Positions 1 to 64,000 of a stretch of DNA of 64,000 nt are shown here, in pieces. This DNA comes from an uncultured Bacillales bacterium (GTDB taxonomy: Bacteria; Bacillota_I; Bacilli_A; RF39; UBA660): the NCBI GenBank assembly GCA_947564265.1, contig CANOBK010000003.1, forward strand, positions 24,331 through 88,330, read 5' to 3'. Under the pieces are notes generated by a model that worked only from the letters and a program-made list of their open reading frames with translations, was not told the DNA's origin and made no database searches. How positions within the stretch are numbered: the first letter of the stretch is position 1; every line of letters begins with the position of its first letter. The position numbers and the translations under genes are program-made.

Positions 1-1
1 A

Positions 2-325
2 AATTATATTCCAAGTCAAAGTACTTATCCCCCTTATACGAATTTTACTACGACACAAACAACTCCCATTAATCAGGGAATTTCTTCAAATCCAGTCAGT
101 AATCCACAGTATGCAGAAGGGATTTTTAGAAAAAATATAGGACGCAGAGTCAGTGTTTATTTTTCTTATCCAGATTCTGTAGAATGGAGAGATAAAGTCT
201 TCACTGGTACTATTCTAGATGATGGTAGAGATTATTTATTACTACAAGATGATCAGGGAAAAAGTATTTTACTTTGGCTTGTTTATATTAATTATGCGAT
301 CTTTGATGAAACCCCAAATTATTAA
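2..325 (+). CDS. gerQ: spore coat protein GerQ-like, C-terminal part (5' end outside window)
   Basis: Frame open from the window edge to TAA at 323-325. A Q/P/N/T-rich low-complexity stretch is followed by ..GIFRKNIGRRVSVYFSYPDSVEWRDKVFTGTILDDGRDYLLLQDDQGKSILLWLVYINYAIFDE.. This matches, from memory, the B. subtilis GerQ C-terminal domain (..TIYMTFENSKEW..KIF.GV.EAAGRDHIIISDP..YLLLM.YLDYITFDE). It has no start in the window, so it is absent from the ORF track. Confidence 0.7.
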   Translation, partial: NYIPSQSTYPPYTNFTTTQTTPINQGISSNPVSNPQYAEGIFRKNIGRRVSVYFSYPDSVEWRDKVFTGTILDDGRDYLLLQDDQGKSILLWLVYINYAIFDETPNY

Positions 326-377
326 AAGATGATTCCCTTTCATTGGGGAATTTTTTTAAAGAAGTCTTATAATTTTT

Positions 378-406
378 TTGACGTTTGCTTTGAATCATGA
401 TAGAAT
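378..406 (+). promoter_or_regulatory. sigmaA-type promoter of lemA-like gene
   Basis: TTGACG (378-383), 17-nt spacer, TGa-TAGAAT extended -10 (398-406). GGGTGA RBS at 422-427 precedes the GTG start at 434. Confidence 0.45.
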
Positions 407-433
407 GTTTCTAGAATAGATGGGTGATTCAAT

Positions 434-979
434 GTGATTTATTATATTTTATTTGGTATCATTATCTTTATTTTATTGGTATTAATTTTAGAGGTAGCTT
501 TTTATAACAGATTCCAAGTTGCCAAGATCCGTATTAGTGAAGCCGAAAATAATATTGATATCTTACTTCAAAAAAAATTGGTTTTATTAGAAAGAGTAAT
601 TAAAGTAATTGAAGAAGCAGATAAGAAGTACAAGGAAGATCAAATTTTAATTAATGTCATTAAGTTAAAAAATAAGAAAGTAAATAATTTTCAATTAAAT
701 GAAGAATTGGATAAGGCACTCGCTGAATACAAAGGACTTCTCGATCTTGATAGTAAGTTGAAGGATATTGAAAGCCTTACAAGTATTAATTATGATCTTA
801 CAAATGTCGATAATGATTTAATCGCAGCGAAAAAGTTTTATAATCGAACCATTATTGCATACAATAAATTAGTTCAATGCTTTCCTTCTAATTTAGTAGG
901 ATCTTTCTTTAAATATAAAAGAAAAGAATTTTACTCAGAGGAAAGAGAAGAAGTATACGAAATACTAAAAAAGAAATAG
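434..979 (+). CDS. lemA: LemA family protein
   Basis: 181 aa with an N-terminal TM helix. C-terminal ..AAKKFYNRTIIAYNKLVQCFPSNLVGSFF.. is typical of the LemA family. Confidence 0.8.
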   Translation: MIYYILFGIIIFILLVLILEVAFYNRFQVAKIRISEAENNIDILLQKKLVLLERVIKVIEEADKKYKEDQILINVIKLKNKKVNNFQLNEELDKALAEYKGLLDLDSKLKDIESLTSINYDLTNVDNDLIAAKKFYNRTIIAYNKLVQCFPSNLVGSFFKYKRKEFYSEEREEVYEILKKK

Positions 980-985
980 CGGAAG

Positions 986-1010
986 CTCACTTTTTACAAG
1001 TGAGTTTTTT
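986..1010 (+). terminator. rho-independent terminator after lemA
   Basis: Stem CTCACTT (986-992) / AAGTGAG (998-1004), 5-nt loop, T6 run 1005-1010. Confidence 0.7.
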
Positions 1011-1020
1011 ATTTTACTAA

Positions 1021-1058
1021 GAAAAAAGAAGAATCTCATATTGGATTAAGATTCTTCT
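1021..1058 (-). terminator. rho-independent terminator after ORF 1080-1727
   Basis: 9-bp stem AGAAGAATC (1027-1035) / GATTCTTCT (1050-1058). On the - strand it is followed by a T-run (complement of A-run 1022-1027). Confidence 0.55.
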
Positions 1059-1079
1059 GTTCCTGTTATTTACTTATGA

Positions 1080-1727
1080 TTAATTATTGTTTATTTGTTT
1101 TACTTTATTTTCACTAGATTTTGGGGTTTTTAAATATTTCTTTAAAAATTCTATATATCTTGGATCATTCGCAGAATATTCCTTTGTTAAATCTGTTAAC
1201 GGCAATAATTCCTCTTGTGCAAATCTTTTCAATTCCACTGCTTCTTCTGTTACTGGCATTTTATCTTCTGATTTTAAGACTTTTCTTAACTCTATCAATA
1301 CTGTTACGATATCCATTTTATGTTCTACGGAAAATTCTCTTATTAATCCACCAAGTCTAGAGGTAATTTCCTCATCATAAAAGGCTCTTTCTGAGATACT
1401 ATATTGATAATATTCCTCGATTTCTTCTTTCTCTTTTCCATCTAATATCTGATTCATTGCGCCGATTGGTGCATCTAATTCTGGACATGTACATGGCACA
1501 TATTGCAATTGGAAACGATAATCTGACTGATACCATCTTTTTAATTCTTCCTCTTCCGTATAAAGCAGACTATATCCAAAGAGATCTAGAAATGCCATCA
1601 TACTTTGACATTTCTCATATAATTCTACATAGTTATTTGAATTTTTATAGGTTGGGACTTCCCCATAAAACATACGATAACACTGAAATACTCTCATTGG
1701 CTTTTCGCCGAACATCTTTTTTTCCAT
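1080..1727 (-). CDS. hypothetical protein (215 aa, acidic, no recognised domain)
   Basis: Long ORF in stop-rich AT-rich DNA, flanked by its own terminator. No motif recognised. Confidence 0.7.
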   Translation of the reverse strand: MEKKMFGEKPMRVFQCYRMFYGEVPTYKNSNNYVELYEKCQSMMAFLDLFGYSLLYTEEEELKRWYQSDYRFQLQYVPCTCPELDAPIGAMNQILDGKEKEEIEEYYQYSISERAFYDEEITSRLGGLIREFSVEHKMDIVTVLIELRKVLKSEDKMPVTEEAVELKRFAQEELLPLTDLTKEYSANDPRYIEFLKKYLKTPKSSENKVKQINNN

Positions 1728-1769
1728 AAACCCTCCTATATTTTCATTGTATCACTCTTTTTTGCGTTT

Positions 1770-2462
1770 TTAAATAGGTTGATTTATTTTTTCTGTGGTT
1801 TCTTTCATTTCCCAGTTAATTGGTCTAAGTCCTCTACTCATTAAAAAGTCATTGGTTCTAGAAAATGGTTTACTACCAAAAAAACCATGATAAGCAGAAA
1901 AGGGAGAGGGATGCGCAGATTCTATGATACAGTGAATCGGATTCGTAATGAGAGCTTTCTTACTTCTCGCAAAACTACCCCATAGAATGAACACAATAGG
2001 AGTTTCTTTTTCATTTAATTTTTTTATCACTTGATCCGTAAATCGTTCCCATCCTAAATTCTTATGAGAAGCCGGATGATTCGCTACTACCGTTAATACA
2101 GTGTTTAGTAAGAGGACTCCTTCTTTGGTCCAAGAAACTAAGCTACCACTATTAGGAATTTTACATCCTAAATCACTATTTAATTCTTTAAAGATATTTT
2201 GTAAGGAAGGAGGTTTCGCAATTCCTTCTTTTACAGAAAAGGAAAGTCCTTCTGCTTGGTTTTCTCCATGATAAGGATCTTGTCCTAGGATGACTACTTT
2301 GGTATCTTGGTAAGATGTATTTCGAAATGCTTTAAATATTTCTGTCTTCTTTGGATAGATTGTCTTTTCTCGATATTCTTTTTCAATTCTTTGAATCAGT
2401 TCTTGAAAATAATCTTTTTTCGTTTCTTCTTCTAAAATTTGATCCCAATCATTTCCTATCAT
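1770..2462 (-). CDS. ung: uracil-DNA glycosylase (family 1)
   Basis: 230 aa with motifs VILGQDPYHG, PPSLQNIF and AHPSPFSAYHGFFG. Confidence 0.92.
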   Translation of the reverse strand: MIGNDWDQILEEETKKDYFQELIQRIEKEYREKTIYPKKTEIFKAFRNTSYQDTKVVILGQDPYHGENQAEGLSFSVKEGIAKPPSLQNIFKELNSDLGCKIPNSGSLVSWTKEGVLLLNTVLTVVANHPASHKNLGWERFTDQVIKKLNEKETPIVFILWGSFARSKKALITNPIHCIIESAHPSPFSAYHGFFGSKPFSRTNDFLMSRGLRPINWEMKETTEKINQPI

Positions 2463-2496
2463 AATCCACCTCTACTACTATTGATAGTGTAACATT

Positions 2497-3327
2497 TTAT
2501 AGTTGCTTTAACAATCTCTTTAAATCGGATTGTATTTTTTCATAGTTGTCTGTTATGGTCTCTTCTGTCGTTATTTTTTCTCCAGAGTCTGGCGAAATTC
2601 TTTCTACTTTTCGGGTAACTTTCTCTCCAATTTTTGCATTGATTTCTCTACTAGAATCGACGATTTGATATCTAGAAATGTCTCCCTTTTGAAACTGAAT
2701 GTATGCGATTAATTCTCCATTTATATAAATACCAGCGAATCTTACAAACTGCCTATTTCCAACTAAGTTTAAGAGTTCTTCTAAGTTTACTGTTTTCATT
2801 TCCTGTAAAGGAGCATAAATTTTCTCTATCAAAGTTGGTATAATTTTGGAAGAACTAAAAGATAATCTATATTTTTTTTCATTTTCTTGAATTGTCAATG
2901 CTTCAAAACCATCGTCGTTATCCTCAAATGTAAGAATCCTATGTTCTGATAATTGACTATTGATTTGAATTAATCTGGGCTCTCTTTTATAACCTTTACT
3001 ACTAAAAAAATCATACACATAGGATAAATTACTATTTTTTCGTCGCATGCTAAGGTAATAGTTTTGGCTATATCTGCTTTTATTCTGTGGAGAAGATATC
3101 CTGTAGTTATAGAATTTGAAACTTGTATCATCTAGATCTTTTACTTCATAGATGGAATCATAATAGTCATTATATTCTTCTCCTATAATCCTAATATCTT
3201 CCTTTGGTTCAAATTTTCCTAATTTTCTCAGTAATTTTTCTAATAGTTTTAATCTATCTTTTCCTAATTTTTTTTCATAATAGTAATAATCTAGTTCTTT
3301 TTCTTGATCCTTTGGAAAAATAATCAT
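2497..3327 (-). CDS. hypothetical protein (276 aa)
   Basis: Long ORF. The Tyr/Asp/Glu-rich sequence has no recognised domain. Confidence 0.7.
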   Translation of the reverse strand: MIIFPKDQEKELDYYYYEKKLGKDRLKLLEKLLRKLGKFEPKEDIRIIGEEYNDYYDSIYEVKDLDDTSFKFYNYRISSPQNKSRYSQNYYLSMRRKNSNLSYVYDFFSSKGYKREPRLIQINSQLSEHRILTFEDNDDGFEALTIQENEKKYRLSFSSSKIIPTLIEKIYAPLQEMKTVNLEELLNLVGNRQFVRFAGIYINGELIAYIQFQKGDISRYQIVDSSREINAKIGEKVTRKVERISPDSGEKITTEETITDNYEKIQSDLKRLLKQL

Positions 3328-3356
3328 ACAATCCCCCGCCTTTGTGGTATATTGTA

Positions 3357-4655
3357 CTACTGATTCTTTTGATAATCAACGATTATTTCTTTTCTTAGTC
3401 GAATTAGGGCATACATATTAATAATCGCTAGAACTGCAACTAAAACATCTACAATGTTCCATAAGAGTGTGGCACTCATAACGCTTCCAATTATTAGAAG
3501 AATCACTGTTACTATTTTTAGTAGATTGATTTGTGCTTTGGATACATTTTTTATAAGATATTTTAGATTACTTTCCCCATAATAGTATCCTGCGACGATC
3601 GTAGAATAAGCCAAAGAGACGACCGATAACATTAAGACTAGGATCCCTGATTTTCCTAAATGGTAGTGTAAGGCATACTGGGTTAATTCAATTCCATTCA
3701 TATTTTCGAAGTTCAATCGTTCATAGTCTGAGGTTAAGATGATTAGTGCTGTTGAGGTACAGACTACAAAGACAGTAAAATAGATTCCTAAAATTTGAAT
3801 TAATCCAAGATTGACTTTATTATCTGTATGAGAACAAGAAGAAGCAATCGCTCCCGTACCAAGACCTGCTTCTGTTGAAAATACTCCTCTTTGAATTCCT
3901 ATCACAAATGTCGCTAGAATTCCCCCACGAATTGCGTTGATTTGAAATGCATCTGTGATAATTTCCATGAAAACGTGTGGGATTTGGCTTAAATTCATTA
4001 GAATAATGGTCACGCTCAATATAATATAACCAATTCCCATAATCGGTACTAACTTACTTGTAATATTCGCTATTTCGTTTAGTCCTTTCATAATGGAGAT
4101 TCCTGAGATTATCGCAAGAATGATTCCAATGATAATGGAAGGAATCCCATAGTATTCATGAAGAGAGGTTGTGATAGTATTCGCTTGAATTGTCATGAAC
4201 CCAACGATGTAAGAGATAATAATTAGGATGGCGTAGATACTTGCTAGTTTTTTGTTGTTTAAACCCTTTTCAATATAAAAGGAAGGACCTCCTTTATAAG
4301 CATCCCCGTCTTTTTCTTGGTATTTCGCTCCCATATAACTTTCACAAAAAGCGTTAACAGACGTAATAATTCCTGCTACCCAGATCCAAAAAATCGCTCC
4401 TGGTCCTCCTGTATAAATCGCAAGGGCAATCCCTGCTAAAGAACCTACTCCAATTCTTGCCGCAAGGGACATAGTAAGACTTCTAAAAGGAGATACACTA
4501 CTTTTACTGTCTTTTTTAAATCCTTTAAATAAAGAGGATAATTTAAATTGAGGAAACCCTAATTTGATACTAAAGTAAAGCCCTCCACCCAATAAAAAAA
4601 CAATCGCATTACTCCACAGAAAACTGGTTATTATCTTAAGCATAAACTCACCCAT
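3357..4655 (-). CDS. alanine/glycine:cation symporter (AGCS) family transporter
   Basis: 432 aa, polytopic. ..SPFRSLTMSLAARIGVGSLAGIALAIYTGGPGAIFWIWVAG.. is characteristic of sodium:alanine symporters. Confidence 0.85.
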   Translation of the reverse strand: MGEFMLKIITSFLWSNAIVFLLGGGLYFSIKLGFPQFKLSSLFKGFKKDSKSSVSPFRSLTMSLAARIGVGSLAGIALAIYTGGPGAIFWIWVAGIITSVNAFCESYMGAKYQEKDGDAYKGGPSFYIEKGLNNKKLASIYAILIIISYIVGFMTIQANTITTSLHEYYGIPSIIIGIILAIISGISIMKGLNEIANITSKLVPIMGIGYIILSVTIILMNLSQIPHVFMEIITDAFQINAIRGGILATFVIGIQRGVFSTEAGLGTGAIASSCSHTDNKVNLGLIQILGIYFTVFVVCTSTALIILTSDYERLNFENMNGIELTQYALHYHLGKSGILVLMLSVVSLAYSTIVAGYYYGESNLKYLIKNVSKAQINLLKIVTVILLIIGSVMSATLLWNIVDVLVAVLAIINMYALIRLRKEIIVDYQKNQ

Positions 4656-4689
4656 TTTCAGTATAGCGATTATTTTCTATATTTTTTGT

Positions 4690-5055
4690 CTAATCTTGGT
4701 GACGAATCATTCTTGATATTTTGGCAATTCTCTCTTCAGTATGATCTAATAGATAGTTAAATAAGTCAGGATTCGAATGAATCGCACGTAAAATCTTCCA
4801 ATCTTCTTCCGATAGATTGATCATACGATTCCCTTCTCTATGAACCAAACCTGTATGTTCTTTTCCTAGTAACCAAAGAATATCTACTTGTAGGAATTCT
4901 GCTATCTTCTCAATCTGCTCCATATCTGGCATACTTCTTCCTGATTCATAGTAACAGACTGCACTTCTAGAAGTTCCAATCACTTCTCCAATTCTTTTTT
5001 GACTTACTTCTCTTAACTCTCTAGCTTCTCTTAGTCTTCTACGAAATACTTCCAT
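4690..5055 (-). CDS. XRE-family helix-turn-helix transcriptional regulator
   Basis: 121 aa with an N-terminal Cro/C1-type HTH (..VSQKRIGEVIGTSRSAVCYYESGRSMPDMEQIEKIAEFL..). Confidence 0.8.
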   Translation of the reverse strand: MEVFRRRLREARELREVSQKRIGEVIGTSRSAVCYYESGRSMPDMEQIEKIAEFLQVDILWLLGKEHTGLVHREGNRMINLSEEDWKILRAIHSNPDLFNYLLDHTEERIAKISRMIRHQD

Positions 5056-5218
5056 AAAAACCCCTTTTCTTTAGGATTATTATAGGAATAATTTAGCGTT
5101 AAATTTTATTTGTTAACAGTATGTCAACCGTATCTACGAAAGTTTACAATTTGTTTTCTTTCAGCGTTTGAAACATGTTTTATATAGATTTTGTTTAGAT
5201 ATTTAAAAAAGATACCAC

Positions 5219-5674
5219 CTATTTGTGATATCTTTCATTATTTTGTATTTTAAAACTACGATAGATTTGTTCTAGAAGTAGCACTCTAAATAGTTGATGA
5301 GGGAAGGTTAATTTTGAGAACGATATTTTCTCATTGGCTAGTTTCTTTAAATCTGGGTGAATTCCACAAGAACCCCCGATTAAAAAAGTAATCTCGCTAT
5401 TTTCAATTCTTAAATGATCTAGTTTTTCTGATAATTCTGTAGAGGAAAGCATCTGCCCTTCAATCTCTAATGTTATTAGATAATCTTTTGGCCGAAGGTA
5501 TTTTTCAATCCTCTCTTTTTCTTTTTGAAGAGCGATTTTTTCTTCATCTATTTTTTCATCCATAATTTCAATAACTTCTATTTTTGTATATTTTTGTAGA
5601 CGCTTTAAGTACTCTTGACAAGCATCTTGTAGATATTTTTCTTTTAGTTTCCCAACACAAATTATTCGAATCAT
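5219..5674 (-). CDS. rlmH: 23S rRNA (pseudouridine1915-N3)-methyltransferase RlmH
   Basis: 151 aa. MIRIICVGKLKEKYL.. N-terminus and SPOUT C-terminus ..FLIGGSCGIHPDL..SFSKLTFPHQLFRVLLLEQIYR. Confidence 0.9.
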   Translation of the reverse strand: MIRIICVGKLKEKYLQDACQEYLKRLQKYTKIEVIEIMDEKIDEEKIALQKEKERIEKYLRPKDYLITLEIEGQMLSSTELSEKLDHLRIENSEITFLIGGSCGIHPDLKKLANEKISFSKLTFPHQLFRVLLLEQIYRSFKIQNNERYHK

Positions 5675-5675
5675 T

Positions 5676-6434
5676 TTATACCTCTACCGTTTCTAAAGAC
5701 TCATGAGGCTTCGCTATTAGAATGTCTCTTTCGTTTATTTTTTCTTTTAACACATCTCTTGTCGTTTGATAGGCGAGTTCTTCGGTGTTATTTTTTTCAC
5801 TTAAATGCGCTAGTATAATATACTTGGTGTTGTCACCAACTAAGTTTTTAAGATATCCCGCAACAGTCGTATTGGATAAGTGCCCTTTATCACTGATAAT
5901 TCTTTGCTTTAGGATATAAGGGTAAGGACCATTCATTAACATTTTCTCATCATGATTACTTTCGATGATGTAAATTTCTTTATTCTCTAACTGTTTCAAG
6001 TATTTTCGATTGATATATCCCGTATCGGTGATATACACTAGAGAACTCTCTCTACTTTGAATTAGATACCCTACCGATTCTACATCATGAGAAGTGGGAA
6101 TGCATTCGACACTTAAATCTTCTATGTTATTTTTGGAAGATAGAATGCGAAGATTCGTACTTGGAACTTTTTCTATTATTTCTGGAATCATTCCTTCTGT
6201 AATATAGACCAAAAGATTTGTCTTTTTCACTAGAGATTGTAGTCCCTTAATATGGTCACTGTGTGTATGGGTAATCAGAACCCCATCTAAATCATTTGGT
6301 ACTACGGATATTTTTTCTAATTCTTGACTCAGATAAGAAAAGGTAACCCCAATATCAATTAAAAGTTTTACCTTCTCTGTTTCAATATAGGTAGAGTTTC
6401 CTTTCGAACCACTTGCTAGCACTTTTATTTTCAT
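5676..6434 (-). CDS. MBL-fold metallo-hydrolase, YycJ/WalJ-like
   Basis: Starts MKIKVLASGSKGNSTYIE (ATG 6432-6434) and carries the HTHSDH metal motif. The ATG overlaps the upstream TGA (ATGA, 6431-6434). The longer ORF-track start at 6488 has no support. Confidence 0.85.
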   Translation of the reverse strand: MKIKVLASGSKGNSTYIETEKVKLLIDIGVTFSYLSQELEKISVVPNDLDGVLITHTHSDHIKGLQSLVKKTNLLVYITEGMIPEIIEKVPSTNLRILSSKNNIEDLSVECIPTSHDVESVGYLIQSRESSLVYITDTGYINRKYLKQLENKEIYIIESNHDEKMLMNGPYPYILKQRIISDKGHLSNTTVAGYLKNLVGDNTKYIILAHLSEKNNTEELAYQTTRDVLKEKINERDILIAKPHESLETVEV

Positions 6435-7981
6435 CGATATAGACTCCTTGGGTTTAGTGGTGTACCTGTATAGGCAGGACCAGCCCATAATCCAAAGTGA
6501 AGGTGAACTCCCTGTGCATAACCTGTATTTCCCATTGTTCCAATTTGGTCATTTGCATATACGACATCACCTTTTTGCACATAACGTGCTGCTAGATGGG
6601 CATATTCTGTAAAGTAACCATTGGCATGCTTGATGACAATATAGTTACCATTTGTTGAATTATAAGCAGAGGTAACGACAATTCCATTATTAGCTGCTTT
6701 AATTGGAGAACCATATCCAGTACCTGTGATATCGATTGCTTTATGAAGTTTTCCCCAACGATAAGAGAATTCACTCGTTACAGTATATGGAGCATTTGTA
6801 GGCCATACCCAACTACCAATACCAACGGGAACATCGACACCAGAAGAAATACTTCCACCCCAAGATACTTGATATTTTCTTGTCCCACGAACTACTACTT
6901 TATTAACAGGAGCAATTGTAATTTCCTCTCCTACTGGTACTGTCGAAACGATTTCACCATTGATTAATTGAATTTTTTCAGTGACCAAACTTTCTCCATC
7001 GCTTCCTTCTTCTTTTACTCTCTCATATCCAGCATATTGAGTATTGTCATCTTCATAAACTGTTTCTCTTGCTTTTACTTTCTTGGAAACAACGTGTGTT
7101 TCTTCAACCGTATCAAACTGTGGTTGAATGATACCTAATGTTACAATTTTTCCTGGATATAGTAAATCGTTTACTGTTTTATAAGAAGTATTGGCGATTA
7201 AAAACTCATCTGGTGATAATTTATTATTGAAGGCAATATCTGCGATGGTATCTCCTTCTTTTACTACATAGGTTTCCTGATCTTCTATTGTTCCAAAAAG
7301 AAGATATTTACAAAGGTCTTCTTCTGTTAAAAAGATATTTGCATCTGCAGGAATTCTTGTTTTTGAAATCGTAATATCATTTTTAATGTACAAGTCTTCA
7401 ATTAAGGTTCCTGTCTCTACGATTTCTTCCTGTGTTTCATTCAGAAAGTTGTCATAATCCTCTTCTGGAATAAATGATTTAATTGTTTTTTCCACAGAAT
7501 TTGTGAATATTTCCTTCTCAAGTACGTAAATTATTTTATCTTCGGTTATTTCTGTTCCACCATCTTCTGTTGATTTTTCATACCCTGCGATTGTAATTTG
7601 ATATCCATCGATGGTAAAACTTTCTCCACCCTTTTGATTCTCTATTTTTTGATAGATTTCTTCTGTTGTATAAATTTCATCATCGTAGGTAATTTCTTGA
7701 ACAATATCTAGTCCGTTTGGAATATAGACTTTTTTTACGTTGTATTTTTCTTTAATTGTCCCTTGCTTTTCATCGATGTATTTTTCTAAGTCCTCTTTCG
7801 ATTCAATGAGTCCTAATGATTCTCCTCCTAAATAGACGTGATAAAGTTGTCTCGGCTGAGAACTTCTTTCCATAATTCCTAGAATTTTTGCAGGAGTTGC
7901 ATTAGGATTTGATCCCATATAAATAATTCCCATGGATAATATCCCAGCAATTACTGAGAATATGATTGTTTTTTTATCCAT
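6431..7981 (-). CDS. membrane-anchored M23 peptidoglycan metalloendopeptidase with LysM and G5 domains
   Basis: TM anchor, ~240 aa unknown region, LysM (YVVKEGDTIADIAFNNKLSPDEFLIAN..), G5 (..VKEEGSDGESLVTEKIQLINGEIV..) and C-terminal M23 (..HKAIDI..GNYIVIKH..GYAQGVHLHFG). Start set to ATG 7979-7981 (MDKKT..), which is preceded by AAGGTGGA. The ORF-track start at 7999 lacks an RBS. Confidence 0.85.
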   Translation of the reverse strand: MDKKTIIFSVIAGILSMGIIYMGSNPNATPAKILGIMERSSQPRQLYHVYLGGESLGLIESKEDLEKYIDEKQGTIKEKYNVKKVYIPNGLDIVQEITYDDEIYTTEEIYQKIENQKGGESFTIDGYQITIAGYEKSTEDGGTEITEDKIIYVLEKEIFTNSVEKTIKSFIPEEDYDNFLNETQEEIVETGTLIEDLYIKNDITISKTRIPADANIFLTEEDLCKYLLFGTIEDQETYVVKEGDTIADIAFNNKLSPDEFLIANTSYKTVNDLLYPGKIVTLGIIQPQFDTVEETHVVSKKVKARETVYEDDNTQYAGYERVKEEGSDGESLVTEKIQLINGEIVSTVPVGEEITIAPVNKVVVRGTRKYQVSWGGSISSGVDVPVGIGSWVWPTNAPYTVTSEFSYRWGKLHKAIDITGTGYGSPIKAANNGIVVTSAYNSTNGNYIVIKHANGYFTEYAHLAARYVQKGDVVYANDQIGTMGNTGYAQGVHLHFGLWAGPAYTGTPLNPRSLYR

Positions 7982-9338
7982 TACTTCCACCTTCTTCATT
8001 CTTTGATAAGCTCACAAAGGAACTTGTATTTTTTCTAAATAGTAAGTCAATTTTACCGGTTGGTCCATTTCTGTGTTTTCCGATAATCAGTTCACTTAAA
8101 CTTGGATCTGGTGCTTCATCACTACTATCTTTTGGAGACTGATAATAGTCATCTCGATAGAGTAAAGCGACAATATCAGCATCTTGTTCAATCGAACCAG
8201 ATTCTCTTAAGTCACTCATTTTTGGTCGTTTATCTTCTCTACTTTCTACTCCACGGGATAGCTGTGCTAGGGCAACGACAGGGATGTTTAGTTCCATTGC
8301 CATTTTCTTTAGGCTTCTAGAGATATCCGTAATTTCTGCTTGACGATTATTTCCATAATTTCCACCCATCGTTAATAACTGTAAGTGGTCGATAATTACT
8401 AAGTCAAGACCTTCTTCACTGGTTGAAAGACGTCTACATTTTGATTTGATATCTCCTACAGTAACTCCGGCATCATCTGAGATATAGAGTTTTGCATTAC
8501 TTAATTGACTTCTAGCTTCGGTAATTCTTTTCCAATCGTTATTTAGTAGATTTCCACTGGTTAATTTGGTTCCTTCAATCTGACCTAAAGAGGAAAGAAT
8601 ACGGTTTGCTAACTGCTCAGCACCCATTTCTAAAGAGAAAATCGCAACGGTTTTATCGGTATGAATCGCAACATTCGTCGCAAGATTTAAGGCAAAGGCA
8701 GTTTTTCCCATCGCAGGACGTGCCGCTAGTATAATTAGCTGGTTTTCATGAAGTCCTGAAGTCATTCGATCCAGTTCTACCCATCCTGTTGGAATTCCCG
8801 TTACTTTTCCCTTTGTCTCTGATAGTTTTTCTAAATTCTTTTGGACATTGACTAACACATCTTGAATGGATTGGAATTCTCCTGAACGACGATTCTTAAT
8901 AATTTTCACAATTTTTTGCTCTACTTGATCTAAAACGTCGGATACTTCTCCCTCATTTTCATAAGCGAGAGTAGCAATCTCTGTTGAGGTATCAATCACA
9001 TTTCTTAATAGATAGTTATCTTCTACCGTCTTGATGTAATATTCCGCATTGGCCGCAATCGGTACAATATTTAAAATTTCTGTTAAATATTCTACATTCC
9101 CAACTTCGTTTAGCTTTTTTGCTTGATTTAATTCTGCAGTAACAGTCGTTAAATCGATTGGTACTTTTTTTTCATTCAAATCGATAATTGTCTGGAAAAT
9201 GATTCCATTTTTCTCATCATAAAAACTTTTCTTTGTCAGTACTTCAGATGCTTTTTCTATCGCTTGTTTCGACAAGAACATAGCCCCTAGTACGGATTGT
9301 TCTGCTAGTAGGTCATGTGGTATTGTTTTTAGTGCCAT
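7974..9338 (-). CDS. dnaB: replicative DNA helicase DnaB (DnaC in B. subtilis nomenclature)
   Basis: 454 aa. Walker A AARPAMGKTAF, FSLEM, IIDHLQL, ..SRGVESREDKRPKMSDLRESGSIEQDAD.. Confidence 0.95.
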   Translation of the reverse strand: MALKTIPHDLLAEQSVLGAMFLSKQAIEKASEVLTKKSFYDEKNGIIFQTIIDLNEKKVPIDLTTVTAELNQAKKLNEVGNVEYLTEILNIVPIAANAEYYIKTVEDNYLLRNVIDTSTEIATLAYENEGEVSDVLDQVEQKIVKIIKNRRSGEFQSIQDVLVNVQKNLEKLSETKGKVTGIPTGWVELDRMTSGLHENQLIILAARPAMGKTAFALNLATNVAIHTDKTVAIFSLEMGAEQLANRILSSLGQIEGTKLTSGNLLNNDWKRITEARSQLSNAKLYISDDAGVTVGDIKSKCRRLSTSEEGLDLVIIDHLQLLTMGGNYGNNRQAEITDISRSLKKMAMELNIPVVALAQLSRGVESREDKRPKMSDLRESGSIEQDADIVALLYRDDYYQSPKDSSDEAPDPSLSELIIGKHRNGPTGKIDLLFRKNTSSFVSLSKNEEGGSNG

Positions 9339-9373
9339 GTTATCACTCTCCTTCTGGTATTATTTTTGAGTTT

Positions 9374-9814
9374 TTATTTTACGATATGTACTTTGATAAT
9401 TGCTTTGATATCTTTGTATAGAACAACTGTTACGTTATGATATCCTAAACTTGTTAAGTTGTTTACCATTTCTAATTGTCTTTTTTCTATTTTGAAGCCT
9501 TTTTTATGAAGTTCATCTTTTAATTGTTTAGGACTTACACTTCCAAATACTCGATCTCCCTCTCCTGTTTTTACTTTGAATAGGAACTCGGTATTTTCTA
9601 ATTGTTCTTTTAAAGCTTGTGCCTCTTTTCGATTCTTTGAATCTTCTTCCTTAGCTTCTGCTTTTTCTTTTTCAAGGGTATTTAGATTTTTCCCTGTCAT
9701 TTGAACTGCATATCCATTTTTGATCAAATAGTTTTGGGCATATCCGTCTTTGACTTCTTTGATTTCTCCTTTTTTCCCTTGTTTCTTTAAGTCTTTAATA
9801 AAAATTACTTTCAT
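9374..9814 (-). CDS. rplI: 50S ribosomal protein L9
   Basis: 146 aa, [30 protein letters not shown].., in the conserved position upstream of dnaB. Confidence 0.95.
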
Positions 9815-9825
9815 GATAGTTCCCC

Positions 9826-10788
9826 CTATTTTAATATTTCTAATAGTTGATTTTTGACTTTATTGATGCTTTTTTCTTGGATCTGTGTCGCAGCCTCTTG
9901 TGGACCTCCGCCACCACCTAGTTTTTCTAAAAGAGCTCCAACATCAAATTTTCCTTCACTTCGCGCACTGATACCGATAGTGTCATCGGAGATTTTCCCT
10001 ACGACGAAAGATGCGGTAATCCCGTTAAATTGAAGAAGTGTATCGGCAACTTTGGCAAGTTCTTCTCGTTTGTATTTGACAGAATCATCTCCTGTTGTAA
10101 CCGCAAATTTTTCATCAATAATTTCTACATCGATAATTACTTTTTGTCTTATTATATAATCTTTGATATCTTGTTTCAAGTAATATTGAACTTTCCTTGG
10201 ATCTGCACCAAAAGAAGTTAGATGATATGCTGCAAAATATGTTTTCGCTTGCGTTTTTACAACAAAGTTATTGGTATCTAGAACGATTCCACCTAAAATG
10301 GTGGTTGAAATTTCTGGTTCTAATCTGATTCCATAGTAATAGATTAATTCGGTGATTAGTTCGCAAGCACTTGATGATTCTGTATCGATTAGAATCATTC
10401 CGTTTTGAATACTAGATGAATTAGGCTGATGATGATCAATGACGATCACATCTTCAAATTCAGTTAATAAATCGCTATTTTGGAGAAGTTTTTCTTTATT
10501 AGTATCTACGACTACTAATAAGTTTTTGACTTTCTTTTTCTTAGATAAATCACTACTTTTAACAAATCTACTTTTCGGAGTTTGATTAATAATCTTTTCT
10601 ACAGCAGGTTCAAATGTCTCATCATCAATAATAATATAGGCTTCCCTTTTAAATTTTTCAACGATATAAGACATTCCTAGGGCACTTCCAATCGCATCTA
10701 AATCTAAATCTTTATGCCCAACAATAAATACCACTTCGTGGTTTTTTATAATTTTTCTTAATTCTTTGGCTTTTTCTAAAATCTTCAT
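9826..10788 (-). CDS. DHH/DHHA1-family phosphoesterase (stand-alone, in the GdpP/YybT position)
   Basis: 320 aa. DHH motifs DLDAIGS, VVVDTN, VIDHH, then a DHHA1 Gly-rich motif [11 protein letters not shown]. Confidence 0.8.
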
Positions 10789-10941
10789 AATGCTCCCTTC
10801 TAATCTGCAACTTTATTATACTACAAGTTTTGGTTTCTGTCATCTTTCTTCTAGGAGAGGGATGCCTATCTTTGCCGTACTTTATTCCCTATTTTTACTT
10901 CTTTTAGGTTATTATTATACTATGAATTTGTTCTTTTACAA

Positions 10942-10970
10942 AGAAAAAAGATAAACTTTTCGTTCATCTT
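10942..10970 (-). terminator. rho-independent terminator after rpsR
   Basis: - strand AAGATGAAC / GTTTATCTT, a 9-bp stem with one G-U pair (plus coordinates 10948-10970), followed by a T-run. It abuts the stop codon. Confidence 0.55.
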
Positions 10971-11185
10971 TATTTTGTATATGGAATTAAACCAATTGCA
11001 CGAGCACGTTTGATTTGTTGTGCGATATGTCTTTGGTGTTTTGCACAAGCTCCTGTAATTCTTCTTGGTAAAATTTTTCCTTTGTCATTAATATATTTTT
11101 TTAAAGTATCTACATCTTTATAGTCAATTTCTTTTCCAGTACACATGTAACATACTTTTTTCTTTTTTCTATAAAATTCTGCCAT
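10970..11185 (-). CDS. rpsR: 30S ribosomal protein S18
   Basis: 71 aa. ..[35 protein letters not shown].. Confidence 0.95.
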
Positions 11186-11202
11186 GATCTATTTCTCCTT
11201 CC

Positions 11203-11682
11203 TTAGAATGGTAATTCATCATCACTAATCTCAATAGAAGCACCGAAATCTGCAAAAGGGTCTGAAGATACATCTGTTGTATTAGAAGTAGCTGGTGCTG
11301 GTTGTTCAAAATCGTATGGAGTAGGTCCCTCCATGGATTGTCCGCCACCCATATTACCATTACTTCCTTTACTATCTAAGAATTGTACATTGTCAGCAAT
11401 TACTTCTGTTACATATCTTTTTGATCCATCTTGTGCATCATAGGTACGAGTTTGAATGCGCCCATCGATTGCTACTTGACTTCCTTTTGTTAGATAATTT
11501 TTTACGTTTTCTGCTTGTTTTCTCCAAACAACGATATTAATAAAATCTGCTTCACGTTCTCCATTTTGATTAGTGAAATTTCTGTTTACTGCAATACTAA
11601 ATGATGCAGTAGGAATGTTACTACTTGTATATCTTAATTCTGGGTCTCTTGTTAATCTTCCGATTAGAAATACTTTATTCAT
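11203..11682 (-). CDS. ssb: single-stranded DNA-binding protein
   Basis: 159 aa. OB-fold N-terminus MNKVFLIGRLTRDPELRYT, Gly/Ser-rich linker, acidic tip DDELPF. Confidence 0.95.
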   Translation of the reverse strand: MNKVFLIGRLTRDPELRYTSSNIPTASFSIAVNRNFTNQNGEREADFINIVVWRKQAENVKNYLTKGSQVAIDGRIQTRTYDAQDGSKRYVTEVIADNVQFLDSKGSNGNMGGGQSMEGPTPYDFEQPAPATSNTTDVSSDPFADFGASIEISDDELPF

Positions 11683-11695
11683 ATTAATTCCTCTC

Positions 11696-11986
11696 TTAAT
11701 CTTCTACTCTTACTACGATATGACGAATGATGTTTTCATTAATTCGAGATATACGCTCAAATTCTTTTGTTGTTTCTAAATTCTCAGTTTCGATTATGAA
11801 TAGGAAATAATACCCAGTCTTATACTTGTTCATTTCGTATGCTAGGTCTCTTTGCCCCATTTCTTTTGCTTCAAGAATTTTTCCACCATTAGAAGTAACA
11901 ACCTCTTTCATACTGTCTGCTACAGCTTTGATTGCAGTCTCTTCTAAATCAGGCTTCACGATAAACATTAATTCATATTTTCTCAT
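11696..11986 (-). CDS. rpsF: 30S ribosomal protein S6
   Basis: 96 aa, MRKYELMFIVKPDLEE.., in the rpsF-ssb-rpsR gene order. Confidence 0.95.
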   Translation of the reverse strand: MRKYELMFIVKPDLEETAIKAVADSMKEVVTSNGGKILEAKEMGQRDLAYEMNKYKTGYYFLFIIETENLETTKEFERISRINENIIRHIVVRVED

Positions 11987-12050
11987 TGTTTACACCTCCT
12001 TTTGGACATAAGGCCAATTTCTTGGCAAGGAGTATTAAATACTCGTTAGT

Positions 12051-12079
12051 ACTATACCAAAAAAAAACGAGAATGTAAA
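12051..12079 (-). promoter_or_regulatory. sigmaA-type promoter of rpsF-ssb-rpsR
   Basis: On the - strand: TTTACA (12074-12079), 17-nt spacer, TGg-TATAGT (12051-12059). The ~45-nt 5' UTR holds two hairpins (12013-12026 and 12030-12044) before the AAAGGAGGTG RBS. Confidence 0.55.
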
Positions 12080-12129
12080 TGTTTTTCTCATTTTTTCTCA
12101 ATTTATTCCGTTAAAATATTGTTGATTAT

Positions 12130-12786
12130 TTAATTTTTTTTAAGTTCTAGCTTTTTAACAAGTCCCATAGATTCTGGTAAATAATGATAACAATTATATT
12201 GATTTATTTTTGGCACAAAATCAATTTGATTACTGTCCTGTAGAATTAATTCTTGTTGGTTTTTATTATAAACAGCATCAATCCGACTTTGATTTGTTAG
12301 ATAAAATTGATGATCACCACGTAAAGTTGGTCCCTGCGTAACAATCGTAATTGGTACATAAAATTTATCGAAAGGGCTTCTAATTTGGATCAGTATCCGA
12401 TTGATATCTAATAAATCTGATTGAGATTGAGAGCCACTTTTTAAATACTGAAAACAGTTATTTGGATTTAATCCTTTCTTTTTGGCATATTGATAGGTAT
12501 TTTCTAATCTATGCTTTATGGTTTCTTCTTCAACTGCTTCTGGCAATTGTTCTAATAATTCTGTAAATTCATCTGTTGCTTCCATCCAGCACTCTTCTAA
12601 CCGATACCTATCAAAATCAAATGGTTTCGAATTTTCTATCATTCCTTTGATAGAAAAAGGATCATATTTCATTGGACTGTTTTTTTTCTTAGATTCTTTT
12701 ATTTTTTCTTGATAAAAATGAGCTACTGTTACTTCTGAATTTATTGTAAAGTCAGAGACATATCCTGTTCTATAAATATATGCCAT
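12130..12786 (-). CDS. hypothetical protein (218 aa)
   Basis: Long ORF directly downstream of the paralogue array. No recognised domain. Confidence 0.7.
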   Translation of the reverse strand: MAYIYRTGYVSDFTINSEVTVAHFYQEKIKESKKKNSPMKYDPFSIKGMIENSKPFDFDRYRLEECWMEATDEFTELLEQLPEAVEEETIKHRLENTYQYAKKKGLNPNNCFQYLKSGSQSQSDLLDINRILIQIRSPFDKFYVPITIVTQGPTLRGDHQFYLTNQSRIDAVYNKNQQELILQDSNQIDFVPKINQYNCYHYLPESMGLVKKLELKKN

Positions 12787-12847
12787 GGTTACTCCCCCCT
12801 CTTTTTTTTCAGAGTATTATAGCCATTTTTTTTTAATATGTCAATTC

Positions 12848-13432
12848 CTACTGATATTTTTTTACTAATTCATTATTTCTTTCAATTAAAGGATTTTTAT
12901 CTTTTTGTAGATCAGTATCCCTAATTTGTTTGATACGACGATTCAGTTCCATACGAACATCTACAGATTGTTCACATTCTTTATACATTTTTAATTGTTT
13001 TCCATACTCTAAGGCCCACTCCCTTACCTTTTTCATGGATTCTATATTTTTTTCTTGCTCTAGCCATTCTATAATTTGATTATCTATAATACGTTTACCA
13101 GAGTATTCGAAATTTCTTGTACAGTTGGGGTCTTCTTTCTTCTCAGTCATCGAAACATCCCATTGTCTCGTTTTAACTCCTATACATACAAATCTCACTG
13201 GATCTGTCATCTCAATAAATTTTTTATGACTAAAAATGATTGGAATTTCCGTTCCATAAAGTCGATATCCATCTCTTTTGTATTCGTAAGGTTCAATCAA
13301 TATTTCGGAACTCACTTCTTTTCTTCCGACTCCAACCCAATAAGGATTAATCCACCTGTAACTAACTACTTCTATGGCTGGTAATAATATTTTATTTCTT
13401 TTTACGATAAACGCCTCTAATTGACTTTCCAT
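12848..13432 (-). CDS. hypothetical protein, paralogue C of a three-member tandem family
   Basis: 194 aa. Shares LEAFIVKR.K.LLP, LYGTEIPIIF, C.GV..RQW, WLE.E.NIESMK.VREWA..YG and the C-terminal NNELV..YQ with ORFs 13480-14058 and 15034-15630. Confidence 0.8.
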   Translation of the reverse strand: MESQLEAFIVKRNKILLPAIEVVSYRWINPYWVGVGRKEVSSEILIEPYEYKRDGYRLYGTEIPIIFSHKKFIEMTDPVRFVCIGVKTRQWDVSMTEKKEDPNCTRNFEYSGKRIIDNQIIEWLEQEKNIESMKKVREWALEYGKQLKMYKECEQSVDVRMELNRRIKQIRDTDLQKDKNPLIERNNELVKKYQ

Positions 13433-13479
13433 TTACCAAAACACCCCTACCTTAAAAAACTGATATTTGGTTATTTTTA

Positions 13480-14058
13480 TTACTGATATCTAGCAACTAA
13501 TTCGTTATTTCTATTTACCATTTCTTTAATTTTTTGCGTCTGTCTTTCTGCTTCAGCCTGACGATGATATCTCCGACTTCGTACAGCTTCTACTTCTCGC
13601 TGGTGTATAGCTTCTTGTACTTTTTTACACTCTTCACCATATTGAATTGCCCACTCTCTGACCCTTTTCATAGACTCAATATTTTGTTCATTTTCTAGCC
13701 ATGCAATTATGTCTTCGTCTGTGATATACTTTCCTTTATAATGAAATTCTCCATCTGGGTGACTTCGCTTCATAGAACTAGAAACTTCCCATTGCCTTGC
13801 TTCGACTCCTATACAAGTTTTCATATTTGGGTTTGTCATTTCAGACCATCGCGGATAACAAAAGATAATAGGAATCTCTGTACCATATAGACAGTATCCG
13901 CTTGCAGTTTCCTCTTTTGCTTCAATTAATACTTCTTTGTTCACAGTTCTTTTAGATGAACACCAAGCGGTACAATCCACTTGTCCTCTATCTGTTATTT
14001 TTGGCAATAACACTTTTCTTCTTTTTACTATAAATGCTTCTAATGTATTTTCTGTCAT
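13480..14058 (-). CDS. hypothetical protein, paralogue B
   Basis: 192 aa with a strong AAGGAGGAATTCAA-ATG initiation region identical to paralogue A. Nt 13626-13747 are ~93% identical to 15189-15310. Confidence 0.8.
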   Translation of the reverse strand: MTENTLEAFIVKRRKVLLPKITDRGQVDCTAWCSSKRTVNKEVLIEAKEETASGYCLYGTEIPIIFCYPRWSEMTNPNMKTCIGVEARQWEVSSSMKRSHPDGEFHYKGKYITDEDIIAWLENEQNIESMKRVREWAIQYGEECKKVQEAIHQREVEAVRSRRYHRQAEAERQTQKIKEMVNRNNELVARYQ

Positions 14059-14173
14059 TTGAATTCCTCCTTAAGTTGCTTTTTATTCTAACATAAAAAA
14101 AGAAAAAAGCAATATAAATTACTTTAATCTCTCTATCGTTTTAGATAAACTTTATTTTTCTTTTTATAAATTC

Positions 14174-14243
14174 CAGCAATTCTTTACACCCTTCACCATA
14201 TTGAATTGCCACTCTTTGACCCTTTTCATAGATTCCATATTAT
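14174..14243 (-). pseudogene. orphan fragment of a fourth paralogue (central conserved block only)
   Basis: ~70 nt alignable to 15177-15248 and 13626-13685 (the region encoding ..NIESMKRV.EW....). It has a 1-nt deletion and several substitutions and no start or stop context. It abuts the stop codon of the S51 peptidase gene. Confidence 0.7.
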
Positions 14244-14244
14244 T

Positions 14245-14904
14245 TTATACTTCAAACCATTCTCCTTCACTAATCACTTTAATATTTTCACCATCTATAA
14301 AAACAGCACTATTATCATCCATAACATATAATTTTCTACCATCAGTTTCTTTTAAACTTTTACTTGCGATTATTAAATTTTCTTTTCTTATTTTTGGAAA
14401 CCATTTACTATTAAGATGAGGTATAAATTGAAAATCTACTAGTCCTAAACCATCTATTGGAAAATCTTTTATGTTTTCATCAAATAAATCTTGACATGAA
14501 TTACAAATAGTTGGACATAAAACACAACTTCCAGCACTTGCCCCAATCCAAATACGAGTTTCTAATAATTCTTTTAAATGTTCTTCTAATCCGGAAGTTT
14601 TTATACTTTTTCTTAACCACTGCGCATTACCTCCTTCAAAGAAAAAAACATCAGCCCATTCAAATCTTGGTAAAAGATTTTCTATCCCAATTCCATTAAT
14701 ATCGCATACATCTATTTTAAAACCTAACTTTTTAAAACTTTCCATATCCTCTATCAGCCAATCGTTCATTTCTCCACCATCATAGTTGGATGCTGTTGTA
14801 CAAAACAACATTTTTAGATTTTTAAAATCTTTTCCTATCATATTTTTTAGTTCTTTTTCCATACTCTTGTTTAAGATTCCACCAGAAGTTAAAACTAATT
14901 TCAT
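14245..14904 (-). CDS. peptidase S51 (dipeptidase E-like) family protein
   Basis: 219 aa. MKLVLTSGG.., nucleophile elbow IGASAGS, ..FIPHLN.. His. Confidence 0.75.
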   Translation of the reverse strand: MKLVLTSGGILNKSMEKELKNMIGKDFKNLKMLFCTTASNYDGGEMNDWLIEDMESFKKLGFKIDVCDINGIGIENLLPRFEWADVFFFEGGNAQWLRKSIKTSGLEEHLKELLETRIWIGASAGSCVLCPTICNSCQDLFDENIKDFPIDGLGLVDFQFIPHLNSKWFPKIRKENLIIASKSLKETDGRKLYVMDDNSAVFIDGENIKVISEGEWFEV

Positions 14905-15033
14905 AAACTAACTCTCCTAATTCTCTAATTCAATATCAAAAAATTTCTATCGTTTTTGATTGAACTTTATCCATCATTTATAAGACTTTTTCTACAACAA
15001 TCACATTTTGATTTTGTTTGGTTTCTTGGATGT

Positions 15034-15630
15034 TTATTGATATCTTGAGACTAATTCATCTCTTCTAGCTACCATTTTCTTTATTTTTTCAGCATTTTCT
15101 TCATTGTCTAAGTACTCTGAATACTGAGCAGAAGCATCTCTTATTCTTTGTTCTTTTTTTCTCTGATTAATAACTTCTAGCAATTCTTTACACTCTTCAC
15201 CATATTGAATTGCCCACTCTCTGACCCTTTTCATCGATTCAATATTTTGTTCATTTTCTAGCCATGCAATTACGTCTTCATCTGTAATAAATTTCCCATT
15301 ATAATGAAATGGTCCATTTAGTTGATTTATTTTCATAAATTTTGCAATTTCCACTTGCTTGGTTCTAACACCTAGGCAAGTTTCCATTTTAGGATCAGTT
15401 TTCTCAAAAGTACTAGGATAAGAGAATATGATTGGGATTTCTGTACCATATAAATTGTATCCATTTACAGTTTCTTCTTTGGCTTCAATTAGTATCTCTT
15501 TACGAACAGTATTTCTATCAGTAGAACAGCACCAAAATGTATTGTTAGAATTAGACTCTCGATTTTTTAATCCAGGTAATAATACTTGCTTTCTTTTTAC
15601 TACAAATGCTCCTAATGTATTTGCTTTCAT
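15034..15630 (-). CDS. hypothetical protein, paralogue A
   Basis: Start set at MKANTLGAFVVKRKQ.. (ATG 15628-15630), preceded by AAGGAGGAATTCAA. The ORF-track extension to 15717 would run through the BI-1 terminator and stop codon. Confidence 0.8.
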   Translation of the reverse strand: MKANTLGAFVVKRKQVLLPGLKNRESNSNNTFWCCSTDRNTVRKEILIEAKEETVNGYNLYGTEIPIIFSYPSTFEKTDPKMETCLGVRTKQVEIAKFMKINQLNGPFHYNGKFITDEDVIAWLENEQNIESMKRVREWAIQYGEECKELLEVINQRKKEQRIRDASAQYSEYLDNEENAEKIKKMVARRDELVSRYQ

Positions 15631-15670
15631 TTGAATTCCTCCTTTAAGTAATTTAATTTTATCATAAGCA

Positions 15671-15698
15671 AAAGAAAAAAGTAAGATTCTTCTTACTT
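15671..15698 (-). terminator. rho-independent terminator after BI-1 family gene
   Basis: Stem AAGTAAG (15679-15685) / CTTACTT (15692-15698), followed by a T-run on the - strand. It overlaps the stop codon by 1 nt. Confidence 0.5.
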
Positions 15699-16339
15699 TA
15701 ATCGTCGTTTTGACCAAATAGTCTTAATAAATCATAGATTATATTAATAAAGTCTAGGTATAATTGGAAAGCCCCATAGATTGCTAGATTATCTTCTTCG
15801 ATGGAACCCTCTAGTCGCTTGATACTTTGAATATCATAAGCGATATATCCCAAGAATACTAAAATACTGATACATGTTACTACTAAATCAAAGGCTTCGT
15901 TCTGCATAAAGATATTGATTACAGAGCAAATTACGACTCCAAGCAACATCATTAGTAGAAACGTTCCTATTTTTGTTAAATCTAGTTTGGTGAAATATCC
16001 AAGAAGTGCAAATAGTAGGAATAAAATCGATGCAATTAAGAATACAAGCATGATAGATTCTATTTTATAGACAATGAATATTGCAGAAAAACTTAAACCA
16101 CTTAAGAAAGAATAGATTAAGTAACAAGTTTTGGCAGTGATAGGACTCATTTTGTGAATTCTTGCACTTAAGAAAACAGCAACTGCTAATTCCAAGATAA
16201 TTAAAAATATGTAACCATTATTTACAAAGATAAATTCTAATGCACTTTGATTGGTTTTTGTATAAATTCCTGTTACAAATGTAACTAAAAGGCCTACAAA
16301 TAGCCATAAAAATACTTTTGAATAAATTTTATTTTTCAT
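15698..16339 (-). CDS. Bax inhibitor-1/YccA family membrane protein
   Basis: 213 aa with ~7 TM segments. MKNKIYSKVFLWLFVGLLVTF.. and C-terminal ..AIYGAFQLYLDFINI.. are typical of the BI-1 family. Confidence 0.8.
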   Translation of the reverse strand: MKNKIYSKVFLWLFVGLLVTFVTGIYTKTNQSALEFIFVNNGYIFLIILELAVAVFLSARIHKMSPITAKTCYLIYSFLSGLSFSAIFIVYKIESIMLVFLIASILFLLFALLGYFTKLDLTKIGTFLLMMLLGVVICSVINIFMQNEAFDLVVTCISILVFLGYIAYDIQSIKRLEGSIEEDNLAIYGAFQLYLDFINIIYDLLRLFGQNDD

Positions 16340-16356
16340 TTTATCACCCTTCTTTA

Positions 16357-17064
16357 TTATATTCTTTTTGGTTGTTTCCCATCCGTATCTGCCATTTCTG
16401 CCCGATTTGATTTGTCTTTTAATCTTGCTTGTTCCTTTTCGTATTCCTCTAGATGTAAATACTCAAATTGTGAGCCAAAAAATTGAAGGATCTCCTTTGC
16501 TTCATCTAGTGGCATTCTACAAATCTCGTTTAGCGTAATGCACTCCAGAACCTTTGGATAATAAGTTATCGCTGACGTAGAATATTTTCCATTTGTAAGA
16601 CGTCCTTTATTGTATGATAAATAAGTTTCATAGTCATTGATTGCTGTTTTTAAACGATATAAATCGGTATTGACGTTTACTGGTATATATTGATTAATTC
16701 TTCTTTCGCACTTTTCTTTTTCTGTTGCTGGTTCTTCTGGATGTTTTAAATCCCAAATACCTTCTACCTCTCCTTCTAGTAATTGATTAATAAGAGAAAC
16801 TAGTTTTGGATCTTTATACTCGGTATAAGACCATTTATATTCTTTAAAATTTTCTCCCTCATAAATCGGTTCTCGATTCATAAATTCGAATCGAATTCTT
16901 GTTTTTGGATCACTTTCTGGTTGGTCCATTCCTCTAGAGGTAGCTAATTGAAGTATCTCAGCACAATTGCTTTGAATTATTTTTTTTAATTGTTCTAGTG
17001 ATTCTTTATCTATCGAGACTTCATACTTTATAATACAATCGTCTTCTATTTCATAATAAACCAT
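16357..17064 (-). CDS. hypothetical protein (235 aa)
   Basis: Long acidic ORF between BI-1 and ychF. No recognised domain. Confidence 0.7.
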   Translation of the reverse strand: MVYYEIEDDCIIKYEVSIDKESLEQLKKIIQSNCAEILQLATSRGMDQPESDPKTRIRFEFMNREPIYEGENFKEYKWSYTEYKDPKLVSLINQLLEGEVEGIWDLKHPEEPATEKEKCERRINQYIPVNVNTDLYRLKTAINDYETYLSYNKGRLTNGKYSTSAITYYPKVLECITLNEICRMPLDEAKEILQFFGSQFEYLHLEEYEKEQARLKDKSNRAEMADTDGKQPKRI

Positions 17065-17073
17065 AATCTTCCC

Positions 17074-18174
17074 CTATACGTTAAATCTGAAATGACAGAT
17101 ATCTCCATCTTGCATTAAATAATCTTTTCCTTCTAGTCTCATTTTTCCTGCTTCTTTTACTTTTAGTTCACTACCACAGTCAATTAAATCTTGATAAGAG
17201 ATGACCTCTGCCCTAATAAATCCTTTTTCAAAGTCTGTATGAATAATTCCAGCACACTGCTTGGCATTCATACCTTTTTTATAGGTCCAAGCTCTTACTT
17301 CATCAGTTCCTACTGTGAAATAAGTAGAAAGTCCTAATAAATCATAGGTTGCCTGAATTAATTGATCGAGTCCACTCATTTCGATTCCTAACGCTTCTAA
17401 CATTTCTTTTTTATCATTTTCTTCTAGTTGACTTAATTCTTCCTCTATCTTAGCACATACTTTAATTACTTTTGAATTTTCTTTTGATGCATACTCTTTT
17501 ACTTTTTTAACATGTTCATTATCTTCAGTTGATACTTCTTCTTCATTGATATTTGCCATATAGATAATTGGTTTTAGTGTTAAAAAGTTGTAGGACTTAA
17601 TAGAAAGTCTTTCTTCATCAGTAAAATCAACGGAACGAAGTGCTTGATTCTTTTCTAAGGCAGACTTTGCTTTTTCTAAGGCATCTAATTCTATTTGATC
17701 TTCTTTGTCTTTGGATGCTCTTAATTTTTTTGAGATTTTCTCGATTCGATTTCCAATACTTTCTAAGTCAGCTAAAATGAGTTCCAAGTTAATGATTTCA
17801 ATATCACGAATGGGATCTACTGCTCCCTCTACATGAATAATATCCCCATTTTCAAAGCATCTTACTACTTCTACAATCGCATCTGTTTCTCTAATATGAG
17901 ATAAGAATTTATTTCCCAAACCTTCTCCTTGGCTAGCTCCCTTTACTAATCCTGCGATATCTGTAAATTCATAAGCAGTTGGGATTAATCGTTCTGGATG
18001 ATACATATCATTTAGTTTTTCTAATCTTTGATCTGGTACTGTTACCACTCCTACATTTGGGTCAATGGTGGCGAATGGGTAGTTCGCTGCTAAAATACTC
18101 TTTTTTGTAATCGCATTGAATAACGTGGATTTTCCGACATTTGGTAGTCCAACAATTCCTGCTGTTAAACCCAT
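17074..18174 (-). CDS. ychF: redox-regulated ATPase YchF
   Basis: 366 aa. G1 motif GIVGLPNVGKSTLFNA, TGS-like C-terminus ..GFIRAEV.. Confidence 0.95.
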   Translation of the reverse strand: MGLTAGIVGLPNVGKSTLFNAITKKSILAANYPFATIDPNVGVVTVPDQRLEKLNDMYHPERLIPTAYEFTDIAGLVKGASQGEGLGNKFLSHIRETDAIVEVVRCFENGDIIHVEGAVDPIRDIEIINLELILADLESIGNRIEKISKKLRASKDKEDQIELDALEKAKSALEKNQALRSVDFTDEERLSIKSYNFLTLKPIIYMANINEEEVSTEDNEHVKKVKEYASKENSKVIKVCAKIEEELSQLEENDKKEMLEALGIEMSGLDQLIQATYDLLGLSTYFTVGTDEVRAWTYKKGMNAKQCAGIIHTDFEKGFIRAEVISYQDLIDCGSELKVKEAGKMRLEGKDYLMQDGDICHFRFNV

Positions 18175-18222
18175 AGTATCCCTCTTTTCTTATCTAGTAT
18201 TATAACATGTTTTTACTCTTTC

Positions 18223-19152
18223 TTAATGATAATTTTCAAATTTAATGATTTTCGGATTTTCTTTCTCTAATAACATAGAAATTAATCTCTTTGCCCTTTT
18301 ATAATCAAAGGATTGTACCTTTTCTTTTCCTAATTGTTGATAATGATAATCAAAATCCTCGTATATCTTATTCAAAGTTCTAAAATCGATTCCTACTTGT
18401 AAGATATCTATTATATTTTGAATCACAATTTTTGGAAGGGGTTGTTTTAATAAATTCTCTTCTACGATCTGTAAAAATTCATTATCACAGACTAGATGTA
18501 AAAATACTTTTCTGTCACTACCGTCTCTTCCATATAAGAAACAATTTTGGTAGTTTTCATAATCCTCTTCTCTAATCCTATTTAATAAGGATTTTCTATC
18601 TTCTTCAGGTTTGATATATTTTTCATAATAAACTTCTTGGTCTAATGAATTTACATCCATCAAATGTTCAATTAATTGGGTGTTTAAGGAGTCTATTTGT
18701 TCCTTAGGTAATCCAAGATCATAGATCCATCCGTGTTCTTGATACCTACAGCTAATCCCATATAGATCCAACATGTTATATCTTTTCCCATAAATAGGTC
18801 CAATTGGCACTTTATTATTACACCAGTCTCTTAAATAAGGATCTTCTAAGGGTTCAAAATACATTTTTTTAAATTCTTTACTATCATATAAAAGGAATCT
18901 TATTTTTCTTAGTAAATTAAAATCTAATTTCTTTTCAAATTCCCTTTCTTTCAAACATAATTCTAAGAATTCAAAGAAAGTATTATTTAAAATAAAGTAT
19001 TTGATATCTCCATATTCGTAGTACTTTTCTATGGTGGATTCTTCACTACCTCCTAAGGATAGTTGCGGATTTCTATAAAATTTATACAATCTAAAATATT
19101 GTTCCTTATCTGTTTGCTCTATTTTTGATAGAAATTCTTTTATTTCTTGCAT
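18223..19152 (-). CDS. hypothetical protein (309 aa)
   Basis: Long ORF rich in Tyr/Phe/Glu. No recognised domain. Confidence 0.7.
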   Translation of the reverse strand: MQEIKEFLSKIEQTDKEQYFRLYKFYRNPQLSLGGSEESTIEKYYEYGDIKYFILNNTFFEFLELCLKEREFEKKLDFNLLRKIRFLLYDSKEFKKMYFEPLEDPYLRDWCNNKVPIGPIYGKRYNMLDLYGISCRYQEHGWIYDLGLPKEQIDSLNTQLIEHLMDVNSLDQEVYYEKYIKPEEDRKSLLNRIREEDYENYQNCFLYGRDGSDRKVFLHLVCDNEFLQIVEENLLKQPLPKIVIQNIIDILQVGIDFRTLNKIYEDFDYHYQQLGKEKVQSFDYKRAKRLISMLLEKENPKIIKFENYH

Positions 19153-19186
19153 TGCTATTTCACCTTTCTAGTACTGGAACCTTTTA

Positions 19187-19681
19187 TTATCTGTTCTTTA
19201 ACCTCTTCTCAAAAATAATTTTATCTTCACTAAAGGATAAAAAATCAAAGTCAGATTTTTCTACTAATGAAAGAGATTTTCTATTTGTTTTATACATCCA
19301 GGCAATTGCTGAATCATAATTCTTACTTGCCTCTTCTATCATATAATTTAAGAATTTTTTACCATATCCACTATGTTGATATTTGGGATGAACTACGAGT
19401 GCTAGTTCTGCCTTATTAACTCCTTTTTCTAAATGAATCGAATTCCTTAACCACCTTGCATCAGGAACATACTGAAATAATTCTTCCTCAATAGGCATAA
19501 TAGTTCCATAACCTATCAAACGATGATTTAAATATAAACCATAATTGTCATCTTGTATAATATCATGAATTGATTCTAATCCATAGGAAAAACATAGTTT
19601 ACAACGATCCCATTGATAAGCCTTTAAATAAGCAACATAAGTTAATAAGATATGATTATCTAATTTTTTAAAAGTTTCCAT
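19187..19681 (-). CDS. GNAT family N-acetyltransferase
   Basis: 164 aa with an acetyl-CoA binding segment ..LVVHPKYQHSGYGKKFLNYMIEEA.. Confidence 0.75.
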   Translation of the reverse strand: METFKKLDNHILLTYVAYLKAYQWDRCKLCFSYGLESIHDIIQDDNYGLYLNHRLIGYGTIMPIEEELFQYVPDARWLRNSIHLEKGVNKAELALVVHPKYQHSGYGKKFLNYMIEEASKNYDSAIAWMYKTNRKSLSLVEKSDFDFLSFSEDKIIFEKRLKNR

Positions 19682-19740
19682 TATAACCCCTCAATTTCTT
19701 TTTTGCGCTTTAGTATAACATTTTTTTCTTTATTTTTCAA

Positions 19741-19765
19741 GAAAAAAAGACAACGGATGTTGTCT
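19741..19765 (-). terminator. rho-independent terminator after AbgT gene
   Basis: Stem AGACAAC (19748-19754) / GTTGTCT (19759-19765), GGAT loop, T7 run on the - strand. Confidence 0.6.
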
Positions 19766-21356
19766 ATAAGGTTGGAAATCTATTAGGTCCTAAAGGAAGT
19801 CCCGTTAGATACCAAAGAACTGCTATTACAATCCAAGTAAAACTAATAATTAAGCAGTATGGTAACATTAGTTTTAATGCTCTTCCTATCGTAATTGGTT
19901 TCTTTTTATTTGGATTGTACATATTTAGATAGCCAATTAAGATTACAAAGTAAGCTAGTACTGGTGTAAATCCTTTGGTCATGGAATCTCCTGCTCTTAA
20001 TAAGAATTGTGCAAATTCAGGAGAAATATTTGATTGCATTAGTTTTGGTACAACAGCAGGTGCTAGAATTGACCATTTTGCAAGTGGAGTTGCTGCAAAT
20101 AAGTTGATAAGGGCAATCACTACTAAGACTAAAATTACTAATGGTAGGCCACTAAATTCTGCTTGTGAAATAAGGTTTGCTCCCCATGCTGTAATTACAG
20201 TTGATATATTAGTCTTTCTAAAAACAGCAATAAACTGAGACGCAAAGAAAATTAAGATAACTAAACTACCAATATCAGAAAGGTATTTACTAGCTTCACC
20301 AAGAAGTTCACGATCATTAGAAATCGTTTTTGCTCCTTTCCCATAAGCAATCCCTATCACAATGAAATAAAGTGACATTAAGAAGGTAAATCCGTCTTGG
20401 AAATATGAATTTTCTCCAAATACTTGTGTTAAATAAGTTGGAGCTTCCATATCTAAAAGCATTCCTGAAAATGGAAGATTAGGAAGAAGTGAATAGATGA
20501 AAAAGGCAATGAAAAAGATAGTTGCTATGAAAGCATTTTTTAATCCTTTTCTTTCTCTTAAATCTTCTTCCAATTTTTTCTGTTCTAATTCTTCTTCATC
20601 GATAATCTCTTCGATTTCTTCTGTCTTACTTTCTGGGTCTCTATATCTTCCTAATTTTGGTACTACAAATTTTTCAATGATAAAGGTTCCAACAACCGAT
20701 AAAATAATAGAAGTTGCAATGATGATAAATAGGTTAGATGTTAATGATACGTGATAATTGATATCAATTAAACGGGCAGATGCTTCTGTAATCGGTACTA
20801 AGTTTGCTTCCATAGAACCAACAAATAAGGTGACTCCATATCCAAAAGCTACTCCAGTAAAGGCTGTTATAATCCCCGCCAAAGGATTTCGATTATTTTC
20901 TTTAAATATAATAGCTGCTAGTGGAATTAAAATTACATATCCTATTTCGTTAATTAAACTAGAAATTGTCGCAATAAATAGTAAAATAAAAGTTATTTTT
21001 TGATTGTTGATTTTTACTAGTACTCGTTTGATAAAAGTATCAAAAAAGCCAGTTGCTTGAGCAACGCTTAGTCCAATTAAAGCAATTAATAAGGTACTTA
21101 GTGTTGTAAAACTAACAAAGTTTCTAGCAGATTCACCAATTAAGGCCTTCAGTCCATCATAATTAAACAAATTCTCGACTGCGACTAATGTTTTTTCTAA
21201 TTCATAAGTTGTCAAGTTCAATCGATTATAAGTGGCTTGTACTTGAAAAATACTTAAGACCCAACTTAAGATAATGGCTAAACCCGTTAATAATATAAAA
21301 GTAGTAACTGGATGAAGGTGAAACTTTTTTAATTTCAATTTCTTTTTATCTCTCAT
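19764..21356 (-). CDS. AbgT family transporter
   Basis: ~530 aa, polytopic, with a central charged loop, as in the AbgT/MtrF family. Start set to ATG 21354-21356 (MRDKKK..), preceded by GAGGAG. The ORF-track start at 21371 is a GTG inside the upstream gene. Confidence 0.8.
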   Translation of the reverse strand: MRDKKKLKLKKFHLHPVTTFILLTGLAIILSWVLSIFQVQATYNRLNLTTYELEKTLVAVENLFNYDGLKALIGESARNFVSFTTLSTLLIALIGLSVAQATGFFDTFIKRVLVKINNQKITFILLFIATISSLINEIGYVILIPLAAIIFKENNRNPLAGIITAFTGVAFGYGVTLFVGSMEANLVPITEASARLIDINYHVSLTSNLFIIIATSIILSVVGTFIIEKFVVPKLGRYRDPESKTEEIEEIIDEEELEQKKLEEDLRERKGLKNAFIATIFFIAFFIYSLLPNLPFSGMLLDMEAPTYLTQVFGENSYFQDGFTFLMSLYFIVIGIAYGKGAKTISNDRELLGEASKYLSDIGSLVILIFFASQFIAVFRKTNISTVITAWGANLISQAEFSGLPLVILVLVVIALINLFAATPLAKWSILAPAVVPKLMQSNISPEFAQFLLRAGDSMTKGFTPVLAYFVILIGYLNMYNPNKKKPITIGRALKLMLPYCLIISFTWIVIAVLWYLTGLPLGPNRFPTL

Positions 21357-21357
21357 A

Positions 21358-21555
21358 CTACTGCTCCTCACTATGGATTACTTTTTTTATTTTTTTATTA
21401 AACTCAATCCTTGGAAGCATTACTGTCCGATTACAATTCACACAACGAATTTTGATATCGGCACCTAAACGAATGATTTCCCACTCGTTTGTTCCACATG
21501 GATGTCCTTTTTTCATAATTACTCTACTACCAAGTTCATATTCTTTATTTTCCAT
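21358..21555 (-). CDS. DUF951 (YyzM-like) small protein
   Basis: 65 aa. ..GSRVIMKKGHPCGTNEWEIIRLGADIKIRCVNCNRTVMLPR.. matches the conserved origin-proximal DUF951 family. Confidence 0.8.
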   Translation of the reverse strand: MENKEYELGSRVIMKKGHPCGTNEWEIIRLGADIKIRCVNCNRTVMLPRIEFNKKIKKVIHSEEQ

Positions 21556-22354
21556 GATGCACCTCGATTTGTGGATATGGTATTTTTATTTTTGACTTTT
21601 CTAAGCAGGTTTTTATTTCTTTTCTCATGATTCTTTGTACATTGTAATGTGCGAGTGATTTTGTTGGTGCTGTCATTCGATAAACAACAGCAGAATCATC
21701 TAATTTTTCAATTCCTAAGACTTGTACTTCCCCTTTTAAGTCTGGTAAAGTTTCTGTTAATTCTTTTGCTAATTTTTGAAGAACTTTTTCTACTTGATCC
21801 ATGTTACTTTCATAAGATACACCAAAATCAACAATTGCCATAGAATTTGTCATGTTATAATTGATAATTTCATCAATGTTATGGTTGGCAATGATTTTTA
21901 CTTTTCCGTCCCAACTTTTAATTCTAGTTGTTTTTAGTCCTAAAAATATTACTTCTCCTGTAAAATCCCCAATCGTTACAACATCTCCAATCGCATATTG
22001 GTTTTCTAAAATGATTCCAATTCCTGCGATAATATCTTTTGCAAAGTCTTGAAGAGCAAGTCCTAATAAGGCTCCTAAAAGTCCAAGACCTGCTAGTACA
22101 GAACTAACATCAACTCCATAGACTGTCACAATCGCTAATAATGTAAAAATAGAAATGATATATTTGATAAAGTTATTTAGTAATACTTTAAATGTCTCAG
22201 TTTTTTTGTAGTTATAACTACCCTTTTCTAAGTTTCTTTCTTTCGCATTGATAACTGCCCTAACTATTTTTTTACATATTAAATTGATAAAGAAAGCTAC
22301 TAAAATATAGATAATTGGCAAATAAATTTGAGGAATTAATATTTTTTCTAACAT
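21545..22354 (-). CDS. mechanosensitive ion channel (MscS) family protein
   Basis: 269 aa. Three TM helices followed by ..IGDVVTIGDFTGEVIFLGLKTTRIKSWDGK.. Confidence 0.85.
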   Translation of the reverse strand: MLEKILIPQIYLPIIYILVAFFINLICKKIVRAVINAKERNLEKGSYNYKKTETFKVLLNNFIKYIISIFTLLAIVTVYGVDVSSVLAGLGLLGALLGLALQDFAKDIIAGIGIILENQYAIGDVVTIGDFTGEVIFLGLKTTRIKSWDGKVKIIANHNIDEIINYNMTNSMAIVDFGVSYESNMDQVEKVLQKLAKELTETLPDLKGEVQVLGIEKLDDSAVVYRMTAPTKSLAHYNVQRIMRKEIKTCLEKSKIKIPYPQIEVHHGK

Positions 22355-22370
22355 TTAGAAAGGCTCCTCT

Positions 22371-23264
22371 CTAATTTTTATAACCAATCATTTCTAATAA
22401 TCGGTTTAAATCATTCGTATTTACAAATGAAATTTCTACTTTATTATTTTTTATTTTTACTTTCGTTCCTAATTTGTCTGATAATTCTTCTTCAATTACT
22501 TTATATTCATTAGATGTCGTTTCACGCTTTTTGATTTTATTTTTTCTTTCATAGAGGCTATCATCTGAAATATTTTCGATTTGTCTTACGCTTAGGTTTT
22601 CTGTTTCGATTCTTTCAGCTAGTTCTTTAATTTTATCGGTATCTTTCATTTTGCTTAAGACTCTTGCATGACTCATTGAGATTTTGTCATCCATAATCAT
22701 ATCTTTTACTTCTTCTGGTAAGTTTAAAATTCCTAACATGTTAGTAATGTGGCTTCTACTTTTCCCTAATCTTTGTGCTAACTCTTCTTGTGTAATCGTA
22801 AGTTCTTCAATCAGTTTTCGATAAGCCATTGCTTCTTCTACTGCATTTAAATTTTCTCTTTGGAGGTTTTCTAATAGTGCAATTTCCATCATCTCTGAGT
22901 CACTAAAGTCACGAATAATCGCAGGAATTGTCTCTTTACCAGCAAGTTTTGATGCTTTTACACGGCGTTCACCAGCGATAATTTCATATCCTTTAATGCT
23001 TTTTTTAACAATAATTGGTTGAAATACTCCATGTTCCTTAATGGAACTAGCCAATTCTTGTAATGCCTTTTCATCAAAGTTCTTTCTAGGCTGATAAGGG
23101 TTACTTCTTAATTCTGAGATTTCTATTTCTTGAATTTCTTCTTTTGGCGTTAAATCGATGATTCTTTCTTCTAAACTTTCATAATTCATTGGTTCATTAT
23201 TAAATAATTCTTCTAATCCTCTTCCAAGGGCTTTTCTTCTATTGTTCTCTCTTTGTGCTTCCAT
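22371..23264 (-). CDS. parB: chromosome partitioning protein ParB/Spo0J
   Basis: ALGRGLEELF, CTP-binding IIAGERRVKASK, HTH ..LGKSRSHITNMLGIL..ISMSHARVL. The start is ambiguous: ATG at 23264 is used here, and the ORF-track TTG at 23273 is also possible. Confidence 0.9.
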   Translation of the reverse strand: MEAQRENNRRKALGRGLEELFNNEPMNYESLEERIIDLTPKEEIQEIEISELRSNPYQPRKNFDEKALQELASSIKEHGVFQPIIVKKSIKGYEIIAGERRVKASKLAGKETIPAIIRDFSDSEMMEIALLENLQRENLNAVEEAMAYRKLIEELTITQEELAQRLGKSRSHITNMLGILNLPEEVKDMIMDDKISMSHARVLSKMKDTDKIKELAERIETENLSVRQIENISDDSLYERKNKIKKRETTSNEYKVIEEELSDKLGTKVKIKNNKVEISFVNTNDLNRLLEMIGYKN

Positions 23265-24039
23265 TTCTTTCAATCACTTCCTTTGCTAAGTTTAAGTAAG
23301 CTATTGTACCTCGATGTTTTGGATCATATTCTATAATTGGAGTTCCATGAGATGGTGCTTCTGCGATTCTAACTAATCTTGGAATAATTGTATTGTACAC
23401 TCTCTCTTTAAAGAAACGACGAATATCTTCTACTACTTCCAAGCATAAAATAGCTCTAGAATCAAGCATTGTTAAAAGGACTCCCTCGATATCTAAGTTT
23501 GGATTTAGATTCTTTTGAGCAAGCATAATTGTATTTAGTAATTGCGTAATTCCTTCTAGAGCAAAGAATTCGCATTGTACAGGTATAATTACTGAGTTTG
23601 AAGCGGTTAAAGCATTCGTTGTAATTAATCCCAAAGATGGTGGACAATCGATTATGATAAAATCAAAAATGTCTTTAATTGGGTCAATTCCTTGTTTTAA
23701 TTGGGTATTTTTTGAGAAATTTTGTTGTGATTTACTTTTTTCCATTAATTCAATATCTACTCCTGCTAGATTAATTGTAGCTGGTAAAAGATACAAGTTT
23801 TTGAATTTAGTACGTAGAATTGATTCTTGTGCTGAACATTTTCCTGTCATGACATCATGAATGCTTTTGGTGATATCCCCTTTATTTACTCCAACACCCG
23901 TTGTTGCATTTCCTTGTGGATCTAAATCAATCAATAATACTTTTTTCCCTAAATGTGCTAAAGAGGCAGAAAGATTAATACTTGTTGTTGTTTTTCCTAC
24001 GCCACCTTTTTGATTTACTAATGAAATTATCTTTCCCAT
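23239..24039 (-). CDS. parA: chromosome partitioning ATPase ParA/Soj
   Basis: 266 aa. Deviant Walker A NQKGGVGKTTT, ..IIIDCPPSLG.. Confidence 0.95.
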   Translation of the reverse strand: MGKIISLVNQKGGVGKTTTSINLSASLAHLGKKVLLIDLDPQGNATTGVGVNKGDITKSIHDVMTGKCSAQESILRTKFKNLYLLPATINLAGVDIELMEKSKSQQNFSKNTQLKQGIDPIKDIFDFIIIDCPPSLGLITTNALTASNSVIIPVQCEFFALEGITQLLNTIMLAQKNLNPNLDIEGVLLTMLDSRAILCLEVVEDIRRFFKERVYNTIIPRLVRIAEAPSHGTPIIEYDPKHRGTIAYLNLAKEVIERNGSTKREQ

Positions 24040-24117
24040 GTTACCACCCTTTTTTTGAATAATACTTCTCTATTTTAACAGAAATCAATCAATTATGAAA
24101 TGTTTTTTCCTAATTTG

Positions 24118-24143
24118 TTAAAAAAAAGTAGAACTCTCTACTT
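24118..24143 (-). terminator. rho-independent terminator after noc
   Basis: Stem AAGTAGA (24126-24132) / TCTACTT (24137-24143), 4-nt loop, T-run on the - strand. It lies directly after the stop at 24144-24146. Confidence 0.6.
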
Positions 24144-25235
24144 TTAAATGTCTTTATCAATTTTTACGACGATTTGATAGCTCTTTTCAAAATCCATTTC
24201 TTCGATTTTTATTACAAAACCTTTATTTCTTACTGACTCTGCACTTTTACGAATTGTTGAAACTGCATCTCTCAAAGAAAATAATTCTTCATCTCCTAAT
24301 AGTTCTTCAATTGTAGGTCGCTTTTGCCCAGACGAATTTCCTACTGGACCTGTTAAATTATTAGGTTTTGTTTCTTCTACTGGTATTTTAGGCTTTAATT
24401 CTATAATACTTTGAGAGTCAATCTCTCCTCTTAAATTTTCAATTGAATTTTCTGGTTTTTCTAAATCCATGTTATGTTCAAAATGATAAGAATTAGTAGG
24501 ATCTGAACTAAAATCTGTCATTTTTGTTATCGGTTGGGATTGTGACATTTCATTCCCATTGTTTCCTATTTCTAAATTTTCTTCTCCTAAACCAATTTGA
24601 TTCTCCATTTGATTCGATGGATCTGAAATATATCTTTGAGGCGGAACACCTTTGATTCTAGCATCTAGTTCTCGAACTGTCATTCTTTTATCAATAATTT
24701 CTTGTAACATTGCAATTTGCTCTTCTGGATTTTTTAAATTTAATAAACTCCTTGCATGACGTTCAGAAATTTTGTCTTCTAATAATGCCTCTTGTACTTC
24801 ATCTGGTAATGATAAAAGACGCATTTTATTAGCAATAGACGCTTGGCTTTTTCCCATAGTTCTTCCAAGTTCTTCTTGGGTCATATCATCTAGTTCGATA
24901 ATTTTTTGATAAGTTCTTGCTTCTTCAATTGGAGTTAAATCTTTTCTTTGAAGATTTTCTAATAATGCTACTTTTGAAGTTTCTTTATCATCTAAATTCC
25001 GAATAATTGCTGGAATTTTAGTTAACCCAGCCATTGCTGATGCTTTATATCTTCTTTCTCCCGCAATGATTTCATATTTATCACCAATTTTACGAACGAT
25101 AATTGGTTGAATTACTCCATGTGCTTTAATTGAATCTGCTAATTCTCTTAAAGCCTCTTCATTAAACACTTCACGTGGTTGGAAACGGTTAGGGATAATA
25201 TCATCTAAATATAAATCTACTACTTCTCTATCCAT
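24144..25235 (-). CDS. noc: nucleoid occlusion protein Noc (ParB paralogue), atypical architecture
   Basis: 363 aa in the position between rsmG and parA. IPNRFQPR, IIAGERRYKASA. The HTH GKSQASIANKMRLL..ISERHARSL resembles B. subtilis Noc (GQSTIANKLRLL..ITERHAR) rather than Spo0J. The C-terminus ..AVSTIRKSAESVRNKGFVIKIEEMDFEKSYQIVVKI.. is also Noc-like. Confidence 0.85.
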   Translation of the reverse strand: MDREVVDLYLDDIIPNRFQPREVFNEEALRELADSIKAHGVIQPIIVRKIGDKYEIIAGERRYKASAMAGLTKIPAIIRNLDDKETSKVALLENLQRKDLTPIEEARTYQKIIELDDMTQEELGRTMGKSQASIANKMRLLSLPDEVQEALLEDKISERHARSLLNLKNPEEQIAMLQEIIDKRMTVRELDARIKGVPPQRYISDPSNQMENQIGLGEENLEIGNNGNEMSQSQPITKMTDFSSDPTNSYHFEHNMDLEKPENSIENLRGEIDSQSIIELKPKIPVEETKPNNLTGPVGNSSGQKRPTIEELLGDEELFSLRDAVSTIRKSAESVRNKGFVIKIEEMDFEKSYQIVVKIDKDI

Positions 25236-25284
25236 AGTAACCCTCTTTTCATTCTTTCAATTTTTTATTCTTTTAATTATATTC

Positions 25285-25312
25285 ATTATATCATATTTTT
25301 TTAATGAAACAA
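25285..25312 (-). promoter_or_regulatory. sigmaA-type promoter of noc
   Basis: On the - strand: TTGTTT (25307-25312), 16-nt spacer, TGa-TATAAT (25285-25293). Confidence 0.45.
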
Positions 25313-25385
25313 GAAAAAAGCCATTTTTTTTATGGAACTCTTCTCTATCTTTTGATATTTTTCTAGCTTTTTCGATATTTTATCA

Positions 25386-26072
25386 TTATTTTATCTTGTT
25401 TCTAGGATATATTTTACTGGTTATTTTTTGTTTTTGAATTTTGATTAAGCTTCGATTACTTTCTTCGATTGGAAGTATGAATTCGCAAATTGTTTCGATA
25501 TTACCACCTAAGTTTTTGATGATTGGAGTTGCCTCTTCTAATTCCTCTTTAGCATTTGCTTTCATGGCGATAAAATATCCTTTTTCTTTTACCATAGGAA
25601 TACATAGTTCAGATAATACTTTTAGGTTAGCAACTGCCCTTGCAGTAACGATTTCATATTCTTCTCTATGTTTTCTTGCATAATCTTCGGCTCTTGTATG
25701 AATTGCTTCAATATCATCTAATCTTAATTGTTTTATAATTTCATTTAGGTAGTTTACTCTTTTTAGAAGGGAATCGATTAAGATTATTTTTAGGTTTGGA
25801 AATATTATTTTTAAAACGATTCCTGGAAATCCAGCCCCACTTCCTACATCACATAAGGTTTGAACTTTTGTTAAATCTATTACTTTAGATATTGTTAGAC
25901 TATCATAAAAGTGTTTTAAATAGACTTCTTCTTTTTCTGTAATTCTCGTTAGATTCATTTTTTCGTTCCAATCAATCAGGAGATAATAAAATTCTTCTAA
26001 TTGTTGAACTTGATTTTCTGTTAAAGAAATTCCTAATTTTTTTGTTTCTTCTATAAAACGTTCTTGATTCAT
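25386..26072 (-). CDS. rsmG: 16S rRNA (guanine527-N7)-methyltransferase RsmG
   Basis: 228 aa. SAM motif ..LCDVGSGAGFPGIVLKI.., overlaps the mnmG stop. Confidence 0.93.
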   Translation of the reverse strand: MNQERFIEETKKLGISLTENQVQQLEEFYYLLIDWNEKMNLTRITEKEEVYLKHFYDSLTISKVIDLTKVQTLCDVGSGAGFPGIVLKIIFPNLKIILIDSLLKRVNYLNEIIKQLRLDDIEAIHTRAEDYARKHREEYEIVTARAVANLKVLSELCIPMVKEKGYFIAMKANAKEELEEATPIIKNLGGNIETICEFILPIEESNRSLIKIQKQKITSKIYPRNKIK

Positions 26073-27928
26073 ATTTTCTTTTCCTTTTTTAAATATACCA
26101 TTAGAATTGAGATATCAGCGGGATTTACTCCACTAATACGCGATGCTTGAGCAATAGTCGTTGGTCTAATATCTGAAAGTTTCTGTCTTGCTTCACTAGC
26201 TAGATTGTGAATGTTATCATAGTTGATTTCTTCTGGTATTTTTATTTTTTCCAAATCGAGCATTTTTTCCGCTTCTCGATTGGCTTTTTTAATGTATCCT
26301 TCGTATTTTGCCTGAATTTCTACTTGTTCTTTTATTTCTTCTGATTCTTTAATTTCGATCCAATGCTTTAGTGTTTCTACTTTAATTTCTGGTCGTTTTA
26401 ATAGATCATAAAGGGTAATTCCATCTAGTAGTTTGGTAGAATTTATTTCTTCTAAATACTGATTGTTTTCTTTTGTAGGCGTTACTTTTTTCTTTTTCAA
26501 TAATTCTGTCAAAGATTCTATTTGCCTTTTTTTCTCTTGAAATTTTTGATAACTTTCTTCTGTCACAAGACCTACTTGATATCCATATTCTTTTAATCTT
26601 AAATCCGCATTATCATGACGTAATAATAATCGATATTCTGCTCGTGAGGTAAGCATACGGTATGGCTCTTTTGTTCCTTTCGTAACTAAGTCATCAATTA
26701 ATACCCCAATATATGCTTCATTTCTTTTTAATATTAAAGGTTCTTGATTATGAATTTTACGAGAGGCATTGATTCCTGCAATTAAACCTTGACCTGCTGC
26801 TTCTTCATAACCGCTTGTTCCATTAATTTGTCCTGCTGTAAATAGATTTTCAAGAACTTTTGTTTCAAGTGACTGTTTTAATTGTAATGGATCAATTGCA
26901 TCATACTCTATCGCATAAGCATATTTCAGTATTTTCGCATTCTCTAAACCAGGTAAAGAATGAACCATTTTGTCTTGAATTTCTTCGGGCATACTTGTTG
27001 AAAAACCTTGAATGTAGATATCATCATAATAACGACTCTCTGGTTCTAAGAATAATTGATGCCTTTCTTTATCTTTAAATCTTACAACTTTGTCTTCGAT
27101 TGATGGACAATACCTAGGACCAACTCCTTCTACATAACCACCATACATACTAGATTTTTCTAGGTTATCCATAATAATTTGATGTGTTTCTTTTGTTGTA
27201 TAGATTAAATAACATGGTACTTGATCTTCTATTTTATACTGTGGCTCGTTATCAAAAGAAAAGGTATAGAGTGTTTCATCTCCAGGTTCTAAACTTGCTT
27301 TTGTATAATCAATACTATTTTTATCAATTCTCTGTGGCGTTCCTGTCTTTAGTCTTTGAATACGAAAGCCATATTCCTTTAATTTTTCACTTAAGTATTT
27401 TGAAGGTTTCTCTCCATGAGGACCACTTTCTGTTTTTTTATCCCCTCGAAGTATTACAGCTTTTAAATAGGTTCCTGTTGTTAGAATGACTGATTCTGAT
27501 TCAATCTTTTCTCCCGTTTCTAAAATAATTCCCTTTATTTTATTATTTTCAACAATTAGATCTTCGACAATGGATTCTTTGATTTCTAAATTTTCTTGAT
27601 TTTGAATTGTTTTTAACATTTCTTGTGGATAAGTAATTTTATCACCTTGTGCACGCAGGGCCCGAACTGCTGGGCCTTTTTTTGTATTCAACATTTTTAC
27701 TTGTAAGCAACTGTGATCAATGTTGTTTGCCATTTCTCCACCTAAGGCATCTATTTCTCTTACAATAATTCCTTTAGCTGGTCCTCCAATCGATGGATTA
27801 CATGGCATATCCGCAATATTTTTTATATTTCCCGTTACTAATAAGGTTTTATTTCCAAGTCGAGCAGAAGCTAAGCATGCTTCACATCCTGCATGCCCTC
27901 CACCTACTACGATAATGTCATACTTCAT
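26069..27928 (-). CDS. mnmG: tRNA uridine 5-carboxymethylaminomethyl modification enzyme MnmG
   Basis: 619 aa. FAD motif YDIIVVGGGHAGCEA, ..GQINGTSGYEEAAGQGL.. Confidence 0.97.
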   Translation of the reverse strand: MKYDIIVVGGGHAGCEACLASARLGNKTLLVTGNIKNIADMPCNPSIGGPAKGIIVREIDALGGEMANNIDHSCLQVKMLNTKKGPAVRALRAQGDKITYPQEMLKTIQNQENLEIKESIVEDLIVENNKIKGIILETGEKIESESVILTTGTYLKAVILRGDKKTESGPHGEKPSKYLSEKLKEYGFRIQRLKTGTPQRIDKNSIDYTKASLEPGDETLYTFSFDNEPQYKIEDQVPCYLIYTTKETHQIIMDNLEKSSMYGGYVEGVGPRYCPSIEDKVVRFKDKERHQLFLEPESRYYDDIYIQGFSTSMPEEIQDKMVHSLPGLENAKILKYAYAIEYDAIDPLQLKQSLETKVLENLFTAGQINGTSGYEEAAGQGLIAGINASRKIHNQEPLILKRNEAYIGVLIDDLVTKGTKEPYRMLTSRAEYRLLLRHDNADLRLKEYGYQVGLVTEESYQKFQEKKRQIESLTELLKKKKVTPTKENNQYLEEINSTKLLDGITLYDLLKRPEIKVETLKHWIEIKESEEIKEQVEIQAKYEGYIKKANREAEKMLDLEKIKIPEEINYDNIHNLASEARQKLSDIRPTTIAQASRISGVNPADISILMVYLKKEKKI

Positions 27929-28010
27929 ATTGAATCCACTTCCTCTTTTTTCTTTTCATATTATACAATAGTTTCTATTTTTTTTAAATTTTTTTAAAAA
28001 ATATTTAAAA

Positions 28011-28034
28011 AAATTATTTCCCGGGAAATAATTT
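28011..28034. promoter_or_regulatory. Noc-binding site (NBS) palindrome, copy 1
   Basis: AAATTATTTCCCGGGAAATAATTT is a perfect palindrome. Its core TATTTCCCGGGAAATA (28015-28030) equals the published B. subtilis NBS consensus. It is intergenic and flanked by A- and T-runs. Confidence 0.75.
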
Positions 28035-28149
28035 TTGCTTTTAAATTATATTTTTTGTTTTACTAATTCATTTTATATAATCAATATAATCTATTTTAAC
28101 TTTTTGTTGATGAATTTATCTTTTTCCAACTTAATATTTAAATTTTATT

Positions 28150-28770
28150 TCATTTTTTTAATAAAACTACAGGTTTTTCTTTTGTAATTTGATAAGCAAT
28201 CTTAATATCCCTTTGTTCTTCTATTTTTCCTATTATATAACTGAAATTAGTACATGATCTTATATGCCTAATAGCTTGATCCATAGAATCATTAAATTTT
28301 TTTAGGAGTTTTTTTTGTTTGTAATTTGAAAGCTCAACAAATTGTTTCATCATGATTTCATCAATTTCTTCTATGGATGCATTAATGATTCTCTCCCTAC
28401 TTTTCGATAAACAACCATCATTATAGGTATATTGCTTTTCTATAATTTTCCCTTCTTTATCAAATTTTGAATGAAGCATAATATGTTGTTTCTTTTCTAC
28501 ATCAAGGCGTGTTGTTATTTCTTCTATTAAAAAATCCTGTTCATCAAAAATCATAATAAATAATACTGGGTAAGGTTCAAATGGAGCACGAAAGTGAATT
28601 CTAATAATTTGATGATTGATTTTTACATCAATTTTTGTATCCCTAAACACTATACTTTCCCATTTGGATAAAATGATGGGACTTTGACTTTCTAAATCCT
28701 TTAAATATGTTAATACTGGTTCTATTTCGATTAATTCTTTATTTCTCTTTTTTAAAGATTCTATAATCAT
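28150..28770 (-). CDS. hypothetical protein (206 aa) between mnmE and mnmG
   Basis: Long ORF starting 9 nt after the mnmE stop. No recognised domain. Confidence 0.7.
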   Translation of the reverse strand: MIIESLKKRNKELIEIEPVLTYLKDLESQSPIILSKWESIVFRDTKIDVKINHQIIRIHFRAPFEPYPVLFIMIFDEQDFLIEEITTRLDVEKKQHIMLHSKFDKEGKIIEKQYTYNDGCLSKSRERIINASIEEIDEIMMKQFVELSNYKQKKLLKKFNDSMDQAIRHIRSCTNFSYIIGKIEEQRDIKIAYQITKEKPVVLLKK

Positions 28771-28779
28771 TTTACTTAC

Positions 28780-30135
28780 CTACTTTCCTAAACAGAATTG
28801 ACTGAATAATTGATCAATTAACTCCTCTGTATAGCTTTCTCCTATAATTTCCCCTAACTTTTCCCATGCACGTTTGATATCAATTTCTACCATATCAATT
28901 GGAATTTCTTCTTGAATTCCTTTTTCTACTTCTTCTAAAATACTATATGCTTCCTTTGCTAAAGAAATTTGCCTTATGTTATTAAGACAAGCATAGTCTT
29001 TTTGTTCTAGTTCATTTAAATTAAATAATTCTATAATTTTTTCCTTTAATTCTTCAATACCATCTAACTCAATGGTATTTGTATAAATGATATTCTTATA
29101 TTTGATTTGATCTATTTCAATTTTTCTTTCTAAATCATTTTTATTAATAACTACAATCGCTTTCTTATTTTTACATGCATCTAATATTTTATAATCTTCT
29201 TTTGTTAATTTTTCATTATTATTTAGTACTAATATAATTAAATCAGCCTCTTCAATTAAATTTAAACTCTTCTCTACTCCAATTTTTTCTACTAAATCTT
29301 TTGCTTCTCTAATCCCTGCAGTATCAATAATATTTAGTGATACTCCATTAATAGTGATATTTCCTTCTACAGTATCTCTTGTTGTTCCTTCAATATCAGT
29401 AACAATTGCTCTTTCTTCGTCTAATAGTCTATTTAAAATACTACTCTTTCCAACATTTGGACGTCCTATAATAATTGTTTTAATTCCATTTGATAAGATT
29501 TTTCCATTCTCCGATTCATTGATAATTTTATTAAGTTTTCTTTTAATCTCTGATATTTTTGGACTTATTTTATTATTTGTCATTACTTCTGCATCTTCAT
29601 ATTCTGGATAATCAATATTTACTTCAATCGATGCGAGTAATTCTAATATTTCTTGTCTTAAATTACGAATAATTTTACTAACATACCCACTAATTCCTTG
29701 AATTGCTACTTTTCGGTTTGATTCACTTTTAGAAGAAATTAAATTCATAACAGATTCTGCCTCTAATAAATCAATTCTTCCATTTAAAAAGGCTCTTTTT
29801 GTAAATTCTCCTGCTTCTGCCATTCTCGCTCCTTGATTTAAAATAAGTTCTAATACCTTATTTGTAGTGGCAATTCCACCATGACAATTTACTTCAACTA
29901 TATCTTCAGTAGTAAAAGTTTTTGGGGATTTCATTACTGATACTAATACTTCATCAATAATTTCTTTATTATCGATAATATGTCCATAGTGAATGGTATG
30001 TGTATTAACTTTTGTTAAATCTTTTCCTTGAAATATTTTATTCACTATTTCTGTTGATTTTTTTCCACTTACTCTAATAATTGAAATAGCCCCTACACCC
30101 ATTGTAGTAGAAATAGCAGCGATTGTATCATTCAT
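28780..30135 (-). CDS. mnmE: tRNA modification GTPase MnmE
   Basis: 451 aa. G-domain GRPNVGKSS, DTAGIR, NKNDL, C-terminal ..FCLGK. Confidence 0.97.
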   Translation of the reverse strand: MNDTIAAISTTMGVGAISIIRVSGKKSTEIVNKIFQGKDLTKVNTHTIHYGHIIDNKEIIDEVLVSVMKSPKTFTTEDIVEVNCHGGIATTNKVLELILNQGARMAEAGEFTKRAFLNGRIDLLEAESVMNLISSKSESNRKVAIQGISGYVSKIIRNLRQEILELLASIEVNIDYPEYEDAEVMTNNKISPKISEIKRKLNKIINESENGKILSNGIKTIIIGRPNVGKSSILNRLLDEERAIVTDIEGTTRDTVEGNITINGVSLNIIDTAGIREAKDLVEKIGVEKSLNLIEEADLIILVLNNNEKLTKEDYKILDACKNKKAIVVINKNDLERKIEIDQIKYKNIIYTNTIELDGIEELKEKIIELFNLNELEQKDYACLNNIRQISLAKEAYSILEEVEKGIQEEIPIDMVEIDIKRAWEKLGEIIGESYTEELIDQLFSQFCLGK

Positions 30136-30201
30136 AAATTACACCTCTAATCCTTTTCAGTAGTTATAGAATAACACTTTTAATATAAAAAGAAAAGAAG
30201 A

Positions 30202-30813
30202 TTATTCATCCTCTTTTGGCTTTATGACTACGAAACGATTTGGTTCTTCCCCTTCACTTTCTGTAATTACTCTTTTGTTTTCGGCAAGAACTGTATGAAT
30301 GATTCTTCTTTCATAGGAGTTCATTGGATCTAATTTTGCAGCAATCTTTGATTTACTTACTTCTCTTGCTACTCTTTTTGCAAGAGATTCAAGTCTTCTT
30401 TGTTGTTGCATTTTATATTCACCAATATCGATTGTTAAGTTAAAGTAAGTACCTATTTCTTTATGCACTACTTGTTTTATCATTGTTGTGATTGCATCTA
30501 ATGTTTTTCCGTTCTTTCCTATTAAAATGGCATTATTATCTGAATAAATCGTAAATGATACCATCTCTTCCCGTTTTTTTACCTCTATATTTGCTGTTAA
30601 ATTCATATTTTTGATTAAGTCTTTCAAATAATCTTTTATGAATTCAATTATATCTTCTTTGGTAGCTACTTCTATTTCTACCTTTTTACTAAATAAACCT
30701 GATTTTACTTCTACTTCTTTAATATAGAGATCTTTTTCTAATTCTTGTAATGCAATTGTTGCTTGGCTAATTGCCTCTTCTTTCGTTTTTCCTACGTACT
30801 TACTTTTTTTCAT
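30202..30813 (-). CDS. jag: RNA-binding protein Jag/KhpB (Jag_N-KH-R3H)
   Basis: 203 aa. KH GKNGKTLDA, R3H ..PMNSYERRIIHTVL.., in the conserved position after yidC. Confidence 0.9.
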   Translation of the reverse strand: MKKSKYVGKTKEEAISQATIALQELEKDLYIKEVEVKSGLFSKKVEIEVATKEDIIEFIKDYLKDLIKNMNLTANIEVKKREEMVSFTIYSDNNAILIGKNGKTLDAITTMIKQVVHKEIGTYFNLTIDIGEYKMQQQRRLESLAKRVAREVSKSKIAAKLDPMNSYERRIIHTVLAENKRVITESEGEEPNRFVVIKPKEDE

Positions 30814-30815
30814 AG

Positions 30816-31742
30816 TTATTGAACCTCCTTACTTCTCTTTACAATTAAGTTTTGAACAATTGTAAATAAGTTTGTTGTAATCCAGTAGATATTTAATGCA
30901 CTTGACATAAATAATCCCATTACTAGAACCATACCTGTCATGATGTTTGTCATATTTTTCATAGGATCGTTTTCGGTCTGAGCAGTTGTTTTATTTAAAC
31001 TAAATGATAAGTAAGTGGTTATACCTACTAGTGCAATTAAAATTAAGTAAAGAAATTCACCATTATTGAATAATCCAACAGAAGGAGTCGTTCCTAATTG
31101 TAATCCTAAGAATTTACCTTCGAATAATGCTGGCACACGATTGATTGCTTCTAAGAAAGCAATGAATAATGGCAATTGAATAAATGAATAAAGACAACTT
31201 GAAAATGGATTGATATTATATTTTTTATAAATCATTGTCATTTCCTGACTCTTTTTCATGATTGATTCTTGATCATTTTTATCTTTATATTTTTTTTCTA
31301 ATCGATTCAACTCTGGTTGTGCTTTTTTTATTAATTCAGATTGCATTGCTGTTTTTAAAGTGATTGGATATAGAACTAATCTTAAAGCAAGACTTGTTAA
31401 GATTAAAGATAATCCGGCTTGACCAATGTATTTATTGATAAACAATATGATAAATGCTAATGGTTTTACGAAGAATGTAGTCCAAAGTCCTTCATATCCC
31501 CCACTCGTTATACTAAATTCAGTACATTTTGGAATAGCAGCTAAATCAACACCATTCTGCTCATATAGTTCTTTTACCTTTTCATTTGTAGGCTTACATA
31601 ATATATTTTCTGTTAAACTTTGACCTGTTTCCGGATTTTTAACAACTTTCTTATCCTCTGTTTTTAAAGTTGTTGTACATCCAGTTAATAATAATATGGA
31701 TAATAGCAATACTACTATTTTTTTCTTGTTCTTCTTATTCAT
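30816..31742 (-). CDS. yidC: membrane protein insertase YidC/SpoIIIJ (lipoprotein type)
   Basis: 308 aa. Lipobox LLLTGC, then conserved ..GLSLILTSLALRLVLYPIT.. Confidence 0.93.
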   Translation of the reverse strand: MNKKNKKKIVVLLLSILLLTGCTTTLKTEDKKVVKNPETGQSLTENILCKPTNEKVKELYEQNGVDLAAIPKCTEFSITSGGYEGLWTTFFVKPLAFIILFINKYIGQAGLSLILTSLALRLVLYPITLKTAMQSELIKKAQPELNRLEKKYKDKNDQESIMKKSQEMTMIYKKYNINPFSSCLYSFIQLPLFIAFLEAINRVPALFEGKFLGLQLGTTPSVGLFNNGEFLYLILIALVGITTYLSFSLNKTTAQTENDPMKNMTNIMTGMVLVMGLFMSSALNIYWITTNLFTIVQNLIVKRSKEVQ

Positions 31743-31743
31743 T

Positions 31744-32085
31744 CTATTTCTCCTCTGAAAAATTACTATTTTTTATTAAATTAAGAAAAGATTTTTCTAA
31801 TTCCTTATATTCAACACCTAAACAGTTCTTTCTTATTATTATAATATAATCTTTGTGTTTTGAATAGAGTTTTTTATTTGCATCAATGATATTTCTTAAT
31901 TTTCTTTTATATAGATTTCGCACTACTGCATTCCCTGTCTTTTTACTAATTGAAATGCCAAATCTGTAATGATTTAAATTATTATCCATAATATTTAGTA
32001 CAAAATGCTTATTTTTATAGCACTTTCCCTCACCTATTATCTTATTAAAATCTCTACTTTCTTTTACAATATTCATTTTTTTCAT
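31744..32085 (-). CDS. rnpA: ribonuclease P protein component
   Basis: ~113 aa. ..KESRDFNKI.. and the RNR-type motif ..GNAVVRNLYKRKLRNI.. Start set at MKKMNIV (GGTGAG RBS). The ORF-track start at 32097 is also possible. Confidence 0.9.
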   Translation of the reverse strand: MKKMNIVKESRDFNKIIGEGKCYKNKHFVLNIMDNNLNHYRFGISISKKTGNAVVRNLYKRKLRNIIDANKKLYSKHKDYIIIIRKNCLGVEYKELEKSFLNLIKNSNFSEEK

Positions 32086-32113
32086 AATACTCACCATTCT
32101 TGTATTATAGTAT

Positions 32114-32139
32114 TTAAAAAAACCACTACTTTAGTGGTC
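32114..32139 (-). terminator. hairpin plus T-run between rpmH and rnpA (probable partial terminator)
   Basis: Stem ACCACTA (32122-32128) / TAGTGGT (32132-32138) with a 3-nt loop. A T-run follows on the - strand. Confidence 0.4.
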
Positions 32140-32142
32140 TAT

Positions 32143-32265
32143 TTATTTAGATAGTCTTTTACGACCTTTTGCTCTACGTCTATTTAAAACTTTTGATTTC
32201 ATACGTGCGAAAAAACCATGCTTCTTTTTCATTTTTCTATTATTTGGTTGATAAGTTCTCTTCAT
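32143..32265 (-). CDS. rpmH: 50S ribosomal protein L34
   Basis: Hand translation of the - strand gives [53 protein letters not shown] lies upstream. It is below the 60-aa cutoff of the ORF track. Confidence 0.93.
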
Positions 32266-32295
32266 AATTCCACCTCCAGACATAAAATCTACATT

Positions 32296-32324
32296 AGTAT
32301 AATAAACCTACCATATTTTGTCAA
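32296..32324 (-). promoter_or_regulatory. sigmaA-type promoter of rpmH-rnpA operon
   Basis: On the - strand: TTGACA (32319-32324), 17-nt spacer, TATACT (32296-32301). Confidence 0.6.
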
Positions 32325-32393
32325 TGTTTTTTCTACAATTTATTTTTTATATTTTGTCTATAGAATGTTTTTAAAATGATTCATTTTTATAGA

Positions 32394-32581
32394 TTTTCCA
32401 CACTTTGCACAGCATGTTCATAATTTTTTTCACATAGTGAATTGTTTTTTTTCACAAAATTGTTGATAAATTCATAATTTCTTTATATAGTAAGGATATA
32501 AGTTGTGGAAAAGCATGTGGATAGATTGTGAATTAGCTGTGGATACATATTTTTTTAATTTTTTTACTTTATTTTTCCACA
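32394..32581. promoter_or_regulatory. oriC upstream DnaA-box cluster (rpmH-dnaA intergenic)
   Basis: Five 8/9 matches to TTATCCACA: TTTTCCACA 32394-32402, TGTGGAAAA 32504-32512, TGTGGATAG 32516-32524, TGTGGATAC 32538-32546, TTTTCCACA 32573-32581. Weaker TTTTTCACA copies lie near 32426 and 32447. Confidence 0.85.
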
Positions 32582-32633
32582 CATTTAAGTTACAATAGGT
32601 CTTGCAATTTACGATTTAGAGGGGGCGCGGTAT

Positions 32634-34019
32634 ATGAATGAAAAAATGATATGGTCAAATTTTCTAAATAGTATAAAAAACGAAATTACCCCTCTATCAT
32701 TTGATACCTGGTTCAAGGAAACAGAATTGTACGATTTAAAAGATGGATTGGCAAAAATAATCGTGCCGATGGGGATTTCAAAAAAACATTTAACGACACA
32801 TTACTATGATTTGATTGTATCAACCTTAGGGGAGATTATAGGAGATAATATAGATATTCAATTCTTTTTAAAAGAAGAATTAGAAGAAGAAAATAAAGTT
32901 GAGCAACAACAACTTTTTGAAAGTATGGAGAAGGGTAGATACTATGAAGAACAAGTCCCTAAGCGAATCCATCAATCTAATTTAAATCCTAATTATACTT
33001 TTGAAAATTTTATTGTAGGGAATAGTAATAAATTTGCTCAAGCTGCTGCTTTAGATGTTGCTGAGAATCCTGGGAATATTTATAATCCTTTATTTATATA
33101 TGGAAATAGTGGACTAGGGAAGACACACTTAATGCATGCAATAGGAAATTATATTGAACAACATAGTGATAAAAAAGTTTTATATGTTTCTAGTGATCAA
33201 TTTATTAACGATTTTCTTGGAATTAATAAGAAAGATGAACATGGAAAAAATTTTGATTATGTTAATTATTTCAAAAATAAATATAGAAATATAGATGTAC
33301 TTATTATTGATGATATTCAGTTTTTTCAAGGTGCGACTCAAACACAAAATGAGTTTTTCCATACATTTACCAACTTACATGATGAAAATAAGCAGATCAT
33401 TATCTCATCTGATCGATCGCCAGATGATTTGAAATTACTAGAGGACCGACTGCGAACCAGATTTTGTTGGGGACTAACTGCTGATATTTATCCACCGGAC
33501 TTTGAACTACGAGTTGCTATATTAAAAAAGAAGATAATAGGGGAGTCCATCAATAAAAATATCCCAGATGATGTCATTGAATACATTGCTTCTAATGTAG
33601 GAAGTGATGTCAGACATTTAGAGGGCTCTATTACAAGACTTCTTGCTTATTCAACCATTATGGGTGGAGCAGATATTACTCTTGATTTAGCAATTGAAGT
33701 ATTAAAAGACTATGTTAATAAAGGATATAGTGAAAAGAATAATATTAATCGAATTCAAAGAATTGTAGCAGAACATTTTCAAGTATCTGTCGATGATTTA
33801 AAAAGTAAAAAGAGAAGTGCAAATCTTGCATTTCCAAGACAAGTTGCTATGTATCTTTGTAGAAAACTAACCGATGAATCCTTTCCTAAGATTGGGATTG
33901 AATTTGGAGGAAAAGATCATTCTACTGTCATCCATTCAGTAGAAAAGATTGAAAAGGAAATTCTTAGTAACAAAGAACTTGAAAATATTATAGAGAAATT
34001 AAAGAAGGAAATTGTATGA
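32634..34019 (+). CDS. dnaA: chromosomal replication initiator DnaA
   Basis: 461 aa. Walker A GNSGLGKTHL, IIDDIQF, DNA-binding ..FPRQVAMYLCRKLT..GIEFGGKDHSTVIHS.. Confidence 0.98.
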   Translation: MNEKMIWSNFLNSIKNEITPLSFDTWFKETELYDLKDGLAKIIVPMGISKKHLTTHYYDLIVSTLGEIIGDNIDIQFFLKEELEEENKVEQQQLFESMEKGRYYEEQVPKRIHQSNLNPNYTFENFIVGNSNKFAQAAALDVAENPGNIYNPLFIYGNSGLGKTHLMHAIGNYIEQHSDKKVLYVSSDQFINDFLGINKKDEHGKNFDYVNYFKNKYRNIDVLIIDDIQFFQGATQTQNEFFHTFTNLHDENKQIIISSDRSPDDLKLLEDRLRTRFCWGLTADIYPPDFELRVAILKKKIIGESINKNIPDDVIEYIASNVGSDVRHLEGSITRLLAYSTIMGGADITLDLAIEVLKDYVNKGYSEKNNINRIQRIVAEHFQVSVDDLKSKKRSANLAFPRQVAMYLCRKLTDESFPKIGIEFGGKDHSTVIHSVEKIEKEILSNKELENIIEKLKKEIV

Positions 34020-34134
34020 TGTGGAAAACTTAAAAATAATTCACAAATTATAAACAAGGTAAAAATGCTGAAAATGTATTATTCAAATGCAAATAGGAAC
34101 TTTTCCACAGTTTCCACTGTAATAATAATAATAA
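34020..34134. promoter_or_regulatory. oriC downstream element: DnaA boxes plus TAA trinucleotide run (candidate DnaA-trios)
   Basis: TGTGGAAAA 34020-34028, TTTTCCACA 34101-34109 and TTTCCAC 34111-34117 are followed at once by (TAA)x5 at 34120-34134. Confidence 0.6.
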
Positions 34135-34157
34135 ATTAATAGAAAGAAGGAATATAT

Positions 34158-35282
34158 ATGAAATTAAAAATTAAAAAAGACTTATTATTAGATGGATTAA
34201 CAAAAGTATCAAAAGCGATATCAACTAAAAACTTAGTACCTGTTTTAGCAGGAATCAAATTTGAATTAGAAGAGAAGGGACTAACCTTAACTGCTAGTGA
34301 TAATGATATTACAATTCAAGTATTCTTAGAAAAAGAAGAAGATAATATGACTGTTGATAAAGAGGGTAGTATTATCATTCAAGGAAAGTATATCTTAGAT
34401 ATTGTTAGAAAATTACCAGATGAGTTTATTAATATTGAAGTAGTTGACGAATTAAAAATTATTATTTATACAGAAAATAGTGAATTTAATTTAAATGGTA
34501 TTAGTAAGAGTGAGTATCCAAATATTGTACTAGAAAGTAGTAAGAGTCCAATCCCAGTTAATTCTCGTACCTTTAGAAGTATCATTAATCAAACTTCTTT
34601 TGCTTCTAGTAATGATGAATCTCGTCCTATTTTAACGGGGATTAATTTTAAAATTTTAGGAAATACTTTAGAGTGTAATTCTACCGATAGTTACCGTTTA
34701 GCTAGAAAAATTATTCAATTAGATCAAGCAGTAGAAGATAATTATAATATTGTAATTCCAAGTAAAAACTTATTAGAGTTTATCAAGATTATGGATGATA
34801 CAGAAGAAAAGTTAGAGTTACATGTATTTAATAATAAAATTTTAATTAAATATTGTAATTTATTATTTCAGTCTAGATTAATTAGTGGAACTTATCCAAA
34901 TACTTCCAACTTATTACCAGATGAATTTATGTTAAATATTAAGGCAAATATTACAGAATTATATAATGTAATCGATAGGGCTAGTATTTTAACGAGTGAT
35001 AAAGAAAAAAATATTGTTACTTTTGAGATTAATGGAAATACACTTTATGTACGTAGTAGCTCTGCAGAAATTGGTAGGGTAGAAGAGAAAATGGCAATTG
35101 AAAATAGTAGTAGTGAAAATTTGAAAATCTCTTTTGTGGCTAAATATATGATGGATGCTTTAAAATCGTTTGAAGATAATAAAGTAGAGATTTCTTTTGT
35201 AGGAGAAGTAAAACCAATTATTTTAGGTAGTGAAAAGGATGAAGGATTAACTCAGTTAGTTTTACCAATTCGTACCTATTAA
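34158..35282 (+). CDS. dnaN: DNA polymerase III beta sliding clamp
   Basis: 374 aa. MKLKIKKDLLLDGLTKVSKAIS.., ..RPILTGINF.., C-terminal ..LVLPIRTY. Confidence 0.97.
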   Translation: MKLKIKKDLLLDGLTKVSKAISTKNLVPVLAGIKFELEEKGLTLTASDNDITIQVFLEKEEDNMTVDKEGSIIIQGKYILDIVRKLPDEFINIEVVDELKIIIYTENSEFNLNGISKSEYPNIVLESSKSPIPVNSRTFRSIINQTSFASSNDESRPILTGINFKILGNTLECNSTDSYRLARKIIQLDQAVEDNYNIVIPSKNLLEFIKIMDDTEEKLELHVFNNKILIKYCNLLFQSRLISGTYPNTSNLLPDEFMLNIKANITELYNVIDRASILTSDKEKNIVTFEINGNTLYVRSSSAEIGRVEEKMAIENSSSENLKISFVAKYMMDALKSFEDNKVEISFVGEVKPIILGSEKDEGLTQLVLPIRTY

Positions 35283-35294
35283 AATATAGTGAAG

Positions 35295-35320
35295 AATCCC
35301 AAAATAATGGGATTTTTTTC
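35295..35320 (+). terminator. rho-independent terminator after dnaN
   Basis: Stem AATCCC (35295-35300) / GGGATT (35309-35314), followed by a T-run. Confidence 0.65.
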
Positions 35321-35425
35321 TTTTTTCTGACACGTTTTCTTAATTTTCGACATTTCCTTATTATAATATAGGAAGCATTAATTCGAAGTTCTTGAATTAA
35401 AAAATTCAATTTAGGGGGAAATTTT

Positions 35426-35869
35426 GTGGAAAATTATGAAGTAGGTGTCAATACCTTAGCTGTAGTTGGAATGGGGCGTAAAAGGGCTAAAATCGTCGAA
35501 TCCGAGGGTGATTTATTGGTAAACTTTCCAGCTTATGAAGTTATGGATCATAGTTGTTGTTACTATGGAAGTAGCTATTCTGGGAGAACACAAGGTAGTA
35601 AGGAAATTCTAAAATGTGAATATAAGCTTCCTATTATTGTGGAAGAAACAAAGGAACTTATCTTTTTTCCAACTCAATCTCCAAGTACTGATGCATGTAT
35701 TTGGCTATCTTTAGGAAATATCGATTATGTAGAAGGAAATCATAAGCAATGTACTATTGTATTTAAAAATGGAAAAAATTTAACTATTTTTCGTTCAAAA
35801 GATTCGATTGAAAATCAACTTTATAGGGCAACCAGACTAAAATATTTGTTATCTCAGCGAAAAAACTAA
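35426..35869 (+). CDS. comK: ComK family protein
   Basis: 147 aa, GTG start after a GGGGGA RBS. ..YEVGVNTLAV.., ..VMDHSCCYYGSSYSGRTQGS.., KLPIIV, LIFFPTQSPSTDACIW, FKNGKNL and ENQLYRATRL follow the B. subtilis ComK pattern (SC.FFGSSYAGR, K.PI.V, FPT.S...C.W, F.NGK, ENQVYR). Confidence 0.8.
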   Translation: MENYEVGVNTLAVVGMGRKRAKIVESEGDLLVNFPAYEVMDHSCCYYGSSYSGRTQGSKEILKCEYKLPIIVEETKELIFFPTQSPSTDACIWLSLGNIDYVEGNHKQCTIVFKNGKNLTIFRSKDSIENQLYRATRLKYLLSQRKN

Positions 35870-35993
35870 AAAAATATAGCTTTTTTGCTTTTTTTGTACC
35901 TTAAAATGCTTATTTTGTGGTATAATGTATATGCAAGTATAGGAGTATTAGTTTGTATAAAAATCCAAAATAAGTGTTTTTAAGAGGTCATTT

Positions 35994-37109
35994 ATGTATT
36001 TATCAAAGTTAAAGCTTAAAAATTTTAGAAATTATAAAGAGTTAAAGTTAAAATTATCTCCTAATATTAATATTTTTATAGGGGATAATGCTCAAGGAAA
36101 AACTAATATTTTAGAAAGCATCTATGTACTTGCTCTTACAAAATCTCCAAGATTTGGAGCAGATAACAATTTAATCCGATACGATTGTGAAGGTGGAACA
36201 GTTTCTGGAGTTATCAAAGATTCAAAGAAAATGAAGGAATTGTCCGTTTCATTGGCAAAAGCAACAAAAAAGGTTTCAATTAATGGAAAAAATATATCTA
36301 AGATATCTGATTATATTTTTAACATGAAAGTAATTATGTTTGGTCCAGAAGATTTAGATATCATAAAAGGATCTCCTCAAGATCGAAGGAATTTTATGAA
36401 TGTTCAGATTAGTCAATTATATGAACCTTATGTTCATTATTTGAATGAATATAATAAAATTTTAAAAAATCGCAATGAGTATTTAAAATTAATGAACTTG
36501 AATCAATATACGGATCCTAGATATCTAGAAATTTTAGATGAAAAAATGATTGATCGTGCGGTTGCTATTTATAAGTATCGGAATGAATATTTTCAGTTTA
36601 TTGCTTCTAGAATTAGTTCAATTTTTAAAAAAATTGTAGGAGAAGATTGCCTAGAAATTAAATTAGAAAACAATTTGGATTTGTTAACTTATGAAGAAGA
36701 AGAAATTCGAAAAAAATTTTCTAAGAAATTAAAAGCAAATCGAAAAAAAGAAATTTTACAAGGAACTACATTATATGGACCACATCGAGATGATTTTTGC
36801 TTTTTTTTGAAAGAAAATAATATGAAAATTTTTGCTTCTCAAGGACAGCAGAGAATGGCTATTATCTGCTTTAAAATGGCAGAAATAGAAATCTTTAATG
36901 AAATACTTCATACAACTCCGATTTTGTTATTAGATGATATTTTTAGTGAGTTAGATGTTAAAAAAAGAAATCAATTAGTACGTTATTTACCAGAAAATGT
37001 ACAAGTAATTGTAACGACAACGGATCTTAAAAATATTAGTAGAAAATTAGTTGAAAAGGGCAGAGTATTTATAGTAAAAAATGGTAATGTAGAGGAAAAG
37101 GCGGGATGA
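35994..37109 (+). CDS. recF: DNA replication/repair protein RecF
   Basis: 371 aa. Walker [13 protein letters not shown], signature ..ASQGQQR.., Walker [12 protein letters not shown]. Confidence 0.96.
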
Positions 37110-37113
37110 TTAT

Positions 37114-39051
37114 ATGAATAATGAAGAAGAAAAGACTACACATTATGATGCTTCGGATATCCAAGTATTAGAAGGGTTAGAAGCTGTTCGTAAAAGACCA
37201 GGAATGTATATAGGTACTACTGATGTAAAAGGACTTCATCATTTAGTATGGGAAATTGTAGATAATGCAATCGATGAAGCTTTAGCAGGGTACTGTCATA
37301 ATATAGAACTTGTAATTAACAAGGATAATTCTATTACTGTAAAAGATGATGGGCGTGGAATTCCAACCGATGTTCATCCAAAGACAGGAATTTCTACTGT
37401 AGAAACTGTATATACGGTACTTCATGCAGGTGGAAAATTTGGTGGCGGAGGTTACAAAGTATCTGGAGGACTTCATGGAGTAGGTGCTTCCGTTGTTAAT
37501 GCTTTAAGTAAGTGGATTGAAGTTAATGTTTATAAGGATGGAAAAATTCACCATATTCGATTTGAAAATGGTGGACATACAACAGAGCCACTTCATGTAA
37601 TTGGAGAATGTTCTATGGATAGAACTGGTACAGTTGTAACATTTAAACCAGATCCAGAAATCTTTGATACTGATATTTATGACTATGAGACTTTAAAAAC
37701 TCGTGTTCGTGAACTTGCTTTCTTAAATCGTGGTCTTTCTATTAATATTAGAGATGATCGAGATATGGAAGATACAACTGGTGAAACCTTTTTATATGAA
37801 GGTGGAATCAGTGAGTATGTAAGGTTTATTAATCAAGAAAAAACACCAATTCATGAAGCAATTATCCACTTAGATGGTGAAAAAGATGGTGTATTTTTTG
37901 AAGTTGCTATGCAATATAATACGTCCTATAATTCCAATATTTATTCTTTTGTAAACAATATTAATACCCATGATGGTGGTACTCATGAGGATGGAGTAAA
38001 ACGTGCATTAACTAGGGTAATTAACAGTTATGCTAGAAAAAATAATATTTTAAAAGAAAAAGATGAGAACCTTAGAGAGGATGATGTTAAAGAAGGACTT
38101 ACTATGATTATTTCTTGTAAGCATCCAAATCCTCAATTTGAAGGACAAACTAAAGGAAGATTAGGAAATTCTGAGGTTAAAAATTTAGCAGATAGTGTCT
38201 TTGCCGAAGGATTTGAAAGATTCTTATTAGAAAATCCAGAGGAAGCTAGAATTGTAATTAATAAGGCAATTTTAGCTAGAAATGCTAGAATGGCAGCTAA
38301 AAAGGCAAGAGAGGCAACTAGAAAGAGTGATTTAGCAGTTACAAATTTCTTTGGTAAATTATCAGATTGTAAGAGTAAAGATCCTAGTGTTTCTGAGATA
38401 TTTATTGTCGAGGGGGATAGTGCAGGTGGTTCTGCGAAAAAGGGTAGAGACTCTATGACACAGGCTATTCTTCCATTAAGAGGTAAAATTTTAAATGTTG
38501 AAAAAGCTAGACTTGATAAGGCTTTAGGAAATGAAGAAATTAAGACTATTATTACCGCTTTTGGTACAGGAATTGGTGATTATTTTGATTTATCTAAACT
38601 AAGGTACGATAAGATCATTATCATGACCGATGCCGATGTTGATGGTTCTCATATTCGAGTATTATTATTAACTTTATTTTATCGCTTTTTTAGACCAATT
38701 GTGGAAGCAGGACATGTTTATGCAGCTCAACCTCCATTATTTAGAATTATGCATGGAAAAACTAGAAAATATGTTTTAAATCCAGAAGAACTTGATGATT
38801 ATTTGAATGCTCTTCCTGAAAATGTTCGGGCAAGGGCCGAAATTGCGCGAATGAAAGGTTTAGGAGAGATGGATGCAGAAGAGTTAAATGAAACAACCAT
38901 GGACATTGAAAAAAGAGTTTTAAGAAAGATAACAGTAGAAGATTGTGTAGCAGCAGATGCAATATTTGAAAAACTGATGGGTGATGAAGTAGAACCTAGA
39001 AGGAAGTTTATTGAAGAAAATGCTGGTTACGTAGAAAATCTTGATATTTAG
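37114..39051 (+). CDS. gyrB: DNA gyrase subunit B
   Basis: 645 aa. ..[24 protein letters not shown].., [22 protein letters not shown]. Confidence 0.98.
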
Positions 39052-39065
39052 GGTGGTGATGACTG

Positions 39066-41735
39066 ATGGATAATAATAGAGAAGATTTAGATGAATTATT
39101 AAATAGAGCAGAAATGGAAGACAATGAGTCAGGTGATTCAGAAGAGACTTCAGGTGGAGAAAATAATAGTTTAGCTAGCAGTAGTACTGAGAGTAATAAT
39201 AACGGTTTTAGTGGTTATTTTCATGAAAGAGATCGATTAGATCATAATAACATTGTTGATGAAGTAAAAACTTCATTTATGGAATATTCCATGAGTGTTA
39301 TCGCATCTCGTGCACTACCTGATTTAAGGGATGGTTTAAAGCCTGTTCATAGACGTATCCTTTGGTCTATGTTTGAATCTGGTTATACTCCTGATAAACC
39401 TCATAGAAAATGTGCAACAACGGTTGGATATGTAATGGGTCATTATCACCCACATGGAGATTCTTCAATCTATGAAGCAATGGTACGTTTAGCACAAGAT
39501 TTCAACCAAAGATATATGTTGGTTGATGGTCACGGAAACTTTGGTAATATTGAAGGAGACGGAGCTGCAGCAATGCGTTATACCGAATCAAGACTTGCCA
39601 AAATTTCTTTAGAGTTGTTAAGGGATATTAATAAAAATACTGTTGATATGGATGATAACTTCGATGTTACAATGAAGGAACCTAAAGTATTACCTTCTAG
39701 ATTCCCAAATGTTTTAGTAAATGGATCGATGGGAATTGCTGTTGGTATGGCTACGAATATTCCACCTCACAATTTAGGTGAAGTAATCGATGGATGTATC
39801 GCTTATATTGATAATCCTGAGATTGATACGATGGGCTTGATGGAATATATTAAGGGACCTGATTTTCCAACAGGTGGTATTATTTTAGGAAATTCTGGAA
39901 TTAAGAAAGCTTTTGAAACAGGTAGGGGAAGTATTACTATTCGAAGTAAGGCTGTGATTGAAGAGGTTGGAAATCATAGTAATATTGTGATTACTGAAGT
40001 TCCATATGGTGTAAATACAATGGAACTTAAGAATAAGGTTGCCGAACTTGTACATAATAAAGTAATTGAAGGAATCGCAGATTATCATACAGATTTAAAA
40101 GACGGAGTTAAGATTACAATTACTTTGAAGAAAGATGCAAATGCTCAAGTTGTATTAAATAACTTATATAAGCATACGAACTTTCAAATAAATTATGGAA
40201 TTATTTTCTTAGTACTTGATGGACAAACTCCAAGAACTCTTGGATTAAAGGATATTATTAGTAAATACATTGATCATCAAAAAGAAGTAATTATTAGAAG
40301 AACTAGATATGATTTAAATAAAGCGGAAGAAAGAGTACATATTTTAGAAGGTTTACGTATTGCCTTAGATAATATCGATGAAGTAGTTCGTATTATTAGA
40401 GCTGCTGATAGTGATGAAGAAGCTAGAAATAATTTGATGTCTAGATTCCAGTTAGATGAGATTCAAGCAAATAGTATTCTTGAAATGAGATTACGTAGAT
40501 TAACTGGTTTGGAGCGTAGTAAGGTCGAGAATGAATTAAATGACTTACTTGTTAAAATTGCAGATTATAAGGCCATTTTAGCCTCTGAACAACGAGTACT
40601 GGATATTATTAAGGAAGAAATGACAGAGATTAAGAAGAAATATGGTGATGATAGACGTACAAAAATTGATATGACAGCAATTGATTATATTGAAGATGAA
40701 TCTTTAATTCCTGTTGAAAACATTCTAATTACTCTTACAAATAAAGGATATATTAAGAGAATGTTAGTAGATACTTATCGTATTCAAAATCGTGGTGGTG
40801 TTGGTATTAAAGGTATGGCTACCAATGAAGAGGACTTTGTGGAAAAAATGCTAAATATGCAGACACATGATTATATTTTATTCTTTAGTAATAAAGGTAA
40901 AGTTTATCGTATGAAAGGATATGAAGTTCCAGAATATAGTCGTCAAAGTAAGGGGCTACCAATTATCAATCTATTACCTGTGGATAAAGATGAAAATATT
41001 AATTCAATCATTTGTTTGAATAAGGATGAAGAATATAAATATTTAACATTTATTACGAAAGATGGTATTGTTAAACGTACAAATTTAAGTGAGTTTGATA
41101 ATATCCGAAGCGGTGGAAAAATTGCTATTACTCTTAAGGAAGATGATGAACTAATATCTGTTCGTAAAACTACTGGTGAAAATGAAATTATTATTGGTGC
41201 TTCTAATGGTCGTATGGTACGTTTCATTGAAAACGAGATTCGTGTAATGGGTCGTACAGCATCTGGAGTTAAGGGAATAGAATTAAGTGGTGCTAAGGTT
41301 GTTGGTGGAGAAGTAATTAATAGTGATGAACAAGTATTAATTGTCACTGAAAAAGGTTATGGAAAGAAAACCCCAATTCAAGATTATAGATTAACGCACC
41401 GTGGTAGTAAGGGTGTTAAGGCATTGAATGTTACAGAGAAGAACGGAATGTTAGTTTCTTTAAAAGCTGTAACTGGTGATGAAGATTTAGTAATTATTAC
41501 TGATAGTGGAATTATCATGAGAATGTCTATGGATCAAATTTCAACTTTAGGTAGAGCAACTCAAGGTGTAAGATTAATTAAGTTGAAGGATGATCAGAAA
41601 GTGGCTACAGTAGCAACACTTATCAAAGAGGAAGAAACTGATGAAAAAATAGAAGTTCCTAATGTGGAGGAACACTCTATTATTGAAAACAATAATCAAG
41701 AAAATTTTAAATCTGATGATTCAGTAACTGATTAA
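39066..41735 (+). CDS. gyrA: DNA gyrase subunit A (with ~55-aa acidic/Ser-rich N-terminal extension)
   Basis: 889 aa. ..YSMSVIASRALPDLRDGLKPVHRRIL.., ..AAMRYTESRL.. (catalytic Tyr). GGGTGGTGA RBS lies before ATG 39066. Confidence 0.97.
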   Translation: MDNNREDLDELLNRAEMEDNESGDSEETSGGENNSLASSSTESNNNGFSGYFHERDRLDHNNIVDEVKTSFMEYSMSVIASRALPDLRDGLKPVHRRILWSMFESGYTPDKPHRKCATTVGYVMGHYHPHGDSSIYEAMVRLAQDFNQRYMLVDGHGNFGNIEGDGAAAMRYTESRLAKISLELLRDINKNTVDMDDNFDVTMKEPKVLPSRFPNVLVNGSMGIAVGMATNIPPHNLGEVIDGCIAYIDNPEIDTMGLMEYIKGPDFPTGGIILGNSGIKKAFETGRGSITIRSKAVIEEVGNHSNIVITEVPYGVNTMELKNKVAELVHNKVIEGIADYHTDLKDGVKITITLKKDANAQVVLNNLYKHTNFQINYGIIFLVLDGQTPRTLGLKDIISKYIDHQKEVIIRRTRYDLNKAEERVHILEGLRIALDNIDEVVRIIRAADSDEEARNNLMSRFQLDEIQANSILEMRLRRLTGLERSKVENELNDLLVKIADYKAILASEQRVLDIIKEEMTEIKKKYGDDRRTKIDMTAIDYIEDESLIPVENILITLTNKGYIKRMLVDTYRIQNRGGVGIKGMATNEEDFVEKMLNMQTHDYILFFSNKGKVYRMKGYEVPEYSRQSKGLPIINLLPVDKDENINSIICLNKDEEYKYLTFITKDGIVKRTNLSEFDNIRSGGKIAITLKEDDELISVRKTTGENEIIIGASNGRMVRFIENEIRVMGRTASGVKGIELSGAKVVGGEVINSDEQVLIVTEKGYGKKTPIQDYRLTHRGSKGVKALNVTEKNGMLVSLKAVTGDEDLVIITDSGIIMRMSMDQISTLGRATQGVRLIKLKDDQKVATVATLIKEEETDEKIEVPNVEEHSIIENNNQENFKSDDSVTD

Positions 41736-41752
41736 AATATCAATATAATAAG

Positions 41753-41779
41753 GACATTTCATTTAGAAGTGTCTTTTTT
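41753..41779 (+). terminator. rho-independent terminator after gyrA
   Basis: Stem GACATTTC (41753-41760) / GAAGTGTC (41766-41773, one G-U pair), followed by a T6 run. Confidence 0.6.
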
Positions 41780-41878
41780 AAATCAGTGAGTATGAGTATA
41801 TTTAAAAATTTAAATATGAAAATAATTATTCATGATTGAATGTAGGTTGTACTTAATATGAATTATATAAATTCAATA

Positions 41879-41912
41879 AAAAAAAACGACTATTAATTAG
41901 TCGTTTTTTTTT
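41879..41912. terminator. bidirectional rho-independent terminator
   Basis: A8 run, stem ACGACTA (41886-41892) / TAGTCGT (41898-41904), T9 run. It lies between the gyrA region and the convergent - strand ORF ending at 41919. Confidence 0.7.
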
Positions 41913-41918
41913 ATTCTA

Positions 41919-42200
41919 CTACATACGTCTTTCTACTTCTTGTTCTGATTGATTGTCAATATTTTCTATATTTTTTGCCATTTCTACTAAAGAAATTGAT
42001 TGCTCTGTTAAGTTTAACATTTCTTGAAAATTATCACTTAATATTTGACCAGTTACATCTAATTCCTTGACATCAAACATTAAACTAAAGATTGTTGCTT
42101 GTATTTCTTTTAACTTCTCAGCGGTTTGATTCATTTGTTTTTTTTCATCCATTTGATCCATCTGATTCATTATTTGATCCGTTTGGTCTATTTGATCCAT
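41919..42200 (-). CDS. hypothetical small acidic protein with MDQ/MNQ repeats (93 aa)
   Basis: Start set at ATG 42198-42200 (MDQIDQTDQIMNQMDQMDEKKQMNQ..), preceded by GAGGTGA. The C-terminal half is predicted helical. No recognised family. Confidence 0.55.
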   Translation of the reverse strand: MDQIDQTDQIMNQMDQMDEKKQMNQTAEKLKEIQATIFSLMFDVKELDVTGQILSDNFQEMLNLTEQSISLVEMAKNIENIDNQSEQEVERRM

Positions 42201-42374
42201 TTCATTCACCTCAGTTTTTATTATACTGTAACATATTGGAAAATTCAACATCTGTTTGAATTTTATATATATAAATATTGTTTAAATTTAATGAAGAAAA
42301 TGTAAATATCATATTAAATCATATTAGAAAAAATCATAACTATATTTATTTTAGTAATTATTTATTGTAAATAT

Positions 42375-42398
42375 AAATTATTTCCCGGGAAATAATTT
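42375..42398. promoter_or_regulatory. Noc-binding site (NBS) palindrome, copy 2
   Basis: Identical 24-mer AAATTATTTCCCGGGAAATAATTT, core 42379-42394. Confidence 0.75.
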
Positions 42399-42414
42399 AT
42401 AAATAATCTTTTAT

Positions 42415-42430
42415 AGTTTCACGTGAAACA
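42415..42430. promoter_or_regulatory. parS site (15/16)
   Basis: AGTTTCACGTGAAACA against the consensus TGTTTCACGTGAAACA. It begins 20 bp after the NBS copy 2 core. Confidence 0.8.
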
Positions 42431-42597
42431 TAGGTTCCTATATTTTAAAAATGTGAGTGTTATTAAGAAATTCTTATAGTATGTATAAGTTTTAAGTTAT
42501 TTTCACTACAAATTGACTAATTACTGTATAGTTTTAAATTTTTATAGTACCTATGAATTTATATGAAATTATGGTAAAATTATCTCGGTGGTTTAAT

Positions 42598-42945
42598 ATG
42601 AATTTATATGACAAATATTTTTTTTGTACTTTATTAACTATTATAATAACAAGAACATTTGTGTATTTGTTTAATAGACCTAGTCCAACCATAAAAGGTT
42701 TTAGGACGCATCACTGGATGTTTGGATTATTGTTATCAATCATACTTTTTTGTATATCAAGTTTTTATGTAAATATATATTTATTATCTATTAGTATGGG
42801 AATATTTTTAGATGAAATAGGATTTATTATAGTTCGAGGAAAAACTCATGAAGATAATTATAGTCCAAAATCTTTTATGATATTGATGTTTTTTATATTG
42901 CTTTTATTTATATTTAGAAAAAATATTGTTAATTTTTACTTATAA
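42598..42945 (+). CDS. hypothetical small membrane protein (115 aa)
   Basis: 3-4 predicted TM helices. Start set at the second ATGAATTTATATGA repeat (42598), which has a GGTGG RBS. Coding status is uncertain in this very AT-rich island. Confidence 0.4.
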   Translation: MNLYDKYFFCTLLTIIITRTFVYLFNRPSPTIKGFRTHHWMFGLLLSIILFCISSFYVNIYLLSISMGIFLDEIGFIIVRGKTHEDNYSPKSFMILMFFILLLFIFRKNIVNFYL

Positions 42946-43198
42946 TTATGAAAAATGTAAGTAGTATGTTTTAAAATTCAAAAAATAAAAATTTTATTTG
43001 CTACATGTTTCATACTACATAATAAGGGTAACATTGTATCTTATTATGACGAATACTTTAGTAACTATGTTACTAGTCTTGCCGATGGGTATATTTTATT
43101 ACTATGCCATTCATTATATTTTTTTTGAATATATTAGAACTTTCAAAAAAATTAATTATAGAAATTTACTACTGAAGGTAGAAATATAAGAAGTAATA

Positions 43199-43222
43199 AA
43201 ATTATTTCCCGGGAAATAATTT
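43199..43222. promoter_or_regulatory. Noc-binding site (NBS) palindrome, copy 3
   Basis: Identical 24-mer, core 43203-43218. Confidence 0.75.
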
Positions 43223-43258
43223 TAATAGAATATATAAAATAAACCTATTTTAACTAAA

Positions 43259-43274
43259 TGTTTCACGTGAAACA
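43259..43274. promoter_or_regulatory. parS site (16/16)
   Basis: TGTTTCACGTGAAACA is a perfect match to the palindromic parS consensus. It begins 40 bp after the NBS copy 3 core. Confidence 0.88.
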
Positions 43275-43317
43275 TAAAAAAGTATTGTTTTTTTGCATGA
43301 TTTATAATAAAATATAA

Positions 43318-43398
43318 ACGTGCAATAAATATTAATGGAACCAGGTCAGGATCGGAAGGTAGCAGCCTTAACATTTAATATTTATGTGCACTTTTTTT
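43318..43398 (+). ncRNA. ffs: signal recognition particle RNA, short 4.5S-like form
   Basis: CCAGGUCAGGAUCGGAAGGUAGCAGCC (43341-43367) matches the universal SRP domain IV (E. coli CCAGGUCAGGUCCGGAAGGAAGCAGCC) with a GGAA tetraloop. It is closed by a long A/U-rich helix (GTGCAATAAATATTAATG with CATTTAATATTTATGTGCAC) and followed by T7. It sits next to tadA/dnaX, like B. subtilis scr. Confidence 0.85.
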
Positions 43399-43413
43399 AT
43401 GGAAGTGATAAAT

Positions 43414-43854
43414 ATGTATGAAAAATATATGTTAGAAGCATTAAAGGAAGCAAAACTTGCTCTAAAAGAGGGAGAGGTTCCAATAGGTGCGGTATTAGTT
43501 TATGAAAATAAAATAATCGCTAAGTCACATAATACTCGGATTTCTGATAATTGCGTTTTAGGTCATGCAGAAATAAATGTACTGAAAGAGGCTAGTAAGA
43601 TATTGAATGACTGGAGATTAAAAAAATGTACTCTATATGTAACACTTTTACCATGTCCAATGTGTTCAGGTGCAATTAATCAAGCTAGAATTGATAGAGT
43701 AGTATGTGGTACTGTACCAAATAATTCAAATTATTCCTTAATTTATGAAATTTTAAATGACAATAACTATGGAAAGCCGGTAGAACTGTTTACTGGTGTT
43801 TTAGAGGAAGAATGCTCAGAATTATTAAAAAAATTTTTTTCAAAAAATAGGTAG
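43414..43854 (+). CDS. tadA: tRNA adenosine(34) deaminase TadA
   Basis: Start set at MYEKYMLEALKEA.., because the ORF-track start at 43384 lies inside the SRP RNA. Deaminase motifs GHAEINV and LLPCPMCSGA. Confidence 0.92.
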   Translation: MYEKYMLEALKEAKLALKEGEVPIGAVLVYENKIIAKSHNTRISDNCVLGHAEINVLKEASKILNDWRLKKCTLYVTLLPCPMCSGAINQARIDRVVCGTVPNNSNYSLIYEILNDNNYGKPVELFTGVLEEECSELLKKFFSKNR

Positions 43855-43913
43855 TAATTATCTAAAAAGTAAGATGTTATATGATATAATATTAGTAGTT
43901 TTGGAGGTGAATT

Positions 43914-45614
43914 ATGTCCTATCAAACATTTTACAGAAAGTATAGACCATCAGATTTGGATGATGTTTCTGGTCAACAATCAATTGTTAAAATTATTAGA
44001 AATTCTTTGAAGTTTAATCGAATTAATCACGCATATTTATTTTGTGGGCCAAGAGGAACTGGAAAAACAACAATGGCTAGAATTTTAGCTAAAAATGTGA
44101 ATTGTTTAGATCTTCAAGATGGGATGGCCTGTGGAAAATGTAAAAATTGTATTTCAATATTAAATGGAAACTGTCCAGATATAATTGAGATGGATGCTGC
44201 TTCTAATAACGGGATTGATGAAATTCGTGAAATTAGAAACAAAGTTTCTTTAGTACCAACTGAATTAAAATATAAAGTGTATGTAATAGATGAGGTACAT
44301 ATGTTGTCGATTGGTGCGTTTAATGCATTATTAAAAACTTTAGAAGAACCACCAGAACATGTAATCTTTATTTTAGCTACTACTGATATGCATAAAGTTC
44401 CAAATACTATTGTTTCTAGATGCCAATGTTTAGATTTTCATCGAGTAAGAGAAGAGGATATTATACATAGACTAAACCAAATAGTTGAAGCTGAAAAAAT
44501 TACGATTGAACCTGAAATTATAGAAAAAATAGCAAATTTATCAGATGGTGGTTTTCGAGATGCTATTGGTATGTTAGATAAATTAGTCTCTTATTCAAAT
44601 GAAAATATTACTATGATTGACTTTGAAGAACTGAATGGTATTGTTTCGCAGGACGAAAAAATACAGTTTTTAAAAATAATTGAGAAAAATGATATAAAGA
44701 AAGTGATTGAATTTATCGATAAAATCTATAATGGTGGAAAAGATTTGATTATATTTTCACAGGATCTTATGATTTTATGTAGAAATCTAATTATCGATTA
44801 CTACTCTTATGAAAAAACTGATTTCGATATTGAATTTCGATTACTTTTTGTGGAAAAATTAGATGAAATTATTCTTTCACTAAAAAATACTAATAATACT
44901 AGAATCATATTTGAAACTAAAATTTTATCATTTATATATCAAAAATCTAGTGTAAATAATTTCAATCCTATCGAAAATGAAAAAGTTTCACTAAATAATC
45001 AAGTTGATTTAGAAGATAAAGTAATTGAAAAAGAGGTTTTAAATTCTGATCAAAAGGTATCAATTGAAGAAGAAAATAATAGTGATGGTAGTATACAAGA
45101 AGAAAGCTTCTTAAAGAAAAATGAAATCATTATTAATAATTGCTTCTGCAATGCTTCTAAGCAAAAACTAAATTTTGTAAAAGAAAATTGGAAAAAATTG
45201 AATGATTATGCATTAGATAGCCATTATGGAGCGGTTGCTTGTTATCTTTCAGATGCAACTGTTCGAGCTGCAGCAGATCATGAAATAATTATAACTTTTG
45301 ATTATGAGTCTGTTGTTACAAGAGGATTTAAATTTAACTATCAAATTGAACAATTACTAAAAAAAATATTGGAAGATGATTACTATGTTGCGTATCTTAC
45401 TGATGAACAGTGGAATCGTGAAAAAAGTAAATATATAGAAAATAAAAATAATGGGATAAATTATACCTACCAAAATTTAGAAGATTTACTAAATCAAAAT
45501 ATTAAACAAGATGATAAGAAAACAAATATATTAGAAACAGTTCCTTCTGATGGTTCTATTGCTGGAGAGGCAATTAAACTGTTCGGGGAAAATATTGTAA
45601 GTGTAGATGAATAA
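43914..45614 (+). CDS. dnaX: DNA polymerase III subunit gamma/tau
   Basis: 566 aa. ..GPRGTGKTTMARILAK.., zinc module CGKCKNC, ..VYVIDEVHMLS.., SRCQ. Confidence 0.96.
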   Translation: MSYQTFYRKYRPSDLDDVSGQQSIVKIIRNSLKFNRINHAYLFCGPRGTGKTTMARILAKNVNCLDLQDGMACGKCKNCISILNGNCPDIIEMDAASNNGIDEIREIRNKVSLVPTELKYKVYVIDEVHMLSIGAFNALLKTLEEPPEHVIFILATTDMHKVPNTIVSRCQCLDFHRVREEDIIHRLNQIVEAEKITIEPEIIEKIANLSDGGFRDAIGMLDKLVSYSNENITMIDFEELNGIVSQDEKIQFLKIIEKNDIKKVIEFIDKIYNGGKDLIIFSQDLMILCRNLIIDYYSYEKTDFDIEFRLLFVEKLDEIILSLKNTNNTRIIFETKILSFIYQKSSVNNFNPIENEKVSLNNQVDLEDKVIEKEVLNSDQKVSIEEENNSDGSIQEESFLKKNEIIINNCFCNASKQKLNFVKENWKKLNDYALDSHYGAVACYLSDATVRAAADHEIIITFDYESVVTRGFKFNYQIEQLLKKILEDDYYVAYLTDEQWNREKSKYIENKNNGINYTYQNLEDLLNQNIKQDDKKTNILETVPSDGSIAGEAIKLFGENIVSVDE

Positions 45615-45637
45615 TAAAAATAAAGGAGAGATGAAAT

Positions 45638-45934
45638 ATGAACTTACAAGCACTAATGAAACAGGCACAAACGATGCAAAAAGATATGATGAAAGCTAAG
45701 GATGAAATAGATAAGACTATTTTTACGGGGGAAAATGGATTCGTTAAAGTTGAAGTGAAAGGAACAAAAGAAGTTATCAAAGTTGAAATTGATAATTCAG
45801 AACTAACTTCAGATGATATTGAATTCTTACAAGATATGATTGTAATTGCTATCAATGATGCATTTAAAAAAGTTGATCAGATGACAGAAGAAAAAATGGG
45901 AAAATTTGCTAACGCTATGCCAGGAATGTTCTAA
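45638..45934 (+). CDS. ybaB: YbaB/EbfC family nucleoid-associated protein
   Basis: 98 aa. MNLQALMKQAQTMQKDMMKAKDEI.., in the conserved dnaX-ybaB-recR order. Confidence 0.93.
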   Translation: MNLQALMKQAQTMQKDMMKAKDEIDKTIFTGENGFVKVEVKGTKEVIKVEIDNSELTSDDIEFLQDMIVIAINDAFKKVDQMTEEKMGKFANAMPGMF

Positions 45935-45935
45935 G

Positions 45936-46532
45936 ATGTATCCAGAAAGTTTAGAAAATTTAATAGAATGCTTTAAGTATTTACCTGGGATTGGTGAAAA
46001 AACAGCAGAGAGATTAGCTTTTTCAGTTATGGATATGTCAGAGGATAGGGTAGAACATTTTAAAGAAAGTATAGAATCATGCAAACAAAATATTCATTCA
46101 TGTCCTATTTGTAATGTTTTAACTGATTTAGAAAAATGTAATATTTGCCAGAATGAATTAAGAAATGATTCCTTACTCTGTGTAGTAGAAGATCCTAAAT
46201 ATGTTTTTCTATTTGAAAAGCTAGGAATGTTTAAGGGAAGATATCATGTATTAAATGGCTTGATTTCTCCAAAAGAAGGTGTCAATCCAGAAGATATTGA
46301 TCTAGGTAAGTTGATAGAAAGAATTAAAAATTCAAATTTTAAAGAAATTATTTTAGCATTTCGTCCGAGTATTGAGGGTGAGACTACCTCTCTTTATATT
46401 AAAAGAATTTTAGGTGACTTAGATCTTAAAATTTCTAAGATTGCCAGTGGAATTCCGATTGGTGCTGATATGGAGTATATCGATGCCATGACATTGGAGA
46501 GAGCATTGCTTGACCGTAAAAATGTAGAATAA
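45936..46532 (+). CDS. recR: recombination protein RecR
   Basis: Start set at MYPESLENLIECFKYLPGIGEKTAERLAF (ATG 45936, 1 nt after the ybaB stop). Cys4 finger CPICNVLTDLEKCNIC and a Toprim domain. Confidence 0.95.
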   Translation: MYPESLENLIECFKYLPGIGEKTAERLAFSVMDMSEDRVEHFKESIESCKQNIHSCPICNVLTDLEKCNICQNELRNDSLLCVVEDPKYVFLFEKLGMFKGRYHVLNGLISPKEGVNPEDIDLGKLIERIKNSNFKEIILAFRPSIEGETTSLYIKRILGDLDLKISKIASGIPIGADMEYIDAMTLERALLDRKNVE

Positions 46533-46570
46533 ATTATATTATTTACCATATTTTTTAATAGGTGATAATA

Positions 46571-46756
46571 ATGAAAAAAGTGATTCAGTATTCAAAACGT
46601 TTGATTCTTAGTTTTTTTGTACTTTATGGTTTTAATATGATTGCAGCAAATTTCAGTATCCTTATACCTATTAATATATTAACGATTACTTTAACTTCAT
46701 TTTTAGGGTTTCCTGCATTATTTTCTTTGGTCTTACTATATGTATTTCTTCGCTAG
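46571..46756 (+). CDS. bofA: BofA-like (pro-sigmaK processing inhibitor) small membrane protein
   Basis: 61 aa from ATG 46571 (AGGTGA RBS). ..LIPINILTITLTSFLGFPALFSLVLL.. resembles B. subtilis BofA ..HVPINLVTTAISGILGIPGIAALVVI.. and holds the same position after recR. Confidence 0.6.
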   Translation: MKKVIQYSKRLILSFFVLYGFNMIAANFSILIPINILTITLTSFLGFPALFSLVLLYVFLR

Positions 46757-46767
46757 GAGGTGATTGG

Positions 46768-47643
46768 ATGTTAGATTCTTTTGTAGAAGAGCAGCCTTAT
46801 TTTGTGGATGGGATAAAAAAATTAGTTTGTAAAAATAGAATTTCTCATGCCTATCTAATTGAAACACGAAATTATCAGAATGCAAATTCTGTAATTTTAT
46901 CTTTTGCAAAATATTTATATTGTCCAAATCATCTATCTCCATCTGATACCTGTGAAGAGTGTAATTTATGTTCTTTAATTGATCAAAATGCAAATGGTGA
47001 CTTTCTTCAAGTATACCCAGATGGTGCTTTAATAAAAAAGAAGCAAATTCTTGAGATTAAAGAAAAATTTATGACAAAACCACTAAGTGAACAATCAAGG
47101 CGTGTTTATATCATATATAATGCAGACAAGTTGAATAAAGAAGCTGCCAATTCATTGTTGAAATTTCTAGAAGAGCCTGAAGATAATATTGTAGCGATTT
47201 TAGTAACAGAAAATCGATATCAGGTAATTGATACGATTCGAAGTAGATGTCAAATATTTTCCTTAATGAATCATGATATAGAAATTACATTTTCAAATCT
47301 AGAACTTACTCATAAAATTATAAAATGTTTAGAGGAAAAGAAAATTCAATCAATTTCTTATCTTCCCATGATATTAGAAAATCAATATTATAATAGAGAG
47401 CAATGGATCGGAATTCTTACAGAAATACAGTATATCTATGAACAATCAATCCGAAAATTAGAAAATGCCTCCTTTTCCTTAGAAATCGAATCAATTATAG
47501 ATGAAATTTTAGAAAATAATACGGAGCAATCTTTATTACATAAGATAGAAACAATTCATAATCAATTAAAAAATTTAGAATACAATTTGAACATTAGTTT
47601 GATGTTGGATGATTTTGTTATTAAATTTTTTACAATAGAATGA
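46768..47643 (+). CDS. holB: DNA polymerase III delta' subunit
   Basis: 291 aa. ..ISHAYLIE.., Cys cluster CEECNLC, ..LLKFLEEPEDNIVAILVTEN..IRSRCQ. Confidence 0.9.
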   Translation: MLDSFVEEQPYFVDGIKKLVCKNRISHAYLIETRNYQNANSVILSFAKYLYCPNHLSPSDTCEECNLCSLIDQNANGDFLQVYPDGALIKKKQILEIKEKFMTKPLSEQSRRVYIIYNADKLNKEAANSLLKFLEEPEDNIVAILVTENRYQVIDTIRSRCQIFSLMNHDIEITFSNLELTHKIIKCLEEKKIQSISYLPMILENQYYNREQWIGILTEIQYIYEQSIRKLENASFSLEIESIIDEILENNTEQSLLHKIETIHNQLKNLEYNLNISLMLDDFVIKFFTIE

Positions 47644-47657
47644 TAGGTGGTGATATT

Positions 47658-48452
47658 ATGATTACAGTAGCAGTTGTTCACTTCAAAAAGAATACGAAAA
47701 AATATTATTTTAATGTTAATAATTTGGACTTAAAAAGTGGACAAGATGTAATTGTGGAAACGGAAAAGGGATTACAATATGGACAAGTTATCTCTATTAA
47801 AAAACTTTCTGAAAAAGATCTTGGGTTGCCTCTAAAAAATGTAGTTCGAATCGCAACTGAAAAAGATAAGAAACAATATGAGAAAAACTTGAATGATGCA
47901 AATAAGGCTCTTGAAATTGCGAGGAAAAAGGTAGCTGAACTAAAATTAAATATGCGAATTATTGATGCTAGATTTACTTTTGATCGTGGCCAATTACTTT
48001 TTAATTTTTTAGCAGATGAACGAATTGATTTCAGAGAACTGGCAAAAAAATTAGCACAAATTTATCATACTAGGATTGAACTTCGTCAGATTGGTGTTAG
48101 AGATAAAGCAAAAGATATTGGTGGCTTAGGTCCTTGTGGAAGATTTTTATGTTGTAGTACCTTTTTAACAGACTTTAATAGTGTATCGATTAATATGGCT
48201 AAGAATCAGATGTTGGCATTAAATCCATCTAAAATAAATGGCGTTTGTGGAAGACTACTTTGTTGTTTAAAATATGAGGATGAAACTTATAACCAATTAA
48301 AAAAGAGTCTTCCGAAGGTAGGATCAATTTATAAAAATGGTGATACTGTAGGAAAAATAGTTTCTCTAAATGTCTTTAAAAAGACTGCAATTATTGAAGT
48401 AAAGAATCATGTTCAAGTAGAGGTTGATTTAAACAATGGAAGTACTGAATGA
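47658..48452 (+). CDS. ricT: PSP1-domain protein RicT/YaaT
   Basis: Start set at MITVAVVHF (GGTGGTGA RBS). ..RIELRQIGVRDKAKDIGGLGPCGRFLCCSTFL.. and ..CGRLLCCLKYE.. Cys motifs. Confidence 0.92.
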   Translation: MITVAVVHFKKNTKKYYFNVNNLDLKSGQDVIVETEKGLQYGQVISIKKLSEKDLGLPLKNVVRIATEKDKKQYEKNLNDANKALEIARKKVAELKLNMRIIDARFTFDRGQLLFNFLADERIDFRELAKKLAQIYHTRIELRQIGVRDKAKDIGGLGPCGRFLCCSTFLTDFNSVSINMAKNQMLALNPSKINGVCGRLLCCLKYEDETYNQLKKSLPKVGSIYKNGDTVGKIVSLNVFKKTAIIEVKNHVQVEVDLNNGSTE

Positions 48453-49155
48453 TTTAGTAAACTATCATAACCTGAAAATCTATCAAAATACAGATTGGTT
48501 TTTATTCTCATTAGATTCGGTTTTATTGCCGAATTTTGTAACTTTAAATAAAAATATAAAAACGATTATGGATTTAGGAACGGGAAATGCACCTATTCCC
48601 TTAATACTATCTACAAAAACAAAAGCCAAGATTATAGGAATTGAAATCCAAAAAGATGTTTATGAGCTAGCTAGAAAAACAATAGAGTACAATTCTCTCC
48701 AACACCGAATAGAATTATATAATCTTGATATTAGAGAATTGAATAATCATTTCAAAGGAGATTCAGTAGATATTATTACTTGTAATCCTCCTTATTTTAA
48801 AGTAGAGAAAGAGAGTAATTTAAATGAAAATCCACATAAAATAATAGCACGCCACGAAATAAGTTTAACTTTGGAAGATGTATTAAAAACATCGAGATAT
48901 CTTTTAAAAAATAATGGTGTTTTAGCATTAGTTCATCGAACAGATCGCTTTTTAGATATTTTAAGATTATGTTCTAAATATGGATTAGAAGTAAAAAAAA
49001 TAAGATTTATTTATCCAAAGGTAGATTCAGAATCTAATATGATTTTAGTAGAGGCTAGAAAAAATGGAGGAGTAGGCTTAAAGGTATTACCACCGCTTTA
49101 TGTTCATGAAGAAAATGGAGATTATACGGAAGAAGTATTAGAAATGTTCCAATAA
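48436..49155 (+). CDS. tRNA (adenine37-N6)-methyltransferase TrmN6/YabB-like
   Basis: 239 aa. SAM motif MDLGTGNAPIPL and catalytic CNPPYF. Confidence 0.85.
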   Translation: MEVLNDLVNYHNLKIYQNTDWFLFSLDSVLLPNFVTLNKNIKTIMDLGTGNAPIPLILSTKTKAKIIGIEIQKDVYELARKTIEYNSLQHRIELYNLDIRELNNHFKGDSVDIITCNPPYFKVEKESNLNENPHKIIARHEISLTLEDVLKTSRYLLKNNGVLALVHRTDRFLDILRLCSKYGLEVKKIRFIYPKVDSESNMILVEARKNGGVGLKVLPPLYVHEENGDYTEEVLEMFQ

Positions 49156-49172
49156 TATAAAGGAGAAATGTT

Positions 49173-49709
49173 ATGTTTTATTCTAGGGTTCTTTTAAAAA
49201 ATGAAAATAAAATTAGAGAATATCTAAGGAAAAATCAGTATCAGAAAGTCAGTGATTTTGCTTTTTATGATTTAGTTTATATCAATAAGAATGGTAGTTC
49301 TATCACTGATGATACTTTAAAAGTTAGAGTTTATCAACATAATGAGTGGAAAAACAAGAATATCTTAGTAATACTTAAAAGAGCAATTTTTACTGGTAAT
49401 CAAAAAGAAGATAAAGTTTTGTTGAGGGAAGAATTTGATGATTTAGAAAGTGCCATGAAATTCGTTCAAGAAAATTATGAAAGTGAATACGATTTTTCTT
49501 TTAAATTAGAGAAAACTGGTGTACAATATCAAACGGAAATGGCGACTATTTGGTTAGAAGATATTGTAGATTTAGGAGTCAGTGCAGAAATTGGCTCTGA
49601 GTATCCAGAAGTTATTGATCAAGTTATTCAACAATTAGATATCATAGAAAAACTAGAAGTTTCTATTCCTGAATATATGTATCAAAATATTGTGAACCGC
49701 AAAAGATAA
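49173..49709 (+). CDS. hypothetical protein (178 aa)
   Basis: Long ORF between trmN6 and rsmI. It has only a weak CYTH-like feel (..IWLEDIVDLGVSAEI..) and lacks an ExExK motif, so it is left unassigned. Confidence 0.65.
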   Translation: MFYSRVLLKNENKIREYLRKNQYQKVSDFAFYDLVYINKNGSSITDDTLKVRVYQHNEWKNKNILVILKRAIFTGNQKEDKVLLREEFDDLESAMKFVQENYESEYDFSFKLEKTGVQYQTEMATIWLEDIVDLGVSAEIGSEYPEVIDQVIQQLDIIEKLEVSIPEYMYQNIVNRKR

Positions 49710-49735
49710 TCTTTATTATAGTAAGGTGGGATAGC

Positions 49736-50575
49736 ATGAGACAAAAAAGTTACGATAATAGTCCAAGTCTATATTTAATACCGACACCTGTAGGGAATAT
49801 GGAAGATATTACATTACGCGCAGTTAATACACTAAAGATGGTTGATTTATTACTGTGTGAGGATACTAGAATTACTTCAGAATTACTTCATCATTTGGGT
49901 ATTAAAAAGAAGCTAATTCACTCAGATGATCACACGGAAGACTCTTTAAAAGAGATGGTATTATGTAAACTTCAAGAGGGCTTAAATATTGGATTAGTAA
50001 CGGATCGTGGCACTCCAATTATTAGTGACCCTGGATATCGTATCGTCGAGTATATAAGTAGACATGGATATAATGTGATTAGTCTTCCAGGTCCTACTGC
50101 TTTTGTTCCTGCACTTACGATGTCTGGAATTCATCCGTCTCCTTTTTTGTTTTATGGATTTCTAAATAGTAAAACATCTAAACGAGAAAAGGAGTTGGAG
50201 TCTTTAAAAAAGCTTACTTTTACTATTATTTTTTACGAGGCACCTCATCGTATTCATGATATGCTTACATCATTACTCAAAGTATTTGGAAATCGAAATA
50301 TAGCATTATGTAGAGAGATTAGTAAAAGATACGAGGAAGCGATTCGAGGTACTGTTGAAGAAGTTTTACAAATTGCTGATTCATTAAAAGGAGAAATGGT
50401 AGTTGTAGTAGAAGGTAATTTAGTTCAAGAAGATTTTTCAAGTATGACCATTCTAGAACATATTGCATTATACTTAGAAGATGGAATGACAGAGAAGGAA
50501 GCAATTAAAAAAGTAGCTGTGGAAAGAGATATTCCAAAGTCAATTGTTTATAAAGAATATCATACGGAAAAGTAA
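49736..50575 (+). CDS. rsmI: 16S rRNA (cytidine1402-2'-O)-methyltransferase RsmI
   Basis: 279 aa. ..LYLIPTPVGNMEDITLRAV..LLCEDTR.., ..FYEAPHR.. Confidence 0.93.
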   Translation: MRQKSYDNSPSLYLIPTPVGNMEDITLRAVNTLKMVDLLLCEDTRITSELLHHLGIKKKLIHSDDHTEDSLKEMVLCKLQEGLNIGLVTDRGTPIISDPGYRIVEYISRHGYNVISLPGPTAFVPALTMSGIHPSPFLFYGFLNSKTSKREKELESLKKLTFTIIFYEAPHRIHDMLTSLLKVFGNRNIALCREISKRYEEAIRGTVEEVLQIADSLKGEMVVVVEGNLVQEDFSSMTILEHIALYLEDGMTEKEAIKKVAVERDIPKSIVYKEYHTEK

Positions 50576-50599
50576 AAATTATTTCCCGGGAAATAATTT
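50576..50599. promoter_or_regulatory. Noc-binding site (NBS) palindrome, copy 4
   Basis: Identical 24-mer beginning 1 nt after the rsmI stop codon, core 50580-50595. Confidence 0.75.
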
Positions 50600-50656
50600 A
50601 TTGTGTGACTAAGGTTTTATATTAGGTACAAAAATCAATATGTAGGGGGTAAATAT

Positions 50657-50995
50657 ATGAGTTTTTTTAGTGCATATAGATATAATGCATTTAATCCGCA
50701 TGGACTTAGAATAGGAATCACTAAAGATTGGAATTCAAATTTGATTCGAGAAGAAGAACTAGATATTAATGGAGGTGATTACATGGGACAAAAAGTAAAC
50801 CCACATAGTTTAAGAGTGGGGGTTATAAGAGATTTCGATTCTAAATGGTATCCAGAAAGTACAGGAGATACTCTTTATATTTCAGAAGATTTGATTCATC
50901 ACAGTTTAGAACATCGTAGGATTCATTTAGTGAAATTACTAGGGAAAAAGAAATACAGAAAAACTGTGAATAAAGTAAAAACTTTAAGTAGGTGA
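50657..50995 (+). CDS. small protein with two tandem ribosomal-protein-S3 N-terminal-like motifs
   Basis: 112 aa. Residues 13-29 NPHGLRIGITKDWNSNL and residues 43-66 MGQKVNPHSLRVGVIRDFDSKWYP both mimic the S3 N-terminus (MGQKVNP.GLR.G...DW.SKWYA). Strong RBSs precede both ATG 50657 (GGGGGT) and the internal ATG 50783 (GGAGGTGA). Confidence 0.55.
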   Translation: MSFFSAYRYNAFNPHGLRIGITKDWNSNLIREEELDINGGDYMGQKVNPHSLRVGVIRDFDSKWYPESTGDTLYISEDLIHHSLEHRRIHLVKLLGKKKYRKTVNKVKTLSR

Positions 50996-50999
50996 TAGA

Positions 51000-51584
51000 A
51001 TGAAATTAATTGTTGGATTAGGAAATCCAGGAAAAGAATATGAAAATACAAGACATAATATTGGTTTTCAAACAATTGATCTTTTTGCACAAAAACTGGG
51101 GATAACTATTTCTAAATCAAAATTTAATGGCCTTTATGTGGAAACCTTGATTCATGGAGAAAAAGTGATTCTACTAAAACCACAATCTTATATCAATCTA
51201 AGTGGAGAAGTTATTCACAAATTTGTGGATTTCTATAAAATAGCAATTCCTGATCTTTTAATTATCCACGATGATTTAGATTTAGAGGTTGGGTCTTTTA
51301 AGATAAAGAAAAAGGGTTCCAGTGGAGGTCATAATGGATTAAAAAATATAGAGCTTCATTTAGGAACCCAAGAATACTGTCGAATTAAAATTGGAATTTC
51401 TAATAATAAAAACATAGATACGAAGGATTACGTATTAGGAAAAATATCAAATTCTGAGAAAGAATTATTAAATCAAGTAAAGGAAAAAGTACTCTTAATA
51501 CTTGAAGATTACTTTCATATGAGTTTTGATAATCTAATGAATCAATACAATACAAAAATGAAGAAGGGAACGATCGATGCTTAA
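51000..51584 (+). CDS. pth: peptidyl-tRNA hydrolase
   Basis: 194 aa. MKLIVGLGNPGKEYENTRHNIGF.., ..GSSGGHNGLKNI.. Confidence 0.96.
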   Translation: MKLIVGLGNPGKEYENTRHNIGFQTIDLFAQKLGITISKSKFNGLYVETLIHGEKVILLKPQSYINLSGEVIHKFVDFYKIAIPDLLIIHDDLDLEVGSFKIKKKGSSGGHNGLKNIELHLGTQEYCRIKIGISNNKNIDTKDYVLGKISNSEKELLNQVKEKVLLILEDYFHMSFDNLMNQYNTKMKKGTIDA

Positions 51585-54500
51585 TAATTGTTTTCAAATA
51601 AATAAGATTCATAATATCGCACTGGCTGGTTTAACAAACGAGCTTTTTTCTGTTTATATTCATCAACTTTGGAATTATCACGAAGAATCTATTTTAATTG
51701 TAACTCCTTCTTTATATGAAGCAAATCAAATTTATGAAAGTTTAAGTAACTATAATTCCTGTGTTAACTTGTTTCCTATGGATGACTTTCTAACAAGTGA
51801 GGCAATTGCGGTAAGTCCAGATTTAATGGTGAATCGATTAGAGACACTTAACTCAATTCTAAAAAATAAAAAGAATATTGTTGTTACTAACTTAATGGGA
51901 TATCTTCGTTTCCTTCCAACAAAAAAAGTTTATCAACAGAGTCATTTTACCTTTTCTATCGATGATGAAATAGAACCTAAAAAACTAGTAGAAAATCTTT
52001 ATCATATCGGTTATACAAAAGAATCTATCGTTACAAAGACAGGGGAGTTCTCTGTTCGTGGTTTTGTAATTGATGTTTTCCCTTTAGGATTGGATCATCC
52101 TGTTCGTTTTGAATTCTTTGGAGATAGTATTGAATCGATCCGTTCTTTTGACGAAGATACACAAAAGTCTTTAGAAAGTTTAAAATCAGTAAATATCGAT
52201 CCTTATACAGAATTTATTTTAGAAAATTATCCTGAAGAGTATGAGCCAAAGCAAAAGCATCTTTTAAAATTATCTGATTCTATTTCAAATATCTATCAAT
52301 ATTTAAATCCAGCGATTGTGGTTTATAAAGATTATCCTCAACTTGAAAAGAGTTATGAATTACTGGTAAAAGAAATATTTGAATATCAGCAGGAGAAAGA
52401 TTCAGGCTTTAAGTCAAAGTATATGTTTGAATTATCTGAAATAGATCCATCGAATCAAATTCATTATTTAACCATTGATAATCTTCTACAAGATAAAAAT
52501 ATAGAAGTAATTCATTATGATAGTAAAGAACTGCTTCCTTTTAATGAAAATATAGAACTAATCAATAGCTTCCTAAAAGATCAATTGTATTTAAATAAGA
52601 ATATTTGGATTTGTCTAAAAAAGCATCAAATCCGTACATTCACGAAAGAACTTCAAGTACCATATGTTTTAACAGACGAAGATCACTTCTATCCTGAAAA
52701 AGTAAATATTATAGAGAAGAGTATTGGAAAAGGATTTCTCTTTGGAAATTATGTTGTGATATCAGATTTAGATTTATTTCATAGTATGGCACCAAAGAAA
52801 AAATACAAAACAAAATTTAAATATGCTTCTAAAATTAAAGATATTAATAAATTAAATGTTGGAGATTATGTAGTTCATAATGTTCATGGAATTGGAGTCT
52901 ATAATGGGATTCATACAATTACGCAATTTGGCTTAATGAAAGATTATTTAGAAATTTTGTATGCAGGGAAAGACAAACTCTATATTCCTGTTGAAAAAAT
53001 TGATTTGATTAGTAAATTTTCTGGAAACGAAGGTGTCGTTCCTAAAGTTAATAAATTGGGTGGTTCTGATTGGAATAAGGTAAAAGCTCGAGTAAAAAAT
53101 AAAATTCACGATATTGCGGATAAATTAATTCGCTTATATGCAGAAAGGGAAATGAAACAGGGGTTTGCTTTTAGTCCTGATGGGGAATTTCAAGAATCTT
53201 TTGAGGAATCTTTTGAATATCAGGAGACAAAGGATCAGTTAATTGCGATTGATCAAATCAAGCATGATATGGAGTCATCTGTTCCGATGGACCGATTACT
53301 ATGTGGTGATGTAGGATACGGAAAGACAGAAGTAGCATTTCGTGCGATATTTAAAGCGGTAATGGATTCAAAACAGGTTCTTTATCTATGTCCAACAACG
53401 ATTCTTTCTAGTCAGCATTATCATAATGCCTTAAATCGTTTTTCTAGTTTTCCAGTTCGAATTGGTTTACTAAATCGTTTCACAACACAAAAAGAAAAAA
53501 AGAAAATCATTGACGGACTGAAAGATGGAAGTATCGATGTTGTAATTGGGACACACCGTTTGTTAAGTGATGATATCAAACCAAAGGATTTGGGATTATT
53601 AGTTATTGATGAAGAACAACGCTTTGGAGTAACTCATAAGGAGAAAATCAAGGAGTATAAAAGTAATGTTGATGTATTAACCTTAACAGCGACTCCTATT
53701 CCTAGAACACTTCAAATGTCTATGGTTGGAATCAGAAGTTTATCTTTGATTGAAACTCCTCCTGTAGATCGTTATCCTGTTCAAACTTATGTAATTGAAG
53801 AGAATAATCAAATTATGAAAGATGCGATTTATAAAGAACTTTCAAGAAATGGTCAGGTTTTTCTTCTTTATAATCGAGTAGAGACAATTGAGAAAAAAGC
53901 AATGGATATCCATCAATTAGTTCCTGAAGCAAGAATTATTTGTGCACATGGACAACTAAGTAAAGAGGAATTAGAAGACAGAATGGAATCTTTTATCAAC
54001 CATGAATACGATATTCTTTTATGTACAACCATTATCGAAACAGGGATTGATATTCCCAATGTGAATACTTTAATTGTTCTCAATGCAGACTGTTTTGGAC
54101 TTAGTCAGTTGTATCAGATTCGAGGACGTGTTGGGCGAAGCAACAAAATTGCTTACGCTTATCTAATGTACAATTCTCAGAAAATGCTCACAGAGACTGC
54201 CATTAAAAGGCTTAATGCGATTAAAGATTTTACCGAGCTTGGAAGTGGATTTTCCATTGCGACTAGAGATTTATCGATCCGTGGAGCAGGGGATATTTTA
54301 GGTAGTGAACAGGCAGGTTTTATTGATACTGTTGGAATTGACCTGTATTTAAAACTATTAAATGATGAAGTGGAAAAACTGAAGGGTAATCCAATCAAGG
54401 AAGAAGAGATTCAAAATGAGAAACCATTACTTGATGTATCTACGCATATTTCAGATACTTATACAGATGATGATAATCTAAAAATTGAAATTCATAGAAA

Positions 54501-54867
54501 GATTAATGAAATTGATTCTTATGAAAAACTTCAAGAAGTCAAAGCAGAAATTGAAGATCGTTTTGGAAAAGTGAATGAGGATATGCTGATTTACATGTAC
54601 GAAGAGTGGTTTGAAAAGATGGCAAAGTATTGGCAAATTGAAAAAATTCAGAAGACAAGAAATTCTTTGGAACTATACTTTAGTCCAGAAATGACAATGG
54701 AAATTGATGGAGAACAATTATTCTTAGATGCTTTTAAAATCACTCCAATGTTTCGTTTCAAGATGACTTCTTCCAGATTAGTTATTATTCTAGATATGAT
54801 TCAATTAGAAAAACACTATATTTATTATTTAATAGATCTTTTACAAGTATTAAAAAAGAAAAATTGA
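51577..54867 (+). CDS. mfd: transcription-repair coupling factor Mfd
   Basis: 1096 aa. CarD-like ..GDYVVHNVHGIGVY.., helicase motifs GDVGYGKTEVA, VIDEEQRFG, LTATPIPRTL, ..QLYQIRGRVGRS.. Confidence 0.97.
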   Translation: MLNNCFQINKIHNIALAGLTNELFSVYIHQLWNYHEESILIVTPSLYEANQIYESLSNYNSCVNLFPMDDFLTSEAIAVSPDLMVNRLETLNSILKNKKNIVVTNLMGYLRFLPTKKVYQQSHFTFSIDDEIEPKKLVENLYHIGYTKESIVTKTGEFSVRGFVIDVFPLGLDHPVRFEFFGDSIESIRSFDEDTQKSLESLKSVNIDPYTEFILENYPEEYEPKQKHLLKLSDSISNIYQYLNPAIVVYKDYPQLEKSYELLVKEIFEYQQEKDSGFKSKYMFELSEIDPSNQIHYLTIDNLLQDKNIEVIHYDSKELLPFNENIELINSFLKDQLYLNKNIWICLKKHQIRTFTKELQVPYVLTDEDHFYPEKVNIIEKSIGKGFLFGNYVVISDLDLFHSMAPKKKYKTKFKYASKIKDINKLNVGDYVVHNVHGIGVYNGIHTITQFGLMKDYLEILYAGKDKLYIPVEKIDLISKFSGNEGVVPKVNKLGGSDWNKVKARVKNKIHDIADKLIRLYAEREMKQGFAFSPDGEFQESFEESFEYQETKDQLIAIDQIKHDMESSVPMDRLLCGDVGYGKTEVAFRAIFKAVMDSKQVLYLCPTTILSSQHYHNALNRFSSFPVRIGLLNRFTTQKEKKKIIDGLKDGSIDVVIGTHRLLSDDIKPKDLGLLVIDEEQRFGVTHKEKIKEYKSNVDVLTLTATPIPRTLQMSMVGIRSLSLIETPPVDRYPVQTYVIEENNQIMKDAIYKELSRNGQVFLLYNRVETIEKKAMDIHQLVPEARIICAHGQLSKEELEDRMESFINHEYDILLCTTIIETGIDIPNVNTLIVLNADCFGLSQLYQIRGRVGRSNKIAYAYLMYNSQKMLTETAIKRLNAIKDFTELGSGFSIATRDLSIRGAGDILGSEQAGFIDTVGIDLYLKLLNDEVEKLKGNPIKEEEIQNEKPLLDVSTHISDTYTDDDNLKIEIHRKINEIDSYEKLQEVKAEIEDRFGKVNEDMLIYMYEEWFEKMAKYWQIEKIQKTRNSLELYFSPEMTMEIDGEQLFLDAFKITPMFRFKMTSSRLVIILDMIQLEKHYIYYLIDLLQVLKKKN

Positions 54868-54922
54868 TTTCTATTTAAAAAGTTGATATAATAAGAACCA
54901 CTTAAAAGGAGGGGATTTTATT

Positions 54923-55384
54923 ATGGTAGAATTACAAGTGCGACTTAAAAATCCCTCAATTATTTTAATGCCTATTACAGAAGAAGAAAAAGAATGTCTA
55001 GAGAAAAGGAGATTTGTTGGGAATGAAGCTATTTATGTTTTATATAAAATTCCTAATTGTGAAAGAGTATTTATTGGGATGATGGCTGCTTCTACTACTA
55101 CTTATTTTTCAGGAATTGCGAATGTTTGGAATTTACAATACGCAACGGAGAAGGCATACTTTTATAATGGTGGTTCTGAGCTTCAAAGAACGGCAGAGGA
55201 AATTACAGATCGACCAGTTTACCAAATTGAACCAACTGACGACCGTTTTGTAGATAATTATGCTATATTAAATGGAACTACAGAAAACGGATTTATGATT
55301 CCGTTAGATGATGTATTGGATGGAAAATTTCAAATTAAAGAGAAAGAATTACCAATTCAAAAATCTATAGATGTAAATTCATAA
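54923..55384 (+). CDS. hypothetical protein (153 aa)
   Basis: ORF with an AAAGGAGGGGA RBS. No recognised domain. Confidence 0.65.
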   Translation: MVELQVRLKNPSIILMPITEEEKECLEKRRFVGNEAIYVLYKIPNCERVFIGMMAASTTTYFSGIANVWNLQYATEKAYFYNGGSELQRTAEEITDRPVYQIEPTDDRFVDNYAILNGTTENGFMIPLDDVLDGKFQIKEKELPIQKSIDVNS

Positions 55385-55838
55385 TAGAAAAACATTTATA
55401 AAAAACTGTCCTATTTTTTGATAAAATTAATCAATTTACTTTATTACAAGGGTACTTATTATGATAGTTTTTTATCCAAAATAGTAAAAATATTATGTAA
55501 ACTTGTAGTGCTGAAAAAGGCCAAAAATTAAGGAAAAATCATCAATGTATAATTTATATTCGGTTTATATCAATAAGAAATAGATATACGAGATATCATG
55601 TATTTAATATTTGGTTATATTTAAATGGAGAAAATTAGCAAGAATGTGACCAAATAAGTGCAAAGAAAATCTATGAAGAATAAAACAAGAATTAGAGTGG
55701 ATATTTCTTTATAGATGGATCATTTCTAGCAAAAATTCTATTTTATTTATTACCTAAGAACTATAGTTTTATCATGAAATAATACTTAACTTTTTAAATT
55801 TTCTTGTTCATAATTATTATCTATTTAAAAAATAATCT

Positions 55839-55866
55839 TTGCATAAAAATGAAGTTGATATATAAT
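55839..55866 (+). promoter_or_regulatory. sigmaA-type promoter of def-like gene
   Basis: TTGCAT (55839-55844), 16-nt spacer, TATAAT (55861-55866). GGGAGGG RBS lies before ATG 55906. Confidence 0.55.
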
Positions 55867-55905
55867 AAACCGTATTAAAGTTTTGAGTGAGGGAGGGTAC
55901 TTGAT

Positions 55906-56535
55906 ATGAAAATAGAATTAGTGAAAAGTAATGATCCTAGATTAAAAAAGGTTTGTGAAGAAGTAGTTGATTTTGAGAATAAACAATTTTATTTGGATTT
56001 AATTAATCAAATTAAAAATCTATGTATTGAGCAATATGCTTTCGCTGCTGCAGCACCTCAATTTGGAATCAATAAACGATTTATAGTTCTAGTAAGTGCA
56101 GTAGAGAAGAAGGTAAGTAATATAGAGGAACTTCAACAATTTAAGGATCATTATGAAACTACAGTATATTTTAATCCTAGAATAACATTAATGAGAGGAC
56201 TAACATATTATTATGAAGCCTGTATGAGTACAGGAGAAGTAATTGGTAAAGTTGCTAGACCATATTATATAGAATTTGATTATCAGGACATCGATGGAAA
56301 TGATCATCATAGTAGTGCAGAAGGTTTTGAAGCTAGATGTTTTTGCCATGAAATCGATCATTTAGATGGAATTGAATTTCTTGATAAAGCGAGTGATATA
56401 ACGTATCATGCTGACTTAAATAAAAGAATTGAAATCAGAAATAAATTTCCTCAGAAAACAATCTCAGAAGATTGTGAGTTTGATCAAGGTGAGATTTATC
56501 CAGAATTTAGGACAAAAGTTTATATTAAGAGATAA
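55906..56535 (+). CDS. def: peptide deformylase, divergent
   Basis: 209 aa. Motif 3 HEIDHLDG is intact, motif 2 reads EACMS (usually EGCLS) and motif 1 reads FAAAAPQFG (usually G.G.AA.Q.G). Confidence 0.7.
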   Translation: MKIELVKSNDPRLKKVCEEVVDFENKQFYLDLINQIKNLCIEQYAFAAAAPQFGINKRFIVLVSAVEKKVSNIEELQQFKDHYETTVYFNPRITLMRGLTYYYEACMSTGEVIGKVARPYYIEFDYQDIDGNDHHSSAEGFEARCFCHEIDHLDGIEFLDKASDITYHADLNKRIEIRNKFPQKTISEDCEFDQGEIYPEFRTKVYIKR

Positions 56536-56768
56536 CAAGTAAATGGAAAATAAATTATGAAAAAATACTCAAAGAATTAAGTGATAGCTATCTTACTACT
56601 AATAATGTCTGATTATCCAATTGTTTAGTTTTATCCTTTGATTGATCTATATTTTTTTAGTAATTTGGTAGTATTAAAATATAGATTCTTTTTTCTTTGT
56701 TTTTTAGTCTATATTTGACTAATTAGCCATAAACTGTTATGATTAATTTAATAAAAAGGGTGATAAAA

Positions 56769-57407
56769 ATGGAATCAGATATCACAAATCTGTTTAAGGA
56801 AAAGAATAAATCAATTCTACTAGCTACACTCAAATATGATATTGAGAAAAATATAACATCTGTACTAGAGACGATGGTGAATATATTTAATAATGAATTT
56901 GATACTGCGATTACAAAAGTAACTTCTATTTATGAGGATAGTGGTAATACTGATTCAAAAAAATATATTACAGATACTATTAATCGAATGAAATTAGATA
57001 GCTATAAAGAAGTAGAGAAATTGTTAAATGATAAAAAGGAAAGTTTAGAAACTGTTCTAGAAGAGTTGGATTTTACCGATGAAAGATTTCAAGAATATTA
57101 TGATGCTGTATCGGAGACAACTCAAATCTTAAAAAATTCTTTAAAAAAATATTGTATTGAAGAAGTACAGAAAGATGCCATTGCATCATTCAAAGAAAAT
57201 ATTGAAAATACAGTAGAAGAAGACAAACAAAGTCTTGCACTATCTAGAGTAGAAGATTATTTTACAATTCGTTTATATGGAAAACTGGAAAGTAAACTTT
57301 ATATGGAATTAGAGTTAAGAGATAACAATTTATTAAATAAAGCAAAAGAAGGTTATATAAGATATCATCAAATCGTAGAAAAAACAGAAGAAAGAGAAGA
57401 AGTATAA
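56769..57407 (+). CDS. hypothetical coiled-coil protein (212 aa)
   Basis: Start set at MESDITNLF (AGGGTGA RBS). Glu/Lys-rich and helical, with no recognised domain. Confidence 0.65.
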   Translation: MESDITNLFKEKNKSILLATLKYDIEKNITSVLETMVNIFNNEFDTAITKVTSIYEDSGNTDSKKYITDTINRMKLDSYKEVEKLLNDKKESLETVLEELDFTDERFQEYYDAVSETTQILKNSLKKYCIEEVQKDAIASFKENIENTVEEDKQSLALSRVEDYFTIRLYGKLESKLYMELELRDNNLLNKAKEGYIRYHQIVEKTEEREEV

Positions 57408-57515
57408 TGAATTTGATTCTTAATTAAAAGTATTTTAAAGAAGAGAAGAAATTCTCTTTTTCTTTGTATAAAAACACATAATCTTACGATACTAATTGTA
57501 GAAAGAGGGGAAAAA

Positions 57516-58043
57516 ATGAAGTCAACAGGAATCGTAAGAAGAATTGATGAATTAGGAAGAGTGGTAATTCCTAAAGAAATTCGAAAAACATTAAAAATAA
57601 GAGAGGGAGATACTTTAGAGATTTATGTAGAAAAGAATTCAATTATTCTTAGAAAATTCTCACATCTAAATAATTTTACCTCTACAGCAGAAAAAATAGT
57701 TTCCATTGTTTCAAATACCTTAAAAAAGAATATTATCATTGTAGATTTGGATCATGTATTAGCATGTAGTAAAAACTTAGAAGAAGAGTACTTGAACCAG
57801 CCGATTTCATCAAAAATTGTAAATTTAGTGATGAGTCGGAAAAATAGTGGACAATTCTCTGTAGAATCGTTTTCTTTTATTGATGCAGTGGAGGAAGAAT
57901 GTAGTTATGTAATGAGTCCTATCTTAGTAGACAGTGATGTTTTAGGGGCAGTAATTCTATTTGATCAAGAACCACTAGAAGAGTCGGATTCTTTAATTAG
58001 TCAAATGTTAGGTTCATTTTTTGTCAAAACTGTAGAAGAATAA
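57516..58043 (+). CDS. spoVT: stage V sporulation protein T (AbrB-family regulator with GAF-like C-terminal domain)
   Basis: 175 aa. N-terminus MKSTGIVRRIDELGRVVIPKEIRKTLKIREGD is the AbrB/SpoVT swapped-hairpin motif. Its length and its position after mfd match SpoVT. Confidence 0.88.
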   Translation: MKSTGIVRRIDELGRVVIPKEIRKTLKIREGDTLEIYVEKNSIILRKFSHLNNFTSTAEKIVSIVSNTLKKNIIIVDLDHVLACSKNLEEEYLNQPISSKIVNLVMSRKNSGQFSVESFSFIDAVEEECSYVMSPILVDSDVLGAVILFDQEPLEESDSLISQMLGSFFVKTVEE

Positions 58044-58064
58044 TACATTATCTTTTCATTAGAA

Positions 58065-58093
58065 AAAGCTTACTTTCTAATTTGGTAAGCTTT
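58065..58093. terminator. hairpin between convergent spoVT and ORF 58070-58996
   Basis: 9-bp stem AAAGCTTAC (58065-58073) / GTAAGCTTT (58085-58093). It overlaps the 3' end of the - strand ORF, and its U-tails are imperfect. Confidence 0.4.
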
Positions 58094-58996
58094 CATTTTA
58101 TTGTTTGTTTCTCTAACATACTTCATATCTAATCCTAAAGAAAGAGGACAACCAGTATCATAAGAGATATTTGGAAATACTTTCTCTAAAGAGAAAATAG
58201 ATTTTCCATGGTATAGATATTCATTCACTTCATGGATTGCTTCTAATGTTCTAGTAAGGGTATCTTGATAGATTTGTAAAAAACTTTCTTGGTGTTTTTC
58301 TCCTGTTACTGGAACTCTCCAAGTAGAATTGTTCTCATTCGTTAATTCCTCTTTTGATAAACAATTTACTTCTAGAAATTTGTTAAAAGAAGATAATTTG
58401 ATAAGAAAGTCCTCTGTCATAAATGGATTCTTTGATACTACTTCAATGATAGTAGAAAGGAATAGTACTAGATAAGTAGATTTCATAATCTTTTTATCCT
58501 GATAAGTTGCCATATGAACATCTTTTATTAATTGGTTTATAGTTGGATTTGTTAGATCAACTTTATTAAAAAAATGCTCATCAATTTGAACTCTTTCTTT
58601 CTGCATGATATTTTTAATTAAATAGGTATCAATGTAGCCTTCTACCAAATTATGTGGTTCCAGTATCCCAACTTTCTTGCATCCTTTTTCTATATAGTAA
58701 ATGAATGGATGTGCTTTGGTATCAAAGAAATAATGACTCATATGTCCATATAATAAGGCTAAAACTTCTGGGTCTTCTGTTAAATGATTTTCTTTAATAT
58801 ATTGAAGGAGTGTTAATAGAAATTCTTGTGTTCTTTCACTATGCGCATTAGGATTTGAAAATATTGTAAAGTCAAGTCCTTGACAGTACCCTCTTAATGA
58901 ATCTTTCTTCATTGCTACCTTAAATATTTGCTCATCTTTTCTTGCTTCTTGAAACAGACTGTTTCCCATAATTGCGTGTGAGATATATAATGGCAT
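58070..58996 (-). CDS. hypothetical protein, possibly zinc-dependent phospholipase C-like
   Basis: 308 aa. N-terminal ..YISHAIMG.. and ..LLYGHMSHYFFDTKAHPFIYY.. resemble the His-rich motifs of the zinc-dependent phospholipase C family. The assignment is tentative. Confidence 0.4.
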   Translation of the reverse strand: MPLYISHAIMGNSLFQEARKDEQIFKVAMKKDSLRGYCQGLDFTIFSNPNAHSERTQEFLLTLLQYIKENHLTEDPEVLALLYGHMSHYFFDTKAHPFIYYIEKGCKKVGILEPHNLVEGYIDTYLIKNIMQKERVQIDEHFFNKVDLTNPTINQLIKDVHMATYQDKKIMKSTYLVLFLSTIIEVVSKNPFMTEDFLIKLSSFNKFLEVNCLSKEELTNENNSTWRVPVTGEKHQESFLQIYQDTLTRTLEAIHEVNEYLYHGKSIFSLEKVFPNISYDTGCPLSLGLDMKYVRETNNKMKAYQIRK

Positions 58997-59071
58997 TTCT
59001 ACTCCCCCTTGTAGCGTCTTATTATATCATAAATCTTTTCATAAGTCTATGCTTTGTAATAGCTTTTTTAG

Positions 59072-59100
59072 TTTACATTTAGAAATAATCGTGTTATAAT
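59072..59100 (+). promoter_or_regulatory. sigmaA-type promoter of the T-box leader
   Basis: TTTACA (59072-59077), 17-nt spacer, TGt-TATAAT (59092-59100). Confidence 0.6.
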
Positions 59101-59106
59101 AAACTC

Positions 59107-59335
59107 GAAAATGTTTTGAAGGAAAGAGTTATACGATTTCTATTAAAGAGAGTCTCGTTTGGTGAAAGAGATATAGAAAGACTATAATAGATGGTTCCAG
59201 AACAGATAAATCGATACTGTAGGTTTATACGTATTTTCCGCGTTAAGGAATCGAGTGGATAAATATTTAATTTATCAATTAAGGTGGTACCGCGATTTTT
59301 CGTCCTTATGGAAGAAAGATTGCTTTTTTTATTTT
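59107..59335 (+). promoter_or_regulatory. T-box riboswitch leader, probable Met (AUG) specifier
   Basis: Stem I with AGAGAG and GGUGAAAG distal motifs (59146-59170). Specifier loop ..AAUAG-AUG-G-UUCC with AUG at 59191-59193. T-box sequence AAUUAAGGUGGUACCGCG at 59277-59294. Terminator GCGAUUUUUC (59292-59301) / GAAAGAUUGC (59314-59323) plus U7. Confidence 0.85.
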
Positions 59336-59350
59336 AGGGGGTAAAAGAAT

Positions 59351-59818
59351 ATGGAAAAGTATTATGTAATTCCAGTTATGGAGTCAGATATATTGATTCC
59401 ATGCGGAAGAGAAAAAAATATTTCAATTCGAGAATATGTAGAAAAGTATTATCCAAGATTAGCGCAATTAGAAAGAGAGAGATTGTCTATTATTTATAGT
59501 GGGGATTATAATGCACCATTTACTGGTGAGCAAAAAAGACAATTAGAAGAGAATGCTCTTAAAAAAAGAAGGATAGCAGAAGAATTAGGAATTCCATTAC
59601 GCATTTTAGCAATGGATGATGGAAAAGAAACCTATGAAGTTGGGACTCATTCAAGAATTCTTAGTAATAGCCAAGATTTTCTTGATTTTAGAGAACAACC
59701 TAGAAATATATTTTTAACTTACTATAATGGAGATTATATACAGAGAGTAAAAAAATTTATGAGAAGAAAAGATTTTATCGTTTTACAAGGTGGTTCCCAA
59801 AAAATAATAAGAAGGTGA
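59351..59818 (+). CDS. hypothetical protein (155 aa), first gene after the T-box leader
   Basis: ORF with a GGGGGT RBS. No recognised domain. Confidence 0.65.
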   Translation: MEKYYVIPVMESDILIPCGREKNISIREYVEKYYPRLAQLERERLSIIYSGDYNAPFTGEQKRQLEENALKKRRIAEELGIPLRILAMDDGKETYEVGTHSRILSNSQDFLDFREQPRNIFLTYYNGDYIQRVKKFMRRKDFIVLQGGSQKIIRR

Positions 59819-59819
59819 T

Positions 59820-60302
59820 ATGATGGCAAGATATTTTGAGAAAATTAGTTTTGAACAATTTAAAAAAGACGTATGTGATGATAAAAATCTATATCATGCA
59901 TATTCTATTCCTAGAAGAAGTACAAAAGAATCAGCCGGATATGACTTTGAATCTATCATTGATTTTACTTTAAAACCAGGAGAGGCAAAAAAAATCCCTT
60001 TAGGTATCAAAATTCATATGAATTCTGGGGATGTTATGTTTTTATTGGTTCGAAGTAGTCAAGGTTTTAAGCATAATGTTCGAATGTGTAATCAAATTGG
60101 TGTGTTTGAAGCTGATTACTGTGATAATCCTACCAATGAAGGACATGCGTGGATTCGACTCCAAAATCATGGGGAAGAGGATTATGTAGTTCATGCGGGG
60201 GATAAAATCTGTCAGGCAGTATTTACTAAATTTCTAACAGTTGATAATGAAGATGATATTCAAAATGAAAGAATGGGTGGAATTGGCTCTACTGGCAATT
60301 AG
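59820..60302 (+). CDS. dut: dUTP diphosphatase (trimeric, YncF/YosS-like)
   Basis: 160 aa. ..PRRSTKESAGYDF.., ..VRSSQG.., ..GVFEADYCDN.., C-terminal ..ERMGGIGSTGN. Confidence 0.85.
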   Translation: MMARYFEKISFEQFKKDVCDDKNLYHAYSIPRRSTKESAGYDFESIIDFTLKPGEAKKIPLGIKIHMNSGDVMFLLVRSSQGFKHNVRMCNQIGVFEADYCDNPTNEGHAWIRLQNHGEEDYVVHAGDKICQAVFTKFLTVDNEDDIQNERMGGIGSTGN

Positions 60303-60310
60303 GTGATTTT

Positions 60311-60919
60311 ATGAAAAAAAGAATCATAGTAAATCAGAATGATACTATAGAAATTAAAATTACTCCAGGATATGCAGGTCAAAATTTATATATTTTAAGA
60401 TCCTATCGGACTGGAGAAGGAATCAAAAATATTAGATTTAGTCTTTGGGATGATATTTCTTTCAGCGCTTATACAAAAGAAGAAACTGATACTTTAGAAT
60501 TTACATTTGATATCAATGATCCTCTTTATTTTTGTTTTAATCGATTCTTAGGTAGTGATAAAGAAATCTATATCGAGGATGATGATACCCATTATTATGG
60601 AAAGAAATATCTATTAATCAGTAAAGAAGGTTACACTATTCAAATAATTTTTAAGAATCTCTTATCAGAGGATGAATATGATCCAACAGATTATCTTGCA
60701 GGAGAATTTAGAGTATTTATCAAAAATATTGGACCAGATCCTAGAAGTAAAATAGAGGATTATCATTTCAAGTGTAGAATTATTGATTTTCTTAGAGATT
60801 GTGAGGAAAATTTATTGGAAGAGTACCATCAAATGACAATAGATGAGTATGTAGAAATATTAAATTATGATCAAGAATGTCAAAAGAACCATCAAAAAAT
60901 AATAAGGAGGAATGGATGA
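60311..60919 (+). CDS. hypothetical protein (202 aa)
   Basis: ORF whose TGA (60917-60919) overlaps the metG ATG (60916-60918). No recognised domain. Confidence 0.65.
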   Translation: MKKRIIVNQNDTIEIKITPGYAGQNLYILRSYRTGEGIKNIRFSLWDDISFSAYTKEETDTLEFTFDINDPLYFCFNRFLGSDKEIYIEDDDTHYYGKKYLLISKEGYTIQIIFKNLLSEDEYDPTDYLAGEFRVFIKNIGPDPRSKIEDYHFKCRIIDFLRDCEENLLEEYHQMTIDEYVEILNYDQECQKNHQKIIRRNG

Positions 60920-62460
60920 TGGAAAAATATTATATTACTACAGCGATTGCTTATACTTCGGGGAAACCTCATATTGGGAATACTTATGAGATTGTTTTAG
61001 CGGATGCGATTGCACGTTATAAAAGATTAAAAGGATTCGACGTATACTTTCAGACGGGAACAGATGAACATGGGGAAAAAATTCAGATTAAAGCAGAAGA
61101 AAAGGGTGTTACACCAAAGGAATTTGTAGATGATGTTGCTGGTGAAATTCAAAGAATTTGGGATGTTATGAATACAAGCTATGATCGATTTGTTCGTACA
61201 ACAGATGCTAATCATGAAAAAATTGTTCAAAAAATCTTCAAAAAAATGTATGATCAAGGAGATATTTACTTAGGAAAATATGAAGGTCTTTATTGTACTC
61301 CTTGTGAATCTTTCTTTACGGAAAGTCAATTAGTAGATGGAAAATGTCCTGATTGTGGAAGAGAAGTACAGCCAAAAAGTGAGGAAGCATACTTCTTCAA
61401 GCTTTCTAAGTATCAAGACCGATTAATCAAATACATTGAAGATCATCCTCAGTTTATCCAACCAGAGTCTAGAAAAAATGAAATGATTAACAATTTTTTA
61501 AAGCCAGGACTTCAGGATTTATGTGTTTCTAGAACTTCCTTTGATTGGGGAATTCCAGTCGATTTTGATTCGAAACATGTTGTTTATGTATGGTTAGATG
61601 CTTTGACTAATTATATTACGAATATCGGATATGATCCTGATGGTTCTAGTGAAGAATTTCATAAAAATTGGCCAGCAGATCTTCATTTAATTGGAAAAGA
61701 TATTATTCGTTTTCATACCATTTACTGGCCTTGTTTCTTAATGAGTCTAGATTTACCACTTCCAAAACAAGTATTTGGGCACCCTTGGTTACTTGTTGGT
61801 GACGGAAAAATGAGTAAATCGAAGGGGAATGTTGTTTATGCTGATGATTTAGTGGAAGAATTTGGAGTCGATGCCGTTCGTTACTATGTGCTTCATGAGA
61901 TTCCTTTTGCAAATGACGGAACATTAACTTACGACTTATTAATTGAAAGAATCAATGGAGATTTGGCTAATATCTTAGGAAATTTAGTAAATCGTACGAT
62001 TTCAATGGTAAATAAATACTTTGACGGACCAGTTTCTAACAAAAAGGTAGTAGATTCTATGGATCAAGGATTAGTTGATGTGATTAACTCATTAGAAGAT
62101 CGCGTTGAAGCGAAAATGTCAAAATTGGAAATTGGGGCAGCCCTTGATGAAATCTTTGAAGTTCTTCGTCGTAGTAACAAATATATCGACGAAACAGAAC
62201 CTTGGGCTCTAGCAAAAGAAGAAGACAAAAAAGATAGATTAATGACAGTATTATATAACTTATTAGAGGCAATCCGTGTTTGTGGAATCTTCTTAAGTCC
62301 ATATTTACCAGAAACAAGTGAAAAAATTAAAACACAGATTCATAATGATATGAAGGAAACAAAGTACTTAGAAAACAATACATATGAATCATTAACAGCA
62401 GAGGCTCTATTCATGAGAATTGATAAAGAGAAAAAACTAAAAGAGTTAGAAAGTAAGTAG
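60916..62460 (+). CDS. metG: methionine--tRNA ligase (short form without C-terminal tRNA-binding domain)
   Basis: Start set at MMEKYYITTAIAYTSGKPHIGNTYE (AGGAGG RBS). HIGH-type PHIGN and KMSKS (GKMSKSKGN) motifs, Cys knuckle CTPCE..CPDCG. Confidence 0.95.
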   Translation: MMEKYYITTAIAYTSGKPHIGNTYEIVLADAIARYKRLKGFDVYFQTGTDEHGEKIQIKAEEKGVTPKEFVDDVAGEIQRIWDVMNTSYDRFVRTTDANHEKIVQKIFKKMYDQGDIYLGKYEGLYCTPCESFFTESQLVDGKCPDCGREVQPKSEEAYFFKLSKYQDRLIKYIEDHPQFIQPESRKNEMINNFLKPGLQDLCVSRTSFDWGIPVDFDSKHVVYVWLDALTNYITNIGYDPDGSSEEFHKNWPADLHLIGKDIIRFHTIYWPCFLMSLDLPLPKQVFGHPWLLVGDGKMSKSKGNVVYADDLVEEFGVDAVRYYVLHEIPFANDGTLTYDLLIERINGDLANILGNLVNRTISMVNKYFDGPVSNKKVVDSMDQGLVDVINSLEDRVEAKMSKLEIGAALDEIFEVLRRSNKYIDETEPWALAKEEDKKDRLMTVLYNLLEAIRVCGIFLSPYLPETSEKIKTQIHNDMKETKYLENNTYESLTAEALFMRIDKEKKLKELESK

Positions 62461-62469
62461 GTATTTTGT

Positions 62470-62868
62470 ATGGAAAAAAGTACAAATCCAAGTATGGTAG
62501 GAATTGATGAAATCGGAGATGTTTATCAAGATCGTATTCTTACGATGGAAGAGGTGGATTGTGACCTAGAAATTAGGAATCCATTTCGTAGGATTAGTGA
62601 TACGATTGAGAAAATAAAAGAAAAATACATTTTAATTGTAGTAAAAGAAATCATGTTGAAAGAAATGAAAAAATCTTATTATGAAAATGCAGAAAATGTG
62701 AAGGAGTTCATCGATATCGATACTCATTTTGTAACAAGTGAAGATGGGGCTGCCGGTTACCATCATATTGAAAATCTGTGTATTTGGCGGAATGGTTTTT
62801 ATAATTTCAATTGTTTTAATTTAACAACTCCAGGGTTACGATTTGGAAATCAAAAAAAGATGAGATAG
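62470..62868 (+). CDS. hypothetical protein (132 aa)
   Basis: ORF between metG and tatD with a weak RBS. No recognised domain. Confidence 0.55.
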   Translation: MEKSTNPSMVGIDEIGDVYQDRILTMEEVDCDLEIRNPFRRISDTIEKIKEKYILIVVKEIMLKEMKKSYYENAENVKEFIDIDTHFVTSEDGAAGYHHIENLCIWRNGFYNFNCFNLTTPGLRFGNQKKMR

Positions 62869-62930
62869 TTCAATTGGGAACTATCTTTTTGTGTGTTATA
62901 ATAGAAATTGAAATGAATGGAGTGACAATT

Positions 62931-63698
62931 ATGTTTATAGATACTCATACACATATTGGAAATGATTTTGGGACTTCCCCAGATTTATTTGTGGAAAATG
63001 CTAAAAATGCAGATGTGCAGTATCTGATTGCCTCTTTCTGTGAAAAAGACGATCTTCTTTTATCCACGAAATTTGTTGATAAATATAAAAATTTATATGC
63101 TTGTGTTGGATATCATCCGGAAGTTGCTAACAAAATTGTGGATAAAGATTATGAGATTTTAGAGGATGTTATTCGAAAAAATCCTAAAATTGTAGCGATT
63201 GGTGAGATTGGTTTAGATTATTACTGGAACAAAGACAATAAAGAAAAACAAAGAGAGGTATTTAGAAAGCAATTAGAACTTGCAGAAAAACTTCATCTTC
63301 CTGTTGTAATTCATAGTAGAGATGCTATTAATGAAACTTATGAAATTTTAAGAGAATTTAAAGAGGTAAAAGGAGTTATTCACTGTTTTAGTGGAAGTTT
63401 AGAAATGGCAAAAAAGTTCATCGATTTAGGATATTATCTAGGAATTGGTGGTGTTTTAACATTCAAAAATAGTAAGCTTGGTGGTGTGATAGAAGAAATC
63501 CCTTTAACCAATCTTTTATTAGAGACAGATAGTCCTTATTTAGCTCCTGAACCAGTGCGTGGAACTACGAATGAATCGAAAAATATTCCGTATATCGCCA
63601 AGAAAATAGCAGATATTAAGCAAATTCCCTTAGAAGAGGTTGCAGAAGTTACTACTAGAAATGCAATACAATTATTTGACTTATCGAACAGATTATGA
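62931..63698 (+). CDS. tatD: TatD family metal-dependent hydrolase
   Basis: Start set at MFIDTHTHIG (GGAGTGA RBS). ..AIGEIGLDYYW.., ..PVVIHSRDA.., ..GVIHCFSG.., ..ETDSPYLAP.. Confidence 0.93.
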   Translation: MFIDTHTHIGNDFGTSPDLFVENAKNADVQYLIASFCEKDDLLLSTKFVDKYKNLYACVGYHPEVANKIVDKDYEILEDVIRKNPKIVAIGEIGLDYYWNKDNKEKQREVFRKQLELAEKLHLPVVIHSRDAINETYEILREFKEVKGVIHCFSGSLEMAKKFIDLGYYLGIGGVLTFKNSKLGGVIEEIPLTNLLLETDSPYLAPEPVRGTTNESKNIPYIAKKIADIKQIPLEEVAEVTTRNAIQLFDLSNRL

Positions 63699-63744
63699 TA
63701 TAGTTTACTTATATTAAGATATGAGAATAGAATATGGGTGAATT

Positions 63745-64000
63745 ATGAAGAAATTTTATAAGGCGATGGCTTACCGTATGATGCTTGTTACTACTTGTTT
63801 CGTTTCACTTTTTCTAATTGCTAGCGGAAACAGGAAGCAAACAAATACAGTATCTAATATTAATGGAGTAAAATCTATTGAAGCGATTCATATTGTAAGT
63901 AAGTATAATAATCAAGATCAAAAATTACAAGTAATGTCAGTTGCAAGTATTGATGAAATCAAGCAATATGGACCAACGAATCCAATTTCCTTTACTGGTC
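63745..64000 (+). CDS. hypothetical membrane-anchored protein, N-terminal part (3' end outside window)
   Basis: ATG 63745 after a GGGTGA RBS. MKKFYKAMAYRMMLVTTCFVSLFLIASG.. is a signal/anchor helix. The frame stays open to the window end, in the position held by yabE in B. subtilis. Confidence 0.5.
   Translation, partial: MKKFYKAMAYRMMLVTTCFVSLFLIASGNRKQTNTVSNINGVKSIEAIHIVSKYNNQDQKLQVMSVASIDEIKQYGPTNPISFTG

Follow-up and report, generated by a model that had tools for sequence, protein, structure and literature searches.

Gut Bacteroidales are reported to acquire orphan immunity gene clusters as an interbacterial defence; these toxin-less arrays vary between relatives, and are said to lie on mobile elements with recombinases and to assemble heterogeneous, known immunity families against T6SS effectors. 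Polyimmunity loci have been defined as arrays that are tandem, co-oriented, toxin-less and variable between relatives (Zhang et al. 2012, PMC3482391). Homogeneous examples consist of tandem SUKH, Imm6, Imm11, Imm28, Imm33, Imm36 or Imm41 genes, with a recombinase adjacent in several cases but not obligatory (PMC3482391). Could a tandem array of a family outside the described immunity families be a locus of this type? We analysed such an array in a window of 64,000 nucleotides, the whole stretch of DNA under study, from an uncultured gut Bacilli member. Its three intact genes, here called paralogues A, B and C, are found on the minus strand exactly where the first-pass annotation had placed them:

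15698–16339, minus strand: gene of a BI-1/YccA-type membrane protein, the conserved upstream flank (Pfam PF01027, 2.3e-44)
15034–15630, minus strand: paralogue A, 198 aa, A-type (ORF call)
15189–15310, minus strand: A side of the A/B gene-conversion patch, differing from 13626–13747 at 9 of 122 nt
15091–15186, minus strand: codons 149–180 of A, a charged stretch midway along the C-terminal helix that is hypervariable among strains
14245–14904, minus strand: peptidase S51 gene, inserted in the array (Pfam PF03575, 1.3e-23)
about 14163–14244, minus strand: psi, an A-type remnant in which the core patch is the sole survivor, with a 1-nt deletion and stops
13480–14058, minus strand: paralogue B, 192 aa, B-type (ORF call)
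13626–13747, minus strand: B side of the patch, partner of 15189–15310
12848–13432, minus strand: paralogue C, 194 aa, of the C-type, which is the most conservative (ORF call)
12816–12844, minus strand: predicted sigma-70 promoter, called on its perfect consensus match alone (TTGACA-17-TATAAT)
12130–12786, minus strand: orf218, an unrelated orphan without Pfam match
11696–11986, minus strand: rpsF, the conserved downstream flank of the insertion site

Like polyimmunity loci, the array consists of same-strand tandem paralogues of one small, cytoplasmic and apparently non-enzymatic family, holds no toxin gene, occupies one locus per genome, and differs in copy number and type among close relatives. 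Unlike polyimmunity loci, it is built from a family that matches no described immunity family and of which no member was seen directly downstream of a toxin gene or cassette; it has no XerC/D-type recombinase nearby, is fixed between housekeeping genes across species, and keeps its orthologous types over long periods. With the Bacteroidales clusters it shares a gut host and a toxin-less set of candidate protective genes that varies among relatives; it differs from them in being homogeneous, chromosomal, free of mobility genes and located in a Gram-positive-type lineage.

A, B, C and the remnant psi share one orientation, as expected of tandem paralogues. The mechanical ORF of A extends to a TTG at 15717; we took as its start the ATG at 15630, which is preceded by AAAGGAGGAATTCAAATG and has a ribosome-binding site, AAAGGAGG, 7 nt upstream. 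The 14 nt in front of the start codons of A (15631–15644) and B (14059–14072) are identical. Neither a terminator within the array nor a strong consensus promoter in front of any of the three genes was detected, so that co-transcription with the BI-1 gene is possible; the predicted sigma-70 promoter lies directly past the stop of C, ahead of orf218. The only other genes of the locus are S51, orf218, BI-1 and rpsF, none of them a toxin gene or cassette; no recombinase or integrase occurs among the genes spanning dnaB to an AbgT-like transporter, and the RHS locus of the source genome is on a separate contig, C1, at about 219.6–230.3 kb. orf218 follows the C-type copy in this genome (G000) and in G008, where it is 62% identical, and a 215-aa gene of orf218-like size follows the C-type copy in L081. 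Considered as hidden members of the family, orf218 (by hhalign) and the orphans o197 of G008 and o180 of G003 showed no relationship to it. A suspected duplication of the BI-1 3' end came down to 23 nt that match the 5' start of BI-1 at 91% (E=0.01). Among ten further ORFs scanned in the window, nine gave no Pfam match above the family cut-off.

The peptidase gene was at first described as adjoining the paralogues. Its actual position is within the array, with A on one side and B on the other, and it has low G+C and a strong GC skew. Directly behind it is psi, a fourth, frameshifted A-type copy additional to the three ORFs. psi matches the family profile (E=1.3e-4) with three stops, is 91% identical to A 15170–15246 (E=1e-20), reads NMESMKRVKEW/QFNMVKGVKNCWNL*, and belongs to the repeat families D3 and D4. 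The S51 gene landed in the array and destroyed one A-type copy. It sits within the array only in G000 and near-identical strains; the locus lacks it in G002, G003, G008 and G011 and in every metagenomic array, and it occurs in just three of 29 genomes of the genus, elsewhere as a pseudogene at another locus (G002) or as a 34% relative (G003). The neighbouring peptidase, offered originally as a hint to conflict function, was thus a misleading clue, and a functional partnership can be dismissed as the adjacency is not conserved across genomes.

That A, B and C are genuine, diverging paralogues with a mosaic pattern holds up. Their proteins are 60% (A/B) and 41% (A/C) identical, and the motifs listed as common to all three are exact in B and C, with A offering near-matches (LGAFVVKR, C.GV..KQ, RRDELVSRYQ). 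The patch was recounted at exactly 9 differences in 122 nt, with 46 consecutive identical nt; the A side codes for FHYNGK...WLENEQNIESMKRVREWAIQYGEEC, the best-conserved core, at the start of the long helix. The A/B mosaic reaches synonymous sites. Residues identical between A and B use the same codon at 29 of 35 positions in the patch (83%) versus 38 of 71 in the flanks (54%; Fisher p=0.005), dS is 0.36 in the patch versus 1.1–1.3 in the flanks, and a run of 32 concordant polymorphic sites has p<1e-4 by permutation. The G008 array contains comparable tracts (run test for G008_1/G008_2, p=0.0003).

Does this reflect gene conversion, or a constraint on the DNA or RNA itself? Both had been proposed. 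A functional nucleic acid element within the genes, for instance a promoter, a structured RNA or a site of recombination, would fit the observations that the patch is the family's most conserved nucleotide stretch and that the same 77–100 nt are the only part kept in psi. In orthologue pairs, however, the synonymous sites of the patch are no better conserved than others: synonymous codon identity there equals that of the flanks (p=0.37–1) and dS reaches 0.5–1.16. The patch has no Rfam match, and it encodes an invariant protein core (dN/dS 0.06–0.19). An element of this kind is therefore very improbable and, by these tests, largely refuted; the synonymous-site tests and the Rfam result favour an exchange of the core between A-type and B-type copies by gene conversion. 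As in multigene families with partial gene conversion, the A/B core tract is younger than its flanks at synonymous sites; compared with those families it is short (about 120 nt) and seemingly old, being about as diverged as orthologues. Since the A/B similarity in the patch is not significantly above that between orthologues, the event is not clearly recent, and homogenisation of the array appears to be occasional rather than ongoing.

Members of the family were found in a small number of uncultured gut Bacilli and nowhere else. It amounts to 32 clusters in 5.8e9 proteins and nine representatives in 1.84e9, a broader profile for remote relatives added no new sequences, and it is absent from 400 genomes, representing 214 genera, of the same taxonomic family. 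Within the genus it is present in five of 29 species, all in one subclade, and always between the BI-1 gene and rpsF. The BI-1 gene itself is present in 28 of the 29 genomes and directly adjoins rpsF in most species, where the site is empty; in some species it carries different cargo, including a gene for a UvrD-type helicase (with GajB-like and NERD+UvrD-like similarity) plus a small unknown gene in G016 and G020, and genes for an acyltransferase and a hybrid kinase, both found in G026. The BI-1–rpsF junction is a recurrent insertion site in this genus. Where the family is present, one to four copies occur, in combinations of types that vary among species: A-S51-psi-B-C in G000 and L068–L070, o197-A-D-B-C in G008, A-D-B with or without o197 in L073 and L074, B-C in L080, two copies in L081–L084, and a single copy in G002, G003 and G011. 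The two closest strains share one arrangement. The remaining contexts of the family are housekeeping as well: yidD/rnc and, in two genomes (G061 and L062), a 4-nt gap before fmt.

How old are these types? The A-, C- and D-type clades are supported in the tree, while B-type sequences fall into two separate groups. Orthologues of A are G002_1 (70% identity) and G008_0 (67%); C has G008_3 (76%, dN/dS 0.18, clade support 100/99). The best match of B in G008 is G008_2 (65%), which groups with P0007, P0008 and P0011 in another clade, B itself pairing with P0013 (support 86/81). Types A, B and C, together with the D type of relatives, are shown to have arisen before the species split, with differential loss leaving one to four copies. 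Orthologous types have been kept over a dS of about 0.6–1. dN/dS in the family is 0.18–0.42, versus 0.03–0.08 for BI-1, ychF, ssb and rpsF, so that the paralogues evolve 5–10 times faster than their neighbours under overall purifying selection (ratio below 1). Over their first 40 codons, A and B types reach a ratio of about 1. Codons 149–180 of A, the stalk, account for 17 of the 68 differences from the 98.9%-identical strain L068; in this strain comparison dN is 0.23 and dS 0.10, a ratio of 2.4. Stable orthologous types with an overall ratio below 1 fit a stable cellular role as well as conflict.

Could A, B and C simply be decaying or non-functional frames that AT-rich DNA has retained by chance? 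One of the copies has become a pseudogene, and the genome is rich in unannotatable ORFs, as the nine of ten mentioned above illustrate. Against decay stand intact frames in many species, a dN/dS well below 1, a confident AF2 model, and 26 invariant columns among 29 family sequences, almost all of them hydrophobic or aromatic. We give this explanation practically no weight; judged on the selection and conservation data, it is already refuted for A, B and C.

The failure to place the family in any known domain was borne out: A, B and C contain none recognisable in Pfam, NCBIfam, PHROGs or PADLOC. Best Pfam, NCBIfam and PHROG scores were 12–16 bits, versus curated cut-offs of 25–60, and PADLOC-DB v2 gave no match at E<=1 for the three proteins or the neighbouring orphans. 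No Imm-family match rose above noise. Eight of the 29 members show a weak local match to DUF5069 (PF16798) at the helix base, around residues 115–160. DUF5069 has no known function. These matches (best E=0.01, 13–16 bits) cover about 40 helix residues and stay far under the 27-bit cut-off, and we reject membership on a sub-threshold helix similarity; the same holds for matches to Imm5_like, Cortexillin, YchF_C and small terminase. A degenerate peptide deformylase was considered on account of the gene just upstream of fmt in G061 and L062, and was discarded because the family lacks the HExxH and EGCLS motifs and matches no deformylase fold.

Each protein of the family combines a beta-rich N-terminal domain of about 115 residues with one long helix, of some 68 residues, at the C-terminus; the AF2 model of paralogue B is confident (pLDDT 89.7). 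The N-terminal domain alone, modelled from 13 sequences, reaches a pLDDT of 44, too low to be of use. The helix is amphipathic, with a conserved core at its base, a charged, variable stalk in the middle and a conserved amphipathic tip (..ELV.+YQ). No solved structure is a neighbour of the model, BFVD gave no match to its fold, and the family proteins show no signal peptide, membrane segment or conserved catalytic-type residue pattern. They look like non-enzymatic binding modules.

What might these modules bind? Our preferred reading, held tentatively at short of even chances, is a lineage-restricted, polyimmunity-type array of candidate toxin-neutralising binders. Within the cytoplasm, the proteins would counter protein toxins or effectors that vary; the paralogues, which share a scaffold and differ in surface loops and stalk, would be specificity variants, and the array would represent a chromosomal, toxin-less, homogeneous polyimmunity-type locus of a new immunity family. 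The source organism and its relatives do carry RHS toxins. In about a dozen distinct contexts, no family member is directly adjacent to a toxin gene, and no recombinase or mobile-element gene flanks the array. The nearest approach is P0028, a distant member from another genus (G061), located at the margin of an RHS-plus-immunity island with DUF4279 (= FdL-Imm5) among its contents, a gene on the opposite strand lying in between. On contig L062 the order nrdG-TG177-family-fmt recurs with no RHS island, which indicates that the adjacency is secondary, the island having come to lie beside a pre-existing copy; we do not count it as proof of immunity. Nor is there a phyletic link, as RHS genes occur in genus members both with and without the family.

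A quite different role, which we likewise regard as possible though doubtful, is that of lineage-specific scaffolds or regulators that homo- or hetero-oligomerise via helix base and tip in some routine process (translation, envelope or division-associated). Subfunctionalisation would separate the paralogues, with gene conversion preserving compatibility at the interface they share. Retention of orthologous types across species under purifying selection, conversion limited to the structural core, housekeeping contexts (rpsF, yidD/rnc, and a gene end 4 nt before fmt in two genomes), possible co-transcription with BI-1, and the lack of any toxin, phage or mobile gene in the array all agree with such a role. 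It sits less well with a family that is missing from 24 of 29 species of the genus and from the 400 genomes of the taxonomic family, and is therefore dispensable; with a copy number of 0–4 and a composition different in nearly every species; with a copy lost to insertion and never replaced; and with evolution 5–10 times faster than that of the neighbours and a stalk variable among strains. It is rather unlikely that the family, sitting in a defence-type hotspot, takes part in anti-phage defence or was domesticated from a phage or mobile element. The helicase and small unknown gene in the same gap of G016 and G020, the patchy distribution over three unrelated genomic contexts in different lineages, and the fast evolution speak for this; no PADLOC, PHROG or BFVD fold match was obtained, neither a nuclease, NTPase or other effector motif nor a conserved partner gene was seen, and the cargo of G026 is metabolic and signalling.

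If the toxin-neutralising reading is pursued further, the beta domain, held against a long charged helix whose tip is conserved, would be a previously undescribed fold and the hallmark of a new family of immunity or neutraliser proteins, kept as a fixed BI-1–rpsF "library" of specificity variants in uncultured small-genome gut Bacilli. The types would each be directed at a different incoming toxin, and the scaffold would be kept constant by occasional gene conversion while loops and stalk diversify; this elaboration we consider speculative and improbable. Were the immunity-like reading true, a structurally new family would join the proteins of interbacterial conflict, and small-genome uncultured gut Bacilli would hold toxin-less protective arrays at a fixed site, without mobile-element machinery. 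Function aside, the locus is a clean natural example of paralogue birth and differential loss, partial gene conversion, and strain-level variation of a stalk.

The array lies between a BI-1/YccA-type gene and rpsF, with every gene on the minus strand:

15698-16339, minus: BI-1/YccA-type gene (BI-1), upstream flank of the array
15034-15630, minus: A, 198 aa, first in transcription order
14245-14904, minus: peptidase S51 gene (S51), second, between A and B
13480-14058, minus: B, 192 aa, third
12848-13432, minus: C, 194 aa, fourth
12130-12786, minus: orf218, an orphan unrelated to the family, last, after C
11696-11986, minus: rpsF, downstream flank of the array

A, B and C are paralogues of one orphan family. 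A is 60% identical in protein sequence to B and 41% to C, and 72 columns are invariant in the alignment of the three. A begins with the ATG at 15630, preceded by AAAGGAGG; a longer mechanical ORF extending into BI-1 is spurious. A whole-genome profile search returned only A, B and C, plus a weak fourth match. No terminator-like hairpin was found across 11900-16500. A perfect TTGACA-17-TATAAT promoter consensus occupies 12816-12844 (minus strand), directly past the C stop and ahead of orf218.

Directly 3' of the S51 stop codon lies psi, a remnant of about 80 nt that matches A 15170-15246 at 91% identity. Stops and a 1-nt deletion disrupt it, and it reads as A-type (..CKELLEF..). S51 is missing at the array locus in all other genomes examined, its relatives occur in only 3 of 29 genus genomes (including one pseudogene at another locus), and its region stands out from the adjacent DNA by a lower G+C content and a more pronounced GC skew. 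S51 is therefore accessory, having inserted into the array and removed most of one family copy, and the neighbouring peptidase, taken as a functional clue in the first-pass annotation, is not a partner of the family. Its closest relative (74% identity), at a different locus in genome G002 (contig C31, 12474-13129; L086, L088), is split by in-frame stops and appears to be a pseudogene. The last codons of S51 (..EWFEV*) match ..AWLENEQ.. of the family at 25 of 36 nt by eye (window 14139-14260); on this resemblance, the S51 3' end may derive from the destroyed copy, and the insertion junction may fall within the WLE motif. The 23 nt at 14145-14167 match the BI-1 5' start (16322-16344) at 91% identity (E=0.01).

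As first proposed, the family stands outside known domains: searches of Pfam, NCBIfam, PHROGs and PADLOC gave nothing above noise. Among 5.8 billion proteins, a profile search recovered 32 clusters; HMMER, run exhaustively over 1.84 billion representatives, recovered nine, and a broader profile added no sequences. Hosts are labelled in the records solely as uncultured Bacilli or Bacillales MAGs. Five of the 29 species of the genus carry the family, namely those whose BI-1 is closest to the window's (73-94% identity), with one exception, G026; none of 400 genomes spanning 214 genera of the taxonomic family to which the genus belongs has it. Divergent members in other lineages are single-copy and sit in unrelated housekeeping contexts, either nrdG-TG177-family-fmt, with a gap of only 4 nt to fmt, or yidD-family-rnc; the remaining contexts outside the genus are short contigs in which the family gene lies amid small orphan genes. 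Genes that resist annotation are frequent in this lineage. Among ten further window ORFs scanned, nine (130-276 aa; 1080-1727, 2497-3327, 28150-28770, 54923-55384, 56739-57407, 59351-59818, 60311-60919, 62470-62868 and 42553-42945) have no match above the cut-off of any Pfam family, the first having only a sub-threshold match to Cel124_C (E=0.004; 17.6 bits where 27 are required). They show no paralogy among themselves or to the family. The absence of a domain is therefore less remarkable than at first sight.

An AlphaFold2 model built from a 29-sequence alignment (pLDDT 89.7, pTM 0.76) folds residues 7-121 into eight strands and two helices, all short, followed by a single helix, 124-191. The invariant residues (W32, Y55, L57, Y58, G59, T60, P63, F66, G84, V85, F105, Y107, W120, L121, N126, S129, M130 and Y140) are nearly all hydrophobic or aromatic, with no catalytic-type constellation among them. 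The C-terminal helix is amphipathic with a period of 3.6, not heptad. Its base is hydrophobic and presumably rests against the sheet, its middle is charged and shows little conservation, and its tip is conserved. The proteins can with confidence be described as small, cytoplasmic and probably non-enzymatic, with a conserved scaffold bearing variable surface segments.

Orthologue dN/dS is 0.18 for C, 0.32 for B and 0.34-0.42 for A, against 0.03-0.08 for the flanking BI-1, ychF, ssb and rpsF at similar dS; these are therefore functional genes whose proteins evolve 5-10 times faster. The ratio rises to about 1 in the first 40 codons of the A and B types; in the core patch, a near-identical stretch at 15189-15310 in A and 13626-13747 in B, it is 0.06-0.19. 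Compared with a 98.9%-identical strain, 24 of 68 differences (about 6.5 kb compared) fall in A, 17 of these in codons 149-180 (mid-helix; dN 0.23, dS 0.10), a cluster that could have arisen by diversification in place or because a divergent allele was imported. A further 15 of the 68 fall in orf235 (16357-17064), an extremely fast-evolving gene between ychF and BI-1. Its identity is 23-43% in species pairs that have 94-95% identity in the flanking genes, and other species have unrelated 145-179-aa ORFs or no gene at its position.

What made the patch so similar? The first-pass annotation described it exactly (9 differences in 122 nt, 46 consecutive bases identical) and offered gene conversion or a constraint at the DNA or RNA level. 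Between A and B, dS is 0.36 in the patch and 1.1-1.3 in the flanks, identical residues use the same codon in 83% of cases in the patch versus 54% in the flanks (p=0.005), and 32 concordant polymorphic sites form one run (permutation p<1e-4). Orthologue pairs show no such codon contrast (p=0.37-1) and no Rfam family matches the patch, which disfavours the constraint; taken together, the results support gene conversion instead. In the patch, A and B do not resemble each other significantly more than orthologues do, and copies 0 and 2 of G008, a relative, show a similar trend (p=0.07), so that the A/B exchange probably dates back to around the species split, or else recurs at a low rate. Copies 1 and 2 of G008 have another common tract (p=0.0003).

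Within the genus the family lies at the junction between BI-1 and rpsF in every case, in the following arrangements (D is a further family type in relatives):

A-S51-psi-B-C-orf218: home genome, two other samples and the 98.9%-identical strain
o197-A-D-B-C-orf218: G008
A-D-B, with or without o197: strains with an identical B-type protein
B-C: further arrangement
Two-copy arrays: further arrangement
Single copy: G002, G003 and G011
BI-1 directly abutting rpsF, with no family copy: G012, G025, G001, G028 and G009

Because the junction is empty, family-filled or occupied by other cargo among relatives, it is a recurrent insertion hotspot with heterogeneous cargo and without a recombinase. The other cargo (L045 7279-10666; L046 5087-7771; L049 7189-9851) consists in G026 of an acyltransferase together with a hybrid histidine kinase, and in G016 and G020 of a 679-aa UvrD-type helicase (generic GajB-like, NERD+UvrD-like matches) and a small gene, which in G020 encodes a zinc-ribbon/DUF4234 protein. 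The 197-aa orphan o197, which separates BI-1 from the first family copy, varies in presence at strain level between L073 and L074, metagenome contigs with an identical B-type protein, and also occurs in G008. In a maximum-likelihood tree the A-, C- and D-type clades are well supported, each across species, and B-type sequences form two separate groups, more weakly joined. The paralogues are thus older than speciation and were then differentially lost.

Could these be immunity proteins, as was first speculated? The protein profile and array architecture of the family agree with homogeneous polyimmunity loci as described in the literature (PMC3482391). Immunity families, however, are defined by toxin neutralisation or by a member that immediately follows a toxin gene. 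RHS toxins are present in the home organism and its relatives, and in the contexts examined no family member lies directly downstream of a toxin gene. In G061 a family gene comes after a 2181-aa RHS protein, several repeated immunity-like ORFs and a DUF4279/FdL-Imm5 gene; this case is weakened because a related contig has the same gene pair without the island. An immunity-like role is a tentative reading. About equally probable is a lineage-specific cellular scaffold or regulator, and a defence or phage-related role seems improbable.

The G061 polymorphic-toxin island (L060 789-15350, contig C1) lies between nrdG and the family gene. Its RHS protein carries ricin-type lectin domains and is followed by ORFs of 327, 99 and 338 aa with a common N-terminus, GSWGVKLYQDDVACDV; further genes in the island encode a DUF5071 protein and a possible orphan toxin tip (193 aa) that has a 164-aa partner, alongside the DUF4279 gene. 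The home genome has its own RHS/YD-repeat toxin gene outside the window (contig C1, about 219600-230300), whose product is 32% identical to the G061 RHS protein over 2061 aa; an orphan fragment of an RHS C-terminus follows downstream, as do two homologues of one gene from the G061 island.

Tandem paralogue arrays that are taxonomically restricted, occupy a variable chromosomal site and show partial gene conversion are an already known phenomenon; the family itself is undescribed and structurally unplaced. We conclude with confidence that its genes are individually dispensable and kept as a variable set.

Follow-up and report, generated by a model that had tools for sequence, protein, structure and literature searches.

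Why would a bacterial origin region carry four letter-perfect copies of one long palindrome, and which protein would be expected to read them? The question arises in the window, a 64-kb stretch of DNA from an uncultured Bacillales bacterium, in which the 24-mer AAATTATTTCCCGGGAAATAATTT occurs four times without a single difference (Table 1). No fifth copy and no degenerate copies are found in the window even when up to three mismatches are allowed, and 100 shuffles used as a control gave no match to the 24-mer. At up to three mismatches, the 16-bp core returns the identical four matches, against 0.57 expected in the window. Identity between copies stops at most 0-2 nt beyond the 24-mer edges, all four copies are intergenic when set against the ORF list of the window, and CCCGGG is confined to them. 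A first-pass annotation of this DNA had reported the four identical intergenic palindromes and the restriction of CCCGGG to them, and the scan of the window bears out both. It had also likened the core to the published Noc-binding sequence (NBS), and rightly so: in each of the four copies, all 16 core positions match the consensus NBS TATTTCCC-GGGAAATA as used by Jalal et al. 2020 (PMC7383237). On sequence grounds, the four palindromes are almost certainly loading sites for a Noc-type DNA clamp.

Table 1. Palindromes, parS sites, partition genes and origin region in the 64-kb window.
Feature	Position (nt)	Strand	Context
NBS-type palindrome, copy 1	28011..28034	none	solitary, between orf206 and mnmG, ~4.4 kb left of the DnaA-box cluster
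NBS-type palindrome, copy 2	42375..42398	none	gyrA-dnaX gap; parS-like site 16 nt off
NBS-type palindrome, copy 3	43199..43222	none	perfect parS 36 nt off; SRP RNA gene ~90 nt downstream
NBS-type palindrome, copy 4	50576..50599	none	solitary; abuts the rsmI stop, with orf112 and pth downstream
Noc-family ParB paralogue	24144..25235	minus	363 aa; ~3 kb from the nearest palindrome
parA (soj-type ATPase)	23239..24039	minus	in the gene order rsmG-noc-parA-parB
parB (spo0J-type)	22371..23273	minus	R173, N-terminal ALGRGLEELF ParA-interaction-type motif, ParB_C domain
parS with one mismatch, AGTTTCACGTGAAACA	42415..42430	none	16 nt from copy 2
Perfect consensus parS, TGTTTCACGTGAAACA	43259..43274	none	36 nt from copy 3; consensus per PMC7383237
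oriC region	32394..34109	none	DnaA-box clusters flank dnaA; reference point for site distances

The placement of these sites is as restricted as their sequence. The GC-skew switch near 32 kb and two clusters of DnaA boxes (32394-32581 and 34020-34109) fix the position of oriC, and therefore put the palindromes at about -4.4, +8.3, +9.1 and +16.5 kb from it. No further 24-mer or core sites lie in the 10 kb past either window end, and across the 84 kb of the source contig that were scanned, no sites fall beyond the interval from -4.4 to +16.5 kb. Adjoining oriC is the gene order rsmG-noc-parA-parB, and the window holds the parts of a ParABS centromere, namely consensus parS near oriC, parA, and parB with R173 and a ParA-interaction motif (the likely parB start is an ATG three codons inside the listed ORF). 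At up to two mismatches, there are only two parS-like sites in the 64 kb, and each lies less than 40 nt from an NBS. The first-pass annotation had overlooked these parS sites beside copies 2 and 3.

The same arrangement recurs well outside this genome. Two scans of public collections were made, with the exact 24-mer and then with the 16-mer core alone, and the counts given here are of the matches listed. The exact 24-mer is present in at least 117 contigs, which seem to represent as many species genomes. Synteny with the window genes at 22-63 kb is seen in 117 of 120 sampled genome blocks, and protein identity between the syntenic relatives and the window is only 35-90%. The low-GC subset of the 16-mer scan consists of 56 listed metagenome loci, 48 of which, ascertained by the 16-mer only, are syntenic too over ~40 kb around oriC. 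Low-GC matches to the 16-mer map to the origin and keep the flanks of the 24-mer, whereas high-GC matches, which come from other taxa or from chance, do neither. Because the 16-mer-only scan repeats the result, the bias of ascertaining relatives by the 24-mer is addressed. Among the relatives, equivalents of copy 1 are found in mnmG / mnmE / jag intergenic gaps, and the rsmI-pth gap is occupied by a site in 13 of them. As exceptions, the full 24-mer adjoins polA in two metagenome contigs and there falls beyond the syntenic region; weaker or degenerate NBS may occur elsewhere in these genomes. The crowding of sites at the origin, which had been described as denser than in B. subtilis, is more extreme than was claimed, and is common to at least 117 species genomes.

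This conservation also bears on the 4 bp by which identity extends past the known core on each side, a feature that had been read as a hint of either a longer recognition site or recent homogenisation. Flank positions are 80-96% conserved in the copies that were not used for ascertainment, and the 4-bp extension is present in 34 of 91 sites in the sample ascertained by the 16-mer alone. AT-richness was considered as a cause of this conservation and rejected, because the neighbouring parS in the same loci conserve only a 1-bp extension. Since the flanks are conserved across the clade, the longer site is real, and the first of the two suggestions is favored. The spread of the exact 24-mer, its conserved flanks and the reading of copies inside dnaX as different peptides in different species all speak for selection acting on the DNA itself. 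Recent homogenisation, or a small mobile repeat copied within the genome, would explain four identical copies in 23 kb, but identity breaks off at the edges of the 24-mer, which also recurs at syntenic spots in species genomes whose proteins have diverged as far as stated above. We regard this explanation as already effectively refuted, and the chance that it is correct as negligible.

A role in RNA deserves more attention, as the element had been proposed to double as a bidirectional terminator. The placement on which that proposal drew is confirmed for three of the four copies: copy 1 follows the orf206 stop (minus strand) at 115 nt and precedes mnmG, 23 nt upstream of a predicted mnmG -35 hexamer; copy 3 begins 9 nt past the end of ORF 42998-43189; and copy 4 directly follows an ORF. 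A perfect palindrome flanked by A- and T-runs is likewise what a terminator, or a REP-like hairpin in RNA or DNA, could look like, and copies 1-3 fold in context with z-scores of -2 to -3.4. However, the z-score is about -0.5 at copy 4, which has no U-tract beyond the stem, and the palindrome RNA hairpin alone reaches just -5.3 kcal/mol; its 10-bp stem contains one G-C pair and is capped by a CCGG loop. The hairpin is not GC-clamped, as had been supposed, because in RNA the CCCGGG centre is mostly loop and leaves a single C-G pair. A terminator scan of 27-46 kb called nine terminator-like sites without the palindromes among them, and ordinary terminators are present after dnaN, rnpA and orf110. 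A search of public sequencing runs for transcript evidence turned up mouse-labelled (host) runs and metagenome contigs, and neither bacterial RNA-seq nor ChIP data. About 25-30% of relatives' copies lie inside long ORFs (27-31% where open frames of at least 100-200 aa are counted), mainly in dnaX, which contains 39 of them; there they are read as IISREII or NYFPGNN in different species (two frames). Across the relatives, the copies are not tied to the 3' ends of transcription units. An intrinsic (Rho-independent) terminator was rejected on the lack of a stable G+C-rich stem, the missing U-tract at copy 4 and the outcome of the scan. REP/BIME repeats were rejected as well, as only perfect copies were found, they are confined to the origin and in some cases intragenic, and the listed matches show no REP-like dispersal through genomes. 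We consider it very improbable that the palindrome acts as a terminator or as a REP-like hairpin.

Noc and ParB are paralogues that have diverged in DNA specificity and so avoid mutual interference; in their classical roles, ParB marks the origin, while Noc covers most of the chromosome and anchors it at the membrane. The Noc-type protein of the window has the domain set of Noc: an N-terminal domain for CTP binding, an HTH domain and a Noc-type dimerisation domain at the C-terminus. It also carries an acidic, disordered linker of ~110 aa. Pfam ParB_N and HTH_ParB both match it, and its C-terminal 42 aa match positions 214-255 of TIGR04285 and no other family. Compared with solved structures, it scores higher against Noc (229, 229 and 205 bits) than against Spo0J/ParB (188 and 177 bits). 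Its TIGR04285 score of 295.2 bits (301.4 with the linker removed) is below the curated NCBIfam cut-off for Noc of 315 bits, and its relatives carry only the public name 'ParB/RepB/Spo0J family partition protein'. The specificity residues are Q173, K179, S184 and R201; position 184 is thus Ser, as opposed to a near-invariant Lys in Noc, and K179 is kept. In an engineered ParB, Q and R together with one permissive K were enough for NBS specificity (Jalal 2020, PMC7383237). The GERRYKA, QKSR and SERHAR motifs are invariant in the 120 listed orthologues. The first-pass annotation had called this gene a Noc-type ParB paralogue, which holds for the NBS-type residues and the Noc-like C-terminus, and needs qualifying in that the protein scores below the NCBIfam cut-off and has no membrane-targeting helix.

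A different protein could in principle read the palindromes, either a ParB with dual specificity or an unrelated regulator of origin-proximal genes, in which case the likeness to the NBS would be incidental. Dual-specificity ParB variants do exist in mutational scans, and several copies closely precede genes or promoter-like sequence. Yet the ParB of the window combines R173 with S201, as seen among parS-specific variants, and the copies inside dnaX misfit the role of an operator. The complete match to the NBS consensus, and the conservation of an NBS-type paralogue alongside the sites, also speak against another binder, which we judge to be improbable.

If a Noc-type protein binds these sites, does it act as Noc does? 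Its N-terminus reads MDREVVDLYL, residue 4 of which aligns to residue 27 of Geobacillus Noc, and the N-terminal amphipathic membrane-targeting helix (about aa 1-10) is absent. An in-frame stop lies 8 codons upstream of the start, and there is no alternative start. Around 115 of the 120 listed orthologues begin MD(R/K)EV..., and the helix is absent from all 120. In a hydrophobic-moment scan for a substitute helix, a weak negative, amphipathic windows were found only inside folded domains, and neither the linker nor the two termini yielded a cationic amphipathic segment. The protein is also without the ParA-activating N-terminal peptide of ParB. The absence of the helix had been overlooked in the first-pass annotation. 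Adams 2015 reports strong conservation of this helix and a loss of function in NocNdelta10 of B. subtilis; the helix is required for Noc function (PMC4331003, PMC8429893). Its absence undercuts a simple 'nucleoid occlusion' reading. The Noc-type protein is unlikely to be a membrane-tethering nucleoid-occlusion factor, and classical nucleoid occlusion is probably not what this system does. The clade-specific linker may still make a membrane or divisome contact, and the genome may encode a canonical Noc at a second locus.

A version of nucleoid occlusion that is limited to the origin has to be weighed here, in which a true Noc would tie DNA to the membrane or divisome through its linker or a partner, and the NBS cluster would mark a region of no division. 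The protein is Noc-derived and has the residues for NBS specificity, and the host is walled, with divisome and sporulation genes (class A PBP, DivIC, SpoIIR, SpoVT). In B. subtilis, Spo0J and Noc together block Z rings over the nucleoid (PMC6852036). However, this version must contend with the clade-wide loss of the helix, the non-functional NocNdelta10 and the lack of a cationic segment, and sites within a few tens of kb would protect only a minor part of the nucleoid. Origin-limited occlusion is therefore an unlikely explanation, though the most credible of the alternatives considered.

In this clade NBS and parS share the origin zone, and the gyrA-dnaX gap is a conserved cluster. The 120 blocks contain 282 parS, 276 of them in the gyrA-dnaX gap, and 115 of 272 NBS in the blocks sampled lie no more than 100 bp from a parS. 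Of 46 complete gyrA-dnaX gaps, 45 contain parS and 31 contain both site types. Some species carry alternating tandem arrays of up to 11 NBS and 10 parS, and in three of the loci (L093, L003 and L047) the array unit is 125-126 bp, with NBS/parS spacing fixed at 58/68 bp. The L003 array sits in a complete 1.52-Mb MAG chromosome (OZ006970.1). A full-text search of the literature returned no report of interleaved parS/NBS sites or of helix-less Noc proteins.

We favor, with moderate confidence, a reading in which the palindromes are loading sites for the Noc-family CTP clamp encoded nearby, and in which this protein is a second structural or regulatory part of the origin-centromere complex. The sites, their conservation and placement, their pairing with parS and the features of the protein are observed; from them we infer that the protein binds the sites, loads there as a clamp and spreads, and what it does in the cell. 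Dimers of this CTP-dependent clamp, like those of the homologous B. subtilis Noc, would recognize the core through Q173 and R201, with K179 permissive; core-bound dimers would bind CTP, close into a clamp and slide to flanking DNA. The preferred site in the clade would be 24 bp, because AAAT/ATTT flanks extend the core. As the sites are origin-confined and interleaved with parS, the Noc-type and ParB clamps may be loaded side by side, jointly coating the origin/centromere domain. Having neither the membrane helix nor the ParA-activating peptide, the Noc-type protein is likely a second structural or regulatory origin-centromere component, which may, for example, help to compact or segregate the origin, load SMC, confine ParB clamps or control initiation. 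More tentatively, and with somewhat more doubt than conviction, we suggest that a large clade of uncultured gut Bacilli, rich in species, turned Noc from a division inhibitor that tethers DNA to the membrane into a second centromere clamp, such that a Noc without its membrane-targeting helix and ParB would load at interleaved NBS/parS, in some species in 126-bp arrays, and form an origin/centromere complex of two paralogues.

If true, this would be a natural case of two ParB-family CTP switches in one loading zone, and of functional re-assignment after the loss of a 10-residue helix. Confirmation would mean that NBS specificity predates or outlives the nucleoid-occlusion role, and that one loading zone can serve two CTP clamps, raising questions of mutual roadblocking, mixed condensates and SMC loading. 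It would also establish 24 bp as the natural preferred site, which bears on whether Noc-type proteins read DNA past the 16-bp core. An adjacent, orthogonal NBS/parS pair could also be useful for the ParB/Noc DNA-labelling tools that are in use (PMC11109969).

Among known systems, the closest is the Noc-NBS system of B. subtilis and S. aureus, with which the locus shares the identical 16-bp core, Q173/K179/R201, the GERRxxA CTP motif, the Noc-type C-terminus and the rsmG-noc-parA-parB order. It differs in having perfect 24-mers rather than degenerate 14-16-mers, and in the distribution of sites: the ~70 NBS of B. subtilis are spread around most of the chromosome and the 41 of S. aureus over +/-700 kb, whereas here the four sites of the window all lie within ~22 kb of oriC, and confinement to the origin holds clade-wide. 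It differs further in its interleaved parS, the lack of a membrane helix, Ser184 and the ~110-aa disordered insert. The ParABS centromere offers a second parallel, with few perfect palindromic sites within ~20 kb of oriC, a CTP clamp, and parS, ParA and ParB intermingled with the NBS; what sets our locus apart is a second, paralogous clamp with its own site, and without a ParA-stimulating peptide or membrane helix. In sopC, the iterated centromere of the F plasmid, a 43-bp unit carrying a SopB site is repeated 12 times in tandem. The tandem arrays described above likewise amplify a unit carrying a ParB-family site, but there each unit has two sites, an NBS and a parS, set in a 58/68-bp geometry for paralogous proteins.

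The 24-mer AAATTATTTCCCGGGAAATAATTT occurs at four sites in the 64-kb window by exact search, with identity between copies stopping 0-2 nt from its edges; no fifth copy was found in the window, even with three mismatches, and none arose in 100 shuffles. A mismatch search of the window with the 16-bp core returned the same four sites and nothing more. As the first-pass annotation had claimed, CCCGGG is restricted to the four palindromes and absent elsewhere in the 64 kb, all four copies lie between genes of a mechanical ORF list, and the core, here extended by 4 bp at each end, agrees in every letter with the consensus Noc-binding site (NBS) TATTTCCC-GGGAAATA used by Jalal et al. 2020 (PMC7383237). 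The crowding at the origin is likewise borne out. The window, at 30% G+C, holds the chromosomal origin; GC skew switches sign near 32 kb, and, measured from the DnaA boxes, the palindromes sit at about -4.4, +8.3, +9.1 and +16.5 kb. Genes run in the order parB-parA-noc-rsmG-mnmG-orf206-mnmE-jag-yidC-rnpA, followed by dnaA-dnaN-comK-like-recF-gyrB-gyrA ... SRP RNA-tadA-dnaX-ybaB-recR-holB and, beyond holB, by PSP1-methyltransferase-orf178-rsmI-orf112-pth-mfd. The dnaN-recF slot, usually occupied in Firmicutes by a small S4-like yaaA gene, carries a ComK-family ORF with orthologues (36-57% identity) in the same slot of 15 related blocks. In orf112, residues 43-79 align with the start of the ribosomal protein S3 model (TIGR01009 positions 1-37; E = 5.5e-12), at a score well under the cut-off. 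Further along, a T-box leader precedes an operon containing a 155-aa ORF and genes for dUTPase and for a class I tRNA synthetase; in three relatives the synthetase's orthologue has an NBS core in its coding sequence (DNISREIK).

Coordinates of the palindromes, accompanying sites and genes (window positions; L-numbers are loci fetched from relatives or metagenomes)
Feature	Position	Strand	Remark
Noc-type protein	24144-25235	-	363 aa; ParB_N and HTH_ParB domains
Palindrome, copy 1	28011-28034		
DnaA-box cluster, six boxes	32394-32581		one side of dnaA
DnaA boxes, two more	34020-34109		other side of dnaA
ComK-family ORF	35426-35869	+	between dnaN and recF; PF06338, 137 bits, full length
Palindrome, copy 2	42375-42398		
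parS-like site AGTTTCACGTGAAACA	42415-42430		16 nt from copy 2
Palindrome, copy 3	43199-43222		
parS, perfect TGTTTCACGTGAAACA	43259-43274		36 nt from copy 3
SRP RNA gene	43311-43406	+	Rfam 59.7 bits; overlapped by mechanical start of tadA-like ORF
tadA-like deaminase ORF	43384-43854	+	Pfam match from residue 12-13
Palindrome, copy 4	50576-50599		
orf112	50657-50995	+	directly downstream of copy 4; no Pfam match
T-box leader	59107-59310	+	Rfam 112 bits
Class I tRNA synthetase	60877-62460		downstream of T-box
NBS/parS array	L093 2363-3702		11 NBS, 10 parS
NBS/parS array	L003 2258-2963		6 NBS, 6 parS
NBS/parS array	L047 1113-1570		4 NBS, 4 parS
dnaX-internal NBS	L001 3788-3811; L035 2837-2989; L036 4824-4941; L117 1457-1574		about 35 further loci
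polA-adjacent 24-mer	L147 7782-7797; L218 887-902		low-GC contigs

The first-pass annotation overlooked two canonical or near-canonical parS sites, which are the only ones at up to two mismatches in 64 kb and which lie beside copies 2 and 3 in the 2.2-kb gyrA-dnaX region (41736-43913). By a rough calculation, two sites would both fall 60 nt or less from any of the four NBS with a chance of about (480/64000)^2 = 6e-5. The SRP RNA gene follows the perfect site at a distance of 37 nt; as the Pfam match of the tadA-like ORF begins only at residue 12-13, the true start of this ORF is probably an ATG near 43414 and the overlap with the RNA gene artefactual.

The sequence comes from an uncultured gut bacterium whose DNA is present in mouse-gut sequencing runs; the relatives of this bacterium are MAGs that carry the labels Bacilli, Tenericutes, 'Mycoplasma sp. 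CAG', 'Clostridium sp. CAG:710' or Candidatus Scybalousia. Genes for a class A PBP, for DivIC and for sporulation proteins lie in the 10-kb flanks beyond the window ends (L123, L126), and the organism is therefore walled; the proteins noted there are SpoIIR, GerQ, SpoVT, SpoVG, YabP, a YabG-type protease, Veg, DivIC and the class A PBP. This 'Tenericutes/Mycoplasma'-labelled lineage is probably spore-forming.

Origin confinement and the interleaving of NBS with parS extend across the clade. A first sample, taken by exact 24-mer scan with one genome per species, comprises at least 120 blocks on at least 117 contigs (879 kb; each of the 117 listed contigs has a different assembly accession prefix) and contains at least 258 core-exact NBS. 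In 117 of the 120 listed blocks there are orthologues of genes from the 22-63 kb part of the window, the other three blocks being short fragments (338-2954 bp), one of which adjoins a syntenic block and one of which is an NBS/parS array. The site is conserved in its 24-bp form. Among the matches listed, 64 of the 137 NBS that did not ascertain their locus are exact 24-mers, the flank positions AAAT/ATTT recur in 79-96% of these 137, and neighbouring parS sites are extended by 1 bp only (A...T at 98-99%). In effect, the parS of these relatives is a palindrome of 18 bp, with A before and T after the 16-mer in 98-99% of perfect sites (n=165, L001-L120). We found, again among the matches listed, at least 282 parS at up to one mismatch in 72 blocks, 276 of the 282 in the gyrA-dnaX gap, and a parS within 100 bp of 115 of 272 NBS. 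Where this gap is complete (46 listed blocks), it contains parS in 45 (median 4, maximum 10), NBS in 32 and both site types in 31.

A second sample of at least 120 loci, drawn from metagenome contigs scanned by the 16-mer only, removes ascertainment by the flanks. When it is split by G+C into 56 low-GC (<=0.31) and 64 higher-GC loci, the matches listed show origin-region synteny at 48/56 versus 6/64 loci, parS at 30/56 versus 2/64 loci, and parS within 100 bp of 30/91 versus 0/66 sites; 34 of the 91 low-GC sites are exact 24-mers, and the higher-GC sites have no flank consensus. The higher-GC loci are probably other taxa or chance matches. On two low-GC contigs without synteny to the window, a complete 24-mer adjoins polA, upstream of the gene in one and in the interval separating it from fpg/mutM in the other. 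Confinement to the origin is thus not absolute, and these contigs reflect either a few sites outside the origin block or rearranged genomes.

In some species among the listed blocks, the two site types alternate (N-P-N-P) in tandem arrays of a 125-126-bp unit, each unit holding one NBS and one parS, with a 58/68-bp geometry common to the three tabulated arrays and 88-91% identity between units within one array. The 126-bp unit spans about 12 helical turns, and the spacer after the NBS keeps across species a ACTTCTnTATATAAAA-like element that may serve as a promoter or bind a third protein.

Of the NBS in the first sample, 27-31% are placed within open frames no shorter than 100-200 aa, versus 69-84% for random positions. 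When NBS positions were compared with tblastn matches to proteins of the window, 39 of the 258 NBS listed fell inside dnaX matches; the dnaX of the window itself lacks the 24-mer. In the copies studied closely the site lies at about 62-71% of ORF length in a variable linker, sometimes twice, a position near that of the tau/gamma boundary of E. coli dnaX; a bound clamp or a frameshift there might give a short DnaX. The intragenic palindromes translate as IISREII or NYFPGNN depending on species, and the third frame ends in TAA. Selection acts on the DNA, as the intragenic copies in two frames attest. These copies also bear on the earlier proposal that the element doubles as a bidirectional terminator. 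As RNA, the 24-mer folds into a 10-bp A-U stem with one closing C-G pair and a CCGG loop (-5.3 kcal/mol), with in-context z-scores from -0.5 (copy 4) to -3.4, and a terminator scan of 27-46 kb picked up conventional hairpins after dnaN, rnpA and orf110 and not the 24-mer. Given the weak fold, the scan and the dnaX-internal copies, we reject termination as the element's function; individual copies may cause weak pausing.

By analogy with Noc, the palindromes are probably binding sites of the Noc-type protein. Its top solved-structure matches are Geobacillus/Bacillus Noc (229, 229 and 205 bits) versus 188 and 177 bits for Spo0J/ParB. Four specificity positions read QKKR in Noc and RTAG in ParB, a single Lys being sufficient (Jalal et al. 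2020, PMC7383237); they are Q, K, S, R in the Noc-type protein and R, M, N, S in the neighbouring ParB. The C-terminal 42 residues are matched by the Noc model alone (positions 214-255), and between its DNA-binding and C-terminal domains the protein has an acidic insert of about 110 aa, rich in Pro, Asn and Ser; the TIGR04285 score is 295 bits, or 301 without the insert, slightly below the 315-bit cut-off. GERRYKA, GKSQ...ANK...S and SERHAR are kept in 120/120 listed orthologues.

We also looked in this protein for the membrane helix, a defining feature of Noc. The N-terminus is MDREVVDLYL, residue 4 pairs with residue 27 of Geobacillus Noc in the alignment, and an in-frame stop lies eight codons upstream of the start; the protein therefore lacks the N-terminal amphipathic helix as well as helix alpha-2 and the loop. 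About 115 of the 120 listed orthologues start likewise, and the remaining few resemble upstream start calls. The helix is highly conserved across the Noc proteins studied by Adams et al. 2015, where NocNdelta10 was non-functional, and CTP frees it for membrane binding (Jalal et al. 2021). Encoded here with canonical ParA and ParB is an NBS-type Noc descendant that has the CTP motif and no helix.

Lacking both the helix and ParB's ParA-activating peptide, the protein fits better with a role in the origin/centromere complex, and we tentatively suggest that it may be part of the centromere instead of acting in occlusion. Extrapolating from B. subtilis Noc/ParB biochemistry, it would nucleate at the palindromes, CTP would close its clamp, and the clamp would then slide along DNA. 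S. aureus Noc spreads 8-10 kb per site, and at that range four sites would cover about 35 kb centred on oriC, the ParB complex included. Candidate roles are compaction, SMC loading, ParB clamp confinement and initiation control; S. aureus Noc controls replication initiation.

In the literature searched by full text, neither interleaved parS/NBS sites nor helix-less Noc proteins are described. Published NBS maps show dispersed sites, about 70 of them over most of the B. subtilis chromosome and 41 within +/-700 kb in S. aureus.

Follow-up and report, generated by a model that had tools for sequence, protein, structure and literature searches.

Interleaved NBS and parS sites near the replication origin of a clade that encodes Noc-like and Spo0J ParB-family paralogues

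Of the CTP-dependent DNA clamps, ParB and Noc have been studied best, and work has hitherto treated them separately, one in connection with the centromere and the other as a chromosome-wide membrane tether. In ParABS centromeres, origin-proximal clusters of parS load ParB–CTP clamps and SMC (Jalal and Le 2020, PMC7333895; Jalal 2020, PMC7053999). In B. subtilis and S. aureus, NBS are scattered over half to two thirds of the chromosome, on the side proximal to the origin. As Jalal 2021 (PMC8429893) relates the work of Adams 2015 (PMC4331003), an N-terminal, membrane-binding amphipathic helix was conserved in every Noc homologue that was looked at, and Noc without it was impaired in nucleoid occlusion. 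On plasmid RK2, the CTP-dependent ParB-family clamp KorB is held by a second protein, KorA, at a nearby operator (PMC11790492). A protein bound tightly beside parS limits the one-dimensional sliding of ParB, and bypass of such a roadblock is possible via dimer–dimer recruitment (PMC7053999, PMC9242446, PMC8299390).

The locus described here, from an uncultured gut lineage of low-G+C Bacilli, and its counterparts in a large clade share with the Noc–NBS system of B. subtilis and S. aureus (Wu 2009; PMC4331003; PMC8429893; Pang 2017, PMC5540599) an identical 16-bp NBS core, a protein with ParB_N and HTH_ParB domains, GERR and ENLQR boxes and residues Q173, K179 and R201, a gene placed between rsmG and soj–spo0J, and Noc structures as the best PDB matches. 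Unlike Noc of those species, the clade protein lacks the N-terminal membrane-targeting amphipathic helix, carries an acidic/polar linker of 60–170 aa before its C-terminal domain, has S rather than K at position 184 and scores below the TIGR04285 cutoff; the clade NBS, for their part, are 24-bp palindromes, apparently concentrated at oriC and often interleaved with parS. As in ParABS centromeres (PMC7333895, PMC7053999), consensus parS lie near oriC with a standard Spo0J and Soj encoded nearby, but here the cluster is shared with sites predicted to serve a second, paralogous clamp and often consists of tandem units with one site of each kind. The likeness to KorB–KorA concerns possible working and not membership: both have a two-site logic in which a ParB-family clamp may meet a protein bound at a neighbouring site, but KorA is a repressor from an unrelated family and the result is the silencing of genes, whereas the clade pair consists of two ParB-family paralogues whose interaction is hypothetical. 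A site-bound Noc-like dimer 5–40 bp away would impose the physics of a ParB roadblock; the published roadblocks are artificial (TetR, dCas9 and EcoRI-type), whereas here the obstacle would be a natural one, a paralogue that is also a clamp in its own right. A preliminary description of this DNA knew of no account of such NBS–parS dyads, and our literature search for the pairing found no earlier description.

Two kinds of site and two ParB-family proteins

The gyrA–ffs spacer (41736–43310; 1,575 bp, 21% G+C; delimited from the ORF map and Rfam) lies between gyrA (39066–41735, + strand), the left flank of the cluster, and ffs, the gene for the small SRP RNA (43311–43406, + strand; RF00169, 59.7 bits), its right boundary. 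This spacer contains both parS sites of the window (the whole 64-kb stretch of DNA analysed) and two of its four NBS. Perfect copies of the 16-mer NBS core, TATTTCCCGGGAAATA, occupy 42379–42394 and 43203–43218, each inside the same 24-bp palindrome, AAATTATTTCCCGGGAAATAATTT (copy 2, 42375–42398; copy 3, 43199–43222), and are predicted loading sites for the Noc-like clamp. Starting 20 bp to the right of the copy 2 core is AGTTTCACGTGAAACA (42415–42430), which agrees with parS at 15 of 16 positions and has A in place of T at position 1, a variant also found in relatives L005, L006 and L010. The copy 3 core is followed after 40 bp by a perfect parS, TGTTTCACGTGAAACA (43259–43274; 16/16), which sits within the 18-bp palindrome ATGTTTCACGTGAAACAT (43258–43275), 36 bp upstream of ffs. 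The sites, the 20-bp and 40-bp gaps between 16-mers and the order, with NBS on the left, or oriC, side and parS on the right in both dyads, are all as first described. So is the AT-richness of the 772 bp between the dyads (21% G+C versus 30% in the window). The distance of 8–9 kb to oriC holds when measured from the dnaA–dnaN spacer, but the dyads lie approximately 10–11 kb to the right of the spacer upstream of dnaA (32098–32633 in the ORF map). The motifs and immediate flanks of the two dyads match; their spacers and outer flanks differ, and we rejected the idea that the dyads are duplicates of one another.

The other two NBS of the window are unpaired. One (28016–28029), in the same extended palindrome, is just past the start of mnmG (26069–27928, − strand) and before an ORF at 28150–28770; the other (50581–50594) is 5 bp past the stop codon of rsmI (TP_methylase). 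Four perfect NBS 14-mers (28016, 42380, 43204 and 50581) compare with approximately 0.0002 expected from base composition, all four are embedded in AAATTATTTCCCGGGAAATAATTT, and all lie within 18 kb of oriC. A search of the 64 kb for parS-like sites at up to three mismatches returned only the two already reported. With an NBS within 40 bp of both parS and four NBS in total, the pairing in the window is far from random placement over 64 kb, partly because NBS and parS share one large non-coding spacer. Across 353 copies from more than 100 species, the NBS logo reads AAAW-TATTTCCCGGGAAATA-WTTT, and the 16/16 match to the B. subtilis and S. aureus core is held throughout. We have little doubt that the NBS and parS sites are what they seem.

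Three genes on the − strand of the window encode a Noc-like ParB paralogue of 363 aa (24144–25235), a Soj/ParA ATPase identified by profile matches (23239–24039) and Spo0J/ParB (22371–23273). The gene order rsmG–noc–soj–spo0J places the Noc-like gene in the origin cluster, in the position described for the ORI cluster in PMC8136486. The Noc-like protein matches PF02195 (ParB_N; 2e-35) and PF17762 (HTH_ParB; 3e-34), has an acidic/polar linker of approximately 115 aa and a Noc-like C-terminal end, and aligns best in the PDB with Noc (7ng0, 7nfu and 7ol9), from chain residue 27–28 onwards. Against TIGR04285 it scores 295.2 bits, under the cutoff of 315, and covers only profile positions 1–196 of 255; NCBI labels its homologues ‘ParB/RepB/Spo0J family partition protein’. 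Spo0J has ParB_N, HTH_ParB and ParB_C domains, GKSR and the N-terminal ParA-stimulating motif KALGRGLEELF, and together with parS it has the features of a chromosomal ParB: consensus sites near oriC, R173, the ParA-stimulating motif and a C-terminal dimerisation domain.

According to Jalal 2020 (PMC7053999), the NBS-type specificity residues are Q173, K179, K184 and R201, of which Q173 and R201 switch specificity and K or R at 179 or 184 is a permissive requirement. At positions 173/179/184/201 the Noc-like protein has Q-K-S-R, as do 118 of 120 homologue clusters, and Spo0J has R-M-N-S, so that their predicted specificities fit the NBS and parS rules of that study, respectively. Both proteins carry the GERR and ENLQR CTP-binding boxes (IIAGERRYKAS and ALLENLQRKDL in the Noc-like protein). 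Residues and boxes support the claim that the two motifs would be loading sites of two ParB-family paralogues encoded in the window, and both proteins are predicted to load and slide as CTP-dependent clamps.

The Noc-like ORF begins MDREVVDLYLDDIIPNRFQPR. The clade form of this start, MD(R/K)EVV..IPNRFQPR, corresponds to residue 27–28 of canonical Noc, and the clade protein is therefore without the membrane-binding amphipathic helix. Of 120 homologues, 115 have the PNRFQPR motif at offset 14 and are without the helix, as are the proteins of L190 and L193.

Recurrence in related genomes

Relatives chosen by GyrA alone comprised eight lineages with 80–94% GyrA identity (the locus of L007 ends at gyrA). 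An NBS and a parS 5–22 bp apart occur in the same spacer in seven of the eight, and 8 of 13 NBS are paired at gaps of up to 22 bp, versus 2.3 expected under random placement; the closest pair in L002 is 74 bp apart. The ffs-proximal parS keeps its position, 137–164 bp from the tadA start in 7/8 lineages, the exception being L011 (57 bp), in which the tadA ORF is called longer. A scan of genomes at species level for NBS-N(5–35)-parS found matches in at least 120 species, with GyrA identity down to 56%; among the matches listed, the cluster falls between gyrA and tadA/dnaX in 119 of 120 species. The recurrence in relatives that the preliminary description had asked about is thus present. As to nomenclature, the name Candidatus Scybalousia is a homonym, filed under Bacteroidales; the genus in Bacilli is now Candidatus Alloscybalousia.

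Conservation in dyad alignments is limited to the NBS and parS motifs. Many species have tandem arrays of an NBS-plus-parS unit in up to 13 copies (for example, 83 bp × 13 in L104 and 75 bp × 9 in L070), and the amplified units almost always contain one NBS and one parS. Clade parS are of the consensus type, number 2–9 copies and lie from a few kb to approximately 10 kb from oriC. Genes of the oriC neighbourhood are present in approximately 105 of 120 NBS-anchored metagenome loci; judged from these loci and the one window, clade NBS are concentrated almost entirely around oriC. We consider the co-clustering of NBS and parS at the gyrA–ffs locus to be probably a selected trait of the clade.

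Spacing, order and alternative explanations

Neither spacing nor order is fixed. Gaps range over 5–41 bp in close relatives and from 4 to more than 60 bp across the clade, contrary to a conserved spacing. NBS on the oriC side outnumber the reverse order by 7 to 1 in close relatives, probably through shared ancestry, but the clade-wide count is 56 NBS-first versus 44 parS-first. We therefore rejected both a fixed composite element and a fixed polarity, and with the latter the suggestion that NBS-left, parS-right is a rule. Coincidence had been held to follow if other sites were unpaired and close relatives had no dyads; many NBS and parS are indeed unpaired, but dyads are present in close relatives.

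The most serious competing explanation, although a doubtful one, is that both proteins do load here but that sites merely accumulate in a sizeable, non-essential spacer, the only such one near oriC in these compact genomes, and are copied by local tandem duplication, their adjacency having no function. The variable spacing and polarity would be expected on this account, as would the excess of single sites: approximately two thirds of NBS are unpaired, and in NBS-anchored loci a parS lies within 50 bp of 27% of NBS and an NBS within 50 bp of 35% of parS. Among 18 unbiased complete gyrA–dnaX intervals, NBS and parS occur together in 11, but just 3 have them paired within 33 bp. Compared with random placement, gaps of up to 25 bp were not in excess in 13 metagenome spacers (4 observed versus 7.5 expected), and homotypic tight runs exist too (P-21-P-21-P in L120 and N-10-N in L136). 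Against functionless co-location stand the amplified units with one site of each kind and the composition of the short gaps. In a sample with no bias towards parS, tested by label shuffling, the observed gaps of up to 15 bp are heterotypic in 28 of 30 cases (16.9 expected), as are 45 of 53 gaps of up to 25 bp (29.2 expected), and the smallest gap of a cluster was heterotypic in 33 of 47 cases (25.4 expected; p = 0.015, optimistic because the sequences are phylogenetically related). Pairs of parS less than 17 bp apart are almost absent, whereas NBS–parS pairs at 6–13 bp are common.

The histogram of NBS–parS gaps also speaks against incidental placement: it peaks near 10, 20 and 31 bp (Rayleigh p ~1e-9, again optimistic given relatedness), and centre-to-centre distances would then cluster near n + 0.5 helical turns (approximately 26, 36, 47 and 57 bp). 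The two gaps in the window, 20 and 40 bp, fit this phase. This periodicity survives dereplication at 80% nucleotide identity, is lost on collapse at 75%, and is not significant in homotypic pairs or in the small unbiased set. Dereplication by spacer sequence was uninformative, because under single linkage spacers that are short and A/T-rich merge by chance, and was replaced by clustering on locus nucleotide identity. Whether tight adjacency is itself functional we judge to be nearly, but not quite, an even call.

Two further readings concern what the NBS do. A canonical Noc on these sites might tie the ParB/SMC-loading region to the membrane, as the preliminary description proposed, or exert nucleoid occlusion from there; by its position the gene is orthologous to noc, the best structural relatives are Noc and the specificity residues are of the NBS type. 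We nevertheless find a membrane role improbable and the proposed tie disfavoured, given a clade-wide lack of the amphipathic helix, a score under the NCBIfam Noc cutoff and NBS that seem confined to the oriC neighbourhood, unlike those of B. subtilis and S. aureus. It is far less probable still that the CCCGGG palindromes have nothing to do with Noc and are instead hairpins of terminators, sites for a different regulator or palindromes linked to restriction, so that their pairing with parS would mean nothing for clamps. Several copies do stand just past stop codons, such as that after rsmI, and the palindrome could fold into a hairpin rich in A/U, with T runs behind it. A terminator scan, however, calls none of the NBS, and we rejected them as terminators; copies also occur within the dnaX coding sequence, a paralogue with the matching Q-K-x-R residues has its gene close by, and full core identity is maintained in so many species.

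A possible composite centromere-like cluster

We give about even weight to the proposal that the gyrA–ffs spacer is a composite centromere-like cluster that would load ParB/Spo0J at parS and a Noc-derived paralogue at NBS. Each protein is predicted to start from its own palindrome as a nucleating homodimer, which would bind CTP and then slide as a closed clamp. Because the clade Noc has no helix and NBS appear to cluster no more than a few tens of kb from oriC, the paralogue most likely acts with ParB on the origin or centromere domain and not as a chromosome-wide membrane tether; pairing in more than 100 related species whose Noc is without a membrane anchor likewise suggests that Noc may work at the centromere. 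A close NBS–parS pair would be a favoured unit, readily amplified in tandem but not obligatory. With both sites occupied, a dimer 5–40 bp away could serve as a barrier or backstop for its neighbour’s clamp, and adjacency might bring both proteins into one nucleoprotein complex; insulation or collision between the two clamps is possible. More tentatively, and with the balance somewhat against it, a Noc descendant that was repurposed or never recruited to the membrane could be a further clamp at the centromere, loading stereospecifically next to ParB and making a natural two-clamp unit in which a dimer on its site would steer or hold the sliding clamps of its partner and which selection would amplify into arrays.

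A large natural clade thus departs from the known pattern in three ways: a Noc anchor that was lost or never present, NBS apparently concentrated at the origin, and interleaving with parS, often in arrays. A different use of a Noc paralogue would follow, with a bearing on the origin of Noc from ParB. The dyads, at gaps of 6–40 bp, and the arrays of 75–84-bp units are natural substrates for questions of collision, blocking or co-assembly between two clamps. Annotation pipelines now label the Noc-like proteins of the clade as generic ParB, and scanning with B. subtilis motifs would misleadingly suggest nucleoid occlusion there.

Other features of the region include a bidirectional terminator-like hairpin after gyrA (41875–41915), formed by a perfect 18-bp inverted repeat that A/T runs flank at either end. 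The spacer also holds a putative hydrophobic ORF of 130 aa between the dyads (42553–42945, + strand) and putative small ORFs at 41919–42251 (− strand) and 42998–43189 (+ strand). No family match was obtained for these ORFs of 130, 110 and 63 aa, nor any tblastn match in approximately 240 related loci, and we treat them as putative at most. Both unpaired NBS of the window have counterparts elsewhere. An NBS lies between mnmG and mnmE again in metagenome loci (for example, L193 and L238), and the rsmI-adjoining position is kept in L002 (20074), L004 (20928), L005 (20184), L008 (20728) and L009 (20265), and also in L158 and L207.

Paired sites in the origin region

Reading of the region 42000–43700, together with motif searches, reproduced exactly the coordinates and order reported in the preliminary description: two dyads, each with a Noc loading site (NBS) on the left and a ParB/Spo0J loading site (parS) on the right, with core-to-core gaps of 20 and 40 bp. 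The NBS core TATTTCCCGGGAAATA at 42379–42394 is followed by parS AGTTTCACGTGAAACA at 42415–42430 (15/16), and the same core at 43203–43218 by a perfect parS at 43259–43274. The AT-rich stretch that they bracket, previously put at about 0.8 kb, spans 772 bp with 21% G+C, compared with 30% window-wide. Four perfect NBS 14-mers occur in the window (28016, 42380, 43204 and 50581; about 0.0002 expected from composition) and all share an identical 24-bp palindrome, AAATTATTTCCCGGGAAATAATTT. A search of the 64 kb at up to three mismatches found two parS, both in the dyads.

ORF mapping and family scans show the gene layout of a classical Bacillota origin region. The minus strand carries spo0J (22371–23273), soj (23239–24039), a Noc-like gene (24144–25235), rsmG, mnmG, mnmE, jag, yidC and rnpA; the plus strand carries dnaA (32634), dnaN, a ComK-family gene, recF, gyrB and gyrA (39066–41735). 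The dyads lie in the 1,575-bp spacer between gyrA and ffs (43311–43406, RF00169), beyond which come tadA, dnaX, ybaB, recR and onward to mfd. A perfect 18-bp hairpin 3′ of gyrA (41875–41915) looks like a bidirectional terminator. None of the three putative small ORFs of the spacer has a match in the family scans or a homologue among the roughly 240 related loci. The putative ORF at 41919–42251 (minus strand), a 93-aa gene in the ENA record for which homologues were not found in related loci, contains an imperfect internal 48-nt tandem repeat (42125–42220) and has a promoter-like site at 42248–42220 and the hairpin downstream.

The ComK-family gene (35426–35869, plus strand) lies between dnaN and recF clade-wide, is assigned PF06338 in the called genes of relatives and is the only gene called in that interval there; in the related locus L007 (GCA_017472015.1), the interval from the ComK-like gene to recF contains an inserted IS605 OrfB/TnpB-type gene (5491–6633). 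A T-box leader (59107–59310, plus strand; RF00230, 112 bits) precedes an ORF at 59351. A BofA-family gene between recR and holB in relatives (L004, 16910–17095; L005, 16758–16943; and others) hints that the lineage retains sporulation-related genes. The window derives from a metagenome-assembled contig, and its relatives carry labels such as ‘uncultured Bacilli bacterium’, Candidatus (Allo)scybalousia (Candidatus Scybalousia being a homonym in NCBI) and Clostridium sp. CAG:710. Some MAGs (L017, L020, L037, L038, L049, L062 and L082) have a Bacilli-type origin region, yet are titled Muribaculaceae, Mycoplasma or Tenericutes, and are probably mislabelled or mis-binned.

Distribution of the two site kinds among relatives

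The preliminary description had raised the conservation of both pairing and spacing. Among gyrA neighbourhoods of GyrA homologues with 80–94% identity, picked irrespective of motifs, every gyrA–tadA spacer contains both site kinds; the spacing is not conserved, and arrangements are fluid. The spacers read parS ... NBS-18-parS (L004); two parS, NBS-13-parS and two parS (L005); two NBS-13-parS dyads and four other parS (L009); parS-12-NBS and NBS-12-parS within 300 bp (L010); NBS-22-parS (L011); an NBS and a degenerate parS 5 bp apart (L008); and NBS, NBS, parS, parS, with a closest heterotypic (NBS beside parS) gap of 74 bp (L002). The position of parS next to ffs is conserved, as is the NBS 3′ of rsmI (window 50581), which is unpaired. 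An alignment of eight dyads confines conservation to the two motifs. A parS lies within 25 bp of 8 of the 13 NBS, where placing sites at random in the spacer would give 2.3; this comparison is optimistic, given that the lineages share ancestry. Sites also occur within dnaX coding sequence: parS and NBS-like sites 90 bp apart in L011 (14402–14417 and 14508–14521), and others in L005 (15274) and L009 (15356).

A scan for the exact pattern ATTTCCCGGGAAAT-N(5–35)-GTTTCACGTGAAAC, using one genome per species, recovered at least 120 loci. Searches with window proteins (tblastn) place 119 of the 120 loci listed between gyrA and tadA/dnaX, with GyrA identities to the window of 56–87%; no classical Bacillus, Staphylococcus or Listeria labels are among the matches listed. 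Many loci carry regular alternating NBS/parS arrays, such as those in L104 (4442–5534; 13.2 copies of an 83-bp unit, 95% identity) and L070 (7095–7754; 8.8 copies of a 75-bp unit), with further examples in L046, L055, L013, L015, L063, L071, L054 and L131 and, among the metagenome loci described below, in L138, L169 and L179. The array unit, 75–120 bp with one NBS and one parS, is repeated up to 13 times at 92–95% identity between gyrA and tadA/dnaX. The logos are AAAW-TATTTCCCGGGAAATA-WTTT for NBS (353 copies) and A-TGTTTCACGTGAAACA-T for parS (470 copies).

For a sample not selected for pairing, metagenomes were scanned with the extended NBS as the sole pattern. Of the 120 loci obtained (L132–L251), about 105 contain oriC-neighbourhood genes (rsmG via mnmG, mnmE, jag, dnaA, gyrA, tadA and dnaX to mfd). 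The junctions mnmG|mnmE, mnmE|jag, recF|gyrB and rsmI|pth, as well as the interior of dnaX, repeatedly hold an NBS. In B. subtilis and S. aureus, NBS extend over between half and two thirds of the chromosome, on the origin-proximal side. Since an even genome-wide spread would put few NBS matches near oriC, the NBS of this clade appear concentrated around it, as judged from sampling rather than from a complete genome. The fixed gene-junction NBS (in L132–L251, and at 28016 and 50581 in the window) suggest an origin-restricted set, not a chromosome-wide one. In the NBS-anchored loci, the nearest parS is no more than 50 bp away for 27% of NBS (n = 235) and no more than 100 bp away for 37%; conversely, 35% of parS are within 50 bp of an NBS. 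Both site kinds occur in 11 of 18 dereplicated complete gyrA–dnaX intervals, with a pair within 33 bp in three and within 60 bp in six. Such partial figures indicate that tight dyads are common, but not obligatory.

Adjacency, dense packing and helical phase

Close pairs could arise from dense packing of sites in the spacer. We therefore fixed site positions and permuted NBS/parS labels within 41 clusters (5,000 shuffles). Gaps of up to 15 bp are heterotypic in 28 of 30 cases (16.9 expected) and those of up to 25 bp in 45 of 53 (29.2 expected), counts that are inflated by arrays and were reached in none of the shuffles. With one count per cluster, 33 of 47 clusters have a heterotypic smallest gap (25.4 expected, P = 0.015). 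Pairs of parS less than 17 bp apart are nearly absent and NBS–parS pairs at 6–13 bp are frequent; pairs of any kind are never closer than 4–6 bp. On the side of dense packing, 13 complete metagenome spacers have no excess of close pairs (4 observed versus 7.5 expected under random placement). The NBS-left, parS-right order of the window does not extend across the clade (polarity relative to oriC, 56 versus 44).

In species-level loci, for which ascertainment is uniform over gaps of 3–33 bp, heterotypic gaps peak at 9–11, 19–22 and 29–33 bp, with troughs at 14 and 25–28 bp and a best period of 10.5–11.5 bp (Rayleigh P ≈ 1 × 10−9). Clustering of loci at 80% nucleotide identity leaves the periodicity in place (93 clusters, scan-corrected P < 0.0002); 75% single-linkage collapse removes it, and it is not seen in the 38 gaps of the unbiased sets. 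Measured between centres, the distances are about 26, 36 and 47 bp, or n + 0.5 turns, which would put the two dimers on opposite helix faces; the 20- and 40-bp gaps of the window fall on phase. The case for helical phasing of NBS and parS is no more than suggestive.

A Noc-like protein without the membrane-targeting helix

At specificity positions 173/179/184/201 (numbering of Jalal et al. 2020, PMC7383237), Spo0J has R-M-N-S and is predicted to be parS-specific because of the invariant R173 and the small polar residue at 201. In the Noc-like protein these positions read Q-K-S-R: specificity is switched by Q173 and R201, and K at 179 supplies the required permissive residue (PMC7383237). Both proteins keep the GERR and ENLQR boxes, and against structures the Noc-like protein scores higher with Noc (229 bits) than with Spo0J (188 bits). 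Its N terminus is MDREVVDLYLDDIIPNRFQPR and its alignment begins at residue 27–28 of canonical Noc, making it a natural ‘N-delta-26’; its acidic/polar linker has about 115 residues. Among 120 homologue clusters (P0121–P0240), the PNRFQPR motif is at offset 14 in 115 and Q-K-S-R is present in 118, and the variable linker gives lengths of 286–381 aa. Helix absence, Q-K-S-R and the linker are, on these predicted proteins, clade-wide features.

An N-terminal amphipathic helix is present in every Noc homologue examined by Adams et al. 2015 (PMC4331003), and a variant without it was impaired in nucleoid occlusion, according to the account of that work in Jalal et al. 2021 (PMC8429893). The Noc-like protein falls under the NCBIfam Noc cutoff (295 versus 315 bits). 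It is thus a protein with predicted Noc-type DNA recognition that fails one defining feature of the family.

After nucleating on their respective palindromes, ParB and Noc bind CTP, close and slide (PMC7383237 and PMC8429893, among others), and sliding of ParB-family clamps is halted by DNA-bound proteins. Across a spacer that would serve as a centromere, Spo0J may load at parS and the helix-less Noc-like protein at NBS, the two populations forming one common origin-proximal nucleoprotein domain; with sites 5–40 bp apart, an occupied one would have to act as a barrier or backstop for its neighbour’s clamp. Without the targeting helix, the membrane tie initially proposed for the region is unlikely. 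The control of replication initiation by S. aureus Noc is a loose precedent for an origin-focused role, and KorB–KorA offers one for control of a ParB-family clamp from a neighbouring site (PMC11790492). In the literature searched, coverage of which is incomplete, we found neither NBS–parS dyads or arrays, in line with the initial impression of novelty, nor any helix-less subfamily of Noc described. The novelty lies in the site architecture, its genomic distribution and a protein variant without a feature that defines Noc; the components themselves are known.

The subfamily without the N-terminal helix (window 24144–25235, minus strand, and P0121–P0240), named generically ParB/RepB/Spo0J by NCBI, has an acidic/polar linker of variable length (60–170 aa) followed by a Noc-like C-terminal end. 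The rsmG–noc spacer of the window has no NBS in the 64-kb motif search. In L188, an NBS-anchored locus from a more distant lineage (34% G+C), an NBS at 8332 lies between rsmG and the noc-like gene, directly upstream of the latter, raising the possibility of autoregulation.
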